DNA of 40,000 bases from contig NZ_CP064030.1 of assembly GCF_016865235.1 (NCBI RefSeq), positions 3,902,603-3,942,602 on the forward strand, read 5' to 3'. The DNA is from Dyella caseinilytica. Its GTDB lineage: Bacteria > Pseudomonadota > Gammaproteobacteria > Xanthomonadales > Rhodanobacteraceae. Positions 1 to 40,000 of this stretch are shown piece by piece. Positions within the stretch are counted from its first letter, which is position 1. Each line of letters opens with the position of its first letter. The notes below the pieces were generated by a model. It made no database searches. It had not been told where the DNA came from and worked only from the letters and a program-made list of their open reading frames with translations. The position numbers and the translations under genes are program-made.

Positions 1-161
1 TAGATGTCGTTGAGAACCAGCCGAAAGCTCTGCACCGGTGCACCAGCCGCGGCTGTATAGGCCTGCTGGCGCTGCTGCAAGCGTTGTGCGTACGGCACGC
101 TGGCACAGGCCGCCAGCGCGCCCACCCACATCATTGTCGTCAGAACGCGCATCGTCGACAT
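1..161 (-). CDS. putative lipoprotein, N-terminal fragment (gene runs off the left edge)
   Basis: My own minus-strand translation from the ATG at 161 gives MSTMRVLTTMMWVGALAACASVPYAQRLQQRQQAYTAAAGAPVQSFRLVLNDI... This is a signal peptide with lipobox L-A-A-C. A GGAGGA Shine-Dalgarno (plus-strand tcctcc, 169-174) lies 7 nt upstream. The ORF is absent from the track because it is open at the window edge. Confidence 0.45.
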   Translation of the reverse strand, partial: MSTMRVLTTMMWVGALAACASVPYAQRLQQRQQAYTAAAGAPVQSFRLVLNDI

Positions 162-228
162 AAGGCTTTCCTCCATGCATCGAATACGTCATCGCTCATG
201 TTTGGACAGCATCGTCATGCGACTTGTT

Positions 229-969
229 TCACTTTTTGCCTAATTCGGTCCATTTGGAAGGATCGTAGCCGCCGGTTTCGAATACCAACTCTTGCTTGCC
301 ACCATCCTGCAATTCGGCATCGATGACGATGCGCTTGGTCTTTTCCATCGCATCAAGAAAGGGCTTGTCGTCGCGAATGAAAATAGCCGGCTCGCCGGTC
401 GTGGGCAGGAAGGCGCGCAACGGATGCGCCTTGCCGTCGAACTGCGCTTGCAGCACGCAATTGCCCTTGCATACAAAACCGTGCCCATTACCGAACAGGA
501 AGATGCTCTCACCCCATTTGGTGTGGCGGCGCAGCACCAGCCGCACGGCGCGGTCGCCCGAAGGCCGCGTGCTGTAGAGACTGGCCGTGGATTGCGTACC
601 GCCTTCCATCGGGGCGACCTGATACGTCCACAGCGCAGCCAGCCGGCGCTTTTCACTGGTTTCCTTCCAGCGCTGCTCGATCTGCGGCAAGGTCTGCTGC
701 ACTTCCTTGGCGGCATCGGAGCTGGGGAAATGCTGGACGATGTCCTCACCCAGTTGGGCCGCTGCCTCGTCGTTCTTCGTCTGCAGCGCCTGACGATAGG
801 TCTGCAGCTCATTGTTGGCCTGTTCGACTTCCGCCTGCGCCTGGGCTTTGGCGGCATCGGCCTGGGATTGCGCGTTCTGGTCCTGCCCCTGCTGCGAGCA
901 GGCGGCCAGAGCAAGAAAACCACATGCAGCGGCTACGGTGATGGAGCGGCGGAAAATCAAGCGCGTCAT
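229..969 (-). CDS. lipoprotein of unknown function (Q/A-rich coiled-coil-like N-terminal part plus a globular C-terminal domain)
   Basis: ORF 229..993. The signal peptide MTRLIFRRSITVAAACGFLALAAC ends in lipobox LAAC. I prefer the internal ATG at 969, which gives a 24-aa signal peptide. The upstream ATG at 993 is also possible. I do not recognise a family. Confidence 0.6.
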   Translation of the reverse strand: MTRLIFRRSITVAAACGFLALAACSQQGQDQNAQSQADAAKAQAQAEVEQANNELQTYRQALQTKNDEAAAQLGEDIVQHFPSSDAAKEVQQTLPQIEQRWKETSEKRRLAALWTYQVAPMEGGTQSTASLYSTRPSGDRAVRLVLRRHTKWGESIFLFGNGHGFVCKGNCVLQAQFDGKAHPLRAFLPTTGEPAIFIRDDKPFLDAMEKTKRIVIDAELQDGGKQELVFETGGYDPSKWTELGKK

Positions 970-1042
970 TGGCAATGCACCGGCGGTGGACATATCACTA
1001 GCTTGAAACGAGCCCCGTTTCGACGCAACCTTTCAGCCGCCG

Positions 1043-1915
1043 CTAGGCGGCAGTGGATTGCCCGAAACGATCACGCAAGGCCGCACGATAGCGCCGGCTG
1101 CAGGGAATCTTCACGCCATCGCGCATCAATAGCCGCGCGTCGCCGGTCTCCAGCGGCTCGATCTCGACCAGGAAATCCAGGTTGATCACGTAACTGCGAT
1201 GCACCCGCACGAAGTACTGCGCATCGAGCCGCGCCTCAATGCCGGCCATGGTGGCGCGCAGCGGATAATCGCGGCTACGCACATGCAGATTGACGTAATT
1301 GCCCGAAGCCTGCAGCCATTCGATTTCGCGTGCGGCGAGCAGGAATTCCTTGCCGAGCTTGCGCACGAGGAAGCGTTCGGGTTGTTCGACTGGTTCCACC
1401 GGAGGCCCCACCTCCGGTTCATCCAGCAATCGCGCCTCGCCCTGAAAACGCATCACCCATAGCCGATACAGGCCAATGCCGGCCATGATCCAGAAATAGC
1501 TGCGGATGTCCTTGAGGTATTCGTAGTCGAAATCCTTCCACCACCTGTCGAAATCGTAGTGAGACCCGGCGATGGCATAGGCAACGTAGCGCAGCGCCAT
1601 CATGCCGACGACATGAATCAAGCTATACGGCAGGGTAAAAAACAGATGTAGCGGCAGGTTCTGTTGCCAGGTCTCGAAACGTATGGGCCAGCGCCGCGAA
1701 ACATAGATCAAGGCAGGCATGAGGGCCAAACTCACGATGGCACTGCTCGATTCCCATACCCAGGGTTCCCACCGTGGAACGTCCGGATGGTCCATGACGG
1801 AGACCATCCCGTTGAAAACGGTGTTGATGGCAAAGAACGCCGGCCATGCACCCAGCTCAAACGAGCGGCGCCAGCGTTGAAAGCTTTCGAAGGTGAAGCC
1901 TTGATATTTCCCCAT
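1043..1915 (-). CDS. membrane-anchored LytTR-family DNA-binding regulator
   Basis: 290 aa. The N-terminal ~170 aa carry several hydrophobic helices (AWPAFFAINTVFNGMV, AIVSLALMPALIYV, LHLFFTLPYSLIHVVGMMAL, YFWIMAGIGLY). The C-terminus is a typical LytTR domain (FLVRKLGKEFLLAAREIEWLQASGNYVNLHVRSRDYPLRATMAGIEARLDAQYFVRVHRSYVINLDFL). There is no receiver domain. Confidence 0.8.
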   Translation of the reverse strand: MGKYQGFTFESFQRWRRSFELGAWPAFFAINTVFNGMVSVMDHPDVPRWEPWVWESSSAIVSLALMPALIYVSRRWPIRFETWQQNLPLHLFFTLPYSLIHVVGMMALRYVAYAIAGSHYDFDRWWKDFDYEYLKDIRSYFWIMAGIGLYRLWVMRFQGEARLLDEPEVGPPVEPVEQPERFLVRKLGKEFLLAAREIEWLQASGNYVNLHVRSRDYPLRATMAGIEARLDAQYFVRVHRSYVINLDFLVEIEPLETGDARLLMRDGVKIPCSRRYRAALRDRFGQSTAA

Positions 1916-2128
1916 GGAGAGATTCTAGAAGGAAGTTCTGCGCGTCGCTTGTCTGTTGAATGTCCAACGAGTCACTCGTGCTTCATTTATGCCGTGAGTT
2001 GTTCGTCGTCCCGGCGAAGGCCGGGACCTAGTGACGTTGATGCCGTGCAGGTCGCTGGATGATTCCGCTTTGCTCACCCCTTCGGGGCCGTCCTCCGGAT
2101 ACTAATGCCCACGACGGCACAGATCACT

Positions 2129-2156
2129 TTGCGCAACACCCTTGCGCATTGATAAT
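2129..2156 (+). promoter_or_regulatory. candidate sigma70 promoter with overlapping palindromic operator upstream of the MFS gene
   Basis: The -35-like TTGCGC (2129-2134) is followed by a 16-nt spacer and the -10-like GATAAT (2151-2156). An AGGA SD sits at 2170-2173, 6 nt before the ATG at 2180. The promoter is overlaid by inverted repeat TGCGCAA-caccc-TTGCGCA (2130-2148). The first copy, TTGCGCAA, is itself a perfect palindrome. Confidence 0.3.
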
Positions 2157-2179
2157 GTCCCCACAAATCAGGACCCCTC

Positions 2180-3451
2180 ATGCCCCCATCCTCCGCGCCC
2201 TGCCCGCCGGATTCGCTACTTCAACATCGCGCTTACGTTGCCTTCTGGTGCGCCCGCACCGCTTCCAGCTTCGGCTTCCAGATGCTGGCCGTGGCGGTCG
2301 GCTGGCAGATCTATGCGATCACTGGCCGCGCCTTCGACCTGGGCCTGATCGGCCTGGTGCAGTTTCTTCCATCCGTGCTACTGCTTTTGCCGGCTGGCCA
2401 CATGGCCGATCAGTTCGACCGGCGGCGGATCGTGCTGTTCGGGCAAATCGTGGAGTGGGTCGCGATCGTGCTGCTGGCGACGCTCACGCTGCTGCACGCT
2501 GTCAATGAAGTCGGCATTCTGCTGCTGATTTTCACGATCGCGGTCGCCAAGGCATTCGAATCACCATCGATGCAATCGATGGTACCGGCGCTGGTTCCGC
2601 CGTCGCTGCTGCCACGCGCGATGGCGGTGAACGGATCGGCCATGCAGGCCGCGTCGATTGTCGGACCGGCGCTGGGTGGCTTGCTTTATGTGGCAGGCCC
2701 GGGCGTGGTGTATGCCGTATCGGCCGTGTTGTATCTGATTGCGGCGACGCTGGTGTCACGGTTGCGTTACGAGCAGACGCCGCCGAAGCGCGAGCCCGCG
2801 ACGCTGAAGACGCTATTCGCTGGCGTGCATTTCATCCGCGAGCGCAAGGACGTGCTGGGCGTGATCTCGCTGGATCTATTTGCCGTTTTGCTCGGCGGCG
2901 CCACGGCCCTGCTGCCGATCTTCGCCAAAGATGTGCTGCACACCGGCCCATGGGGACTGGGCCTGTTGCGTGCAGCACCTGCGGTGGGCGCTTTGTTGAT
3001 GTCTGTCTGGCTTGCACGGCACAGCATGGAGCGGAACGTCGGCAAGATCATGTTCGCCGCGGTTGCCGGCTTTGGTGTTGCGACGCTGATTTTCGCGTTG
3101 TCAAAGGTGATCTGGTTGTCGCTGCTTGCGCTGTTCGCGCTCGGTGCGTTCGACATGGTCAGCATGGTGATCCGCGGTTCGCTGGTGCAGTTGGATACAC
3201 CTGATGCCATGCGCGGCCGGGTCAGCGCCGTGAATGCCATCTTCATCAACACCTCCAACCAGCTTGGCGAATTCGAATCCGGCATGGTCGCCGCCTGGCT
3301 GGGCGCTGTCGGTTCCGCCGTGCTTGGTGGCATCGGCACGTTGGCCGTGGTTGGCTTGTGGATGTGGATGTTCCCTACTCTGCGCCGCCGCCAACGTTTG
3401 CATGTGGCACCGTCGACGCAGGAAGGCGAAGCACAGGCACAGACAGTCTGA
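2180..3451 (+). CDS. MFS transporter (EntS/MFS_3-like exporter family)
   Basis: 423 aa with about 12 hydrophobic segments. The N-terminus LLQHRAYVAFWCARTASSFGFQMLAVAVGWQIY and the loop GHMADQFDRRRIV are typical of this MFS subfamily. Third-position GC is high. Confidence 0.85.
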   Translation: MPPSSAPCPPDSLLQHRAYVAFWCARTASSFGFQMLAVAVGWQIYAITGRAFDLGLIGLVQFLPSVLLLLPAGHMADQFDRRRIVLFGQIVEWVAIVLLATLTLLHAVNEVGILLLIFTIAVAKAFESPSMQSMVPALVPPSLLPRAMAVNGSAMQAASIVGPALGGLLYVAGPGVVYAVSAVLYLIAATLVSRLRYEQTPPKREPATLKTLFAGVHFIRERKDVLGVISLDLFAVLLGGATALLPIFAKDVLHTGPWGLGLLRAAPAVGALLMSVWLARHSMERNVGKIMFAAVAGFGVATLIFALSKVIWLSLLALFALGAFDMVSMVIRGSLVQLDTPDAMRGRVSAVNAIFINTSNQLGEFESGMVAAWLGAVGSAVLGGIGTLAVVGLWMWMFPTLRRRQRLHVAPSTQEGEAQAQTV

Positions 3452-3458
3452 GGTTCTC

Positions 3459-4133
3459 ATGATTACGGTGCATCACCTCAACAACTCGCGCTCGCAGCGC
3501 ATCCTGTGGCTGCTGGAGGAACTTGGACTTCCCTACGAGATCAAGCGCTACCAGCGCGATCCAAAGACCATGCTTGCACCGCCGGAACTGCGTGCGGTGC
3601 ATCCGCTGGGCAAGGCGCCGATCGTCACCGACGGCGATCTCACGCTGGCCGAATCGGGTGCGATCATCGAATATCTGGTCGACCGCTATGGCACCGGCAA
3701 CCTGATACCACCGCATGGCACGACAGAACGCTTGCGCTGCAATTATTGGTTGCACTACGCCGAAGGCTCGGCCATGCCGCCGTTGCTGTTGAAGCTGGTA
3801 TTTCGTCGTGTTGAAACGGCTCCAGCACCGTTCTTCGTGCGCCCCATTGCCAAAGCCATCGCGGGCAAAGTGCAGCAGGGTTTTGTGGATCCACAGATCG
3901 CCCTGCACCTTGCCTACCTGGAGGGCGAATTGGGCAAGAAGGCATGGTTCGGCGGGGCCGATTTCAGCGTCGCCGACATCATGCTGAGCTTTCCGCTGGA
4001 AGCGGCCGCTGCACGCGGCGGATTGGCCGAAAGCTATCCGCGGCTGCAGACTTTCCTGCAGCGTATTCACGCCCGGCCGGCTTATCAGCGCGCCCTGGAG
4101 CGCGGTGGTGAATACAGCCTGTTGAGCGGCTGA
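3459..4133 (+). CDS. glutathione S-transferase (GTT1-like)
   Basis: The in-frame ATG at 3459 within ORF 3234..4133 gives MITVHHLNNSRSQRILWLLEELGLPYEIKRYQRD...HPLGKAPIV...ESGAIIEYL. This is a canonical GST N-terminal thioredoxin-like fold followed by a C-terminal helical domain. The upstream part of the ORF overlaps the MFS 3' end and is not coding. Confidence 0.85.
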   Translation: MITVHHLNNSRSQRILWLLEELGLPYEIKRYQRDPKTMLAPPELRAVHPLGKAPIVTDGDLTLAESGAIIEYLVDRYGTGNLIPPHGTTERLRCNYWLHYAEGSAMPPLLLKLVFRRVETAPAPFFVRPIAKAIAGKVQQGFVDPQIALHLAYLEGELGKKAWFGGADFSVADIMLSFPLEAAAARGGLAESYPRLQTFLQRIHARPAYQRALERGGEYSLLSG

Positions 4134-4210
4134 ATGCGCGTATCATCGGTTAACGCCACGCTCACGTCAGCGCTGGCAATTTGAACCATCCAGATAGTGT
4201 GGAGAATCCC

Positions 4211-4528
4211 ATGAGCAGGCAAGCCGATATCGAACGTCGCCTCGACAACCTCAGCAACCGGGTACGGCAGTACACCGATGGCGCCTCTGAAACGGCCGAT
4301 GGCCTGCTGACACGCGGACGCCGTGCCGTGGGTCGCCTTAATCGTCGCGATACCGGCAAGCGCATTGCGCAGGCAGCTGAGGATTTCGCGGATGAAGCCA
4401 ATTACCAGTATCGGCGCCTGCGCCGGCAAGTGAATCGCCATCCGGTGGCGACGGCGGCCATCGTGGCTGGCACCATCGGCGCATTCCTGCTGCTGCGTCG
4501 CGCGTTCCGCAGTGACGATGAGGATTGA
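4211..4528 (+). CDS. DUF883/ElaB/YqjD-like membrane-anchored protein
   Basis: The ATG at 4211 is preceded by GGAG. The product MSRQADIERRLDNLSNRV...RHPVATAAIVAGTIGAFLLLRRAF has a helical N-terminal part and a single C-terminal TM anchor, as in the ElaB family. The ORF-track start at 4181 is an alternative. Confidence 0.65.
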   Translation: MSRQADIERRLDNLSNRVRQYTDGASETADGLLTRGRRAVGRLNRRDTGKRIAQAAEDFADEANYQYRRLRRQVNRHPVATAAIVAGTIGAFLLLRRAFRSDDED

Positions 4529-4559
4529 TCGATTCATCTGGCGAGCGAACCTATCGATC

Positions 4560-4592
4560 AAAAAGAACCCGCCTTTCGGCGGGTTCTTTTTT
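4560..4592. terminator. bidirectional rho-independent terminator
   Basis: aaaaagaacccgcc-tttc-ggcgggttcttttt: a GC-rich stem flanked by an A-run and a T-run. It sits between the convergent stops at 4528 and 4604. Confidence 0.85.
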
Positions 4593-4603
4593 GGTAACAC
4601 GTA

Positions 4604-7297
4604 TTACACCGTCAGCGGATTCGGCTTGTCCGGATCAAGCTTGTACTCGCGAATGGCACGCGCCACGTCCTTGGCGTTGACCTTGCCGTCCTTAGCCAAT
4701 GCCGCCAGTGCAGCATGTGCAATCCAGTAACGATCCACTTCGAAGAAGTTGCGCAGGTGTTCGCGCGTATCCGAGCGGCCGAAGCCGTCGGTGCCGAGCA
4801 CGGTGTAGCGCATGCCATCCGGGATGAAGGCGCGGATCTGGTCGGCGTATTCGCGCACGTAGTCGGTGGCAGCAATCACAGGTCCCTGGCGACCTTGCAG
4901 CAGACCGGTGACATATGGCACGCGCTGTTCGGCTTCCGGATGCAGGCGGTTCCAGCGTTCGGCATCAAAACCATCGCGGCGCACTTCAATGAAGCTGGGT
5001 ACGGACCAGATGTCGGCGCTGACACCGAAATCCTTCTCCAGCAATTCAGCCGCGGCGATCACTTCGCGCAGGATGGTGCCCGAGCCGAGCAATTGCACAC
5101 GCGTCTCGCTCTTCTTCGCTTTGCCACCATCCTTGAACAGGTACATGCCCTTGACGATGCCTTCCTCGACGCCTTGCGGCAGATCGGGATGGGCATAGTT
5201 TTCGTTCATGACTGTAAGGTAGTAGTAGACGTCTTCCTGATCTTCCAGCATGCGGCGCGTGCCGTCCTGCAGGATCACAGCGACTTCATACGAGAAGGTC
5301 GGATCGTACGCACGCACGTTCGGGATCGAACCGGCGAGCAGATGCGAATGCCCGTCTTCATGCTGCAGGCCTTCGCCATTGAGCGTGGTGCGGCCGGAGG
5401 TGCCACCGATCAGGAAGCCGCGCGAGCGCATGTCGCCGGCAGCCCAAGCCAGGTCGCCAATGCGCTGGAAACCGAACATCGAGTAGTAGATGAAGAACGG
5501 CAGCATCGGCTGGTTGCTGATGCTGTAGCTGCTTGCCGCGGCCATCCAGGCGGCCATGCCGCCGGCCTCGGAAATGCCTTCCTGCAGCACCTGACCCTTC
5601 TGGTCTTCGCGGTAATAGAGCAGCTGATCAGCGTCCTGCGGACGGTATTTCTGGCCTTCCGGCGCGTAGATGCCGATCTGGCGGAACATGCCTTCCATAC
5701 CGAAGGTGCGCGCTTCGTCGGCGACGATCGGCACCACACGCGGACCGATGGCCTTGTCGCGCAGCAGCAGGTTCATGCCGCGCACCAGCGCCATGGTGGT
5801 GGAGATTTCGCGGTCGCCGGTGCCCTTGGTGATCTGCTCGAACGCTGCCAATTCCGGTGCTTTGATCTTCACATCGGTGTGGCGACGACGCTGCGGCAGG
5901 AAACCGCCGAGCGCCTTGCGGCGTTCCAGCATGTACTGCACTTCCGGAGAATCTTTGCCGGGGTGGTAGTACGGCACGTCTTTGAGCTTGTCGTCCGGCA
6001 CCGGAATGTTGAAGCGGTCGCGGAAGTGGCGCACGGCTTCGTCATCCAGCTTCTTCTGCTGGTGGGTCGGGTTCTGCGACTCACCTGCGGCGCCCATGCC
6101 GTAGCCCTTCACCGTCTTGGCGAGGATCACGGTCGGCATGCCCTTGGTGTTCACCGCAGAGTGATAGGCGGCGTACACCTTGTGCGGATCATGACCGCCA
6201 CGGTTCAAACGCCAGATATCGTCGTCGCTGAGGTTGGCGACCATTTCGCGCGTCTCCGGATACTTGCCGAAGAAATGCTCGCGCGTGTACGCGCCGCCGA
6301 AGGCCTTGCATGCCTGGTATTCGCCGTCGATGGTTTCCATCATCAGCTTGCGCAGCACGCCATTCTTGTCGCGGGCCAGGAGCGGATCCCAGTAACTGCC
6401 CCACACCACCTTGATAGCATTCCAGCCAGCGCCGCGGAACACACCTTCCAGTTCCTGGATGATCTTGCCGTTGCCGCGCACCGGACCGTCGAGACGCTGC
6501 AGGTTGCAGTTAATCACGAAGATCAGGTTGTCCAGACCTTCACGGCCAGCCAGCGAGATGGCACCGAGCGATTCGGGCTCGTCGCACTCGCCGTCGCCCA
6601 TGAAGCACCAGATCTTCCGGTCGGTCTTGGGCATCAGGCCGCGATGCTCCAGATACTTCCAGAACTGCGCCTGATAGATCGCCTGGATCGGACCCAGACC
6701 CATCGACACCGTCGGCACCTGCCAGTAATCAGGCATCAGCCACGGATGCGGATACGAGGAAAGGCCACGGCCATGGCCGGCGACTTCCATGCGGAACAGA
6801 TCGAGCTGGTCCTCGCTGATGCGGCCTTCGAGGAAGGAACGTGCATAAACGCCCGGGCTGGAATGGCCCTGGTGGAACACCAGGTCGCCCGGATGGTCTT
6901 CGCTCGGCGCGCGCCAGAAGTGATTGAAGCCCACGTCATAAAGCGTGGCGGACGAAGCGAAGCTGGCGATATGGCCGCCCAGTTCGCCCGGCTTGCGGTT
7001 GGCGCGCACCACGGTCGCCATGGCGTTCCAGCGGATCAGGGTGCGGATACGCCATTCCATCGCACCGTCGCCGGGCATCTTGGCTTCCAGATGCGGCGGA
7101 ATGGTGTTGACGTACTCGGTGGTGGGATCGAACGGCAAATAGCCGCCGGAGCGGCGTGTGGAGTCAACGAGGCGCTCCAGCAGGAAATGTGCACGCTCTG
7201 TGCCTTCGCGATTGATGACGGCACTGAGCGATTCGACCCACTCCTGGGTTTCGGTAGGGTCGAGGTCCTGGTGGAGGATATCGTCGAGCTGATCCAT
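4604..7297 (-). CDS. aceE: pyruvate dehydrogenase E1 component (homodimeric type)
   Basis: 897 aa from the ATG at 7297 (MDQLDDILHQDLDPTETQEWVESL...). The whole length reads as AceE-like, including the TPP-binding GDGE...N region (CFMGDGECDEPES...INCNLQRLDG). The 54 codons upstream in the ORF track are Arg-rich junk. Confidence 0.95.
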   Translation of the reverse strand: MDQLDDILHQDLDPTETQEWVESLSAVINREGTERAHFLLERLVDSTRRSGGYLPFDPTTEYVNTIPPHLEAKMPGDGAMEWRIRTLIRWNAMATVVRANRKPGELGGHIASFASSATLYDVGFNHFWRAPSEDHPGDLVFHQGHSSPGVYARSFLEGRISEDQLDLFRMEVAGHGRGLSSYPHPWLMPDYWQVPTVSMGLGPIQAIYQAQFWKYLEHRGLMPKTDRKIWCFMGDGECDEPESLGAISLAGREGLDNLIFVINCNLQRLDGPVRGNGKIIQELEGVFRGAGWNAIKVVWGSYWDPLLARDKNGVLRKLMMETIDGEYQACKAFGGAYTREHFFGKYPETREMVANLSDDDIWRLNRGGHDPHKVYAAYHSAVNTKGMPTVILAKTVKGYGMGAAGESQNPTHQQKKLDDEAVRHFRDRFNIPVPDDKLKDVPYYHPGKDSPEVQYMLERRKALGGFLPQRRRHTDVKIKAPELAAFEQITKGTGDREISTTMALVRGMNLLLRDKAIGPRVVPIVADEARTFGMEGMFRQIGIYAPEGQKYRPQDADQLLYYREDQKGQVLQEGISEAGGMAAWMAAASSYSISNQPMLPFFIYYSMFGFQRIGDLAWAAGDMRSRGFLIGGTSGRTTLNGEGLQHEDGHSHLLAGSIPNVRAYDPTFSYEVAVILQDGTRRMLEDQEDVYYYLTVMNENYAHPDLPQGVEEGIVKGMYLFKDGGKAKKSETRVQLLGSGTILREVIAAAELLEKDFGVSADIWSVPSFIEVRRDGFDAERWNRLHPEAEQRVPYVTGLLQGRQGPVIAATDYVREYADQIRAFIPDGMRYTVLGTDGFGRSDTREHLRNFFEVDRYWIAHAALAALAKDGKVNAKDVARAIREYKLDPDKPNPLTV

Positions 7298-7598
7298 GAA
7301 ACGTCTCCGCGGCGCCGTGCGCCGCCATGCGGTGGATGCGCGTCGCTGGGGAAGCGACGAAACCGGGGCATCGATCCGGCGACCTTGGCCGGCACGGGAC
7401 AGGACCGCGTGGCGTGTTCGCCGCAGGACGAGCGTAAGTCTTCTGATTCTAGCCCCCAAGCGGCGATCTCGCCAATTGCAGTGCTGTTACATACGTATGC
7501 GCATGGGTTTACGGCCCATGGCCCTCATGGACAAGCGGTTGTCCCTGTTGCGACAGCCTTGATTCGCGGCACCGCAACACCCGCCGGGTCATACCGCG

Positions 7599-8582
7599 TC
7601 AGAACACGTACATGTAGCGCATCACAGCCTGCGTGCCTGCGGCACGGTTCTCGGCAAGCCCTTCAAAATAGAGATTGCCTATCAGTCGATGCTGAGCTTT
7701 GCGCCATTGCACGCCGGGTCCAAGTCCGAATATCCGCTCGTGCGTTCTGGCTTGTGCCTGACCATTGATGCGGTCGGCGCTGATCTGCTGCAGCTGATAC
7801 ATACCCAGCCCGAGCCGCCAATGTGGCGTCAGCGCATACGAAGCGCTGAGGTTGTAATGGAAAGCCTGGCCGGGCCGAATGCTGTGAACCGGCGCACCGA
7901 ACTGGGCGGTGACGCGCATTTCCGGATCGCGACTCGGGCCGTTCCACAGATACATCAGGCGGCCACTGATTTCCCAGCGCTGATCCGGACGTAGGGTAAA
8001 GGCGTAGTACGGATTGAAGCTGGTGTAATGCGTGCCGAGATTGAGCGTGGCATCCGGCCGGTAGTTCCCCCATGGCAAGGCAAGGATCAGCGAAAGACGC
8101 GATTCGAATCGATACCCGAACAGACGCTTGTCCAACCATTGCACATACAGTCCTACATTCGGGTTGGCGATGCCCTCGGAATGTCCATGCGCCGGACCAC
8201 TCTGGAGGTTGATATCCATCAGCGGCACGATCACTTCAGCGCCCGCGTAACCTCTCGCCACCGGAATATTCGCGGTATAGGCGTAATGGAGTCGGTGAAT
8301 CCAGACGGATTTGTCATAGCGGGTGGTGATGCGGTCGCCGTCGGCGTTGTAATTGCGGGTCGCATCGAAGCGACTGGTACTCCACTGCAACAGGGTGCCT
8401 AGGCCGCCGCCGCCATCCTCGAAACTCGTCGCGCCGAGATTCACGCCGGGGAGCGCAAGGTTAGTCGCCTTCGTTTCAACGGCCACGCCCAGGGCCAGAA
8501 CGAGACCGATTGCCACTCGCCTCAAAACACGACCCGATCGTGAAACCTGGCTTGCCGCCCTGACCATTTGCCAGCCATCCAT
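7599..8582 (-). CDS. outer-membrane beta-barrel channel, phenol-degradation meta-pathway (MetA/SphA-like) family
   Basis: 327 aa. The signal peptide is ...RRVAIGLVLALGVAVETKA. Beta-strand-like amphipathic segments alternate along the protein, and it ends in a C-terminal aromatic residue (YMYVF). The start ATG overlaps the MFS stop (TGATG at 8580-8584). The family call is from overall resemblance only. Confidence 0.6.
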   Translation of the reverse strand: MDGWQMVRAASQVSRSGRVLRRVAIGLVLALGVAVETKATNLALPGVNLGATSFEDGGGGLGTLLQWSTSRFDATRNYNADGDRITTRYDKSVWIHRLHYAYTANIPVARGYAGAEVIVPLMDINLQSGPAHGHSEGIANPNVGLYVQWLDKRLFGYRFESRLSLILALPWGNYRPDATLNLGTHYTSFNPYYAFTLRPDQRWEISGRLMYLWNGPSRDPEMRVTAQFGAPVHSIRPGQAFHYNLSASYALTPHWRLGLGMYQLQQISADRINGQAQARTHERIFGLGPGVQWRKAQHRLIGNLYFEGLAENRAAGTQAVMRYMYVF

Positions 8583-9877
8583 CAGGCCACGCCCTCGGCG
8601 AGCGCTGTGCTGCCCAACTCATGCGCGCGGCGGCGCTCGCGCGCCCAAAGCAGCGCACCACACACCAGCACAACGACCTGCGTCCCGACCAACAATCCGA
8701 AGCCCGCCTGGAAGCCGGCTTGATGTCCCGCCGGGAACAATCCGATCACCCAACCCATCAGCAAGGGCATGAAAGCCGAGGTCAACGCGCCAGTACCATT
8801 GGTGAAGCCAATGGCTGCCGCCACATGCTCAGGCTTAGAGTAATACTGCACAGTGCTGGGAATCGGCGGCGTCTGCAGCCCCCAGAAAAAACCGGCGGCA
8901 ATAAGGCTGTATACCGCGACGTATTTATTGCTCGCGTAGATCGCGAGCAATACCGATGCTGCGATACCGATGCTGCCCACCACGAAGATCAGCGGCACAT
9001 GCCGGCGTTTGATGCGATCGATGATGACTCCTCCCACGAGCACACCCAACACGATGGCGTACTGTGGCAGGGAGCCGAGCCACCCCATTTCGCTGACCGA
9101 GAAACCACGCGCTATTTTCAGATAGCTCGGCAACCAGCTCGCACTACCCCACAAATAAGCCAAGCATGCTGACGTGAGCAACGCGAGTGTGACCAGGTAA
9201 CGCGTGTGCAGCGCGTTGCGGAAATTCTGACTTACCACAGCCATCGCACGCGCCATCGACACCGGTGCGCGGCGATAATCCGGGCGCTCCGGCATGCGCA
9301 CGTAAAGCAGCACGAGAGGTAAGCCAATCGCGATATTGATCAAGCCCAGTACGTAAAACGAAGCGTGCCAATTAAGCATCGCAACCAACGTACTGACCAA
9401 CGGGAAGCCAATGGCGAGACCCAAACCCGTGCCCATGTTGACCAGCGAGTTGGGTTTGCCATTTTCGTCACCGCGAAAATGCGCCTTGATATACGACGAT
9501 GCCAATCCGAACAGCGGACCTTCCGAAATGCCCAGCAATACGCGCGAAAGCAACAACATGCCCATGCCAGAAAAGGAGGGCGATGTCGCCGTCACCACAC
9601 CCCAGAATACCAGCCCATAGAACAGGCTTCTGCGTACACCGAGCACCGTGGCGCAAAATGGCGTCAGGATGAAATTGGACAAGGCATAGCCAACCATGAA
9701 AGCGGTGCCAAGCATGCCCTGGCTCGCATGGTCTTCCAGCGAAAGTCCGAAGTGATCCAGGAAACCGGCGTCGGTCACCAAAACAGCGATGTTGATGCGA
9801 TCGATATAAGAGATAGCCATGATCACAAACAGCGTGATCACACCAACCCAGCGTGCATCCTTGCCCTGCATTTGCAT
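8582..9877 (-). CDS. MFS transporter (anion:cation symporter/ACS-like family)
   Basis: Multi-TM protein with the N-terminal motif WVGVITLFVIMAISYIDRINIAV typical of ACS-family MFS permeases. I prefer the ATG at 9877 (MQMQGKDARW) because GGAGG lies 7 nt upstream. Alternatives are the ATG at 9907 and the GTG at 9922. Confidence 0.8.
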   Translation of the reverse strand: MQMQGKDARWVGVITLFVIMAISYIDRINIAVLVTDAGFLDHFGLSLEDHASQGMLGTAFMVGYALSNFILTPFCATVLGVRRSLFYGLVFWGVVTATSPSFSGMGMLLLSRVLLGISEGPLFGLASSYIKAHFRGDENGKPNSLVNMGTGLGLAIGFPLVSTLVAMLNWHASFYVLGLINIAIGLPLVLLYVRMPERPDYRRAPVSMARAMAVVSQNFRNALHTRYLVTLALLTSACLAYLWGSASWLPSYLKIARGFSVSEMGWLGSLPQYAIVLGVLVGGVIIDRIKRRHVPLIFVVGSIGIAASVLLAIYASNKYVAVYSLIAAGFFWGLQTPPIPSTVQYYSKPEHVAAAIGFTNGTGALTSAFMPLLMGWVIGLFPAGHQAGFQAGFGLLVGTQVVVLVCGALLWARERRRAHELGSTALAEGVA

Positions 9878-9954
9878 TCCCTGCCCTCCACCACGTTTCA
9901 TCCGCATGAACTCGCCAGCCACCCAGGTTCATAGCTGGGCGACCACTCAGGTCA

Positions 9955-11613
9955 TCAGTACAATTTCTTCTGCGGCGGTCCGGCAAAATTCAGCGGGCCG
10001 ATAGCTGCCATATCCACCTCGACCAGCGCAGGACCAGCGTGCTGCACGGCTTCGTCCAATACGGAGCGGAAGTTCTCGATCGCATCAAGCTTACATGCGC
10101 GCATACCCATGGACTCACCCAGCTTGACGAAATCCGGGGCGTGCAATTGGTTGTAGTACTGCCGATCGCCAAAATATTTTTTCTGGATGCCGCGCATCAC
10201 GCCATAGCCGGCGTCATTCATTACCAGGAAGACGATGTCGAGGTTTTCCTGCACTGCTGTGGCAAATTCACCCAGATTAAGCATCAAGCCACCATCACCG
10301 ATCACGGCAAGCACTTTGCGCCCAGGGTTTGCGATAGCGCAGCCGATGGCATGCGGCAAACCAAGACCGATCGCACCCGCAAGCGAGTGGACATTGCGCA
10401 GCGGGCGTTCAAAGCCAAGCAGGCGACTGCCCCAGGTGCTGCCCGACATGGTGATGTCGCGTACGAAGATGCCATCCTCGGGAAGCGCCGCGCGCACGGC
10501 GTCGGAAAGGGCTGCGTACGGGCCAAGCTGTTCGCGCAGTGCTTTCTCCGCATCGGCAACCACCGCTGCCAGCGCCTGGTCACGCGCGGTGATACCGGGA
10601 CGCTGCCCCTTCTCCAGCCTGTCGGCCAGGCAAGTGAGCACCTGTGAGCAATCGCCGAGGACAAAGGTATCCATCGGATAATTGCGGTTGCACGCCGCGG
10701 GATCGATATCGATCTGCACGCACGATGCAGGTAATGCCAGCGAATAGGTTGAGGTTTCATTGCTGCGCAAGCGCGAACCGGCAACGATCAACAGATCGCT
10801 TTGCGACAGCAAGCCGGCAACACCGGCATCGTTATGGAAAGCGCGCAGACTGCGCGGATGACTGTCGGGCAGGATGCCACGGCCATGCGTACTGGACACC
10901 ACGGCGACACCAAGATCCGCCAGACGCCGCACCGCGTCGGCCGCCGCCAGAGCGCCGCCGCCAACCCACAACACGGGACGCTTCGCGCTGCGCAACCGCC
11001 GTGCGAGCGCCTCCACCGCAGCCTCGTCCATGGCCTGTCGTGCTGCTGGCAATGGCTCAAGCAGGCAAGGCAACTCGATCTGCCTGGCCTGCACGTCAAT
11101 CGGAATTTCGATGCTCACCGGGCCGCATGGCTGCCTTGCCGCTTCCTGGATGGCACGCTGCACAATCGCCACCGCCTGTTCCGGATACAAAATGCGATAG
11201 GCCGCCTTGGAGCAACCACGCAACAGGCTCATCTGGTCGCGTGTTTCATGGATGAAGCTTGCATCACGATCCAGGTATTCGCGTTCTACCTGGCCGGTAA
11301 TGTGCAACAGCGGCGCGCCTGCATTCATGGCCTCCATCAGTGCGCCGGCTGCGTTGCCTGCCCCAGCACCCGTGCTGGTGAGCGCGACACCCAGACCGCT
11401 GAAGCGACCATGCGTATCGGCCATGGCCGCCGCGCCGGCCTCGCCGCGTGCGGGCACGAAGCGGATCTTGCCACGGCGACCGATGGCGTCCGCTATCGGC
11501 AAGTTGTGGATCGAGATCACGCCATATACGGCGTTCACGCCGTAAGCCTCGAGCACGCGCACGATCGCCTCGCCGACGGTGACCTTCTCTTTCATCGCTG
11601 TTTCGATACTCAT
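9955..11613 (-). CDS. thiamine-diphosphate-dependent enzyme (acetolactate synthase large-subunit-like / 2-keto-acid decarboxylase-carboligase family)
   Basis: About 552 aa with three-domain ALS-like organisation. The N-terminus reads VGEAIVRVLEAYGVNAVYGVISIHNLP. The C-terminal TPP motif is VIGDGGLMLNLGEFATAVQENLDIVFLVMNDAGYG. The ATG at 11613 forms an ATGA overlap with the ALDH stop. The ATG at 11622 is an alternative. Confidence 0.85.
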   Translation of the reverse strand: MSIETAMKEKVTVGEAIVRVLEAYGVNAVYGVISIHNLPIADAIGRRGKIRFVPARGEAGAAAMADTHGRFSGLGVALTSTGAGAGNAAGALMEAMNAGAPLLHITGQVEREYLDRDASFIHETRDQMSLLRGCSKAAYRILYPEQAVAIVQRAIQEAARQPCGPVSIEIPIDVQARQIELPCLLEPLPAARQAMDEAAVEALARRLRSAKRPVLWVGGGALAAADAVRRLADLGVAVVSSTHGRGILPDSHPRSLRAFHNDAGVAGLLSQSDLLIVAGSRLRSNETSTYSLALPASCVQIDIDPAACNRNYPMDTFVLGDCSQVLTCLADRLEKGQRPGITARDQALAAVVADAEKALREQLGPYAALSDAVRAALPEDGIFVRDITMSGSTWGSRLLGFERPLRNVHSLAGAIGLGLPHAIGCAIANPGRKVLAVIGDGGLMLNLGEFATAVQENLDIVFLVMNDAGYGVMRGIQKKYFGDRQYYNQLHAPDFVKLGESMGMRACKLDAIENFRSVLDEAVQHAGPALVEVDMAAIGPLNFAGPPQKKLY

Positions 11614-13079
11614 CGGCTCCATCTCATCGGCGCGGTTTCCATTCCCAGGTAAATGCTCTTCTGCTGCATATAGGCCAGCACACCTTGCCTACCCTTCTCG
11701 CGGCCCAACCCGCTCTCCTTGAAACCGCCGAACGGCGTGGAGATGGAGAATTTTTTGTAGGTATTGATCCAGATCGTGCCGGCCTCCAGGCGCGCGGCCA
11801 GATTCAGGGCGCGGCGGTAATCCCCGGTCCAGATGCCCGCCGCCAGACCATAGACACTGTCGTTGGCCTCGGCGATCAGCGATGCTTCATCGTCGAACGG
11901 CATCGCCACCAGCACGGGGCCAAAGATCTCCTCACGGCACGCACGCGCCTGCGGCGACAGACCTTCAATAACCGTCGGCAGGTAATAATTGCCAAGCTCC
12001 AGGGCCGGATCGGCGGGAACAGCGCCACCGCAGCGAATGCGTCCGCCTTCTTCCAGTGCGGATGCCACATAATTTGCGACGCTTTCGCGATGCGCGCGAC
12101 TGATCAGCGGCCCCATGTGCACACCGTCCTGCTCCGGATGGCCGATGCGCAGTCCTCGCACCACGTCCTGCAGACGATTCATGAAGGCGTCGTATAGCGA
12201 CCGGTGCACCAGCAGGCGCGAACCGGCGACGCAAGCCTGCCCGGCCGAGCTGAAAATGCCATACGCCACGCCGCGCACGGCGTGCTCAAGGTCAGCATCA
12301 TCCAGCACGATCGTTGGCGATTTGCCGCCCAGTTCCAGCGACGTGGGAATGAGCTTGTCGGCGGCGATATGTGCGAGATGCCGGCCGGTGTTGGTGCCAC
12401 CGGTGAACGATATCTTGCGCACCAGCGGATGCCGCACCATCGCTTCGCCAACCACGGATCCTCGACCCGGCAATACGCTGAGCAATCCAGCTGGCAATCC
12501 GGCTTCCTCATACAAGCGAGCAAGCGCAAGCGCCGCCATCGGCGTGGCGTCGGCAGGCTTGACTACGACTGCATTGCCTGCGGCCAGCGCTGGCGCAATC
12601 TTCTGCATCTCGCTGGCGATAGGTGAGTTCCAGGGCGTAATGGCGGCAATTACACCGATCGGCTCATAGGTGCTAAAGGCCGTGAAGTCACGACTGCGCG
12701 GCGTCGGCAATTCGCCCTCCAGGGTTTCGCATACGGCGGCGAAATAGCGCGCGGTGCCGGCAGCGCTATCGACCAGCGCACGTGTCTCAGCCAACGGCTT
12801 ACCGTTGTCGCGCGTTTGCAATCGGGCCAGATCTTCACGCCGCGCTTCAATCAACGCCGCGACGCGATAAAGCACGGTGGCCCGCTGATGCGGTAGGCTT
12901 TCGCGCCACGCGGGATTACGCCAGGCGCGTTCGCCAGCTTGCACGGCATCGTCGACATCCGAGAGATCGGCCACGTGAAGTTGCACGTTGATACTTTGGT
13001 CTGCCGGAAACAGCGATGCAGTCTGCGCCCCGCGTCCCTGCCGCCACTGGCCGCCTACGAATATGCGGTCTTCGATCAT
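11610..13079 (-). CDS. NAD(P)-dependent aldehyde dehydrogenase
   Basis: The ATG at 13079 (MIEDRIFVGGQW) has an AAGGA SD upstream. ALDH hallmarks are present: ITPWNSPI, the catalytic region FSSAGQACVAGSRLLV and ELGGKSP. Confidence 0.9.
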   Translation of the reverse strand: MIEDRIFVGGQWRQGRGAQTASLFPADQSINVQLHVADLSDVDDAVQAGERAWRNPAWRESLPHQRATVLYRVAALIEARREDLARLQTRDNGKPLAETRALVDSAAGTARYFAAVCETLEGELPTPRSRDFTAFSTYEPIGVIAAITPWNSPIASEMQKIAPALAAGNAVVVKPADATPMAALALARLYEEAGLPAGLLSVLPGRGSVVGEAMVRHPLVRKISFTGGTNTGRHLAHIAADKLIPTSLELGGKSPTIVLDDADLEHAVRGVAYGIFSSAGQACVAGSRLLVHRSLYDAFMNRLQDVVRGLRIGHPEQDGVHMGPLISRAHRESVANYVASALEEGGRIRCGGAVPADPALELGNYYLPTVIEGLSPQARACREEIFGPVLVAMPFDDEASLIAEANDSVYGLAAGIWTGDYRRALNLAARLEAGTIWINTYKKFSISTPFGGFKESGLGREKGRQGVLAYMQQKSIYLGMETAPMRWSR

Positions 13080-13090
13080 GTCATTCCTTT

Positions 13091-13882
13091 TCACGCCACG
13101 GGTTCCAGCAGTTGGCGGCATGCACGTACTGCACTAAGTGCAGCGAGCATGGATGTTTTTGGGTTACTGGGCAGCGGATGGCCGGCCAGTTCAATCGACA
13201 TTTCACCGAAGGCACCGCGCGCGTGGATGCGATGCGTATTGCGATGCGTATGGGGATCCACCACCAATTGCACACGCGTTGCATCCATACCGACACCGTT
13301 CAAAGCAATCGTGGCCGCTACGTTGGCATTGGCTGGGAAAAGTCTGGCCGCCTCGCCGGCACTGCCTTCAAAGAACACCGTTGCCTTATCGACTGTATTC
13401 AGATCGACCAGCGTCTCCGCCGGAGAACCGTGCCAGCTTTGTGGACTCTTGCGTGATACGTAGAGCACTTCTTCCAGGCCGGCTTCGCGAGCGGCAGCGA
13501 GTCCATCCATGCCCGCCACTGCGCCGGAAAGAATTTTCAGCGACGAATGTCCTTTGGATGCCGCGCAGCGCAACTTCGCATAGAGCAGCGCATCGGATAA
13601 CGCACCGACCGACACCACCGCCAACGGCCAACCTTTTCGCAACACGGTTTCACCATGCTCCGCCAGGGCAGCATGCCCCGCACACTCGAGTACCAGGTCC
13701 GGCGCGGTATAGGCTTGCGTGACGCTGTCCAGTACGGCGATATCGGTATCTGCCAATTCGCCAGCAAGCTTTTCGCGAAACTCCGGTGGCACTACGACCC
13801 ACGCCACCTGAACCCCTTTAGGAAGTCGCGAGACGACTTCGCGTGCCATCGCTCCGTAGCCGATCAACATGATTTTCTTCAT
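13091..13882 (-). CDS. aspartate dehydrogenase (NadX/DUF108) family oxidoreductase
   Basis: 263 aa. The sequence MKKIMLIGYGAMAREVV (Rossmann), ECAGHAAL, VVSVGAL, LSGAVAGMDGL, FPANANVAATIALNG and PSNPKTSMLAALS matches the conserved NadX blocks as I remember them. Confidence 0.75.
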   Translation of the reverse strand: MKKIMLIGYGAMAREVVSRLPKGVQVAWVVVPPEFREKLAGELADTDIAVLDSVTQAYTAPDLVLECAGHAALAEHGETVLRKGWPLAVVSVGALSDALLYAKLRCAASKGHSSLKILSGAVAGMDGLAAAREAGLEEVLYVSRKSPQSWHGSPAETLVDLNTVDKATVFFEGSAGEAARLFPANANVAATIALNGVGMDATRVQLVVDPHTHRNTHRIHARGAFGEMSIELAGHPLPSNPKTSMLAALSAVRACRQLLEPVA

Positions 13883-13912
13883 GGTGTTGAATCCCTTCGT
13901 TATGGCGATGTA

Positions 13913-14707
13913 TCAGATCTGACGGCTGAATCCGCCGGAAACATCGATGCAACTTCCGGTGGTGTAGGACGACAAAGGCGAGGCCAGGAAGACAAGCGCC
14001 TGTGCTGGCTCCTGCGGGCGCCCCAACCGCTTCATGGGAATACCGCGGCGCTCGGCGATCCGCGCTGTCCATGCTTTCCAATCCAGATCACGCTCCGAAC
14101 GCAGCTCATAGCGCCGCCGCCATTGACCCGACTCGACCATGCCAAGCAGGATGGAATTGACACGGATGCCTTTTTCCACCAATTCGTGCGCCAGCGAATG
14201 CGTGAGGTTGAGCAAGGCCGCACGCGCCGCCGAGGTAGCGATCATGTGTGGTTCGGGCTGCAGTGCGATTAGCGAGTTGACGCAGGTCATCGAAGCGATG
14301 TCGCTCTTTTCGAGCAGCGGCTGGAACGCTTTCAGCGGGTGCAGTACGCCAAAAAGCTTCAGGCGCGTCTCGATCAGCCACTCCTCGTCGGCGGTGTCTT
14401 CCAGATTCGCAACGCGCCCTTGACCGGCGTTATTGATCAACATATCGACACTGCCAAATTGTTGTCGTACGGCGTCGGCGAAATGTTGCACGGATTCTTT
14501 GTCGAGCACGTCGCAGGCGTGGGCGAGCAGATCGGCATCGGGAAACAATTGGCGCAGCATGGCAACAGCCCTTGCCAGGCGTGTTTCGTCACGTCCGCAG
14601 AAGGCCACCCGTGCACCTTGCGACAACAGCAGACGAACGGTTTCGAAGCCAATGCCGGACGAGCCGCCCGTAACGACGGCAACACGGTCCTTGATCTGAA
14701 AAGTCAT
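13913..14707 (-). CDS. short-chain dehydrogenase/reductase (SDR)
   Basis: 264 aa. It carries the TGGSSGIG cofactor motif and NNAG, and has classical SDR length. The start forms an ATGA overlap with the upstream hydrolase stop (14704-14707). Confidence 0.85.
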   Translation of the reverse strand: MTFQIKDRVAVVTGGSSGIGFETVRLLLSQGARVAFCGRDETRLARAVAMLRQLFPDADLLAHACDVLDKESVQHFADAVRQQFGSVDMLINNAGQGRVANLEDTADEEWLIETRLKLFGVLHPLKAFQPLLEKSDIASMTCVNSLIALQPEPHMIATSAARAALLNLTHSLAHELVEKGIRVNSILLGMVESGQWRRRYELRSERDLDWKAWTARIAERRGIPMKRLGRPQEPAQALVFLASPLSSYTTGSCIDVSGGFSRQI

Positions 14708-15549
14708 GCTCGTTCCTGCTTGTATGGGACGCTGTTATCGGATGTTTGGATGAGATCCAGTACTAGCCGTGCAAATGCTTCCGGCGCATCGATATAGCTG
14801 ACGTGTCCCGCGCGCGGCAGCGGTGTGCAAGGTGCATTCATTCGCTGCGCCAGCGTCATGGCATCGGTTAGCGGAGTAATCGAATCGGCCTCGCCACAGG
14901 CGATGTGCAAAGGACCATGCCAGGCTGGCAGATAACGCCAGATGTCATCGTTCGCGAGCATCCAGTTCGCTTGGGAAAAACCTTTCAGGCGCAAGCGGCG
15001 CATCGATGTGCGCACGATCTCCAGCGCCTCTGGCTCAGGCTCGCTACGCAACAAGGCGCCTGCACGCTGTCGCGCATAAGAGGATGCGCCCAACTCGGCC
15101 AGCCGAGTCACACGTTCGCACCGTATACGCTCGCGCTCAGCCGGCTCGGCCCAGCCATAGCCCTGGGCCGGATCTGCCAGCAATACACCACGTACACGCT
15201 CCGGATAGTGGGCGGCGTACGCCGCCGCCATCATCGCGCCCAGAGAGTGGCCCACCAGATAGAACGGCTCCAGCTTCAGCGCTTCCAGCAAATCGTGCAG
15301 CGCTGCCGCGTAATGTGCAGCAGTGGGCTCAGGCGTGGCCAGCTCTTCGCTGTCGCCGTAACCGGGCGCATCCCAAGCCACCAGTCGCCCATGTCCCGCC
15401 AGTAGAGCGGTGAGACTTGCCCAGGAACCTGCCCCGGAACCGATGCCGTGCAACAGCACAATCGTCGGTCCATTGCCCACTTGGCGATAACCGATGCGCA
15501 AGCTGCGCGTATGCTGCCAGCGCTCTTCCTTGAAGCCGGAGTCGTGCAT
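14704..15549 (-). CDS. alpha/beta-fold hydrolase (candidate meta-cleavage-product C-C hydrolase)
   Basis: The ATG at 15549 (MHDSGFKEERWQHTRSLRIGYRQVGNGPTIVLLHGIGSG) lies 5 nt after the cupin stop. The nucleophile elbow GHSLGA is present. The 94 extra N-terminal codons in ORF 14704..15831 overlap the cupin gene and are rejected. Confidence 0.8.
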   Translation of the reverse strand: MHDSGFKEERWQHTRSLRIGYRQVGNGPTIVLLHGIGSGAGSWASLTALLAGHGRLVAWDAPGYGDSEELATPEPTAAHYAAALHDLLEALKLEPFYLVGHSLGAMMAAAYAAHYPERVRGVLLADPAQGYGWAEPAERERIRCERVTRLAELGASSYARQRAGALLRSEPEPEALEIVRTSMRRLRLKGFSQANWMLANDDIWRYLPAWHGPLHIACGEADSITPLTDAMTLAQRMNAPCTPLPRAGHVSYIDAPEAFARLVLDLIQTSDNSVPYKQERA

Positions 15550-15554
15550 CGGAA

Positions 15555-16055
15555 TCAAGCCTTCTCGCGCTTGATCTTCGACAGCGGATGATCCGGCGGA
15601 TAGGTTGGAATCTGTGGCTTCGACGCACCGAGCATCACGCACATCAGGGCTTCTTCCTGACCATGATTGAACAGCCCGCGATAGATGCCCGGTGGCACCG
15701 AGATCAAATCGCGCTCCTTCAACTCGGTCTCGAAGCGCTGGCCATCCTGTTCCAGCGTCAGCTGGATCTTGCCGCGTAACATGAAAAACACCTCCTCGAC
15801 GTCGCTGTGCACATGCAACGGGCCTTCGCACTGCGGTGGAAGCACCATGGTAGAGAAGGTGAAGCTGTCCGCTGGTACGGTGTTGTTATCGACGCCGATG
15901 CCAGTGCCGCCTGTTCCCATGTAACGCATTTGCGCGCGACGATACTTGGGATCGAAATCGGCCTGGAACTTCAGTGCGTCCCAGTCGTAGCTGCGCGTTT
16001 CGTAGCGTGCAACGCGCGCATTCATGCGTTCACCAAAACTCTTCTGTTCACTCAT
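15555..16055 (-). CDS. cupin-domain protein
   Basis: 166 aa with the cupin metal motif GPLHVHSDVEEVFFMLRG (H-x-H-x3-E...G) and a second motif region PPGIYRGLFNHG. Confidence 0.75.
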   Translation of the reverse strand: MSEQKSFGERMNARVARYETRSYDWDALKFQADFDPKYRRAQMRYMGTGGTGIGVDNNTVPADSFTFSTMVLPPQCEGPLHVHSDVEEVFFMLRGKIQLTLEQDGQRFETELKERDLISVPPGIYRGLFNHGQEEALMCVMLGASKPQIPTYPPDHPLSKIKREKA

Positions 16056-16162
16056 CGTTGCTCTCCGGTTATTACCTCAGACACGAAGTCCGTCCGGCGG
16101 GACGAATTCCGGCTCTTTCCATGCAACAGCACTGTCAAGTGCTGCGCCGCTTCATTTATTGC

Positions 16163-17374
16163 TCAGCGCAAGCTCATCAAATCGAAGGAAGGATCCGCAA
16201 GATTCATGGGATCGAGTTGACGGTCTGTAGCCATCCAGCGACGTCCAAGCTTGATGGCGCGCGGATCGCCAAACGACACCATGTGCTGGAGGCGCTGCTG
16301 CGGATCGAGATAGAAATAGACGTCCATACCAACGCCACCAAGACGGTGAATACATGAGCTTCCGCTGGTGTAGACACCCAATATCTGGATATTCACGCCA
16401 TACTGGTCTGACCAGAGCCATGGCTCGTCGTCGTAATTCACGTCCAGGCCAAGCATGCCGCGCGCCGCGGCTGCACCCTGGTTCTGGGCATTGGCCCACG
16501 ATTGCACGCAAATGCCATGTACAGGGTGCGTCGCCACATCACCAGCTGCGAAGATATGCGGATCGCTGCTGCGCCCCGTACCATCCACAACGATGCCCCC
16601 GCCACCGATGGTCAGACCAGCATCTTGCGCAAGCTCCACGTTGAGTTGCGCTCCAGCACCGACCAGCACCGTGTCATACGTTTCCTCACCGGCAGATGAG
16701 GCGATCCTTGCGCCGCCTTGCGGATTCGAGGACAGCGCAAGATCGCCACATGCAAGACGCAATCCTGCGCCGTGCGCGCGATGCAGAGTGGCAAGTTGAT
16801 CGGCCACTTCTGGACCTACGCTACGCCCACACAACCGGGGCGCCCGCTCATAGACCGTAGCGGAAATGCCCATCGAAAGGGCCGACGCCGTCACTTCGAG
16901 GCCAATCCAGCCGCCACCGATCACCGCCAACTGGCGGCAACTGGCAAGACGCTCGCGCAGACTCAACGCATCATCGATATTGCGCAACAGGACAACACCG
17001 CCGATTTGCGCCCACGCTGGATCCGGCAAGCGTGGACGGCTTCCGGTCGCCATCAGTAAGCGGTCATACGACAGCAAATCACCGTTATCCAGATGGACCT
17101 GGCGTGTTGTGCGATCGATTTTTGTGGCGCGCTGCGGGCGATGCCAATCGATATTCAAAATACTCGTGACATCGGCGCTGAACAGACGCAAGCTTTCCGG
17201 TTCCTGCTTGCCGGCCAACACATCTTTGGAGAGCGCTGGACGCTCATAAAAATCATGCGGTTCATCGGCGACCACGCTCAGGTGGTTGGCATAACCGAGA
17301 TCGCGCAGGGTCTTGGCCGCCCAGCCGGCCGCCTGTCCCCCGCCAATAATCACGATGCGCTCGGGTGCATTCAT
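16163..17374 (-). CDS. FAD/NAD(P)-dependent ferredoxin reductase (glutathione-reductase type, Rieske-oxygenase electron-transfer component)
   Basis: 403 aa. It has an N-terminal IVIIGGGQAAGWAA dinucleotide fold, a second GxGxxG (LAVIGGGWIGLE) and FAAGDV. This matches BphA4/CamA-like reductases. Confidence 0.85.
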   Translation of the reverse strand: MNAPERIVIIGGGQAAGWAAKTLRDLGYANHLSVVADEPHDFYERPALSKDVLAGKQEPESLRLFSADVTSILNIDWHRPQRATKIDRTTRQVHLDNGDLLSYDRLLMATGSRPRLPDPAWAQIGGVVLLRNIDDALSLRERLASCRQLAVIGGGWIGLEVTASALSMGISATVYERAPRLCGRSVGPEVADQLATLHRAHGAGLRLACGDLALSSNPQGGARIASSAGEETYDTVLVGAGAQLNVELAQDAGLTIGGGGIVVDGTGRSSDPHIFAAGDVATHPVHGICVQSWANAQNQGAAAARGMLGLDVNYDDEPWLWSDQYGVNIQILGVYTSGSSCIHRLGGVGMDVYFYLDPQQRLQHMVSFGDPRAIKLGRRWMATDRQLDPMNLADPSFDLMSLR

Positions 17375-18312
17375 GCGCGCACCTGCCGCCGCGTGGCCGC
17401 ATCGATACCACCCTCAACGGCCCATTCGGTAAACGATTCGACCGAGTGCTGCAATTCGCGCGGAGCCCACGCTTCGGTGAGATGGTCCTCGTTGGTATAG
17501 AACTCGAACGCGCCACCCGCTGGGCTCTTGACGTACCAGAAATACGCCGAGGAAATCGGGTGACGCCCCGGACCAAGGAAGGTTGCCCAACCGGCGCGGC
17601 TCATGGCGAGACCACCACCGAAGACCTCGTGGATATCGCGTACGGTAAATGCCACATGGTTGAGTCCACGCGGCTTACCCGGCACGTGTAGCAGGAACAG
17701 GTTGTGATGACCTGCTCGCGCAGCTGTGCGCAGGAACACGCCTTTGCCCACGTAGCGGTCTGAAACATGGAATCCGAGCTTCTCGCGATAGAACTGTTCG
17801 ACCTTGTCCAGCTCTTCAACAAAAAACACCGCATGTCCGATGCCGATCGGCGTCGCTTTGTCGTAAACCGGACTGGGCTGATCGACGCGGCGAGCATCTC
17901 CCCATTGGTTGATTGGCACGACATCGAGCGTTACGTCGCGCAATGCGCTCACACGAAAACGCAAGGTCATACCGTTAGGGTCGCGGCAGGTGAGCGAGGT
18001 TTCATCGCGTACAAATCCGGGAACATCTGCCAGCTCTTCAGCCAGACGATTCAGTGCATCCGCCGAAGCAAGGCCCCAGGTGACCCGGCGCATGGTGGAA
18101 CCATTTTCAAAAGCGGGTGGAAGGCGTGCGTCATCGATCGGATAGAGCGATACGCGGCTGCCATTGAGCGCTTCGAAGCAAATCGCACCTTCGCTGCCCG
18201 GTGCACACGGAACCGGGGTCAGACCAAAGTCGCATATAAATTGTTCGCATTTCGCGAGGTTCTCGACGCCGAATTCGTATTCTTCGATTCCCAGGATGTC
18301 CATATCGTGCAC
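17371..18312 (-). CDS. two-domain VOC-superfamily extradiol ring-cleavage dioxygenase-like protein
   Basis: 313 aa with two glyoxalase/VOC modules. The C-terminal module carries HVAFTV...GPGRHPISSAYFWYVKSPAGGAFEFY, which resembles the type I extradiol dioxygenase signature region. Its stop overlaps the reductase start as ATGA (17371-17374). Confidence 0.75.
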   Translation of the reverse strand: MHDMDILGIEEYEFGVENLAKCEQFICDFGLTPVPCAPGSEGAICFEALNGSRVSLYPIDDARLPPAFENGSTMRRVTWGLASADALNRLAEELADVPGFVRDETSLTCRDPNGMTLRFRVSALRDVTLDVVPINQWGDARRVDQPSPVYDKATPIGIGHAVFFVEELDKVEQFYREKLGFHVSDRYVGKGVFLRTAARAGHHNLFLLHVPGKPRGLNHVAFTVRDIHEVFGGGLAMSRAGWATFLGPGRHPISSAYFWYVKSPAGGAFEFYTNEDHLTEAWAPRELQHSVESFTEWAVEGGIDAATRRQVRA

Positions 18313-18349
18313 GTCCTTTAAAAACTTGTTGATTCATGGCGTACGCGCT

Positions 18350-19147
18350 TCAGCGCGTAACTTGCAGGTAGCTCTCGATTTCGTCGGCCGCCTGCGCCAC
18401 CTCTTGCCGTAGCGATGCTTTCAACTTGTCCGGCAAGTTATGCCGGGGAGCCATTACGTTGACGGAGGCAACGACATCACCGCTGCGGTTACGCAGGGGA
18501 TAAGCCACCGCCGAGATGCCCGGCTGGTAAAAAGATTCGCTGATCGCGTAGCCCTGCTCGCGGTCGCCATCCAGCAAGTCAAACAATTGTTGCGGTGTTT
18601 TCGGCCCAGCCTCGGAGGTCTCAGCGAACACTGCCTCCGTATAGAGCCGCTCCAGCTCTGAACGCGGCAAATCCATGAGCAATACCCTGCCGATTGCCGT
18701 GCAATGCGCTGGCAATCGTGAACCGATGCTGACACCCGCACCGATTTCGCCGGAAGCGGCAACCCTGGCCACATACACCACGTCGCGTCCATCCCGCACG
18801 CACAAGTGCGAGGAGCAGTCCGTGTTGTCGCGCAGCCGATGAATCACGGGCTGGCCGATCTGCACGATGTCCATCGACGACAAATAGTCGAAGCCCAGCC
18901 GGAGCACGCTGATGCCAAGCGCATAGCCACCCGAGGTGCCACGCGCCAGGAAACCCATCTCCTCCAGCGTCTGCACGGCGCGATAAACCGACGCCTTTGG
19001 CATCGTTGTGCGCTGGCAGATATCGCTGAAGCTCAGCTCGCCACGATGTTCGCCGAGCATGCGCAGTAAGCCGAGCCCCTTTTCCAGCGCGGGCACGGCG
19101 TAGCGTCTTTCGTGTTTCACGCGGATTACATCGTCGACGGACATCAA
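18350..19147 (-). CDS. IclR-family transcriptional regulator
   Basis: 265 aa. The N-terminal wHTH region reads VPALEKGLGLLRMLGEHRGELSFSDICQRTTMPKASVYRAVQTLEEMGFL. The C-terminal part is an IclR effector domain. The gene is embedded in the operon on the same strand. Confidence 0.9.
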   Translation of the reverse strand: MMSVDDVIRVKHERRYAVPALEKGLGLLRMLGEHRGELSFSDICQRTTMPKASVYRAVQTLEEMGFLARGTSGGYALGISVLRLGFDYLSSMDIVQIGQPVIHRLRDNTDCSSHLCVRDGRDVVYVARVAASGEIGAGVSIGSRLPAHCTAIGRVLLMDLPRSELERLYTEAVFAETSEAGPKTPQQLFDLLDGDREQGYAISESFYQPGISAVAYPLRNRSGDVVASVNVMAPRHNLPDKLKASLRQEVAQAADEIESYLQVTR

Positions 19148-19156
19148 GCGGCTCCT

Positions 19157-19918
19157 TTAATTGAAGACGAAGCCGCCGTTGACCGGCAGAGTTTGACCTG
19201 TCACGAAATCGGACAGCGACGACAACAGATAGAGCACGGTGCCATCGATGTCCGTGGGAACCTGCGCACGTGCGATGGCACGCCCGTCTTCGTAGAGACG
19301 GTGGCGTTCTTCGGGCACATATTCGGTCGCCTCGCACTGCGTGAGTCCTGGCGCAATGGCGTTGACGCAAATACCGTCCTTACCGACCTCGCGAGCCATC
19401 GCGCGCGTCATGGCGAGCACTGCGCCCTTGCTAGCGACGTAGGCCATCAAACGCGGCGCGCCCCATAGGGCTGTGTCGGAGGCCACCATCACGATCTTGC
19501 CGTGGTTGGCTTGGCGTAAGTACGGCAATGCTGCTCGGCTGACCAACCAGGTGCCACGAACGTTGACTTGCATGACACGGTCCCAGGTTTCCAGGCTCAG
19601 CATCTCCATGGTCGGCCCACCGATGCCGGTCGCAATCGCCGCATTGTTGACCAGGCCATCCAGGCCGCCCATCTTGCGTGCCGCTTCATCGACAGCCTGA
19701 TCGATCGCGCCGGGATCGTTAAGATCGATCGTCACTGCATCGGCGTGCAATCCTTCGTCACGCAGATGTACCAGTGTCTCCTGTGTATCGAGTATGTCGG
19801 CGACAACAACCTTCGCCCCGGCTCTCGCTGCAGCCAACGCGAAGCTTTGCCCCAATCCACGCGCAGCGCCGGTAATTAGCACCTTACGCCCGGCCAGTAC
19901 GCGGGTTCGCGAGCTCAT
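19157..19918 (-). CDS. short-chain dehydrogenase/reductase (candidate cis-dihydrodiol dehydrogenase)
   Basis: 253 aa with TGAARGLG, NNAA and the catalytic SxnYxxxK region (ASDTALWG...YVASKGAV). The start forms an ATGA overlap with the oxygenase stop (19915-19918). Confidence 0.85.
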   Translation of the reverse strand: MSSRTRVLAGRKVLITGAARGLGQSFALAAARAGAKVVVADILDTQETLVHLRDEGLHADAVTIDLNDPGAIDQAVDEAARKMGGLDGLVNNAAIATGIGGPTMEMLSLETWDRVMQVNVRGTWLVSRAALPYLRQANHGKIVMVASDTALWGAPRLMAYVASKGAVLAMTRAMAREVGKDGICVNAIAPGLTQCEATEYVPEERHRLYEDGRAIARAQVPTDIDGTVLYLLSSLSDFVTGQTLPVNGGFVFN

Positions 19919-20958
19919 GCCGGCGTGCCCTCCTTTTCAGCCAGGGCCTTTGCCCGCTGTTCGAGCTGAGCCTGAGCCATCTTCTGCATGATTCGGCGCA
20001 CGCGCGTAAGACCAGCATCGTGTGCATAGAGGAATTCATGATCGCGCGCATCGGCTGCCATGCCTTCGAGGATCAAGCGATCCTGCTCAAGCACCTCCCA
20101 GTGCAGCTTTTCCAAGCGATTGCGGTACATGAAGCGCCACGTATCACGCTGCCATCCCTGCACTTTGCGGATGCGCCAGAAGAACACGCGGCAATGATGC
20201 TCATCGACTGGTACGACCAAGCCTACGATCCAGAACGGACCACCCGGCCCGAACTGCTGGCGGTAGGGAATGGACAAGCGCAACCAGAACGTACCGCTGT
20301 GGCCAAACTCCACCCAATCGAAGTTGACGCCGCGCTGCCCGGTCTTTTCGAACAGGAAGCCATGATTGGTTGGCACAATCTGCATTTCCGCGCTGCGATC
20401 GCCATCGGCCATCGAGTGCGACGCCGCATGCAGGTACGCGCCGTGCATGGGGTCCATGACGTTGTCGATGGCGTATTCGTAACCACATTTCCAGGCTGCT
20501 GTGCAAAGGAAGTGGCTGTATTGCTCGGTATCCTCGAGTTCGGCCGGCAGGGTCAGTTCCGTCGCCTCCGATTGCTCGCTGGCCGCGAAATAGAGAAACA
20601 CCGCTCCGTGACGCTCCTGTACTGGATACGAGCGTATACATTTGGCACCCACCAATGGGCAGGTGTTGACGGCCGGTACATCCTTGACCACGCCATCGGT
20701 GCCGACTTCCACACCGTGATACCAGCAGGCCACGCGATCACCGAGATTCCATCCCATCGAAAGACGCGCGCCGCGATGCGGGCAGCGATCCTCCAGTGCA
20801 TGCACCTGACCTTGAGCGTCACGCCAAAGCACGATGTTTTCACCCAGCCGGGTGATGCCAAGCGGCGCGCTTGAAACTTCCCAGCTCGCCACGACCGGGT
20901 ACCAAAGATCGCGCAACCCCTGGCGCAGATAAGCACCGACTTCCGCCTTGCTAGCCAT
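19915..20958 (-). CDS. Rieske non-haem-iron oxygenase, alpha-only type (KshA/CarAa/phthalate-family-like)
   Basis: The ATG at 20958 (MASKAEVGAYLRQGLRDLWYPV) opens a 348-aa protein. The Rieske motif is CPHRGARLS...CWYHG. The mononuclear Fe motif is DNVMDPMHGAYLH. No beta-subunit gene is present. The upstream 129 codons of ORF 19915..21345 overlap the neighbouring gene in another frame. Confidence 0.85.
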   Translation of the reverse strand: MASKAEVGAYLRQGLRDLWYPVVASWEVSSAPLGITRLGENIVLWRDAQGQVHALEDRCPHRGARLSMGWNLGDRVACWYHGVEVGTDGVVKDVPAVNTCPLVGAKCIRSYPVQERHGAVFLYFAASEQSEATELTLPAELEDTEQYSHFLCTAAWKCGYEYAIDNVMDPMHGAYLHAASHSMADGDRSAEMQIVPTNHGFLFEKTGQRGVNFDWVEFGHSGTFWLRLSIPYRQQFGPGGPFWIVGLVVPVDEHHCRVFFWRIRKVQGWQRDTWRFMYRNRLEKLHWEVLEQDRLILEGMAADARDHEFLYAHDAGLTRVRRIMQKMAQAQLEQRAKALAEKEGTPA

Positions 20959-20987
20959 GCCTGTATTCCTCCAGATTCCCTTCGCGA

Positions 20988-21293
20988 TCAGTAGCCAAGG
21001 CTTGCCATGGCCGAGCAGAACGAGCTTTCCGTCCATGCGTGGCCACTGTGATCGTGCATGCCGAGTGCATTGAGTCGTGCGACTACGTCGCTCAGTTCCA
21101 ACGCACCTTGTCCGAATACTTGCTCCAGCGCCTCGACAAGCTGCTGCTCGTATTCGCTGGGTTCGCGTGCACGGGTCTGCCAGACCATGTTTTCCCATTG
21201 ACCGACGGCTTCGATCGAACCGGCACCTGGCGTCGACACTGGCGTCTGGCGCTGCCAAGTTTTGAGATACGTATTGAATGCTTGCTGCGTCAT
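20988..21293 (-). CDS. small conserved hypothetical protein (101 aa) between the ferredoxin and the oxygenase
   Basis: It is ATGA-coupled to the ferredoxin stop (21290-21293). Third-position GC is high, like its neighbours. The sequence is MTQQAFNTYLKTWQRQ...HDHSGHAWTESSFCSAMASLGY. I vaguely recall similar small proteins being labelled recombinase-like HTH in database annotation, but I cannot verify that. Confidence 0.6.
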   Translation of the reverse strand: MTQQAFNTYLKTWQRQTPVSTPGAGSIEAVGQWENMVWQTRAREPSEYEQQLVEALEQVFGQGALELSDVVARLNALGMHDHSGHAWTESSFCSAMASLGY

Positions 21294-21628
21294 GCGGCTG
21301 CCTCTTCCTTGGCTTGCAATGCGGCGGTATCGATCTGCACATCATCGCCGTGCAAACGCAATGGATAGGTCAGCAGATCCCGTCCACCTGGTTCGCGTAG
21401 ACAGCGACCGCTGCGGATGTCGAATACGGCCTCGTGCAACGGGCACTCGACCTTGCCATCTTCCACGAAGCCTTGGCTCAACAGGGCGTAGGCATGCGGG
21501 CAAACGTTTTCGATAGCGAAATAATCACCATCGACCAGGAAAACACCGATTTCTTTACCAGCGACTTTCACGCCAAATGGGTATTCCTCACGCACTTGCG
21601 ATCTGCTGCAAATCGTCTCCCAACTCAT
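21290..21628 (-). CDS. Rieske-type [2Fe-2S] ferredoxin (oxygenase electron-transfer component)
   Basis: 112 aa with CPHAYALLSQG...CPLHEAVF (C-x-H...C-x2-H). An AAGGGG SD lies upstream of the ATG at 21628. It is the first gene of the cluster. Confidence 0.85.
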   Translation of the reverse strand: MSWETICSRSQVREEYPFGVKVAGKEIGVFLVDGDYFAIENVCPHAYALLSQGFVEDGKVECPLHEAVFDIRSGRCLREPGGRDLLTYPLRLHGDDVQIDTAALQAKEEAAA

Positions 21629-21657
21629 GTACGCCCCTTCAATGTTCGATGCACATA

Positions 21658-21671
21658 TTTCACTGGTGAAA
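21658..21671. promoter_or_regulatory. candidate operator palindrome upstream of the catabolic operon
   Basis: TTTCAC-tg-GTGAAA has perfect 6-bp inverted arms and lies 30-43 nt upstream of the first start codon (21628). It is followed by GAAACTT direct repeats at 21668-21674 and 21688-21694. Assigning it to the IclR regulator is inference only. Confidence 0.25.
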
Positions 21672-22159
21672 CTTCGTTATCACGACAGAAACTTGAGCTG
21701 ACGTTATGCCGCCCATGGATAAATGTGCAAGCGAATAAGTGGACAAAAATGGTCGCGAAAGCAGAACATCGTGATGAACACAAACATGGCAAGAACGAAA
21801 TGTTCACAATGTTTCGTTGCAACACACGTGCGAAGAAAGATGACGAATGACCTCCGTGAATGCACCGTACAGAGCCGCTACAACGCATTACCGCTACGCA
21901 ACAGCATGTCGAAAAAACATGCAAGACTGCCGGCAGATATCACAAGAACTGCAAGTGTTAGATTACGACCTCTGAGAATACGACCTAATCATTTAGCATC
22001 AAATGACTTACATATCGCTCAACATTCACTGAGGAATGAATTAAGTTTTCCCTGCAAAAGAACAGGGAAGTTCGGGACGAAGCGGCGCAAAGCACCCGAT
22101 TTCGGCAAAACTTAGCCAAGACGAATCTACAATGTGGTGGCAGTTGTCGAAAGACGCGC

Positions 22160-22192
22160 AAAAGAAAAGCCGGCGAAGTACCGCCGGCTTGC
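22160..22192 (-). terminator. rho-independent terminator of maeB
   Basis: On the minus strand the stem gccggcg/cgccggc (22169-22188) is followed by TTTTCTTTT. It sits about 40 nt after the maeB stop. Confidence 0.7.
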
Positions 22193-22230
22193 GTCTTCAA
22201 CATTAGCCGCACCAAATGCGGTGCAGTGCC

Positions 22231-24516
22231 TTAATCCTTTTCGAGCTGTCCGCGGATTTGCGCATCAACGGCTGCAATGGCGGTCATATTCACTACGCGC
22301 CGCACCGTGGACGACGGCGTGAGAATGTGTGCAGGCTTGTCCACGCCCATCAGGATTGGCCCAATCGCCACACCATCGGTCATCACGCGCACGAGGTTGT
22401 AGGCAATGTTGGCGGCGTCGAGATTGGGCATCACGTACAGATTGGCGCGGCCACTCAGTGTGGTGTTCGGGAAGATGCGCTGACGCAACGCTTCGTCCCA
22501 CGCTGTATCGGCCTGCATTTCACCATCAACCTCTAGCTTTGGCGCACGTGCCTTGAGGATCTTGTAGACCTCACGCATCTTGGCTGCGCTGGCATTCTCG
22601 TGGCTGCCATAGTTGGAATGCGACAACAAAGCCACCTTGGGCTCGATACCGAACAGCTTGAGGCGATACGTCGCCTGCAGCGTGGCCTCGGCAATCTGCT
22701 CGGCGCTGGGGTCGCACTGCACATGAGTATCCAGGAAGAACCAGGTGCCCTTGTCGTTGATCACGCCGCTCATCGCCGATGTGCACGACACACCCGGATC
22801 CAGGCCGAACACGCTACGGATGTAACCCAGTTTCTTGTGGTAACGACCGACCAGACCGGAAATCATTGCATCGGCCTCGCCGCGCTCCACCATGATCGCC
22901 GCGATCAGGGTGGGACGTGAACGCAGCAGATTTTTCGCCGCCGCCGGCGAGACCCCGCGGCGCTCGGTCAGCGCGTGATAATGCTGCCAATATTCGTTAA
23001 AGCGCGGATCGTCGTTGATGTTGGTCAGTTCGAAATCGACACCTGCGCGCATGCGCAGGCCCATACGCTGGATTCGCGTCTCGATCACGTCCGGACGGCC
23101 GATCAGGATCGGGTAAGCGAGCTTTTCATCGATCACCGTTTGCACGGCGCGCAGTACGGTTTCTTCCTCGCCTTCGGCGTACACCACGCGCTTGCGGTCG
23201 GTGCGTGCACGCTCGTAGATCGGCTTCATGATGTAGCCGGTGCGGTAAATGAACTGCGCCAGCTTCTCGATGTACGCGTTCATGTCCGTGATCGGACGCG
23301 TAGCCACGCCCGACTCCATCGCGGCCACGGCAACGGCCGGAGCCAGCATCACCAGCAGGCGCGGATCAAATGGACGCGGAATCAGGTACTCCGCACCGAA
23401 GGTCGGCGGGTCGCCGGCGTATGCGCTGGCAAGATCGCCGGACTCCATCTGGGCCAGCGCGGCGATGGCGTGCACGCAAGCCAGCTTCATGGCTTCATTG
23501 ATGCCGGTAGCGCCTACATCCAGCGCACCGCGGAAGATGTAGGGGAAGCACAGCGCGTTATTGACCTGGTTCGGGTAATCCGAGCGGCCGGTGGCGATGA
23601 TGCAATCCGGGCGAACCTTCTTGGCGTCTTCCGGCAGGATTTCGGGGTTGGGATTGGCCAGGGCGAGGATGATCGGCTTGTCCGCCATGCTCGCAACCAT
23701 CTCTGGCTTGAGCACGCCTCCGGCCGACAGACCCAGGAAGATGTCCGCACCTTCAACGATTTCAGCCAGCGTGCGCGCCTTGGTGTCGCGCGCATAGCGC
23801 TGCTTGTCCGGATCCATCTGATCGCGACCGGTGTAGAGCACACCTTCGCGATCGAACGCCAGGATGTGCTCAGGCTTCAAGCCCAGCGCGACCAACATGT
23901 CCAGACAGGCAATGCCTGCTGCACCGGCACCGGCTGTGGCCAGCTTCACGTCTTCGATGTTCTTGCCGACCACTTTGAGCGCATTGACGATGGCGGCGCC
24001 AACGATGATCGCGGTGCCGTGCTGATCATCGTGGAAAACCGGGATCTTCATCCGCTCGCGCAGCTTGCGCTCGACGATGAAGCACTCCGGCGCCTTGATG
24101 TCTTCCAGGTTGATACCGCCGAAGGTGGGCTCCATCGCGGCGATGATGTCCACCAGCTTGTCCGGATCGCGCTCGGCCAGTTCGATATCGAACACGTCGA
24201 TACCGGCGAACTTCTGGAACAACACGCCCTTGCCTTCCATCACCGGCTTGCCGGCCAGCGGACCGATGTCACCCAGGCCCAGCACCGCGGTGCCGTTGGT
24301 GATCACCGCCACCAGATTGGAGCGCGCGGTGTATTCGCTGGCGCTCTGCGGATCTTCCACGATCGCCTCGCAGGCATAGGCCACACCCGGCGAGTACGCC
24401 AGCGACAGATCACGCTGGGTGATCAGCGAGGTGGTCGGCGAGACCTTGATCTTGCCGGGGCGCGGCAGGCGGTGGTAGTCGAGTGCGGCTTTGCGGAAGT
24501 CGTCAGAATGGGCCAT
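22231..24516 (-). CDS. maeB: NADP-dependent malic enzyme (malic enzyme plus PTA-like C-terminal domain)
   Basis: 762 aa from the ATG at 24516. The N-terminus [46 protein letters not shown] aligns with the E. coli MaeB N-terminus as I recall it. A phosphate-acetyltransferase-like C-terminal half is present. The ATG at 24561 is an alternative start. Confidence 0.92.
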
Positions 24517-24675
24517 CGGATGCGATGCAACGGTTCGGAAGTGGGAAAAATGGGCTGCCATGAGGCAATGGCAGGCATGGTAGCACCCGGGTGCCCGCCC
24601 TTTACCGCCCGCGTATGTAGGCGACTGGCTTCGTATAGCGTCGATTTAGCGCTCGCGATCTCGGATTGAGAATGG

Positions 24676-25950
24676 CTACACGCCGATGGACAGCGACTCC
24701 GCTTCCACCTTCGACATGCGGATGCGGTTGATAAACAACGAAAACGCCAACTTCCCAGCCAGCCCGTGAACGTGCTGCATCCACGGCGGCAGCCAGCGGG
24801 GCGCAGCCAGCACGCCGGAGATGAAATGCGGCTCCAGGCTCATGACATCGTGCAAGGTCAGCTTGCCGGCGAACAGATAGCGCAATAGATCCAGGCGCCG
24901 CTCCTTCAGTGCCCAGCGGAAGAAGGTATGCACATCCAGCAGGCCGGACAGGTAAACGTTGTCCTTGGCGAAGGCTGCACCACCGGTCAGCGGTACACCA
25001 CGAAACACGCGTTGCGCGGAATGGAAGCTGTCCCCGACCGACTGCCCACACCGATTGAAGAAGCGATAGACCTCGACGAAGTCCGCACCATTGAGTGCCA
25101 TGTCGATGGCAAGAATACGCAAGCTGATGCGCTTGAGCCGGGCGATATCGATCGCACCCGACATCAGCTCGGCAAACACCGCCAGGCCCTCCTGCGTGGC
25201 GGTGACGCGCGGCGAGGTCCGTGCCAGCGAGGCCAGCAGCGGCTGTTCGCGTCCATTCAGGGCTGTGAGCGAATGCACGTAGGCTTCGTGATTGAGCAAC
25301 TGGTGTCGGTCGTACTGGCTGAAGCGCGTGCCACCGCGCAGCCGGATACGCGTCGCGCCTGCCGCTGCCTTGGCGGTGAGATCGTTATCGATTTCAACCG
25401 CGATCTTGCCCGTACCGAAGAAGTCATCCAACACCTTGGCCAGATCGGCGCGCAACACTTCGGAAGAGATGTTGGCGGTGATGTCATCGTCGTGCAGGTC
25501 TGCACCAAGCTCGTCGGACAGCTCCACGAAGTAACGCGCCGCGTCCAGGTTGCTGCGATCGCTGCCGGGTATCGCATCGCCAGGCTTGCCATACAACTGG
25601 ATGGAGGGCGCGGTGACGCCTTCGGTGCCGACGGCTTCCAGCATCTCCGCGGCAATCCGCCAGGACTCCGCGGTACGGCGCAGGTAGTCACCCAGTGGAT
25701 CGTCGTTGCCCGCCTCGCTTTCGATGGCGGCTAGTTCCTTGCGCACCTCTGAAAGATCAGGCGTTTTGTAGCTGACTTCGGGCAAGGCGTATTGACCCTT
25801 GCCGTACTCCTCGATCATCCGGTCTTCCAGCGATGCCGGCCAGCTCACGGTGGCGAGGATGTTGATGCCGCGCACCGCCGCCAGCAGGCGTTTGTCGAGT
25901 ACGGCGTAGGGTTCCAGGCCGGCAGGAATCGCTTCGACTGGTGTGCTCAT
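24676..25950 (-). CDS. DUF1704 / QEGLA-motif protein (tyrosine/phenylalanine carboxypeptidase-like, 'flavohemoglobin expression-modulating' family)
   Basis: 424 aa. It contains the family-defining TQEGLAVFAE motif and HEAYVH (a putative metalloprotease-like HExxH variant). Confidence 0.7.
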   Translation of the reverse strand: MSTPVEAIPAGLEPYAVLDKRLLAAVRGINILATVSWPASLEDRMIEEYGKGQYALPEVSYKTPDLSEVRKELAAIESEAGNDDPLGDYLRRTAESWRIAAEMLEAVGTEGVTAPSIQLYGKPGDAIPGSDRSNLDAARYFVELSDELGADLHDDDITANISSEVLRADLAKVLDDFFGTGKIAVEIDNDLTAKAAAGATRIRLRGGTRFSQYDRHQLLNHEAYVHSLTALNGREQPLLASLARTSPRVTATQEGLAVFAELMSGAIDIARLKRISLRILAIDMALNGADFVEVYRFFNRCGQSVGDSFHSAQRVFRGVPLTGGAAFAKDNVYLSGLLDVHTFFRWALKERRLDLLRYLFAGKLTLHDVMSLEPHFISGVLAAPRWLPPWMQHVHGLAGKLAFSLFINRIRMSKVEAESLSIGV

Positions 25951-25974
25951 AATGGGTAGAACCTGTTCAGGGTC

Positions 25975-27030
25975 TTACTCCCGTTCGCGCGAACCGCGCG
26001 GTCCGTGCGACTTCACCACTGGCCGGGCGCCACGCTGACGACGCAGCCTGGATTCCAGCATGGTGGCCTGCTCTTCGCGTTCGTCGCGCAGCTTCAAGTA
26101 ATTGCGCCAGCGTTCGGCGGAAAGCTCGCCATCGTGCAAGGCTTCCTGCACCGCGCAGCCGGGTTCGCTGCCGTGACCGCAATCGGCAAAGCGGCAGTTT
26201 TCCGCCAGCGTTTCGATGTCGGCGAACAGGTCCAGGTTTTCCTCGCCGGTGAGCTTCAGCTCGCGCATGCCGGGGGTATCGATCAGACAACCGCCGCTAG
26301 GCAACTGCAGCAGCGCACGGTAGGTGGTGGTGTGACGGCCGCGGCTGTCATGGCTGCGGACGGCCCCGGTCGCCATGCGCTCGCTGCCCAATAGCGTGTT
26401 GGTCAGGGTCGATTTGCCCGCGCCGGACGAACCCACCAGCACGGCGCTGTCGCCCAGCTTGAGGTAAGCCAGTAGCGCCGCCACGCTGGCCGGATCCTTG
26501 CCATTGATGGGATGGATCGGCGTAGCCGTGGGCAGGCGCGAACGCAGCTCCGCCACACGGGCTTCGGCGTCGTCGCGTTGGTCAAGCTTGCTCAGGATGA
26601 CCACCGGCTGTGCACCGGAGCCTTCGGTCAGGGACAAGTAGCGTTCGATGCGGGCAGGATTGAAGTCGCCATCCAGTCCCGTCAGCACCAGCACATAGTC
26701 AATGTTGGTGGCGATCACCTGGCGCTCGTAGCGCTCGCCTGCCGCGGCGCGCGACAGCACCGTACGGCGCGGCTGCACGGTAAGGATGTGCGGTGGCTTG
26801 CCGGGCTCGACCTCCACGAAATCGCCCACCGCCGGCCGCTCGGCCGGATCCAGGCTGCGCTTAAGGAAATGGCCGGCAGGCTGAGCACCGAAGGTCTGGC
26901 TGCCGTCGTGCAACTCATAGCCAGCACGGTGCTGTGCCACCACCCGTGCCAATCGCCGTCCGTCACCTGGAAGGGCGTCGCCCCGCCAGCCGATATGGCG
27001 GAGCTGTTCGATGGTCTGGGCGTCGCTCAT
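25975..27030 (-). CDS. rsgA: ribosome small-subunit-dependent GTPase A
   Basis: 351 aa. It has an N-terminal OB-like part and a circularly permuted GTPase (NIDYVLVL...ILSKLD...VGSSGAGKSTLTNTLLG...DTPG). The C-terminal zinc motif is CRFADCGHGSEPGCAV. Confidence 0.92.
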   Translation of the reverse strand: MSDAQTIEQLRHIGWRGDALPGDGRRLARVVAQHRAGYELHDGSQTFGAQPAGHFLKRSLDPAERPAVGDFVEVEPGKPPHILTVQPRRTVLSRAAAGERYERQVIATNIDYVLVLTGLDGDFNPARIERYLSLTEGSGAQPVVILSKLDQRDDAEARVAELRSRLPTATPIHPINGKDPASVAALLAYLKLGDSAVLVGSSGAGKSTLTNTLLGSERMATGAVRSHDSRGRHTTTYRALLQLPSGGCLIDTPGMRELKLTGEENLDLFADIETLAENCRFADCGHGSEPGCAVQEALHDGELSAERWRNYLKLRDEREEQATMLESRLRRQRGARPVVKSHGPRGSRERE

Positions 27031-27262
27031 GGGGTTCGATTATGCCGGTAGGAATGGGGAACGGGGAATGGATAGTCGTTCCTGACGCTCGCGCCTTGCC
27101 GGAGTGAACCGGTAACCGCGGACATTCCTGCACGGCCGCCACTTGCAATCCGTCCCTCTTTTTCGCCCGATTTGGCCCCCACAGCGCCCGCACACGCTGC
27201 TAGCATCCTTCCAGAACCGGCGCTAAGCCGGGTTTTCCCCGAAGAAAAAGAGGACTCCACCG

Positions 27263-28507
27263 TTGGCCCCGATCAAACCCAGCGCGCATCTGAACGAGGT
27301 GCGTTACGAAATCCGCGGTGCACTTACCCGTCGTGCACGCGAACTGGAAGCGGCTGGCCTGCCGATCATCAAGCTCAATATCGGCAATCCCGCCCGCTAT
27401 GGCTTCACCGTGCCGGATCATTTGCGCGAAACCATCGCCGCACACCTGCACGAAAGCGAAGCCTATGGTCACGAGCAGGGCCTGGAAGAAGCGCGCGAAG
27501 CCATCGCCACGCAGCAGCGTGGACGTGGCGCGCAGCACGTGGAAGTGGAGCGCATTTTCATCGGCAACGGTGTCAGCGAGCTGATCGACCTGAGCTTGCG
27601 CGCACTGTTGCAGCCCGGTGATGAGGTGCTGCTGCCCAGCCCGGATTATCCGCTGTGGAGCGCCGCCACCATTCTCAATGGCGGCGTACCGCGCTACTAC
27701 CGCTGTCTGGCCGAAAACCGGCACATGCCGGAGCCGGAAGAAATCGAATCGCTGATCACTCCGCGCACGCGTGCGCTGGTGCTGGTCAATCCGAACAATC
27801 CGACCGGCGCAGTCTATCCGCGCGCTTTGCTGGAACAGATCGTCGCCATCGCCGCACGTCATCGTCTGTTGCTGTTGTGCGACGAAATCTATGACGAGAT
27901 TCTCTACGACGGCACTCTCTTCCAGCCGATCGCGGAAGTTGCCGGGAATACGCCGTGCATCAGTTTTGGCGGCCTGAGCAAGGTGCATCGCGCCTGCGGT
28001 TATCGCGTGGGCTGGCTGAGCCTTTCGGGTGATCCGGCGCGCACACGCGACTACCGCGACGCGCTGCAATTGCTGGCTGCACTGCGCCTGTGTGCGAATG
28101 TCACCGCGCAATGGGCGGTGATTCCTGCCTTGCAGGATGCGCCAACCATCGGCGCACTCACCTCGCCTGGCGGACGCCTGTACGAAGCACGCAAGGCCGT
28201 GATGGAAGGTGTCGCCGCCAGCGATTACCTGGATCTGGTCACGCCGGGTGGTGCGCTGTACGCGTTCCCACGCGTGCGCAGCGACCGCATCGCCAATTTC
28301 AGCGACGACGCGTTTGCCTTGCGTCTACTGGAAGAAGAATCGGTGCTCGTGGTGCCGGGCTCCAGCTTCAACGTTCCCACCAGCCGTCATGTACGACTGA
28401 CTCTGCTGCCGCAACCTTCGCAACTGCACGAGGTGTTCCAGCGCATGGAGCGTGTACTGGAGCGCATGGCCAGCGAACAGACCTCACGCACCGCTGCGAT
28501 CGCTTAG
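27263..28507 (+). CDS. alaA: class I PLP-dependent aminotransferase, AlaA/AlaC-like (glutamate-pyruvate aminotransferase)
   Basis: A TTG start at 27263 has AAGAGGA upstream. The protein reads as collinear with E. coli AlaA: LNEVRYEIRG, KLNIGNPA, IGNGVSELI, PDYPLW, NPNNPTGAVY, DEIYDEILYD, GLSKVHRACGYRVGW, LRLCANV and PGGRLYE. Confidence 0.88.
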   Translation: MAPIKPSAHLNEVRYEIRGALTRRARELEAAGLPIIKLNIGNPARYGFTVPDHLRETIAAHLHESEAYGHEQGLEEAREAIATQQRGRGAQHVEVERIFIGNGVSELIDLSLRALLQPGDEVLLPSPDYPLWSAATILNGGVPRYYRCLAENRHMPEPEEIESLITPRTRALVLVNPNNPTGAVYPRALLEQIVAIAARHRLLLLCDEIYDEILYDGTLFQPIAEVAGNTPCISFGGLSKVHRACGYRVGWLSLSGDPARTRDYRDALQLLAALRLCANVTAQWAVIPALQDAPTIGALTSPGGRLYEARKAVMEGVAASDYLDLVTPGGALYAFPRVRSDRIANFSDDAFALRLLEEESVLVVPGSSFNVPTSRHVRLTLLPQPSQLHEVFQRMERVLERMASEQTSRTAAIA

Positions 28508-28511
28508 ATCC

Positions 28512-29147
28512 ATGTCGCCACGCTACCTGGCCCTGGGTGACTCTTACACGATTGGCGAGGATGTGCCGGCGCATGCGCGCTGGCCGATGCAACTGGCGGA
28601 CAAGCTGCGCGCACAAGGCATCGCGATCGGCGATCCGAAAATCGTGGCGGTCACGGGTTGGACCACTGACGAATTGTCGGCGGGTATGGATCAGGCCAGC
28701 CTGGTGCCGGGTCACGACCTCGTCACTTTGCTGATCGGGGTCAACAACCAGTATCGCGGGCGCCCGGCAAAACAATACCGGGACGAGTTCCGGGCGCTGT
28801 TGCTGCGCGCCATCACACTGGCCGGCCACCGCCCTGCCAACGTGGTGGTGGTTTCCATTCCGGACTGGGGCGTGACGCCATTCGGCCATGCCAGTGGGCG
28901 CGATCTGCTGCAGATCGCGCACGAACTGGACGTATTTAACCTGATCGCACGCGAGGAAGCCGCCCACGCCGGCGCCCGTTTCGTGAACATCACCAGCATT
29001 TCCCGCGAGCATCCATGGCTGGTGGCCAACGACGGGCTGCATCCGTCTGCCGCCCAATATGCGCTGTGGACCGAAGCCATCGAACCGATCGTCCGCACCG
29101 CGCTGCGGGAAAGCCGCGAAGCGGAATGTGCCAGTCCGGACGCCTGA
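28512..29147 (+). CDS. SGNH/GDSL-family hydrolase (no signal peptide)
   Basis: The ATG at 28512 lies 5 nt after the aminotransferase stop. Block I is LALGDSYTIGE, and the later blocks are GVNN and DGLHPS (catalytic D-x-x-H). Confidence 0.8.
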   Translation: MSPRYLALGDSYTIGEDVPAHARWPMQLADKLRAQGIAIGDPKIVAVTGWTTDELSAGMDQASLVPGHDLVTLLIGVNNQYRGRPAKQYRDEFRALLLRAITLAGHRPANVVVVSIPDWGVTPFGHASGRDLLQIAHELDVFNLIAREEAAHAGARFVNITSISREHPWLVANDGLHPSAAQYALWTEAIEPIVRTALRESREAECASPDA

Positions 29148-29276
29148 TTCGAGCGGTTCACACCCAAATTTCACCACTTCCGGCGTTTTGGCAACCTCCC
29201 TGCAACCTTTTCGCCATCACCCGGTGACGTTGCAGCATGAGACTGGGGACCCGGCAACCTACCGGGGACAGACGCC

Positions 29277-30134
29277 ATGGCCATCCTTCGCTGCCGAAGC
29301 GTTTTCATATCCGATGTTCACCTGGGCACGCCTGATTGCAAGGCGGCCTACCTGCTGGATTTCCTGCGCAACCTGCAGTGCCAGAAACTGTATCTGGTGG
29401 GCGACATCATCGACCTCGAATCCCTGAGCCGCCGCCGATGGTGGCACCAGGACCACGGAACCGTGATCGCCGAAGTGCTGGACATGGCGCGTCGCGGGAT
29501 CGAAGTGACCTACATTCCCGGCAACCACGACGCGGCACTACGCGGACTGGTCGGGCAATCCATCTGCGGCGTGCGCATCGAATTGGACGCGATCCACGTC
29601 GGCGCCGACGGACGCCGCTACCGCGTCAGCCACGGTGACGAATACGATCCCGAGCAGATCGGCCGCAGCTGGATGCTGCATATCGGCGAGGCCATGCACC
29701 GCTTCATCTGCTGGGGCAATCGCCGCGTCAATGCCTGGCGCCGCCGCATGGCGCTGCCCTACCTCCCGCTGTCGATCATCGTGAAATCGCACATCGGCAA
29801 GGCGCTCGCCTATATCCGCGCCTACGAAGAACGCGTCGCCGCCGATGCCCGCGAACGCGGCATGGACGGTCACATCTGCGGCCATATCCATTACGGTCAG
29901 GTGCGCACCATCGATGGCGTGCTCTACCTCAACGACGGCGACTGGGTGGAACACTGCACGGCCCTGGTCGAGGACGAGATCGGCGCCATGGAGCTGATCC
30001 ACTGGAGCGAACAACCCACCGCGCTGGGACGTGCCAGCCGCGAACTGGTACTTCCCTCTCCCACCGCCGCCCTCGCCCTGGCTCCGCTGGCCCGTCGCAA
30101 GCGCGACCTGGACGAACTGCGCCCGGCCGCCTGA
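29277..30134 (+). CDS. calcineurin-like metallophosphoesterase, LpxH/YbbF-like paralogue
   Basis: 285 aa with the metallophosphoesterase motifs ISDVHLG, GDIID, GNHD and GHIH. Its length and C-terminal tail differ from canonical LpxH, so the lipid A function is not assumed. Confidence 0.75.
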   Translation: MAILRCRSVFISDVHLGTPDCKAAYLLDFLRNLQCQKLYLVGDIIDLESLSRRRWWHQDHGTVIAEVLDMARRGIEVTYIPGNHDAALRGLVGQSICGVRIELDAIHVGADGRRYRVSHGDEYDPEQIGRSWMLHIGEAMHRFICWGNRRVNAWRRRMALPYLPLSIIVKSHIGKALAYIRAYEERVAADARERGMDGHICGHIHYGQVRTIDGVLYLNDGDWVEHCTALVEDEIGAMELIHWSEQPTALGRASRELVLPSPTAALALAPLARRKRDLDELRPAA

Positions 30135-30136
30135 GG

Positions 30137-30172
30137 CCTTGCTCCTCCCCCGCAAGCGGGGAAGGAGCAAGG
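30137..30172. repeat. long imperfect hairpin (17-bp stem, one mismatch) without a U-tract
   Basis: ccttgctcctcccccgc-aa-gcggggaaggagcaagg lies directly after the stop at 30134. It could be a terminator or a REP-like palindrome. Confidence 0.4.
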
Positions 30173-30245
30173 ACCAGCCTTGAACCCACCCAACCCGCCT
30201 GCATATGTAGGGCGATACAATGCCGTTCTTTATCGGAGCCCCTAC

Positions 30246-31169
30246 ATGTCCCTCGACAGCGCCACCCGCGAACGAATCGAAAGCCTGCTCAAAGACCACC
30301 GCGTGGTGTTGTTCATGAAGGGCACCCGCCAGCAGCCGATGTGCGGTTTCTCTGCCGCCGCCACCAATACCCTGAACGAGCTGCTGCCTGACTACCACAC
30401 GGTCAACGTGCTGGAAGATCCGGATATCCGCGAAGGCATCAAGGCGTTCGGTAACTGGCCGACGATTCCGCAGCTGTATGTCGACGGCGAACTGGTCGGC
30501 GGTGCCGACATCATTCGCCAGATGTACGGCAGCGGCGAGCTGCATCAGCTGTTCGGCGCTGCCGCGCCTGACCGCACGCCGCCGGAAATCACCATCACCG
30601 ACAAGGCTGCCGAAGCGATCCGCCAGGGCACGGCCAGTGCGCAGGGCATGGCGCTGCATCTGGAAATCGGCCCGGATCACAGCGCGGGCTTCCAGCTTGC
30701 TCCAGGCAGCGAACATGACATCGTGGTGGTCGCCAACGGCATTGAAGTGCATTTTGATCCGGCCAGCGCGCAGCGCGCCAAAGGCATCGTGATCGACTGG
30801 GTGTCCACGATGCAGGGCGAAGGTCTGAGCCTGAAGTTTCCCGGCGCTACCGAACTGAAATCGATGAGCGTGCAGGAGCTCAAGCAGCGCTTGGCCAAGG
30901 GCGACATCACCCTGATCGACGTGCGTCCGGCGCAAGGCCGCATGATGGCCTCGCCACTGCCGCAGGCCCGCGTACTGGAAGAAGAAGGCTATGCCGCCCT
31001 CGCCGCCCTGCCCAAGGACACCGCGCTGGCTTTCATCTGCCATCACGGCATTTCCAGTCGCAGTGCCGCCGAGCGCTTCATCGCGCATGGCTTCAGCAAC
31101 GTCTACAGCGTCGACGGTGGCATGGATGCGTGGGCTGCCGAGATAGATTCGAGCGTTCCGCGCTACTGA
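30246..31169 (+). CDS. monothiol glutaredoxin (Grx4/CGFS) fused to an IscA/HesB-like domain and a GlpE-like rhodanese domain
   Basis: The ATG at 30246 opens the protein. CGFS is encoded at 30342-30353 (VVLFMKGTRQQPMCGFS...WPTIPQLYVDGELVGG). The middle domain is ITITDKAAEAIRQ...LHLEIGPDHSAGFQL...GIVIDWV, an IscA-like fold in which the cluster cysteines are absent. The C-terminus ICHHGISSRSAAE...VDGGMDAW has a rhodanese active-site loop like GlpE CYHGNSS. Confidence 0.8.
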   Translation: MSLDSATRERIESLLKDHRVVLFMKGTRQQPMCGFSAAATNTLNELLPDYHTVNVLEDPDIREGIKAFGNWPTIPQLYVDGELVGGADIIRQMYGSGELHQLFGAAAPDRTPPEITITDKAAEAIRQGTASAQGMALHLEIGPDHSAGFQLAPGSEHDIVVVANGIEVHFDPASAQRAKGIVIDWVSTMQGEGLSLKFPGATELKSMSVQELKQRLAKGDITLIDVRPAQGRMMASPLPQARVLEEEGYAALAALPKDTALAFICHHGISSRSAAERFIAHGFSNVYSVDGGMDAWAAEIDSSVPRY

Positions 31170-31194
31170 GCCAAATCTCATGGCGGTTTGCCGC

Positions 31195-31228
31195 AAAAAG
31201 CCCGGGGTTAACGCCCCGGGCTTTTTTA
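31195..31228 (+). terminator. rho-independent terminator
   Basis: The stem gcccgggg (31200-31207) / ccccgggc (31214-31221) is preceded by an A-run and followed by TTTTTT. Confidence 0.85.
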
Positions 31229-31515
31229 TGTCCGACGGGTCGGTCTGCCCGAGTGCCTCCGGACCTTGGCGCTTGCCGCCCACCTGGCACAGCAAGAAAT
31301 CACGAAAAAATGACGTATCCGTTTAAGCTCCATTAAGCAAAAACTTGCGGATTGTCTCCTCGTTTTTCTCCTTCTGCTGCTCCATCAGACCCTCGCCACT
31401 CATCTCCGCGAGCTAAATTCTTCAATTATTTTAGCTAGATAAAATAACAATCCCCTCGCCGCCCGTCTCGCAAGCGAGCAACGTGCCAATCACCCTTTCG
31501 CAAAAATTTGCAGCA

Positions 31516-31556
31516 ATTCCGTAAGGATTGCGTAAGGAATGATCATTCCGTAAGTT
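31516..31556 (+). promoter_or_regulatory. CGTAAGGA direct repeats plus a 14-bp perfect palindrome upstream of the TonB-dependent receptor
   Basis: CGTAAGGA occurs at 31520-31527 and 31531-38, an 11-bp register. CGTAAG recurs at 31549-31554. The perfect palindrome GGAATGATCATTCC spans 31536-31549. The site lies about 230-270 nt upstream of the ATG at 31786 and just downstream of an AT-rich stretch (31395-31450). Confidence 0.3.
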
Positions 31557-31785
31557 CGTACGTGTCCAGTCACCTTGGCTTTGCCGCGTGATCGGTCACT
31601 CGGGTGTGGGGATACCCGCTCGAATCGGGGGAGTAGGTCATCCATGAAGGGATCGCAGGACGGGGCTGAGGCCCCGCGCCAGGCTTTGCCGTGGGCGACA
31701 AACCGATTCGATGAAAGTCCCTGACGCAACAACTCGTGCACGTCGTTGTTTTGGCCCATCAGGCCCTCTGGGGAGACTTTGAATA

Positions 31786-34700
31786 ATGAACAAGCGTGAC
31801 CAGATCGGCGCCGGTTACTACCGTCGCCATTCTCTTGCCGTAGCCCTTGCATTGAGCTTGGGTTTCACCGGGGTGGCCTTCGCGCAGTCCACGACCAGTA
31901 CGTTCTTCGGCGAAGCGCCGGTCGGTGATTCGGTGACGGTAACCAGCCAGACCGGCCTTACCCGTGAAGCGCCGGTCGACAGCACCGGTCGCTATCGCAT
32001 CGCCAACATGCCCGTCGGCAGCTACACCGTCCAGCTCAAGAAAGACGGCACCGTGGTGGAAACCCGCGACAACGTGACGCTGAACGTGGGCGTCAACACG
32101 GAAGTGTCTTTCCTGACCAAGACATTGAACACCGTGACGGTCAACGCCAACGCGACACCTCAGATCGATGTGGCCTCCGTGGATTCACGCTCAGTGATCA
32201 CGTCCCAGGATCTGCAGCGTCTGCCGCTCGCTCGCACCGCCGAAGGCATTGCGCTGCTGGCGCCGGGCGTCGTGCAAGCGAGTGGTTACTTCAACAACGC
32301 ACTCTCATTCGGTGGTGGCAGCGCTACCGAGAACGCGTATTACATCAACGGTTTCAGCAGCTCCGATCCGCTGTCCAACATGGGCGGCGTGGGTCTGCCT
32401 TACGGATCCATCGACCAGCAGGAAACCTACATCGGCGGTTACAGCGCGAAGTACGGCCGCTCCGATGGTGGCGTGATCAACCAGATCGGTAAGCGTGGCA
32501 CGAATGAGTGGCACTTCGGCGGGCAGATGATCTGGGAGCCGCGTTTCATGGAGTCCTCTCCGGTGAATCGCTACTACCCCAACATGGCGCTGCCTTCGGG
32601 CTATAGCTATGCCGACGCTTCGCTGCCAGGCTCGCTCTATCAGTATCGCAAGCAAGACAAGCAGTGGCGCACGGTTTACGACGCCTACGTGGGCGGGCCG
32701 TTGATCAAGGACAAGCTGTTCTTCTTCCTGTCGGCCGAAGCAGAAAAGGTCGAAGGACGCAGCACCAATAATATCGATGCGGCGCAAGAGGCTTACCTCA
32801 AGTACACCAACAAGCTGCAGAAGTTTTACGGCAAGGTGGATTGGAATATCACCGACAACCACGTGTTGGAACTGACGCACATCGTCAACAAGCAACCGGC
32901 GTCCGCGGGAGCCACCAATCCGACCCAGCCGAGCTCGGGCCAGTATTACGCCTTCGATTACAGCAATCTCGGTTCCGGCGGCCCATTGGGCTTGTATCCG
33001 ACCAATTCGAAGGACTCGACCACCCTCGATATCGTCAAGTACACCGGCTATATCACGCAGGACCTGACCGTCAGCGCCACCTACGGCCACAGCAAGGTGG
33101 AGAACTTCACCCAATTGCCCGGCCTGGACCCCAACGATCCGTACATCTACAACCCCAACTTCGAGAATCCTGCGTACACCGGTGGCACGCCGGTTACCAA
33201 CAGCACCACCACCAACCAGATCGGATCGCCGAACGCCCAGAGCAGAACGCATGGCCTGCGCGTGGACGTCGACTATCACCTGGGCAGCCACGATCTATCC
33301 GTGGGTATCGACAACATGTATTTCGCCGGCAAGGATCAGGGCGTCATCACCCCTGGCCCAGGCTATTACTGGCGTTATTTCCAGACCCCGTATCCGAATA
33401 ATCCCATCGTCCCCGGCGTCGTTCCTGCACCCGGCGAGGAATACTATGCGCGCAAGCGCACCTTCACCACGGCCACCAGCATGTCGGTGGCGCAGAAGGC
33501 TTATTACCTGGAAGACAAGTGGCAGGTGACCGATCGCTGGCTGCTCGACATCGGCCTTCGCAACGACAAATTCACCAACTACAACAGTGACAACCAGCCG
33601 TACGTTCGCAGTGGCAATCAGTGGGCGCCACGCCTGGGGGCGAGCTGGGATGTGTTCGGTGATTCCAGTCTGAAGCTGTATGCCAATCTGGGCCGCTATT
33701 ACTTGGCGCTGCCGGACAGCGTAGCCATCCGCGGTGCCTCAGCCTCCACATACACGGATCAGTACTTCACCTACACCGGCATCAATCCGACCACCGCAGA
33801 GCCCACCGGACTGACATCGCTCGCGCCTCCGTATTCTTCCAATCACGAATACGGCCAGGCACCCGATCCAAGAACGGTCACCGCAACCGACCTGCGCTCG
33901 GAATATCAGGACGAGTTGATCCTTGGTTTCGACAAAGCCCTGGGTGACAGCTGGACCACCGGCGCCAAATTCATGCTGCGCAGACTGGAAAGCGCTATCG
34001 ACGATGTCTGCGACATGGATGCCCTGGCAACCAAGATGCAGTCCATGGGTCTGAACCCGGACTTGTACAACGTCTACCAGCCAGGCTGCCGTCTGTTCAA
34101 CCCGGGCAGCAGCAACAACTTCCTGGTGTCGCGCCTTGATGGCTCTGGTTATACCAATGTCACCATGAGCACATCCGACTGGGGTTTCACCGACGGTGCC
34201 AAACGCAAGTACTACGCTCTGAATGCCTACCTGGAGCATCCGTTCAATGGCAAATGGCAGGCACGCGTTGACTACACGTTCTCGCGCAGCTACGGCAATA
34301 CCGAGGGTCAGGTGCGCTCGGACATCGGCCAAACCGACGTCAGCAAGACCGAGGACTGGGACTTCGCTTCACTCATGGTGAACAGCAACGGTGTGCTGTT
34401 CAATGATCGCACGCATACCGTGAAGGCCTATGGCGCCTATGCCATTACGCCAGAATGGATGATTTCCGGACGCATTCTGCTGCAATCGGGTGCGCCGAAG
34501 AGCTGCGTTGGTTACTACGGCCCGCAGATGGATGACCCTTCGGGTTACGGTTCTTCTTACCACTTCTGCTTTGGCGAGCCATCGGCTCCGGGAGCGATGG
34601 GCCGTATGCCGTGGACCCAGCGCTTGGATTTGGGTGTGACCTACCGTCCGATGTTCGCCGAGCAAAAACTGGCCTTCGGTCTGGATGTATTCAACGTGCT

Positions 34701-34833
34701 CAATCGCCAGGCTCCGACCCAGTGGAGCTCCACCAGCGAAAACTCGCCAGGTGCGGTGTCCAACACCTACGGCCTGGGCATGTACTACAGCCAGCCGCGT
34801 TATGTCAGGTTGTCGGTGTCTTACGACTACTAA
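31786..34833 (+). CDS. TonB-dependent receptor, Oar-like (N-terminal carboxypeptidase-regulatory-like domain)
   Basis: 1015 aa. The signal peptide is ...ALALSLGFTGVAFAQS. A CarboxypepD_reg-like domain follows (GRYRIANMPVGSYTVQL), then plug-region motifs (VITSQDLQRLPLARTAEGIALLAPGV, ENAYYINGF). A long beta-barrel ends in VRLSVSYDY. A GGGGAG SD lies upstream. Confidence 0.9.
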   Translation: MNKRDQIGAGYYRRHSLAVALALSLGFTGVAFAQSTTSTFFGEAPVGDSVTVTSQTGLTREAPVDSTGRYRIANMPVGSYTVQLKKDGTVVETRDNVTLNVGVNTEVSFLTKTLNTVTVNANATPQIDVASVDSRSVITSQDLQRLPLARTAEGIALLAPGVVQASGYFNNALSFGGGSATENAYYINGFSSSDPLSNMGGVGLPYGSIDQQETYIGGYSAKYGRSDGGVINQIGKRGTNEWHFGGQMIWEPRFMESSPVNRYYPNMALPSGYSYADASLPGSLYQYRKQDKQWRTVYDAYVGGPLIKDKLFFFLSAEAEKVEGRSTNNIDAAQEAYLKYTNKLQKFYGKVDWNITDNHVLELTHIVNKQPASAGATNPTQPSSGQYYAFDYSNLGSGGPLGLYPTNSKDSTTLDIVKYTGYITQDLTVSATYGHSKVENFTQLPGLDPNDPYIYNPNFENPAYTGGTPVTNSTTTNQIGSPNAQSRTHGLRVDVDYHLGSHDLSVGIDNMYFAGKDQGVITPGPGYYWRYFQTPYPNNPIVPGVVPAPGEEYYARKRTFTTATSMSVAQKAYYLEDKWQVTDRWLLDIGLRNDKFTNYNSDNQPYVRSGNQWAPRLGASWDVFGDSSLKLYANLGRYYLALPDSVAIRGASASTYTDQYFTYTGINPTTAEPTGLTSLAPPYSSNHEYGQAPDPRTVTATDLRSEYQDELILGFDKALGDSWTTGAKFMLRRLESAIDDVCDMDALATKMQSMGLNPDLYNVYQPGCRLFNPGSSNNFLVSRLDGSGYTNVTMSTSDWGFTDGAKRKYYALNAYLEHPFNGKWQARVDYTFSRSYGNTEGQVRSDIGQTDVSKTEDWDFASLMVNSNGVLFNDRTHTVKAYGAYAITPEWMISGRILLQSGAPKSCVGYYGPQMDDPSGYGSSYHFCFGEPSAPGAMGRMPWTQRLDLGVTYRPMFAEQKLAFGLDVFNVLNRQAPTQWSSTSENSPGAVSNTYGLGMYYSQPRYVRLSVSYDY

Positions 34834-35012
34834 GTCCGCGCCAAGGGGGCCATCTTTCCGGTGGCTCTCTTTTCGTTCCCACCCAGATCATCAAGCGGGG
34901 ATGGCGCGAAGCCGACGAAGGCGGCAATCGCACTTTTGCATCCGTTACAGCCATAGCCAGTCTTCTTGACGCAACAAGGAGACCTGATTGGCGTCAAATT
35001 ACGCCCTCCAGC

Positions 35013-35041
35013 GCAGGCCACTTTCGGGTGGCCTTTTTTTC
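35013..35041 (+). terminator. strong rho-independent terminator
   Basis: aggccac-tttcgg-gtggcct (35015-35034), with the T-run starting at the last stem base. It sits about 180 nt after the receptor stop and about 75 nt before the sulfotransferase start. Confidence 0.8.
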
Positions 35042-35114
35042 CCCGTAGAGCCACAGCGGAACAGTGCGGTAGTCTCTCCCATTGAATGTCATTGGTAACA
35101 CGGGGATTCGCAAC

Positions 35115-36737
35115 ATGACGGCAAACCAGGCTCAACCGCCGGTGGATCGCGCGGCCGGCTTGTCGCCATCGGCACGCCGTTTTCTGGAAGAAGCCGGCAG
35201 GGCTTTGAGTCGTGGCCAGCCGGATGTGGCCGAACGCTCCCTGGTCAGCGTGCTCGCGCTGGCACCCAAGAGTGCCGAAGCCCACATGCTCCTGGGTGTC
35301 GCATCTCAGATGCAGGGTGATCACGCAAAAGCTGCCGATGCACTCAATCACGCGTTGAGCCTTCGCCCTGACGACGCTGTCACCTTGATGTATCTGGGCA
35401 TCTCGCTTTTTGAAAGAGGCGCTGTAGAACAGGCTTTGTTTTCGTTCGAGCGTGCGTGCGAACTGGCTCCGGAGATGGCGCCCGCCTGGTACAACCTTGG
35501 CAAGGCACTCAAGGTGCAACTTCGCAGGGTGGAAGCATGTAGCGCGATGGAGCATGTCTTGAAGCTTGATCCGGGACATATCCTGGCGCGCACGAGTCTG
35601 GCAGATACCCAGATAGGTCTGGGTGATATTCCAGCTGCCGTGGCGAACTATCGCGAAGTATTGCGCCGCCAACCCGAACATCCGGAAGCATGGTACGCGC
35701 TGGCAAATCTGAAGACCGTGCCGCTGAGCGACAAAGACGTCACGCAATTGCAGCGAGCGTTTCGCAAACCGGGACTGCCTGCAGATGCGCGGATCTCGCT
35801 GGGTTTTGCATTGGCGAAAGCGCTGGAAGACCAGGCCTCTTATGCAGCATCTTTTGACGTCTTGCGCGAAGCCAATGCGTTGAAGCGGCGACATGTTCAG
35901 TGGAATGCGACGGAAGAGCATTCGCGCGTCGATGCCATCATGACCGCCTTTGCGCAGCCGATGCCCGAACCCATCGATCCCACGCTGGGCAGCGAGGTCA
36001 TCTTCATTGCGAGCCTTCCGCGTTCCGGATCGACACTCATCGAGCAGATCCTTGCATCGCATCCGCTTGTCGAAGGCGCTGACGAAATCACCGATCTGCC
36101 ACAAGTCATCGAAGACGAATCAAAGCGACGTGGGCAGCCCTTCCCGCAATGGGTTGCATCCACTACGGCGGAAGACTGGGCGCGCCTTGGTCGCGAATAC
36201 CTCGCACGCACTGCCCGCTGGCGCACACAGCGCCCGCGTTTCACCGACAAGAACATGTTGAATTGGGAATATGCCGGTGCCGCGCTGGCGATGTTGCCCG
36301 GCGCACGCGTGGTGAACTGCCATCGCGATCCGGTCGAAACGTGTTTTGCATGCTATCGCCAGCTCTTCAGTAATGGCTCGCATTTCAGCTACAACCTGGA
36401 TGATATGGCGAGCTATTACCTGGATTTCGTACGACTCTGCCGCTACTGGCAACATCGCTATCCGCAAAAAGTGCTCGACTATTCCTACGAGGGATTGCTT
36501 GCCGATACGGAACCACAGATTCGCCGCTTGCTGGATTTCTGTGGCTTGAGCTTCGATCCGGCCTGTCTCGATTTCCACAAGACTTCGCGCGTTGTGCTGA
36601 GCACTGCCAGCGCCGCACAAGTGCGCCAGCCACTGCGCAAAGACACCGCACGCGGCATGCACTACGAAGCACAGCTCGCACCGCTACGCGCCCGTCTCGA
36701 GGATGGACTGCGGTTGCCAGGCACACTGCGCGACTAA
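35115..36737 (+). CDS. TPR-repeat-containing sulfotransferase (PAPS-dependent, cytoplasmic)
   Basis: I prefer the ATG at 35115 (MTANQAQPP...). The TTG at 35082 is an alternative. The N-terminal ~250 aa are TPR repeats (AEAHMLLGVASQMQGDHAKAADALNHALSLRPDDA...). The C-terminal half has the sulfotransferase 5'-PSB loop SLPRSGSTLIEQIL and a 3'-PB-like NCHRDPVETCFACY. There is no signal peptide. Confidence 0.85.
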   Translation: MTANQAQPPVDRAAGLSPSARRFLEEAGRALSRGQPDVAERSLVSVLALAPKSAEAHMLLGVASQMQGDHAKAADALNHALSLRPDDAVTLMYLGISLFERGAVEQALFSFERACELAPEMAPAWYNLGKALKVQLRRVEACSAMEHVLKLDPGHILARTSLADTQIGLGDIPAAVANYREVLRRQPEHPEAWYALANLKTVPLSDKDVTQLQRAFRKPGLPADARISLGFALAKALEDQASYAASFDVLREANALKRRHVQWNATEEHSRVDAIMTAFAQPMPEPIDPTLGSEVIFIASLPRSGSTLIEQILASHPLVEGADEITDLPQVIEDESKRRGQPFPQWVASTTAEDWARLGREYLARTARWRTQRPRFTDKNMLNWEYAGAALAMLPGARVVNCHRDPVETCFACYRQLFSNGSHFSYNLDDMASYYLDFVRLCRYWQHRYPQKVLDYSYEGLLADTEPQIRRLLDFCGLSFDPACLDFHKTSRVVLSTASAAQVRQPLRKDTARGMHYEAQLAPLRARLEDGLRLPGTLRD

Positions 36738-36760
36738 TCTTCGATAGGCAGTGCTCCAAC

Positions 36761-36791
36761 AAAAAGGCCGCCGGAAACCGGCGGCCTTTTG
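36761..36791. terminator. bidirectional rho-independent terminator
   Basis: aaaaggccgccgg-aaa-ccggcggcctttt lies between the convergent stops at 36737 and 36844. Confidence 0.85.
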
Positions 36792-36803
36792 CGTTGCTTG
36801 ATA

Positions 36804-36829
36804 CGAAGTGGCTGAGGCCAGCCACTTCG
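36804..36829 (-). terminator. perfect 11-bp hairpin immediately downstream of the second receptor gene
   Basis: cgaagtggctg-aggc-cagccacttcg. It has no U-tract of its own and is in tandem with the bidirectional terminator at 36761-36791. Confidence 0.45.
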
Positions 36830-36843
36830 CCTTGCTTTGCTGC

Positions 36844-39800
36844 TTACCAGTCGTAGGTGACGCCCAACTGGATGGTACGAGGAGCCTCCACCGCAGCACC
36901 GCCATCGGCCAGGATGTAAGCGGCCTTGTACTGAGAAGCCGGGACTGACGTCTGGCCGTAGTACGGGTTGATCTGGGTGAGCTTCTGTTCGTTGGTGATG
37001 TTGCGGATCTGAAGCTGGAAGGCCAACTTCTTGTCCGCCCATTCCGGACGATACTGCAGCGCCACGTCCAGCGTGTGCAGCCATGGCGTGTAACCCGTGC
37101 TGCCCGAGGGAGCCGGCACACCGCCGCACCAGTGGTAAGCACCCGGCGCCGCCGCGGTATAACCGAGCGGGTCGGTCTGGGCCACACCGAAGTAACCCAT
37201 GCACTGTTCCGGGGTACCCGAAGCCAGCGTCAACACGCCGCTGACCGACCATTCCGGCAGGAACTGATAGGTACCATAGCCCTTCAACACGTGCTTGCGG
37301 CTGTTGGCCTGGATGCCATTGGAATACTGCATCAGCTGGCTGAAGTCCCACTGCGTGGTAGCCGACACCGATGTGGAGCCCTGACCGATGTTCGACTGCA
37401 CCGGACCTTCGGTGGTGCCGTAGCTCTTGGAGTACACGTAGTCCAGCTTGGCCGTCCACTTACCATCCCACGGATGTTCCAGGAACATTTCCAGCGAGTA
37501 GTAGTTGCGGTAGGCCGGCGGGAAGCCCATCTGCGTCGGGGTCAACGAGCCAGAGACATAACCACCGTTGAGGTTCTTGACCAGATAGTTATTGGTCGAA
37601 CCCGGGTTGATCAGGATACTGCCGTTGATGAACAGCGGACCGCAGTTGGCCAGCGGGCTGACAGGCTGGTTGAGCAAACCCGGGTTCGCTGCCAGAAGTG
37701 CATTACACAGCGTGTAAGGACCTTCGGCGGTATCGTCCACGATGCGGCCCAGCTTGGTCCAGGTGCCCGTTACGCCGTAATCCCAAGCAGGATTGATCTG
37801 CTGCTGGAAACCCAGCACGTACGAATCCTGATACTCGGCGCCGAGATTGCGCGAAGCAATCGTCGAAGCATCGAGCGGCTGGCCGTACTCGTAGTTCGCC
37901 GACACCGGAACGCTCGGACCCGCCGTCTGGCCAAGCGAAGGAATCGGGGTCAGGCCAGTCGGGATACCGGTCGATGTAATACCACTATAGGTGTAGTACT
38001 GCGCGGTGTAGGTGGAGGCGGCAGCCTCACGCAAGGCCACGCCCGCCGGCAGCGCAAGATAGTAGCGACCGGCATTGCCGAACAGCTTCATGCTGGAGTC
38101 GCCGAGGATGTCCCAGCTGAAGCCCAAGCGCGGTGCCCACTGCGGCTTGGTCAAGCGCACATAGGCTTCGCCGTCGGGGTTGTAGTTGGTGAACTCTTCG
38201 TCACGCACACCCAGGTTCAGCAACAGGTTCGGCGTGACCTGCCAGGTATCCTTCAAGTACTGCGCACGCTGCGCCACTTGCACCGTGGAGTTGGTCGTGT
38301 AGACATACTTCTCGACCTGGTACGGCGTGTTGACCGGAGCAACGTAGGGGCTCACGTTTGGCGACGTGCCAACGACGGGTTCGCCCACCGTGGTCGTCAC
38401 ATAACCCCATGCATAGCCCGGACCGGTCATCAGCTGACCGTCTTGGATATCGCGCGTCGTCTGATTGTCGATACCCGCCTGCAGCGTGTGATCGCCCAGC
38501 TTGTAGGTCAAGTCGAAGCGGACGTTGATGTTTTCCGACTTGTGCAGCGGGTTGTTGATGTTCGCGTAGTTGTTGTTGCTGATACACGCCTGGGACGGGC
38601 ACAGCGAGGGATCTTCATTCTGTTGATTGAAGATATTCGGCGCCGACGGCGCATCGGGCTGCACCGTGTAGTACGTGCCATCCATCTTGCCGACCAATGC
38701 ATTCAAGGTCAGGTCGTCGGTGATGTACGAGGTGAACTTGGCGACATAGATGTTGAAGCTGTTCTTGGTCGACTGGTTGTAGCCGGCGAAGTCGCCTTCG
38801 GAGCGGTTCGCGTAGTCGTAGTTGTAGAACGTACCGTCGTACTGGTGCGACGAACGAATGTCGGTCAGCGACAGAATGTTCGAATCGGTGATGTTCCAGT
38901 CGACTTTCGCGTAGTACTTCGGATTGGTGAAGTGGTTGTTGTACTCGTACGGCTGAGTGGTCGGTCCCACCTGCTGCTGATCGACGCGATCGGCTTCGGC
39001 CGCCAGGAAGAAGAACAACTTGTCCTTGATCAGCGGACCACCGACATAGGCGTCATAGGTCTGCTCCCACTGACTATTGGAATTGCGATAGTCGAGGATC
39101 TTGCCGTCATAAGCGGGCGTGTTCGGATTGGCGTAGAACAGATTGCTCTGCGTACCCTGTACACCCGACGGCTGCCAGAAAATAGCGCCGCCGAAATGCC
39201 ACGTATTGGTACCGCTCGCGCCCACCTGGCTGATCACGCCACCGGTGGAACGACCGTATTCCGGACCGTAACCATTGGTCAGCGTTTCCTGCTGAGCAAT
39301 CGCACCGTAGGGCAGCGTCACGCCGCCTGAGTTGCCGAGCGGGTCGGAGGTGTTGAAGCCGTTGATGTAGTACGCATTCTCAGCGACCGACGAACCGCCG
39401 AACGAAACCAGCGGCTCACCCGTCTTGCCGCCGCCGAGCGCGCTGGCGCCTTGCACCGTGCCCGGAGCCAACAAGGCGATCGCCGCACCGGTACGCGCCA
39501 ACGGCAGATTCTTCAGCTGCTCGGAGGTGATGACGGTGCTTTCCTGCGTCGAGCTCACGTCGATCGGCGGAATCGCATTCGCGGTCACCATCACCGAAGA
39601 CAAGCTTTGGGCATTGGCGGCGCCCGAGGCAGCGGCGAAGTCGACCGTCACAGCACCGGCAGCAGGGGCAGTGACGCCCGTCTTCGTCTGCACGGCCTTA
39701 CCGTCCTGGATCAGGGTCACGTCATACGTGCCGACCGGCAGCGTGACGCTATAGCGGCCGGACTTGTCGACCGGCACGACACGGTTGAAACCCGAACCAC

Positions 39801-39972
39801 CCACGATCTGCACCGTTTCACCGGCAGCCACCGGCGCCTGGCCGAAAATCGTGCCATTGGTGGACTGTGCGAGAACGCTCCCTGAAAAACCGAATCCCAT
39901 GGCAACAGCCACAGCCAACGCGGTATGACGTACCGGCATCCTGGATGCAGGCGCAAGTTTCTTGGTATTCAT
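36844..39972 (-). CDS. TonB-dependent receptor, Oar-like (paralogue of 31786..34833)
   Basis: 1042 aa. The signal peptide is ...VAVAMGFGFSGSVLAQS and the CarboxypepD_reg-like domain includes GRYSVTLPVGTYDVTL. It shares long blocks with the first receptor (ENAYYINGF, DAYVGGPLIKDKLFFFL, QWAPRLGxSWD..GDSS.KL..N.GRYYLALP). The C-terminus is QLGVTYDW. Confidence 0.9.
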   Translation of the reverse strand: MNTKKLAPASRMPVRHTALAVAVAMGFGFSGSVLAQSTNGTIFGQAPVAAGETVQIVGGSGFNRVVPVDKSGRYSVTLPVGTYDVTLIQDGKAVQTKTGVTAPAAGAVTVDFAAASGAANAQSLSSVMVTANAIPPIDVSSTQESTVITSEQLKNLPLARTGAAIALLAPGTVQGASALGGGKTGEPLVSFGGSSVAENAYYINGFNTSDPLGNSGGVTLPYGAIAQQETLTNGYGPEYGRSTGGVISQVGASGTNTWHFGGAIFWQPSGVQGTQSNLFYANPNTPAYDGKILDYRNSNSQWEQTYDAYVGGPLIKDKLFFFLAAEADRVDQQQVGPTTQPYEYNNHFTNPKYYAKVDWNITDSNILSLTDIRSSHQYDGTFYNYDYANRSEGDFAGYNQSTKNSFNIYVAKFTSYITDDLTLNALVGKMDGTYYTVQPDAPSAPNIFNQQNEDPSLCPSQACISNNNYANINNPLHKSENINVRFDLTYKLGDHTLQAGIDNQTTRDIQDGQLMTGPGYAWGYVTTTVGEPVVGTSPNVSPYVAPVNTPYQVEKYVYTTNSTVQVAQRAQYLKDTWQVTPNLLLNLGVRDEEFTNYNPDGEAYVRLTKPQWAPRLGFSWDILGDSSMKLFGNAGRYYLALPAGVALREAAASTYTAQYYTYSGITSTGIPTGLTPIPSLGQTAGPSVPVSANYEYGQPLDASTIASRNLGAEYQDSYVLGFQQQINPAWDYGVTGTWTKLGRIVDDTAEGPYTLCNALLAANPGLLNQPVSPLANCGPLFINGSILINPGSTNNYLVKNLNGGYVSGSLTPTQMGFPPAYRNYYSLEMFLEHPWDGKWTAKLDYVYSKSYGTTEGPVQSNIGQGSTSVSATTQWDFSQLMQYSNGIQANSRKHVLKGYGTYQFLPEWSVSGVLTLASGTPEQCMGYFGVAQTDPLGYTAAAPGAYHWCGGVPAPSGSTGYTPWLHTLDVALQYRPEWADKKLAFQLQIRNITNEQKLTQINPYYGQTSVPASQYKAAYILADGGAAVEAPRTIQLGVTYDW

Positions 39973-40000
39973 TTGGTAAAACCCCCAGCGGCAAGAATTT

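What the first reader, a model, noticed from the sequence alone, without database searches (positions are those of the whole stretch)
7599..21628. 15-gene, translationally coupled aromatic-type catabolic cluster that matches no characterised pathway I know
Fifteen same-strand genes sit between two core genes, aceE and maeB. Five junctions are ATGA overlaps: 21290-93, 19915-18, 17371-74, 14704-07 and 11610-13. One junction is a TGATG overlap (8580-84), which argues for one or a few polycistronic units. The upper part is a complete oxygenase system. It has an alpha-only Rieske oxygenase (CPHRG...CWYHG, DNVMDPMHGAYLH), a Rieske-type ferredoxin and a GR-type FAD reductase. An SDR, a two-domain extradiol dioxygenase-like VOC protein and an alpha/beta hydrolase (GHSLGA) accompany it. 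The lower part is unusual for bph/car/tod/hsa-type routes. It has a cupin, a second SDR, an aspartate-dehydrogenase-family enzyme, an ALDH and an ALS-like TPP enzyme. The cluster carries its own IclR regulator inside the operon, an ACS-type MFS permease and a MetA/SphA-like outer-membrane channel, so uptake across both membranes is encoded. There is no beta subunit, no aldolase/hydratase pair and no CoA ligase. From memory only, and to be verified, AspDH homologues in Pseudomonas and Cupriavidus sit in similar AspDH/ALDH/TPP/SDR/IclR neighbourhoods whose physiological substrate has never been established.
Basis: partly seen in the sequence, partly recalled or inferred. Interest (0 to 1): 0.75.

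Follow-up and report, generated by a model that had tools for sequence, protein, structure and literature searches.

The report
Conserved orphan aromatic-acid degradation operon
This is a real 15-gene operon for breaking down a nitrogen-containing aromatic acid; the same enzyme set occurs in many bacteria including Pseudomonas aeruginosa-group, Klebsiella and Acinetobacter, no substrate has been assigned to it, and it fits the 60-year-old, gene-less pathway for the tryptophan metabolite kynurenic acid.

Summary
Fifteen minus-strand genes fill 7599-21628 between aceE and maeB. Every domain call holds.

The window matches Dyella caseinilytica (oxygenase 100% identical). The cluster is not unique. 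The same gene order occurs in Serratia, Klebsiella, Stenotrophomonas and Marinobacterium. Rearranged versions occur in Pseudomonas, Cupriavidus, Halomonas, Acinetobacter and Alphaproteobacteria.

- Six genes (cupin, alpha/beta hydrolase, SDR2, AspDH, ALDH, TPP enzyme) co-occur in 62 of 63 complete loci.
- The extradiol dioxygenase joins them in 58 of 63.
- The Rieske oxygenase and SDR1 are also present in 48 of 63.

All database names are generic, and ten full-text searches found no substrate assignment.

My best mechanistic reading, inferred and not shown, is the classical kynurenate "quinoline" pathway:
- The Rieske system, SDR1 and the extradiol enzyme open the benzene ring.
- SDR2, the TPP decarboxylase and ALDH trim the 2-oxo-acid side chain.
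- The cupin and hydrolase open the pyridone ring to 2-oxoglutarate plus iminoaspartate.
- AspDH reduces iminoaspartate to aspartate.

Confidence in that substrate is about 0.4. Confidence that this is one conserved, uncharacterised catabolic system is about 0.9.

The parts
21629..22230 (-). About 600-nt AT-richer leader or promoter region upstream of the first gene. The maeB terminator lies at 22190-22167.
   Evidence: GC is 0.47 here against 0.60 for the cluster. Terminator. Sequence read.
21290..21628 (-). Rieske-type [2Fe-2S] ferredoxin (112 aa), the electron carrier for the oxygenase.
   Evidence: Pfam Rieske 71.7 bits. Nearest NCBIfam models are AndAb and HcaC, both below cut-off. ATGA overlap with the next gene.
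20988..21293 (-). HTH_62 small acidic protein (101 aa). It is always found immediately upstream of this oxygenase clade and its role is unknown.
   Evidence: PF20552 87 bits. Adjacent to the oxygenase in every locus inspected gene by gene that carries it. pI 4.1-5.1 in seven homologues.
19915..20958 (-). Alpha-only Rieske oxygenase (347 aa, Rieske + VanA_C). Proposed kynurenate 7,8-dioxygenase.
   Evidence: Pfam. Nearest solved relatives are CarAa, phthalate-family enzymes, DdmC, NdmA and OxoO. 100% identical to a Dyella caseinilytica protein that carries only a generic name.
19157..19918 (-). SDR1 (253 aa). Proposed dihydrodiol dehydrogenase.
   Evidence: adh_short_C2 194 bits. ATGA-coupled to the oxygenase. 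Present in 49 of 63 complete loci.
18350..19144 (-). IclR-family regulator (264 aa), PcaR/PcaU/PobR-like.
   Evidence: IclR_C + HTH_IclR. TIGR02431 178 bits, below cut-off. Present in 61 of 63 loci.
17371..18312 (-). Two-domain type I extradiol dioxygenase (313 aa). Proposed 7,8-dihydroxykynurenate 8,8a-dioxygenase.
   Evidence: Nearest solved relative is homoprotocatechuate 2,3-dioxygenase. In that alignment LNHVAF, GPGRH, the AYFWY tyrosine and FEFY line up with the enzyme's LHHVAF, GPGRH, AFYLY and IEIY. That these are the metal-ligand and catalytic positions, and that H157 is the first ligand, is from memory. Present in 58 of 63 loci.
16163..17374 (-). FAD ferredoxin-NAD(+) reductase (403 aa).
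   Evidence: Pyr_redox_2 + Reductase_C. AndAa- and HcaD-like, below cut-off.
16127..16144 (-). Perfect 18-bp palindrome CAGCACTTGACAGTGCTG in the only long internal gap (107 nt). Candidate operator or internal promoter for the core genes.
   Evidence: One match in the window, 0.04 expected. Sequence read.
15555..16055 (-). Metal-binding monocupin (166 aa), the most conserved gene of the system. Proposed O2-dependent ring-opening enzyme.
   Evidence: Cupin_2. 61-89% identical across classes. H81, H83 and E87 are invariant, and R126 is invariant; that R126 occupies the usual motif-2 histidine position is my reading of the cupin consensus motif. Weakly nearest to 3-hydroxyanthranilate dioxygenase and quercetinases.
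14704..15549 (-). Alpha/beta hydrolase (281 aa, GHSLGA). Proposed hydrolase of the ring-opened product.
   Evidence: Nearest solved relatives are the C-C hydrolases BphD, HsaD and MhpC, aligned over most of their length. PcaD-like by NCBIfam, below cut-off.
13913..14707 (-). SDR2 (264 aa, NF005468 family). Proposed reductase of the oxopropenyl side chain.
   Evidence: NF005468 437 bits against a cut-off of 266. Present in 62 of 63 loci.
13091..13882 (-). L-aspartate dehydrogenase (263 aa).
   Evidence: NF009828 378 bits against a cut-off of 177, plus Asp_DH_C. AspDHs of P. aeruginosa, R. eutropha JMP134, Klebsiella and Delftia have been assayed as aspartate dehydrogenases, the last two shown specific for oxaloacetate (PMC5554190). 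Present in 63 of 63 loci.
11610..13079 (-). NAD(P) aldehyde dehydrogenase (489 aa).
   Evidence: Aldedh 553 bits. Best sub-threshold models are betaine-aldehyde dehydrogenase, phenylacetaldehyde dehydrogenase StyD and HpaE.
9955..11613 (-). Thiamine-diphosphate enzyme (552 aa, NF005470 family). Proposed 2-oxo-acid decarboxylase.
   Evidence: NF005470 800 bits against a cut-off of 495. A lower-ranking named model is the 2-ketoarginine decarboxylase family, NF005712. Solved relatives are acetolactate synthases and benzoylformate decarboxylase.
8582..9922 (-). MFS permease (446 aa).
   Evidence: MFS_1 159 bits. TIGR00893 142 bits, below cut-off.
7599..8582 (-). MetA-type outer-membrane channel (327 aa).
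   Evidence: Phenol_MetA_deg 146 bits. TGATG junction with the MFS gene.

Best explanation
**What is shown.** This is one IclR-controlled catabolic unit of Dyella caseinilytica. It may have a second internal promoter before the cupin.
- It encodes uptake across both membranes, a three-component Rieske oxygenase and nine further enzymes.
- The same enzyme set is conserved as a cluster across Gamma-, Beta- and Alphaproteobacteria.

**What is inferred.** It encodes the classical 'quinoline pathway' for kynurenate (4-hydroxyquinoline-2-carboxylate) or a close quinoline-2-carboxylate analogue. Steps 1-6 follow the classical intermediates. Steps 7-9 are my chemical proposal. None of the steps has been tested here.
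1. The oxygenase, with ferredoxin and reductase, adds O2 at C7/C8 to give the 7,8-dihydrodiol.
2. SDR1 rearomatises it to 7,8-dihydroxykynurenate.
3. The extradiol dioxygenase cleaves the benzene ring. The product is 5-(3-carboxy-3-oxopropenyl)-4,6-dihydroxypicolinate.
4. SDR2 reduces the side-chain double bond.
5. The TPP enzyme decarboxylates the 2-oxo acid to the aldehyde.
6. ALDH oxidises the aldehyde to 5-(2-carboxyethyl)-4,6-dihydroxypicolinate.
7. The cupin uses O2 to cleave the C4-C5 bond of the enolised beta-dicarbonyl pyridone. The product is an N-(2-oxoglutaryl)-aminobutenedioate.
8. The alpha/beta hydrolase splits this into 2-oxoglutarate and aminomaleate, which is a tautomer of iminoaspartate.
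9. AspDH reduces iminoaspartate to L-aspartate. Alternatively it hydrolyses to oxaloacetate and ammonia.
For: **Anatomy and coupling.**

**Conservation.**
- Six core genes co-occur in 62 of 63 loci. The extradiol enzyme joins them in 58 of 63. Oxygenase and SDR1 are also present in 48 of 63.
- The gene order is identical in Serratia and Klebsiella, Stenotrophomonas and Marinobacterium.

**Fit to the classical pathway.**
- All nine enzymes map one-to-one onto the proposed steps, with none left over and none missing.
A TPP decarboxylase, an ALDH and an extra SDR replace the hydratase/aldolase pair. There are two ring-cleaving metalloenzymes. An AspDH is present.
- The intermediates exist as named compounds in metabolite tables. 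These include 7,8-dihydro-7,8-dihydroxykynurenate, 7,8-dihydroxykynurenate and the 2-oxo-acid 5-(3'-carboxy-3'-oxopropyl)-4,6-dihydroxypicolinate.
- A 2024 review cites only the 1961 Pseudomonas tracer study for bacterial kynurenate breakdown. No paper in the searchable library assigns genes.
- Pseudomonas species are described as using either the anthranilate route or the kynurenic-acid route. Many P. fluorescens-group loci carry the cluster.

**Enzyme-level support.**
- In the alignment to homoprotocatechuate dioxygenase, the extradiol enzyme's LNHVAF, GPGRH, the AYFWY tyrosine and FEFY line up with LHHVAF, GPGRH, AFYLY and IEIY. I recall these as that enzyme's metal-ligand and catalytic positions.
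- The oxygenase's nearest solved relatives include enzymes that attack N-heterocycles, CarAa and OxoO. From memory, they do so next to the ring fusion.
- AspDHs of P. aeruginosa, Cupriavidus, Klebsiella and Delftia are real aspartate dehydrogenases in vitro, and the Klebsiella and Delftia enzymes are specific for oxaloacetate. I infer, without having compared sequences, that the first three are this cluster's orthologues.
- An aspartate ammonia-lyase follows the TPP gene in Marinobacterium (NF008909, 727 bits).
- A RidA imine deaminase follows the oxygenase in 25 loci.
- In Pseudomonas, Halomonas and Acinetobacter versions, a phenol-hydroxylating flavoprotein sits with the extradiol enzyme. 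This fits entry of 8-hydroxykynurenate (xanthurenate).

**From memory only.** Old extract work reported glutamate, alanine and acetate, or 2-oxoglutarate, oxaloacetate and ammonia, as end products. An aldehyde intermediate, 5-(2-formylethyl)-4,6-dihydroxypicolinate, is listed in KEGG.
Against: - There is no experimental link of any gene here to kynurenate.
- Four Alcaligenes/Paenalcaligenes loci carry only the six core genes, with their own porin and ABC transporter, and no oxygenase or extradiol enzyme within 10 kb.
- Some alphaproteobacterial loci have oxygenase plus core but no extradiol enzyme, SDR1 or ALDH.
- These two layouts suggest that the core has a free-standing substrate. The kynurenate scheme does not supply an obvious one.
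- A P. aeruginosa kynU mutant accumulates kynurenate to 100 uM in rich medium, so it is not consumed under that condition.
- An SDR acting as a C=C reductase is unusual. No cis-dihydrodiol dehydrogenase model appears among the 25 NCBIfam families shown for SDR1.
- Three observations are unexplained:
  - In A. baumannii the cluster (ABUW_2941-2949) rises together with sulfur-starvation genes.
  - Halomonas versions always carry a sulfatase.
  - Pseudomonas and Alcaligenes versions use an SsuA/TauA-type binding protein.
- Sequence and fold comparisons of the cupin give no substrate-level information.
Confidence: 0.4

Rival explanations
1. The substrate is an aromatic amino acid, degraded by an hca/mhp-like route.
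- Phenylalanine (via oxygenase + SDR1) or meta/ortho-tyrosine (via the flavoprotein in other genomes) is converted to 2,3-dihydroxyphenylalanine.
- The extradiol enzyme cleaves it.
- The MCP hydrolase releases L-aspartate, where the mhp route releases succinate, plus 2-hydroxypentadienoate.
- AspDH deaminates the aspartate.
- The cupin, SDR2, TPP enzyme and ALDH dispose of the C5 2-oxo acid by decarboxylation instead of hydratase/aldolase.
For: - The hydrolase is most similar to BphD, MhpC and HsaD.
- The ferredoxin and reductase resemble HcaC and HcaD.
- Two entry enzymes converge as in E. coli hca/mhp: a dioxygenase + SDR pair and a flavoprotein hydroxylase.
- AspDH and aspartase point to aspartate as a product.
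- CoA ligase or enoyl-CoA hydratase genes flank some loci.
Against: - The oxygenase is alpha-only and VanA/CarAa-like, not HcaE/F-like.
- The lower route for the C5 acid is ad hoc, and the cupin has no clear role in it.
- The hydrolase belongs to the invariant core, while the extradiol enzyme that should feed it is absent from Alcaligenes and some alphaproteobacterial loci.
Confidence: 0.13
2. The substrate is another N-containing aromatic acid that enters at the cupin, and the oxygenase/extradiol module is only a feeder.
- Candidates are a hydroxylated picolinate or pyridone carboxylate, or an aminohydroxybenzoate such as 3- or 5-hydroxyanthranilate.
- The cupin opens the ring.
- The hydrolase releases an aminobutenedioate and a 2-oxo acid.
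- AspDH handles the first product. The TPP enzyme and ALDH handle the second.
For: - Core-only operons exist with their own porin, ABC transporter and IclR regulator.
- Oxygenase-plus-core operons exist.
- The cupin is weakly nearest to 3-hydroxyanthranilate dioxygenase.
- RidA and aspartase are linked to the cluster.
- The flavoprotein is nearest to para-hydroxylating or decarboxylating hydroxylases, which feed cupin dioxygenases in gentisate-type routes.
Against: - No specific compound explains all six core enzymes better than the kynurenate scheme.
- 92% of complete loci do carry the extradiol enzyme.
- Dipicolinate, the obvious abundant candidate, already has a different, GntR-regulated dip cluster in Alcaligenes.
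Confidence: 0.2
3. The pathway acts on an organosulfur compound, either an aromatic or aliphatic sulfonate or a sulfate ester.
- It would serve sulfur scavenging or sulfonate carbon use.
- AspDH would act on a sulfonated aspartate analogue such as cysteate.
- The TPP enzyme would be a sulfopyruvate-type decarboxylase.
- The ALDH and SDR would act on sulfoacetaldehyde-type intermediates.
For: - ABUW_2941-2949 are co-induced with ssu, tau, sfn and cys genes in A. baumannii.
- Pseudomonas and Alcaligenes loci have SsuA/TauA-family binding proteins. PA3512-14 is discussed alongside a taurine/MOPS-binding homologue.
- A sulfatase is conserved in 10 Halomonas/Saccharospirillum loci.
Against: - No desulfonating enzyme, sulfite exporter or sulfite dehydrogenase is in the cluster.
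- The window, Serratia and Klebsiella versions use an MFS permease and have no sulfur-related gene.
- By my count of the translation, the cupin has roughly 8 Met and 2 Cys in 166 residues, so it is not sulfur-poor.
- The assayed AspDHs have real aspartate/oxaloacetate activity, and the Klebsiella and Delftia enzymes are specific for oxaloacetate.
- The oxygenase, extradiol enzyme and MCP-type hydrolase have no role in this scheme.
Confidence: 0.07
4. The lower genes act first, as a mandelate/Ehrlich-type side-chain module.
- An amino or hydroxy acid is oxidised to an aryl 2-oxo acid by AspDH or SDR2.
- The TPP enzyme decarboxylates it, as benzoylformate decarboxylase does.
- ALDH oxidises the aldehyde to an aromatic acid.
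- That acid is then hydroxylated or demethylated and its ring is cleaved.
For: - The TPP enzyme is as close to benzoylformate decarboxylase as to most of the acetolactate synthases listed, and a lower-ranking named family is a 2-oxo-acid decarboxylase.
- The ALDH scores nearly as well on phenylacetaldehyde dehydrogenase StyD as on its best model.
- The oxygenase has a VanA_C domain, which is named for vanillate O-demethylase.
Against: - The AspDH family is specific for aspartate/oxaloacetate where tested.
- The scheme gives no role to the cupin plus hydrolase, which are the most conserved pair.
- It does not explain the RidA and aspartase links.
Confidence: 0.07
5. These are two or more unrelated operons that happen to lie side by side in this genome. 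One would be an oxygenase operon and the other an AspDH/TPP operon, with no shared pathway.
For: - There is a 107-nt gap with a palindrome before the cupin.
- The core occurs without the oxygenase module in Alcaligenes.
Against: - The two parts co-occur in 48 of 63 complete loci from different classes, in several different gene orders and interleaved with each other.
- A single IclR gene serves the whole cluster, and there is no internal terminator above chance.
- In A. baumannii the extradiol gene and the flavoprotein gene rise together with the core genes.
Confidence: 0.03

Closest known systems
Kynurenate 'quinoline pathway' of Pseudomonas (EC 1.14.99.2, 1.3.1.18, 1.13.11.10 and the later picolinate intermediates). 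It is known biochemically since 1959-63, and to my knowledge no genes have been assigned.
   Same: - The number and order of reaction types match: NAD(P)H/O2 dihydroxylation, diol dehydrogenation, Fe(II) extradiol cleavage, side-chain reduction, 2-oxo-acid decarboxylation and aldehyde oxidation.
- After these steps the nitrogen ring breaks down to a C5 and a C4 dicarboxylate plus ammonia.
- The organisms also fit (P. fluorescens group).
   Different: - Nothing links these genes to the pathway experimentally.
- The pyridone-opening steps (cupin, hydrolase, AspDH) are my proposal, not documented enzymology.
- Core-only and extradiol-less variants do not fit simply.
bph/hca-mhp/nah-type upper pathways: Rieske dioxygenase, cis-diol dehydrogenase, type I extradiol dioxygenase and MCP hydrolase.
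   Same: The same four enzyme families are present, together with a ferredoxin and a glutathione-reductase-type reductase.
   Different: - The oxygenase is alpha-only and VanA_C-type.
- No cis-diol dehydrogenase model is among the 25 NCBIfam families shown for SDR1.
- There is no hydratase/aldolase/acetaldehyde dehydrogenase.
- The hydrolase travels with the cupin, not with the extradiol enzyme.
- There are extra TPP, AspDH, ALDH and SDR genes.
Arginine transaminase pathway step AruI/KauB, and the mandelate pathway MdlC/MdlD: a 2-oxo-acid TPP decarboxylase followed by an aldehyde dehydrogenase.
   Same: A TPP enzyme of the acetolactate-synthase superfamily is paired with an ALDH. The likely logic is 2-oxo acid to aldehyde to acid.
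   Different: The TPP enzyme belongs to its own NCBIfam family (NF005470), which has no assigned reaction. It is embedded in an aromatic cluster.
NadX-type aspartate dehydrogenase in NAD biosynthesis (Thermotoga).
   Same: It is the same enzyme family and, where assayed, catalyses the same in vitro reaction.
   Different: Here the gene is fixed inside a catabolic operon, with no nadA or nadC beside it. This implies a catabolic role: capture or release of aspartate/iminoaspartate.
dip cluster for dipicolinate in Alcaligenes faecalis JQ135.
   Same: It degrades a pyridine-2-carboxylate, starts with a monooxygenase and is widespread.
   Different: It has a GntR-family DipR regulator, a different layout of 12 structural genes and a separate locus. 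Alcaligenes carries both systems' genera-level signatures.

Membership tests
Kynurenate quinoline pathway | An NAD(P)H- and O2-dependent enzyme forms kynurenate 7,8-dihydrodiol, followed by an NAD-dependent diol dehydrogenase. | not testable with these tools
   A three-component Rieske oxygenase and a translationally coupled SDR are present. These families are compatible, but substrate specificity cannot be read from sequence.
Kynurenate quinoline pathway | An Fe(II) extradiol dioxygenase acts on 7,8-dihydroxykynurenate. | tested here: inconclusive
   The VOC protein aligns with the LHHVAF, GPGRH, AFYLY and IEIY motifs of homoprotocatechuate dioxygenase, which I recall as its metal-ligand and catalytic positions. 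It therefore looks like a true extradiol dioxygenase. Its substrate is unknown.
Kynurenate quinoline pathway | The 3-carboxy-3-oxopropyl side chain (a 2-oxo acid) is converted to carboxyethyl via an aldehyde. | tested here: inconclusive
   A TPP enzyme and an ALDH are present in 63 of 63 loci. The intermediate name is confirmed. The activity is untested.
Kynurenate quinoline pathway | The host grows on, or is induced by, kynurenate. | not testable with these tools
   No data exist for Dyella caseinilytica. A P. aeruginosa kynU mutant accumulates kynurenate in rich medium.
bph/hca-type biphenyl or phenylpropionate upper pathway | A two-subunit (alpha + beta) Rieske dioxygenase. | tested here: not met
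   There is no beta-subunit ORF. All space in 7599-21628 is accounted for. The alpha subunit is of the Rieske + VanA_C type.
bph/hca-type biphenyl or phenylpropionate upper pathway | A 2-hydroxypentadienoate hydratase, an aldolase and an acylating dehydrogenase act downstream. | tested here: not met
   None is in the cluster or elsewhere in the window.
Vanillate-type O-demethylase (VanAB) | The oxygenase is paired with a single VanB-type flavin/[2Fe-2S] reductase. | tested here: not met
   There is a separate Rieske ferredoxin and a glutathione-reductase-type reductase with a Reductase_C domain.
Gentisate/homogentisate pathway | A bicupin 1,2-dioxygenase of about 350 aa, plus a maleylpyruvate isomerase and/or an FAH-family hydrolase. 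| tested here: not met
   The cupin is a 166-aa single-domain protein. The hydrolase has the alpha/beta fold. There is no FAH or GST gene in the cluster.
dip (dipicolinate) cluster | A GntR/FadR-family DipR repressor controlling the dipA-M genes. | tested here: not met
   The regulator here is IclR-family. The dip cluster is described in PMC11472048.
NadX (AspDH) NAD-biosynthesis context | The gene is linked to quinolinate synthase and phosphoribosyltransferase genes. | tested here: not met
   The neighbours are an SDR and an ALDH inside a catabolic operon. No such genes were seen in the flanks annotated.
L-aspartate dehydrogenase family (enzyme level) | The protein matches the curated AspDH model above its cut-off, and relatives have been assayed. 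| tested here: met
   NF009828 scores 378 bits against a cut-off of 177. The P. aeruginosa, R. eutropha JMP134, Klebsiella and Delftia enzymes are characterised. Whether the assayed proteins are the cluster copies is inferred, not checked.

The most novel reading that the evidence does not exclude
This conserved cluster would be the missing genetic basis of the kynurenate/xanthurenate pathway. It would contain three new things.
- A previously undescribed way of opening a 4-hydroxy-2-pyridone ring. A small Fe(II) cupin dioxygenase and an alpha/beta hydrolase would release iminoaspartate, which a dedicated aspartate dehydrogenase captures.
- The first physiological role for the 'catabolic' bacterial AspDHs.
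- A new acidic HTH_62 accessory protein for a Rieske oxygenase clade.

Because P. aeruginosa-group, Acinetobacter baumannii, Klebsiella and Serratia carry the cluster, it would also give pathogens a route to remove a host immunomodulator.
Probability: 0.35. Interest if true: 0.8.

Novelty: new variant of a known kind. Interest (0 to 1): 0.62.

Why it matters
- If the kynurenate assignment is right, three orphan EC numbers and several unnamed steps of a textbook pathway acquire genes.
- It would explain why aspartate dehydrogenase sits in catabolic operons of Pseudomonas, Cupriavidus and Klebsiella.
- It would define new reactions for the families NF005470 (TPP enzyme), NF005468 (SDR) and a highly conserved cupin.
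- It would make kynurenate and xanthurenate turnover by pathogens and soil bacteria testable with existing mutant libraries.
- Even if the substrate is different, this is a very widespread, well-delimited pathway with no assigned function. There are thousands of cupin homologues, and the cluster occurs in the Pseudomonas, Acinetobacter, Klebsiella and Cupriavidus genera. That makes it a good target for functional genomics.

Tried and rejected
**Literature.** Ten full-text searches found no functional study of the cluster. They covered AspDH with Rieske or cupin, PA3498-PA3514, ABUW_2941-49, kynurenate degradation and dipicolinate degradation. One search was badly posed and wasted.

**Dipicolinate.** I considered it because it is a picolinate-type acid and Alcaligenes carries the core. 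I set it aside because A. faecalis already has a separate GntR-regulated dip cluster.

**Sulfonate or sulfate scavenging.** This was prompted by the A. baumannii transcriptome, the TauA-like binding proteins and the Halomonas sulfatase. I kept it only as a low-probability rival. The cluster has no desulfonation or sulfite-handling genes.

**Cupin structure.** The AlphaFold2 model was mediocre (pLDDT 65.6). Foldseek against the PDB returned only generic cupins, which says nothing about substrate.

**Apparent gene fusions.** HTH_62-oxygenase (P0146) and oxygenase-SDR (P0141) look like a frameshift and a truncation artefact on inspection. I did not use them as evidence.

**Greedy ORF clustering of the loci.** It was contaminated by antisense ORFs in GC-rich DNA. 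I replaced it with targeted tblastn tables.

**Regulatory sites.**
- The consensus promoter scan gave fewer hits than chance.
- The inverted-repeat search of the leader gave only one weak pair.

**Exact-match look-ups.** Look-ups of the window's own cupin and oxygenase found no record.

**First genome scan.** It returned a server error and was repeated.

Full report
**1. The observation**

All fifteen genes lie on the minus strand and tile 7599-21628. In transcription order they are:

| Gene | Coordinates |
|---|---|
| Rieske ferredoxin | 21290-21628 |
| 101-aa HTH_62 protein | 20988-21293 |
| Alpha-only Rieske/VanA_C oxygenase | 19915-20958 |
| SDR1 | 19157-19918 |
| IclR regulator | 18350-19144 |
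| Two-domain VOC protein | 17371-18312 |
| FAD reductase | 16163-17374 |
| Cupin | 15555-16055 |
| Alpha/beta hydrolase | 14704-15549 |
| SDR2 | 13913-14707 |
| AspDH | 13091-13882 |
| ALDH | 11610-13079 |
| TPP enzyme | 9955-11613 |
| MFS permease | 8582-9922 |
| MetA-type outer-membrane protein | 7599-8582 |

- The five ATGA overlaps and the TGATG overlap are exactly where stated.
- The remaining gaps are 5-37 nt. The exception is a 107-nt gap before the cupin, which holds a perfect 18-bp palindrome.
- Terminator-like sites inside the cluster are no more frequent than in shuffled sequence. A strong terminator ends maeB just upstream.
- A 600-nt leader with GC 0.47 precedes the first gene.
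- AceE and MaeB are confirmed.
The fifteenth is the HTH_62 protein.

**2. Source and conservation**

The oxygenase is 100% identical to a protein of Dyella caseinilytica. The maeB flank is syntenic with Dyella sp. ASV21. The cluster's GC (0.598) matches its flanks (0.61), so nothing suggests recent acquisition.

A genome-collection scan with the hydrolase returned 80 loci. I compared them gene by gene. Among the 63 loci with both 10-kb flanks:
- Cupin, hydrolase, SDR2, AspDH, ALDH and TPP enzyme co-occur in 62.
- IclR is present in 61.
- The VOC protein is present in 58.
- The full nine-enzyme set, including the oxygenase and SDR1, is present in 48.

The window's gene order recurs in several genera:
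- a Stenotrophomonas genome, with 15 of 15 genes;
- Dyella sp. ASV21 and Entomohabitans;
- Marinobacterium;
- Serratia plymuthica and Klebsiella quasipneumoniae, where it lies next to speA-speB.

Other lineages shuffle the order and swap the transporter:
- Pseudomonas uses an ABC system with an SsuA/TauA-family binding protein. It adds a flavoprotein hydroxylase, a 105-aa protein that I judge by eye to resemble muconolactone isomerase (no Pfam or NCBIfam family matched), and RidA.
- Cupriavidus has a TctC-type receptor and a CoA ligase nearby.
- Halomonas and Saccharospirillum have a TRAP transporter, a sulfatase and the same flavoprotein.
- Alcaligenes and Paenalcaligenes keep only the six core genes, with a porin and an ABC transporter.
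- Several alphaproteobacterial contigs carry HTH_62-oxygenase-cupin-hydrolase-SDR2-TPP-AspDH, with or without SDR1, IclR and VOC.

A. baumannii AB5075 has VOC, flavoprotein, MFS, cupin, hydrolase, SDR, AspDH, ALDH and TPP as ABUW_2949-2941. From memory, the Pseudomonas layout corresponds to PA3498-PA3514 of PAO1. One paper does describe PA3512-14 as lying in 'an extensive locus' of hypothetical aldehyde-, adenylosuccinate- and acetolactate-related genes.

**3. What the individual proteins say**

- *VOC protein.* In the alignment to homoprotocatechuate 2,3-dioxygenase, its LNHVAF, GPGRH, the AYFWY tyrosine and FEFY line up with that enzyme's LHHVAF, GPGRH, AFYLY and IEIY. From memory, these are the metal-ligand and catalytic positions. 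I therefore read it as a true extradiol ring-cleavage enzyme.
- *Hydrolase.* It aligns over most of its length with the C-C bond hydrolases BphD, HsaD and MhpC.
- *Oxygenase.* Its nearest solved relatives are carbazole dioxygenase CarAa, phthalate-family enzymes, DdmC, NdmA and 2-oxoquinoline 8-monooxygenase.
- *Cupin.*
  - It is the most conserved protein of the system, at 61-89% identity across classes.
  - It has thousands of homologues, all named only 'cupin domain-containing protein'.
  - H81, H83 and E87 are invariant. R126 is also invariant. I place R126 at the usual motif-2 histidine position from the cupin consensus motif. That would give the 2-His-1-carboxylate set typical of O2-activating Fe(II) enzymes.
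  - Its only sequence relatives with known function are 3-hydroxyanthranilate dioxygenase and quercetinases, and the similarity is weak.
- *TPP enzyme and SDR2.* Each belongs to its own curated but unnamed NCBIfam family. A lower-ranking named TPP match is a 2-oxo-acid decarboxylase family.
- *AspDH.* It passes the curated aspartate dehydrogenase model. The enzymes of P. aeruginosa PAO1, R. eutropha JMP134, Klebsiella and Delftia have been assayed as aspartate dehydrogenases. The Klebsiella and Delftia enzymes showed very low activity on pyruvate and 2-oxoglutarate (PMC5554190).
- *Links to aspartate or an imine or enamine of it.*
  - A gene scoring above cut-off as aspartate ammonia-lyase follows the TPP gene in Marinobacterium.
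  - RidA follows the oxygenase in 25 loci.
- *HTH_62 proteins.* They are acidic (pI 4.1-5.1) and always directly precede the oxygenase. They look more like a protein partner than a DNA-binding regulator.

**4. Mechanism**

The nine enzymes map one-to-one onto the classical kynurenate pathway worked out in Pseudomonas extracts around 1960.
1. The Rieske system forms the 7,8-dihydrodiol.
2. SDR1 oxidises it to 7,8-dihydroxykynurenate.
3. The extradiol enzyme opens the benzene ring. The product is a 4,6-dihydroxypicolinate bearing a 3-carboxy-3-oxopropenyl side chain.
4. SDR2 saturates the side chain.
5. The TPP enzyme decarboxylates the 2-oxo acid.
6. ALDH oxidises the resulting aldehyde.

The named intermediates appear in current metabolite tables. 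A 2024 review still cites only the 1961 tracer paper for bacterial kynurenate breakdown.

For the remaining pyridone ring I propose three further steps:

7. The cupin cleaves the C4-C5 bond of the enolised beta-dicarbonyl with O2.
8. The hydrolase splits the resulting N-(2-oxoglutaryl) enamide into 2-oxoglutarate and aminomaleate, which is a tautomer of iminoaspartate.
9. AspDH reduces the latter to aspartate.

From memory, this agrees with the reported end products: glutamate, alanine and acetate, or 2-oxoglutarate, oxaloacetate and ammonia.

It also gives the flavoprotein of other genomes a role, namely entry of 8-hydroxykynurenate (xanthurenate).

What is shown is the gene content, the coupling, the conservation and the family-level chemistry. 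What is inferred is the substrate and every step assignment.

**5. Problems and rivals**

- The Alcaligenes core-only operons and the extradiol-less alphaproteobacterial operons suggest that the core has its own imported substrate. The kynurenate scheme does not predict this.
- A P. aeruginosa kynU mutant accumulates kynurenate in rich medium.
- Three observations are unexplained: the co-induction with sulfur-starvation genes in A. baumannii, the Halomonas sulfatase, and the TauA-like binding proteins.
- I therefore keep four rivals:
  - a different N-aromatic acid that enters at the cupin;
  - an hca/mhp-like route from phenylalanine or m-tyrosine that releases aspartate;
  - an organosulfur substrate;
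  - a mandelate-type reading of the lower genes.
- The idea of two unrelated neighbouring operons is effectively excluded by the co-occurrence data.

**6. Novelty**

No database name, curated model or paper available here assigns a substrate. The cluster is an aromatic catabolic system of a known general kind. Its core (cupin, hydrolase, AspDH, TPP enzyme, ALDH, SDR) is conserved and undescribed. I rate it a new variant of a known kind, of above-average interest. Its value would rise sharply if the kynurenate link is confirmed.

Noticed in passing
window 20988-21293 (-); also L037 about 18870-19100, L081 8694-8927, L086 4287-4586, L088 9674-9982, L089 9682-9990: A 75-102-aa HTH_62 (PF20552) protein sits immediately upstream of this Rieske oxygenase clade in every lineage I inspected. 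All seven homologues examined are acidic (pI 4.1-5.1). That is unusual for a DNA-binding helix-turn-helix protein and suggests an oxygenase accessory protein.
   Followed up: partly
window 16127-16144 (-): A perfect 18-bp palindrome, CAGCACTTGACAGTGCTG, contains a TTGACA hexamer. It lies in the only long intergenic gap of the cluster (reductase to cupin) and is unique in the window. It could be an operator or an internal promoter for the core genes.
   Followed up: partly
L081-L085 and L087 (metagenome and genome contigs, Defluviicoccus/Rhodospirillales-like): In six alphaproteobacterial loci (apparently about four distinct genomes) the cluster lies divergently next to hopanoid biosynthesis genes. 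These are squalene/phytoene synthase-like genes, squalene-hopene cyclase, an HpnG-like nucleosidase and an HpnH-like radical SAM enzyme. The adjacency holds although the cluster's own gene content varies between these loci.
   Followed up: no
A. baumannii AB5075 ABUW_2941-2949 (PMC12892962, main table and supplementary file 6): The homologous Acinetobacter cluster is up-regulated (log2 1.1-2.3) together with the ssu, tau, sfn and cys sulfur-starvation genes after vitamin B12 addition. The authors filed three of its genes (cupin, AspDH, ALDH) under sulfur acquisition in their Table 1. No explanation so far accounts for this.
   Followed up: partly
L003-L012 and L014 about 5400-7000 (Halomonas, Bisbaumannia, Saccharospirillum): A sulfatase (arylsulfatase- or choline-sulfatase-like, below cut-offs) and a TRAP transporter are conserved between the flavoprotein hydroxylase and the IclR-extradiol-core genes in all these marine loci. 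This hints at a sulfate-ester form of the substrate.
   Followed up: partly
L086 16433-17842 (Marinobacterium aestuariivivens): An aspartate ammonia-lyase gene (NF008909, 727 bits against a cut-off of 510) directly follows the TPP gene of the cluster.
   Followed up: yes
window 4715-7768 (+): A 1017-aa ORF runs antisense to aceE and into the outer-membrane protein gene. It is almost certainly a GC-rich antisense artefact. Similar long antisense ORFs cover much of the cluster.
   Followed up: no
window 24676-25950 (-), 31786-34833 (+), 36844-39972 (-): The flanks hold a MATCAP-family (PF08014) protein next to maeB, and two large TonB-dependent receptors with CarboxypepD_reg N-terminal domains. 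These are unrelated to the cluster as far as can be seen.
   Followed up: no
P0146 and P0141 (homologues): Database entries look like HTH_62-oxygenase and oxygenase-SDR fusions. On inspection the first has a scrambled HTH_62 C-terminus (a frameshift) and the second lacks the SDR N-terminus. They are probably assembly or annotation artefacts.
   Followed up: yes

What the first reader, a model, noticed from the sequence alone, without database searches (positions are those of the whole stretch)
31786..39972. Convergent pair of paralogous Oar-like TonB-dependent receptors bracketing an insulated TPR-sulfotransferase
Two very large receptors (1015 and 1042 aa) share an N-terminal carboxypeptidase-regulatory-like domain and long identical sequence blocks. 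They face each other, and a single cytoplasmic sulfotransferase gene lies between them. The sulfotransferase is fenced by strong terminators on both sides (35013-35041 and 36761-36791). No periplasmic binding protein, inner-membrane permease, TonB/ExbBD, sigma/anti-sigma pair, sulfatase or PAPS-synthesis gene is visible in the window. Sulfotransferases are rare next to outer-membrane importers. The arrangement raises the possibility of a system in which a sulfated molecule (peptide, glycan or lipid) is made and is then recognised or recaptured through dedicated receptors. Alternatively, the adjacency may be fortuitous.
Basis: partly seen in the sequence, partly recalled or inferred. Interest (0 to 1): 0.65.

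Follow-up and report, generated by a model that had tools for sequence, protein, structure and literature searches.

The report
Outer-membrane receptors paired with a sulfotransferase
In this Dyella genome a cytoplasmic enzyme resembling animal protein-tyrosine sulfotransferases sits between large outer-membrane TonB-dependent receptors, and this receptor-plus-sulfotransferase pairing recurs across many Proteobacteria, although I found no study of it and its substrate is unknown.

Summary
Two Oar-like TonB-dependent receptors (TBDRs; 1015 and 1042 aa, 42% identical) converge on a TPR-sulfotransferase (ST) flanked by real terminator hairpins. A third receptor, 71% identical to the second, lies just outside the window.

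The adjacency is not chance:
- This genome has six TPR-ST paralogs. Three abut a TBDR and a fourth is one gene away.
- In 80 loci from at least 11 orders, receptor gene ends are about 50 times denser within 300 bp of an ST gene than 4-10 kb away. 41 of 47 adjacent pairs are co-directional.
- In Rhodanobacteraceae, 17 of 29 close relatives of this ST abut an Oar-like receptor.

The conserved partner is the convergent receptor. The upstream slot holds non-orthologous paralogs in relatives. A terminator between receptor and ST is common in such pairs.

The catalytic domain is closest in profile and fold to protein-tyrosine sulfotransferases, and all four catalytic positions are kept.

My reading is a receptor-coupled protein or peptide sulfotransferase. 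Its client is unknown and may be the receptor precursor. This scan has met the same pairing repeatedly on other DNA, and I found no published characterisation.

The parts
31786..34833 (+). TBDR1: Oar-like TonB-dependent receptor, 1015 aa. It has a signal peptide (…GVAFA/QS), a CarboxypepD_reg domain, a TonB-box-like TVTVNA, a Plug, a large barrel and a C-terminal …SYDY.
   Evidence: Pfam PF13620, PF07715, PF25183, PF00593. It has five Oar-like paralogs in the genome, the closest 60% identical at 347759-350752. The upstream slot in relatives holds non-orthologous paralogs.
35013..35041 (+). Intrinsic terminator after TBDR1 (AGGCCACTTTCGGGTGGCCT followed by T7), 74 nt before the ST start codon.
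   Evidence: The same design (receptor stop, hairpin, ST start) occurs in 13 of 20 tandem receptor-then-ST pairs in other genomes.
35115..36737 (+). ST1: cytoplasmic TPR-fused, TPST-like PAPS sulfotransferase, 540 aa from the ATG at 35115. TPR-like helices span about residues 18-278 and the catalytic domain about 295-533. No signal peptide.
   Evidence: The AF2 model has pLDDT 95. Residues P302, R303, G305, E324, D378, R404 and Q502 are invariant in 107 homologs. The top 13 Foldseek PDB hits for the catalytic domain are all protein-tyrosine sulfotransferases.
36761..36791 (.). Bidirectional terminator shared by ST1 and the convergent TBDR2 (AAAAGGCCGCCGG-AAA-CCGGCGGCCTTTTG).
   Evidence: -21.0 kcal/mol on the + strand, -21.9 on the - strand, with T-rich tails on both.
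36804..36829 (.). Second perfect 11-bp hairpin directly after the TBDR2 stop codon.
36844..39972 (-). TBDR2: Oar-like TonB-dependent receptor, 1042 aa, convergent with ST1. It is the lineage-conserved partner of ST1. Its 71%-identical tandem duplicate TBDR3 lies just outside the window (genome 3943319-3946487; L006:3320-6487, - strand).
   Evidence: Orthologs (57-74% identity) are adjacent to the ST1 ortholog in the D. acidiphila, D. flava and Rhodanobacter loci. In family genomes the adjacent receptor matches TBDR2 or TBDR3 best among the 50 own receptors in 16 of 17 loci.

Best explanation
The locus is the Dyella version of a widespread, uncharacterised module in which a TonB-dependent outer-membrane receptor gene is kept beside a gene for a cytoplasmic, TPR-fused, PAPS-dependent sulfotransferase. 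The enzyme's catalytic domain is of the protein-tyrosine-sulfotransferase (TPST) type.

The real unit here has four genes: TBDR1, a terminator, ST1, then the convergent TBDR2 and its tandem copy TBDR3. The evolutionarily stable pair is ST1 with a TBDR2-type Oar-like receptor.

Shown:
- The pairing is conserved and mostly co-directional.
- The enzyme has a complete TPST-like active site and a confident TPR-plus-sulfotransferase fold.
- PAPS synthesis genes exist elsewhere in the genome.
- No exporter, precursor-peptide gene or inner-membrane transporter travels with the pair.

Inferred mechanism:
- ST1 uses its TPR solenoid to hold an unfolded polypeptide client, as the TPR of OGT or SPINDLY does, and O-sulfates it from PAPS in the cytoplasm (about 0.5).
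- The client belongs to the receptor pathway. My single best guess is the receptor precursor itself, or another exported protein that works with it, modified before Sec export. Sulfated residues would then end up on the receptor, by analogy with tyrosine sulfation of eukaryotic receptors (about 0.25).
- The terminator between receptor and ST sets a high-receptor, low-enzyme ratio by partial read-through.
For: Within the genome:
- There are six TPR-ST paralogs and 50 Plug receptors.
- ST1, ST2 and ST4 directly abut a receptor and ST3 is one gene away. P(at least 4 of 6 within 1.2 kb) is 5.6e-6.

Across taxa:
- In 80 loci, 47 of 116 ST genes have a receptor within 600 bp, and 41 of those 47 are on the same strand.
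- Receptor-edge density is 6.9 per 10 kb at 0-300 bp against 0.12-0.14 at 4-10 kb.
- 48 of 80 loci, in at least 11 named orders, show the adjacency.
- ST clades track receptor classes: 21 label changes on the tree against 43 when shuffled.
- 39 of 53 adjacent receptors match best a single one of the 50 own receptors, the ST4-linked one.

Within the family:
- 17 of 29 ST1-clade loci abut an Oar-like receptor, 16 of them of TBDR2/3 type. Ten are tandem and seven convergent.

Enzyme:
- The catalytic-domain profile hits TPST1 at 1.5e-27 and TPST2 at 4.5e-23, ahead of the CurM/OLS sulfotransferases at 1e-17.
- The top 13 Foldseek hits are all TPSTs, TM 0.60-0.72.
- R303, E324, K379 and S499 sit at the positions of TPST2 R78, E99, K158 and S285 and are invariant or nearly so in 107 sequences.
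- The full-length model has pLDDT 95 and pTM 0.91, and its TPR half matches OGT and SPINDLY.

Other:
- Two CysNC-type APS kinases are present.
- A terminator lies in 13 of 20 receptor-then-ST gaps.
- No other gene family is common in the neighbourhoods.
Against: - There is no experimental evidence for any substrate.
- I know of no report of sulfated bacterial outer-membrane proteins, and none surfaced in these searches.
- ST1 is convergent with its conserved partner TBDR2 and separated from TBDR1 by a strong terminator, so co-transcription in this genome is unproven.
- Two of the six paralogs (ST5, ST6) and many Lysobacterales homologs are not next to a receptor. ST5 follows GH2 and GH125 mannosidases, which also fits a role on imported or envelope glycans.
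- In the large ST4-type clade, some neighbourhoods carry GcvT-like, amine-oxidase and amidohydrolase genes. That hints at small-molecule metabolism rather than protein modification.
- Resemblance to TPSTs does not prove a tyrosine or protein acceptor. The next-closest structures, the CurM and OLS sulfotransferases, act on acyl intermediates.
- The loci compared are relatives of the query and are not independent samples.
Confidence: 0.6

Rival explanations
1. Import-then-modify. The receptors import a compound (peptide, phenolic, amine or glycan fragment). An unlinked inner-membrane transporter carries it into the cytoplasm, where ST1 sulfates it for detoxification, trapping or further catabolism. 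This parallels what has been proposed for PiuC, YbiX and CciO with their receptors.
For: - TBDRs are importers by default.
- CciT strictly requires the cytoplasmic dioxygenase CciO, and one published idea is that the enzyme transforms the imported substrate (PMC12004947).
- Other ST paralogs in this genome sit in scavenging loci: GH92, GH125 and GH2 mannosidases and an M61 peptidase.
- Some ST4-type neighbourhoods hold amine-oxidase, GcvT-like and amidohydrolase genes.
Against: - No inner-membrane transporter is conserved with the pair in 80 loci or present in this locus.
- The TPR solenoid and the TPST-type active site point to polypeptide clients.
- Spending PAPS on a nutrient is costly.
- Arrays of up to five ST paralogs beside a single receptor are hard to explain with one imported nutrient.
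Confidence: 0.2
2. Make-and-recapture. ST1 makes a sulfated peptide, glycan or lipid that is released and then recognised or re-imported through the flanking receptors, like a siderophore or signal loop.
For: - There is a RaxST/RaxX precedent for secreted tyrosine-sulfated peptides in the same order (established knowledge).
- Iyer et al. 2010 predicted siderophore-like products for dioxygenase, halogenase, sulfotransferase and TonB-receptor neighbourhoods (PMC2938197).
Against: - No precursor ORF exists in the three intergenic regions.
- No exporter, NRPS or other biosynthetic gene lies within about 10 kb.
- The conserved unit elsewhere is just receptor plus ST.
Confidence: 0.1
3. Export coupling. 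The Oar-type receptors act in secretion, as Myxococcus Oar does for PopC, and ST1 sulfates the protein cargo before it leaves the cell.
For: - Oar is a TBDT required for PopC secretion (PMC6434023).
- The receptors here share the Oar-like architecture of a carboxypeptidase-regulatory-like domain, Plug and large barrel.
Against: - No cargo gene is linked.
- Most ST-linked receptors in other taxa are ordinary 800-930 aa TBDRs, not Oar-like.
- Orthology of these receptors to Oar itself was not tested.
Confidence: 0.05
4. Fortuitous or purely historical adjacency. The genes are neighbours through inherited synteny and have no functional link.
For: - In this genome ST1 has terminators on both sides and is convergent with TBDR2.
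- Close relatives share synteny by descent.
Against: - The pairing has been reassembled with at least three unrelated receptor classes.
- It occurs in both gene orders.
- It spans at least 11 orders, with about 50-fold local enrichment and 87% co-directionality.
Confidence: 0.03

Closest known systems
Protein-tyrosine sulfotransferases (human TPST1/TPST2, tick TPST; Pfam PF13469)
   Same: They give the best profile and fold matches to the catalytic domain. The 5'-PSB loop PRSG(S/T)T, the Glu base, the Lys, and the C-terminal S-x-x-Q-V-x-x-P motif containing the Ser are all conserved.
   Different: Sequence identity is only about 18-22%. The animal enzymes are Golgi-lumen type II membrane proteins without TPR repeats. 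Here the enzyme is cytoplasmic and fused to about 7 TPR-like repeats. The acceptor is untested.
CciT-CciO (Caulobacter), PiuA-PiuC (Pseudomonas, Acinetobacter) and Fiu-YbiX (E. coli): a TonB-dependent transporter with a co-conserved cytoplasmic enzyme
   Same: An outer-membrane TBDT gene is syntenic and co-conserved across Proteobacteria with a cytoplasmic enzyme of a protein-modifying-like superfamily. Receptor function depends on the enzyme by an unknown mechanism (PMC12004947).
   Different: The partner there is a 2OG/Fe(II) dioxygenase, the pair is Fur-regulated and it serves iron uptake. Here the partner is a sulfotransferase, the receptors are Oar-like, and no iron link was seen.
Dioxygenase, sulfotransferase and TonB-receptor gene neighbourhoods predicted by Iyer, Aravind and colleagues (2010)
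   Same: They note bacterial neighbourhoods that combine TonB-like receptors, 2OG dioxygenases, tryptophan halogenases and sulfotransferases related to TPST (PMC2938197). AspH-like hydroxylases occur in 9 of my 80 loci.
   Different: The Dyella locus is the minimal form, with receptor(s) plus TPR-ST only and no dioxygenase, halogenase or SapC. The paper proposes siderophore-like or collagen-like substrates and reports no experiments.
RaxST-RaxX of Xanthomonas oryzae
   Same: It is a cytoplasmic PAPS-dependent tyrosine sulfotransferase acting on a peptide before export, in the same order (established knowledge; not searched here).
   Different: RaxST has no TPR domain and is encoded with its RaxX precursor and RaxABC exporter. 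None of these is in this locus, and no TBDR is involved there.
Myxococcus xanthus Oar
   Same: It is a TonB-dependent transporter, and the paper's text mentions a carboxypeptidase-type term for it (PMC6434023). The receptors here have the same general build.
   Different: Oar is needed for secretion of the PopC protease. No function, cargo or orthology was tested for the Dyella receptors, and no solved structure is detectably similar by sequence.
O-GlcNAc transferase (OGT) and SPINDLY
   Same: They share the architecture: an N-terminal TPR superhelix that presents protein clients to a C-terminal transferase domain. They are the top full-length structural matches.
   Different: Their catalytic domain is a GT-B glycosyltransferase, not a sulfotransferase. 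The similarity lies in the TPR half only.

Membership tests
PAPS-dependent sulfotransferase, Sulfotransfer_3 / TPST-like clade | 5'-phosphosulfate-binding loop (P-R-S-G-S/T-T) | tested here: met
   PRSGST at residues 302-307. P302, R303 and G305 are invariant in 107 homologs. Pfam PF13469 matches at E 1e-37.
PAPS-dependent sulfotransferase, Sulfotransfer_3 / TPST-like clade | Catalytic Glu base, Lys and Ser at the positions of TPST2 E99, K158 and S285, plus the 3'-phosphate-binding Arg | tested here: met
   E324 lies 21 residues after R303, matching the E99/R78 spacing, and is invariant. K379 and S499 are at least 90% conserved. R404 is invariant.
PAPS-dependent sulfotransferase, Sulfotransfer_3 / TPST-like clade | Sulfotransferase fold closest to TPSTs | tested here: met
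   The AF2 model of the catalytic domain has pLDDT 95. Foldseek ranks 1-13 are all TPST1, TPST2 or tick TPST (TM 0.60-0.72), and the CurM/OLS sulfotransferases follow at about 0.5.
PAPS-dependent sulfotransferase, Sulfotransfer_3 / TPST-like clade | Sulfates tyrosine in a peptide or protein acceptor | not testable with these tools
   This needs an enzyme assay with PAPS and peptide or protein substrates.
TonB-dependent receptor, Oar-like (CarboxypepD_reg + Plug + large barrel) | Signal peptide, N-terminal carboxypeptidase-regulatory-like domain, Plug and a TBDR barrel ending in an aromatic residue | tested here: met
   TBDR1 matches PF13620, PF07715, PF25183 and PF00593. TBDR2 matches PF07715 and PF25183, with PF13620 below cut-off but aligned to TBDR1. 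Signal peptides and the C-terminal Y and W were read.
TonB-dependent receptor, Oar-like (CarboxypepD_reg + Plug + large barrel) | TonB box and TonB/ExbBD dependence | tested here: inconclusive
   TonB-box-like TVTVNA (TBDR1) and SVMVTA (TBDR2) precede the Plug, read from the sequence. No TonB/ExbBD genes are in the window, and dependence was not tested.
TonB-dependent receptor, Oar-like (CarboxypepD_reg + Plug + large barrel) | Orthology to M. xanthus Oar, or a role in protein secretion | not tested
   The Oar sequence was not compared. The function needs genetics.
Co-conserved TBDT plus cytoplasmic enzyme pair (CciT-CciO type) | Receptor and cytoplasmic enzyme genes syntenic across many taxa | tested here: met
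Co-conserved TBDT plus cytoplasmic enzyme pair (CciT-CciO type) | The enzyme is a PiuC/YbiX-type 2OG/Fe(II) dioxygenase, and the receptor is Fiu/PiuA-like and Fur-regulated | tested here: not met
   The enzyme is a sulfotransferase and the receptors are Oar-like. It is therefore an analogue, not a member. A Fur box was not searched.
Co-conserved TBDT plus cytoplasmic enzyme pair (CciT-CciO type) | Receptor function requires the enzyme | not testable with these tools
   This needs deletion mutants.
RaxST/RaxX-type sulfated RiPP system | Adjacent precursor peptide gene and a dedicated exporter | tested here: not met
   No credible small ORF exists in the intergenic regions, and no exporter lies within about 10 kb.
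Polysaccharide/carbohydrate utilisation (CUT/PUL-like) locus | TBDR with linked glycoside hydrolases, an inner-membrane transporter and a regulator | tested here: not met
   None is present in this locus. Paralogs ST3 and ST5 do lie beside GH92, GH125 and GH2 genes elsewhere in the genome.

The most novel reading that the evidence does not exclude
TPR-fused TPST-like enzymes may be a bacterial protein-tyrosine sulfation system dedicated to TonB-dependent receptors. They would sulfate the receptor precursor, or a protein that works with or passes through it, in the cytoplasm before export, so that sulfated residues form part of the receptor's ligand-binding or TonB-coupling surface. This would be the first post-translational sulfation of bacterial outer-membrane proteins. 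It would also be a prokaryotic counterpart, and possibly the ancestor, of receptor tyrosine sulfation in animals.
Probability: 0.22. Interest if true: 0.88.

Novelty: new variant of a known kind. Interest (0 to 1): 0.6.

Why it matters
TonB-dependent receptors are the main gateways for scarce nutrients, siderophore antibiotics and bacteriocins in Gram-negative bacteria. It was shown only recently that some of them need a cytoplasmic enzyme partner, for unknown reasons (CciT-CciO).

This work shows a second, much larger class of such partnerships, with a TPST-like sulfotransferase instead of a dioxygenase. The enzyme family has about 18,000 clusters (at 50% identity) with E of 1e-30 or better, and I found no assigned substrate.

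Working out what is sulfated would assign a function to this very large orphan enzyme family. It could reveal protein sulfation in bacteria beyond RaxX. It could also explain how abundant environmental Proteobacteria (Lysobacterales, Sphingomonadales, Caulobacterales, Alteromonadales, Steroidobacterales) tune their very large receptor repertoires.

This Dyella genome is a convenient model. It has six paralogs, four of them linked to receptors of three classes, and the locus in this window is the minimal receptor-plus-enzyme form.

Tried and rejected
- The full-length fold search was swamped by TPR proteins. I re-modelled the catalytic domain alone.
- I looked for a hidden precursor peptide or small ORF in the 616-nt leader, the 281-nt TBDR1-ST spacer and the 744-nt TBDR3-TBDR2 spacer. 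Only Arg-rich frames of the kind high-GC DNA produces by chance turned up.
- I looked for a shared operator. The palindrome GGAATGATCATTCC in the TBDR1 leader is unique in the genome at 0 or 1 mismatch, and none of its 2-mismatch copies falls in this locus. There is no evidence of a common regulator.
- I suspected my Plug HMM missed divergent receptors beside the Lysobacterales ST genes that lack a neighbouring TBDR. A BLAST against all 50 full-length own receptors found no intact ones, so those genes truly lack an adjacent receptor, although some sit in ST arrays that end at a receptor.
- I searched neighbourhoods for a conserved inner-membrane transporter, sulfatase or PAPS gene and found none. 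The next most frequent families are an unknown 320-aa protein, an AspH-like hydroxylase, an amine oxidase, a GcvT-like protein and an amidohydrolase, each in at most 11 of 80 loci.
- Six literature searches found no paper on a TPR-sulfotransferase and TBDR pairing, apart from the passing prediction in PMC2938197.
- TBDR1 has no sequence-detectable relative in the PDB.

Full report
**What is there**

The window lies in a complete 4.81-Mb, 59.6% GC genome. Its closest relatives are Dyella species; the ST ortholog in Dyella acidiphila is 82% identical.

- TBDR1, 31786-34833 (+), 1015 aa.
- A TPR-sulfotransferase, ST1. Its best start is the ATG at 35115, because the D. acidiphila ortholog aligns from residue 1. 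It ends at 36737.
- TBDR2, 36844-39972 (-), 1042 aa.

Pfam gives both receptors the Oar-like build of a carboxypeptidase-regulatory-like domain, a Plug and the large OMP_b-brl_4 barrel. ST1 has TPR repeats followed by Sulfotransfer_3 at E 1e-37.

The two receptors are 42% identical over their full length. 'Long identical blocks' overstates this: the longest identical protein run is about 18 residues, and the DNA is 72-83% similar only in the plug region.

The terminators are real. A hairpin plus T7 lies at 35015-35041. A bidirectional hairpin at about 36763-36790 folds at -21 to -22 kcal/mol on each strand. A further hairpin follows at 36804-36829.

It is 71% identical overall, and its first 75 or so residues are nearly identical to those of TBDR2. 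The locus is therefore TBDR1, ST1, then convergent TBDR2 and TBDR3.

**Is the adjacency chance?**

No.

The genome encodes six TPR-ST paralogs (30-43% identical) and 50 Plug-containing receptors. Their positions are as follows:
- ST1 abuts two receptors.
- ST2 directly follows another Oar-like receptor on the same strand.
- ST4 directly follows a 929-aa receptor on the same strand and precedes an M61 peptidase.
- ST3 is one gene away from a receptor, in a GH92 locus.
- ST5 follows GH2 and GH125 mannosidases.
- ST6 has no such context.

With 50 receptors in 4.8 Mb, the chance that at least 4 of 6 genes fall within 1.2 kb of a receptor is 5.6e-6.

I then fetched 80 loci encoding relatives from one-genome-per-species contigs. 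I marked receptors with a Plug HMM built from the 50 own Plug domains, and cross-checked by BLAST against the 50 full-length own receptors:
- 47 of 116 ST genes have a receptor within 600 bp.
- 41 of those 47 are on the same strand: 21 with the receptor first and 20 with the ST first.
- Receptor gene ends occur at 6.9 per 10 kb within 300 bp of an ST gene, against 0.12-0.14 per 10 kb at 4-10 kb.
- 48 of 80 loci show the adjacency. They come from at least 11 named orders of Alpha- and Gammaproteobacteria.

These loci are relatives of the query and are not independent samples. Even so, the pairing involves at least three unrelated receptor classes and both gene orders. 39 of 53 adjacent receptors match best the single ST4-linked receptor among the 50 in this genome. 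Others match a 999-aa class or the Oar-like class.

On a maximum-likelihood tree of 107 ST proteins, receptor class follows ST clade: 21 label changes against 43 when shuffled.

No other gene family is common in the neighbourhoods. The next most frequent are an unknown 320-aa protein, an AspH-like hydroxylase, an amine oxidase, a GcvT-like protein and an amidohydrolase, each in at most 11 of 80 loci. No inner-membrane transporter recurs.

**What is conserved about this particular arrangement**

I searched 61 Rhodanobacteraceae genomes and found 29 further ST1-clade genes, 49-73% identical. Seventeen lie 60-233 bp from an Oar-like receptor whose best match among the 50 own receptors is TBDR2 or TBDR3 in 16 of the 17. 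Ten are receptor-then-ST tandems and seven are convergent.

The nearest orthologs (73% and 66%) show only the convergent TBDR2-type receptor; their loci carry just 1.5-kb flanks. D. acidiphila and D. flava keep a receptor/ST/receptor triple. However, their upstream receptor is only 37-42% identical to TBDR1, while ST and TBDR2 are 82/74% and 67/59% identical.

The stable pair is therefore ST1 plus a TBDR2-type receptor. The upstream position is a variable slot filled by different Oar paralogs. TBDR1's closest relative is an unlinked paralog, 60% identical.

The 'fence' is also a family trait. A strong hairpin plus T-run lies between receptor stop and ST start in 13 of 20 tandem pairs from several clades, sometimes in gaps of only 54-70 bp. 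ST-then-receptor gaps mostly have none. I read this as attenuated read-through giving much receptor and little enzyme. This is an inference, because no transcript data could be obtained.

**What the enzyme is**

ST1 has no signal peptide. It models with high confidence (pLDDT 95.1, pTM 0.91) as a TPR-like solenoid (helices 18-278) packed against an alpha/beta sulfotransferase domain (295-533). The whole-protein fold search returns TPR proteins, notably the protein-modifying transferases OGT and SPINDLY.

The catalytic domain on its own gives these results:
- A 107-sequence profile hits TPST1 at 1.5e-27, tick TPST at 1.8e-27 and TPST2 at 4.5e-23 over the whole domain. The CurM/OLS sulfotransferases follow at 1e-17, with mycobacterial Stf1 (2zq5) and M. 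avium STF9 (2z6v) behind them.
- The model of the domain alone (pLDDT 95) has TPSTs as its top 13 Foldseek hits, TM 0.60-0.72.
- P302, R303, G305, E324, D378, R404 and Q502 are invariant, and K379 and S499 are at least 90% conserved, across the 107 sequences.
- R303, E324, K379 and S499 align with TPST2 R78, E99, K158 and S285 (residue roles from established TPST2 structural work).

PAPS supply is plausible, since the genome has two CysNC-type APS-kinase fusions. The family is very large: 18,419 clusters at 50% identity with E of 1e-30 or better. It includes proteins with two to five ST domains and tandem arrays of up to five genes.

**How it most likely works**

Shown:
- The receptor-ST pairing is conserved and mostly operon-like.
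- The enzyme is intact, TPST-like and TPR-fused.
- No precursor gene, exporter gene or inner-membrane transporter gene is linked to it.

Inferred: the TPR solenoid binds an extended polypeptide, and the enzyme O-sulfates it from PAPS in the cytoplasm. The receptor is the only constant neighbour, and ST clades track receptor classes. I therefore take the client to belong to the receptor pathway.

My single best guess (about 0.25) is the receptor precursor, or an exported protein working with it, modified before export. The main alternatives are:
- Import-then-modify, about 0.2.
- Sulfation of a protein cargo exported through Oar-type receptors, about 0.05. The precedent is PMC6434023.
- Chance adjacency, about 0.03.

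**Comparison with what is known**

The closest functional analogue is the CciT-CciO / PiuA-PiuC / Fiu-YbiX partnership. In it a receptor strictly needs an adjacent cytoplasmic 2OG/Fe(II) dioxygenase, and the mechanism is unresolved (PMC12004947). The Dyella pair is not a member of that system, because the enzyme class differs.

Iyer et al. 2010 noted in passing neighbourhoods that combine TonB-like receptors, dioxygenases, halogenases and TPST-related sulfotransferases (PMC2938197). Six literature searches found no characterisation of a TPR-sulfotransferase and receptor pair.

This scan has met the same association repeatedly on other DNA, usually with added AspH-like hydroxylases. Those notes agree with what I measured independently here.

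This window adds four things:
- The minimal receptor-plus-ST form with Oar-like receptors.
- Evidence from within one genome: six paralogs, four linked to receptors of three classes.
- The recurring terminator between receptor and ST.
- Identification of the convergent TBDR2-type receptor as the conserved partner of ST1.

**Verdict**

The linkage is real, but make-and-recapture is unsupported, and both the claimed rarity of sulfotransferases beside receptors and the insulation are wrong.
- This is an ordinary member of an uncharacterised but widespread module, which I rate as a new variant of the receptor-plus-cytoplasmic-enzyme theme.
- Interest is 0.6.

Noticed in passing
L006:3320-6487 (-), genome 3943319-3946487, just past the window end: A third Oar-like receptor (TBDR3) lies in tandem with TBDR2. 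It is 71% identical overall, and its first 75 or so residues (signal peptide plus the start of the N-terminal domain) are nearly identical to TBDR2's. This suggests recent duplication with 5' gene conversion; the differences cluster in particular segments (for example TBDR2 residues about 417-530), possibly surface loops.
   Followed up: partly
Genome G000: L001:9502-11172, L002:9558-11693, L003:9699-11726, L004:8508-10130, L005:9778-11361: There are five further TPR-sulfotransferase paralogs. ST2 comes right after an Oar-like receptor. ST4 lies between a 929-aa receptor and an M61 peptidase. ST3 is beside a GH92, receptor and 3-keto-disaccharide-hydrolase cluster and an S53 pro-kumamolisin-like peptidase. 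ST5 comes after GH2 beta-mannosidase and GH125 alpha-mannosidase genes. ST6 lies between a GGDEF-like membrane protein and an unknown exported protein.
   Followed up: partly
L014, L015, L016, L018, L020, L022, L029 (Lysobacterales loci): These loci hold tandem arrays of three to five divergent TPR-ST genes. Several arrays end at a roughly 1000-aa receptor of a different class (best own match at genome 144045-147044). The representative library also holds single proteins with two to five ST domains (for example P0004 and P0007).
   Followed up: partly
L007:6565-9828 and L008:6525-9848 compared with window 31786-34833: The receptor upstream of the ST1 ortholog in D. acidiphila and D. flava is not orthologous to TBDR1 (37-42% identity, while ST is 67-82% identical). 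The upstream slot has therefore been refilled by different Oar paralogs in closely related species.
   Followed up: partly
Gaps between receptor stop and ST start in L007, L008, L011, L015, L016, L023, L029, L042, L057, L063, L067, L071, L080; window 35013-35041: A strong intrinsic-terminator-like hairpin sits inside the short receptor-to-ST spacer in 13 of 20 tandem pairs. It is mostly absent when the ST comes first. This is a possible conserved attenuator that sets the receptor-to-enzyme ratio.
   Followed up: partly
Genome G000:C1:3779386-3779829 and 436250-436708: Two APS-kinase-containing ORFs (633 and 621 aa, CysNC/NodQ-like fusions) are present. A second copy could supply PAPS dedicated to sulfation.
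   Followed up: no
window 31170-31785: TBDR1 has a 616-nt leader containing the genome-unique palindrome GGAATGATCATTCC (31536-31549) and CGTAAGGA repeats. None of its near-copies (up to 2 mismatches) falls in this locus (not checked against the other ST-linked loci), so it is probably a locus-specific operator.
   Followed up: partly
L038:14320-15279 (-) and relatives in 11 of 80 loci: An uncharacterised protein of about 320 aa with no Pfam match is the most frequent extra neighbour of ST and receptor pairs in Woeseiaceae-type loci. Small AspH-like hydroxylases (PF05118) occur in 9 loci.
   Followed up: no
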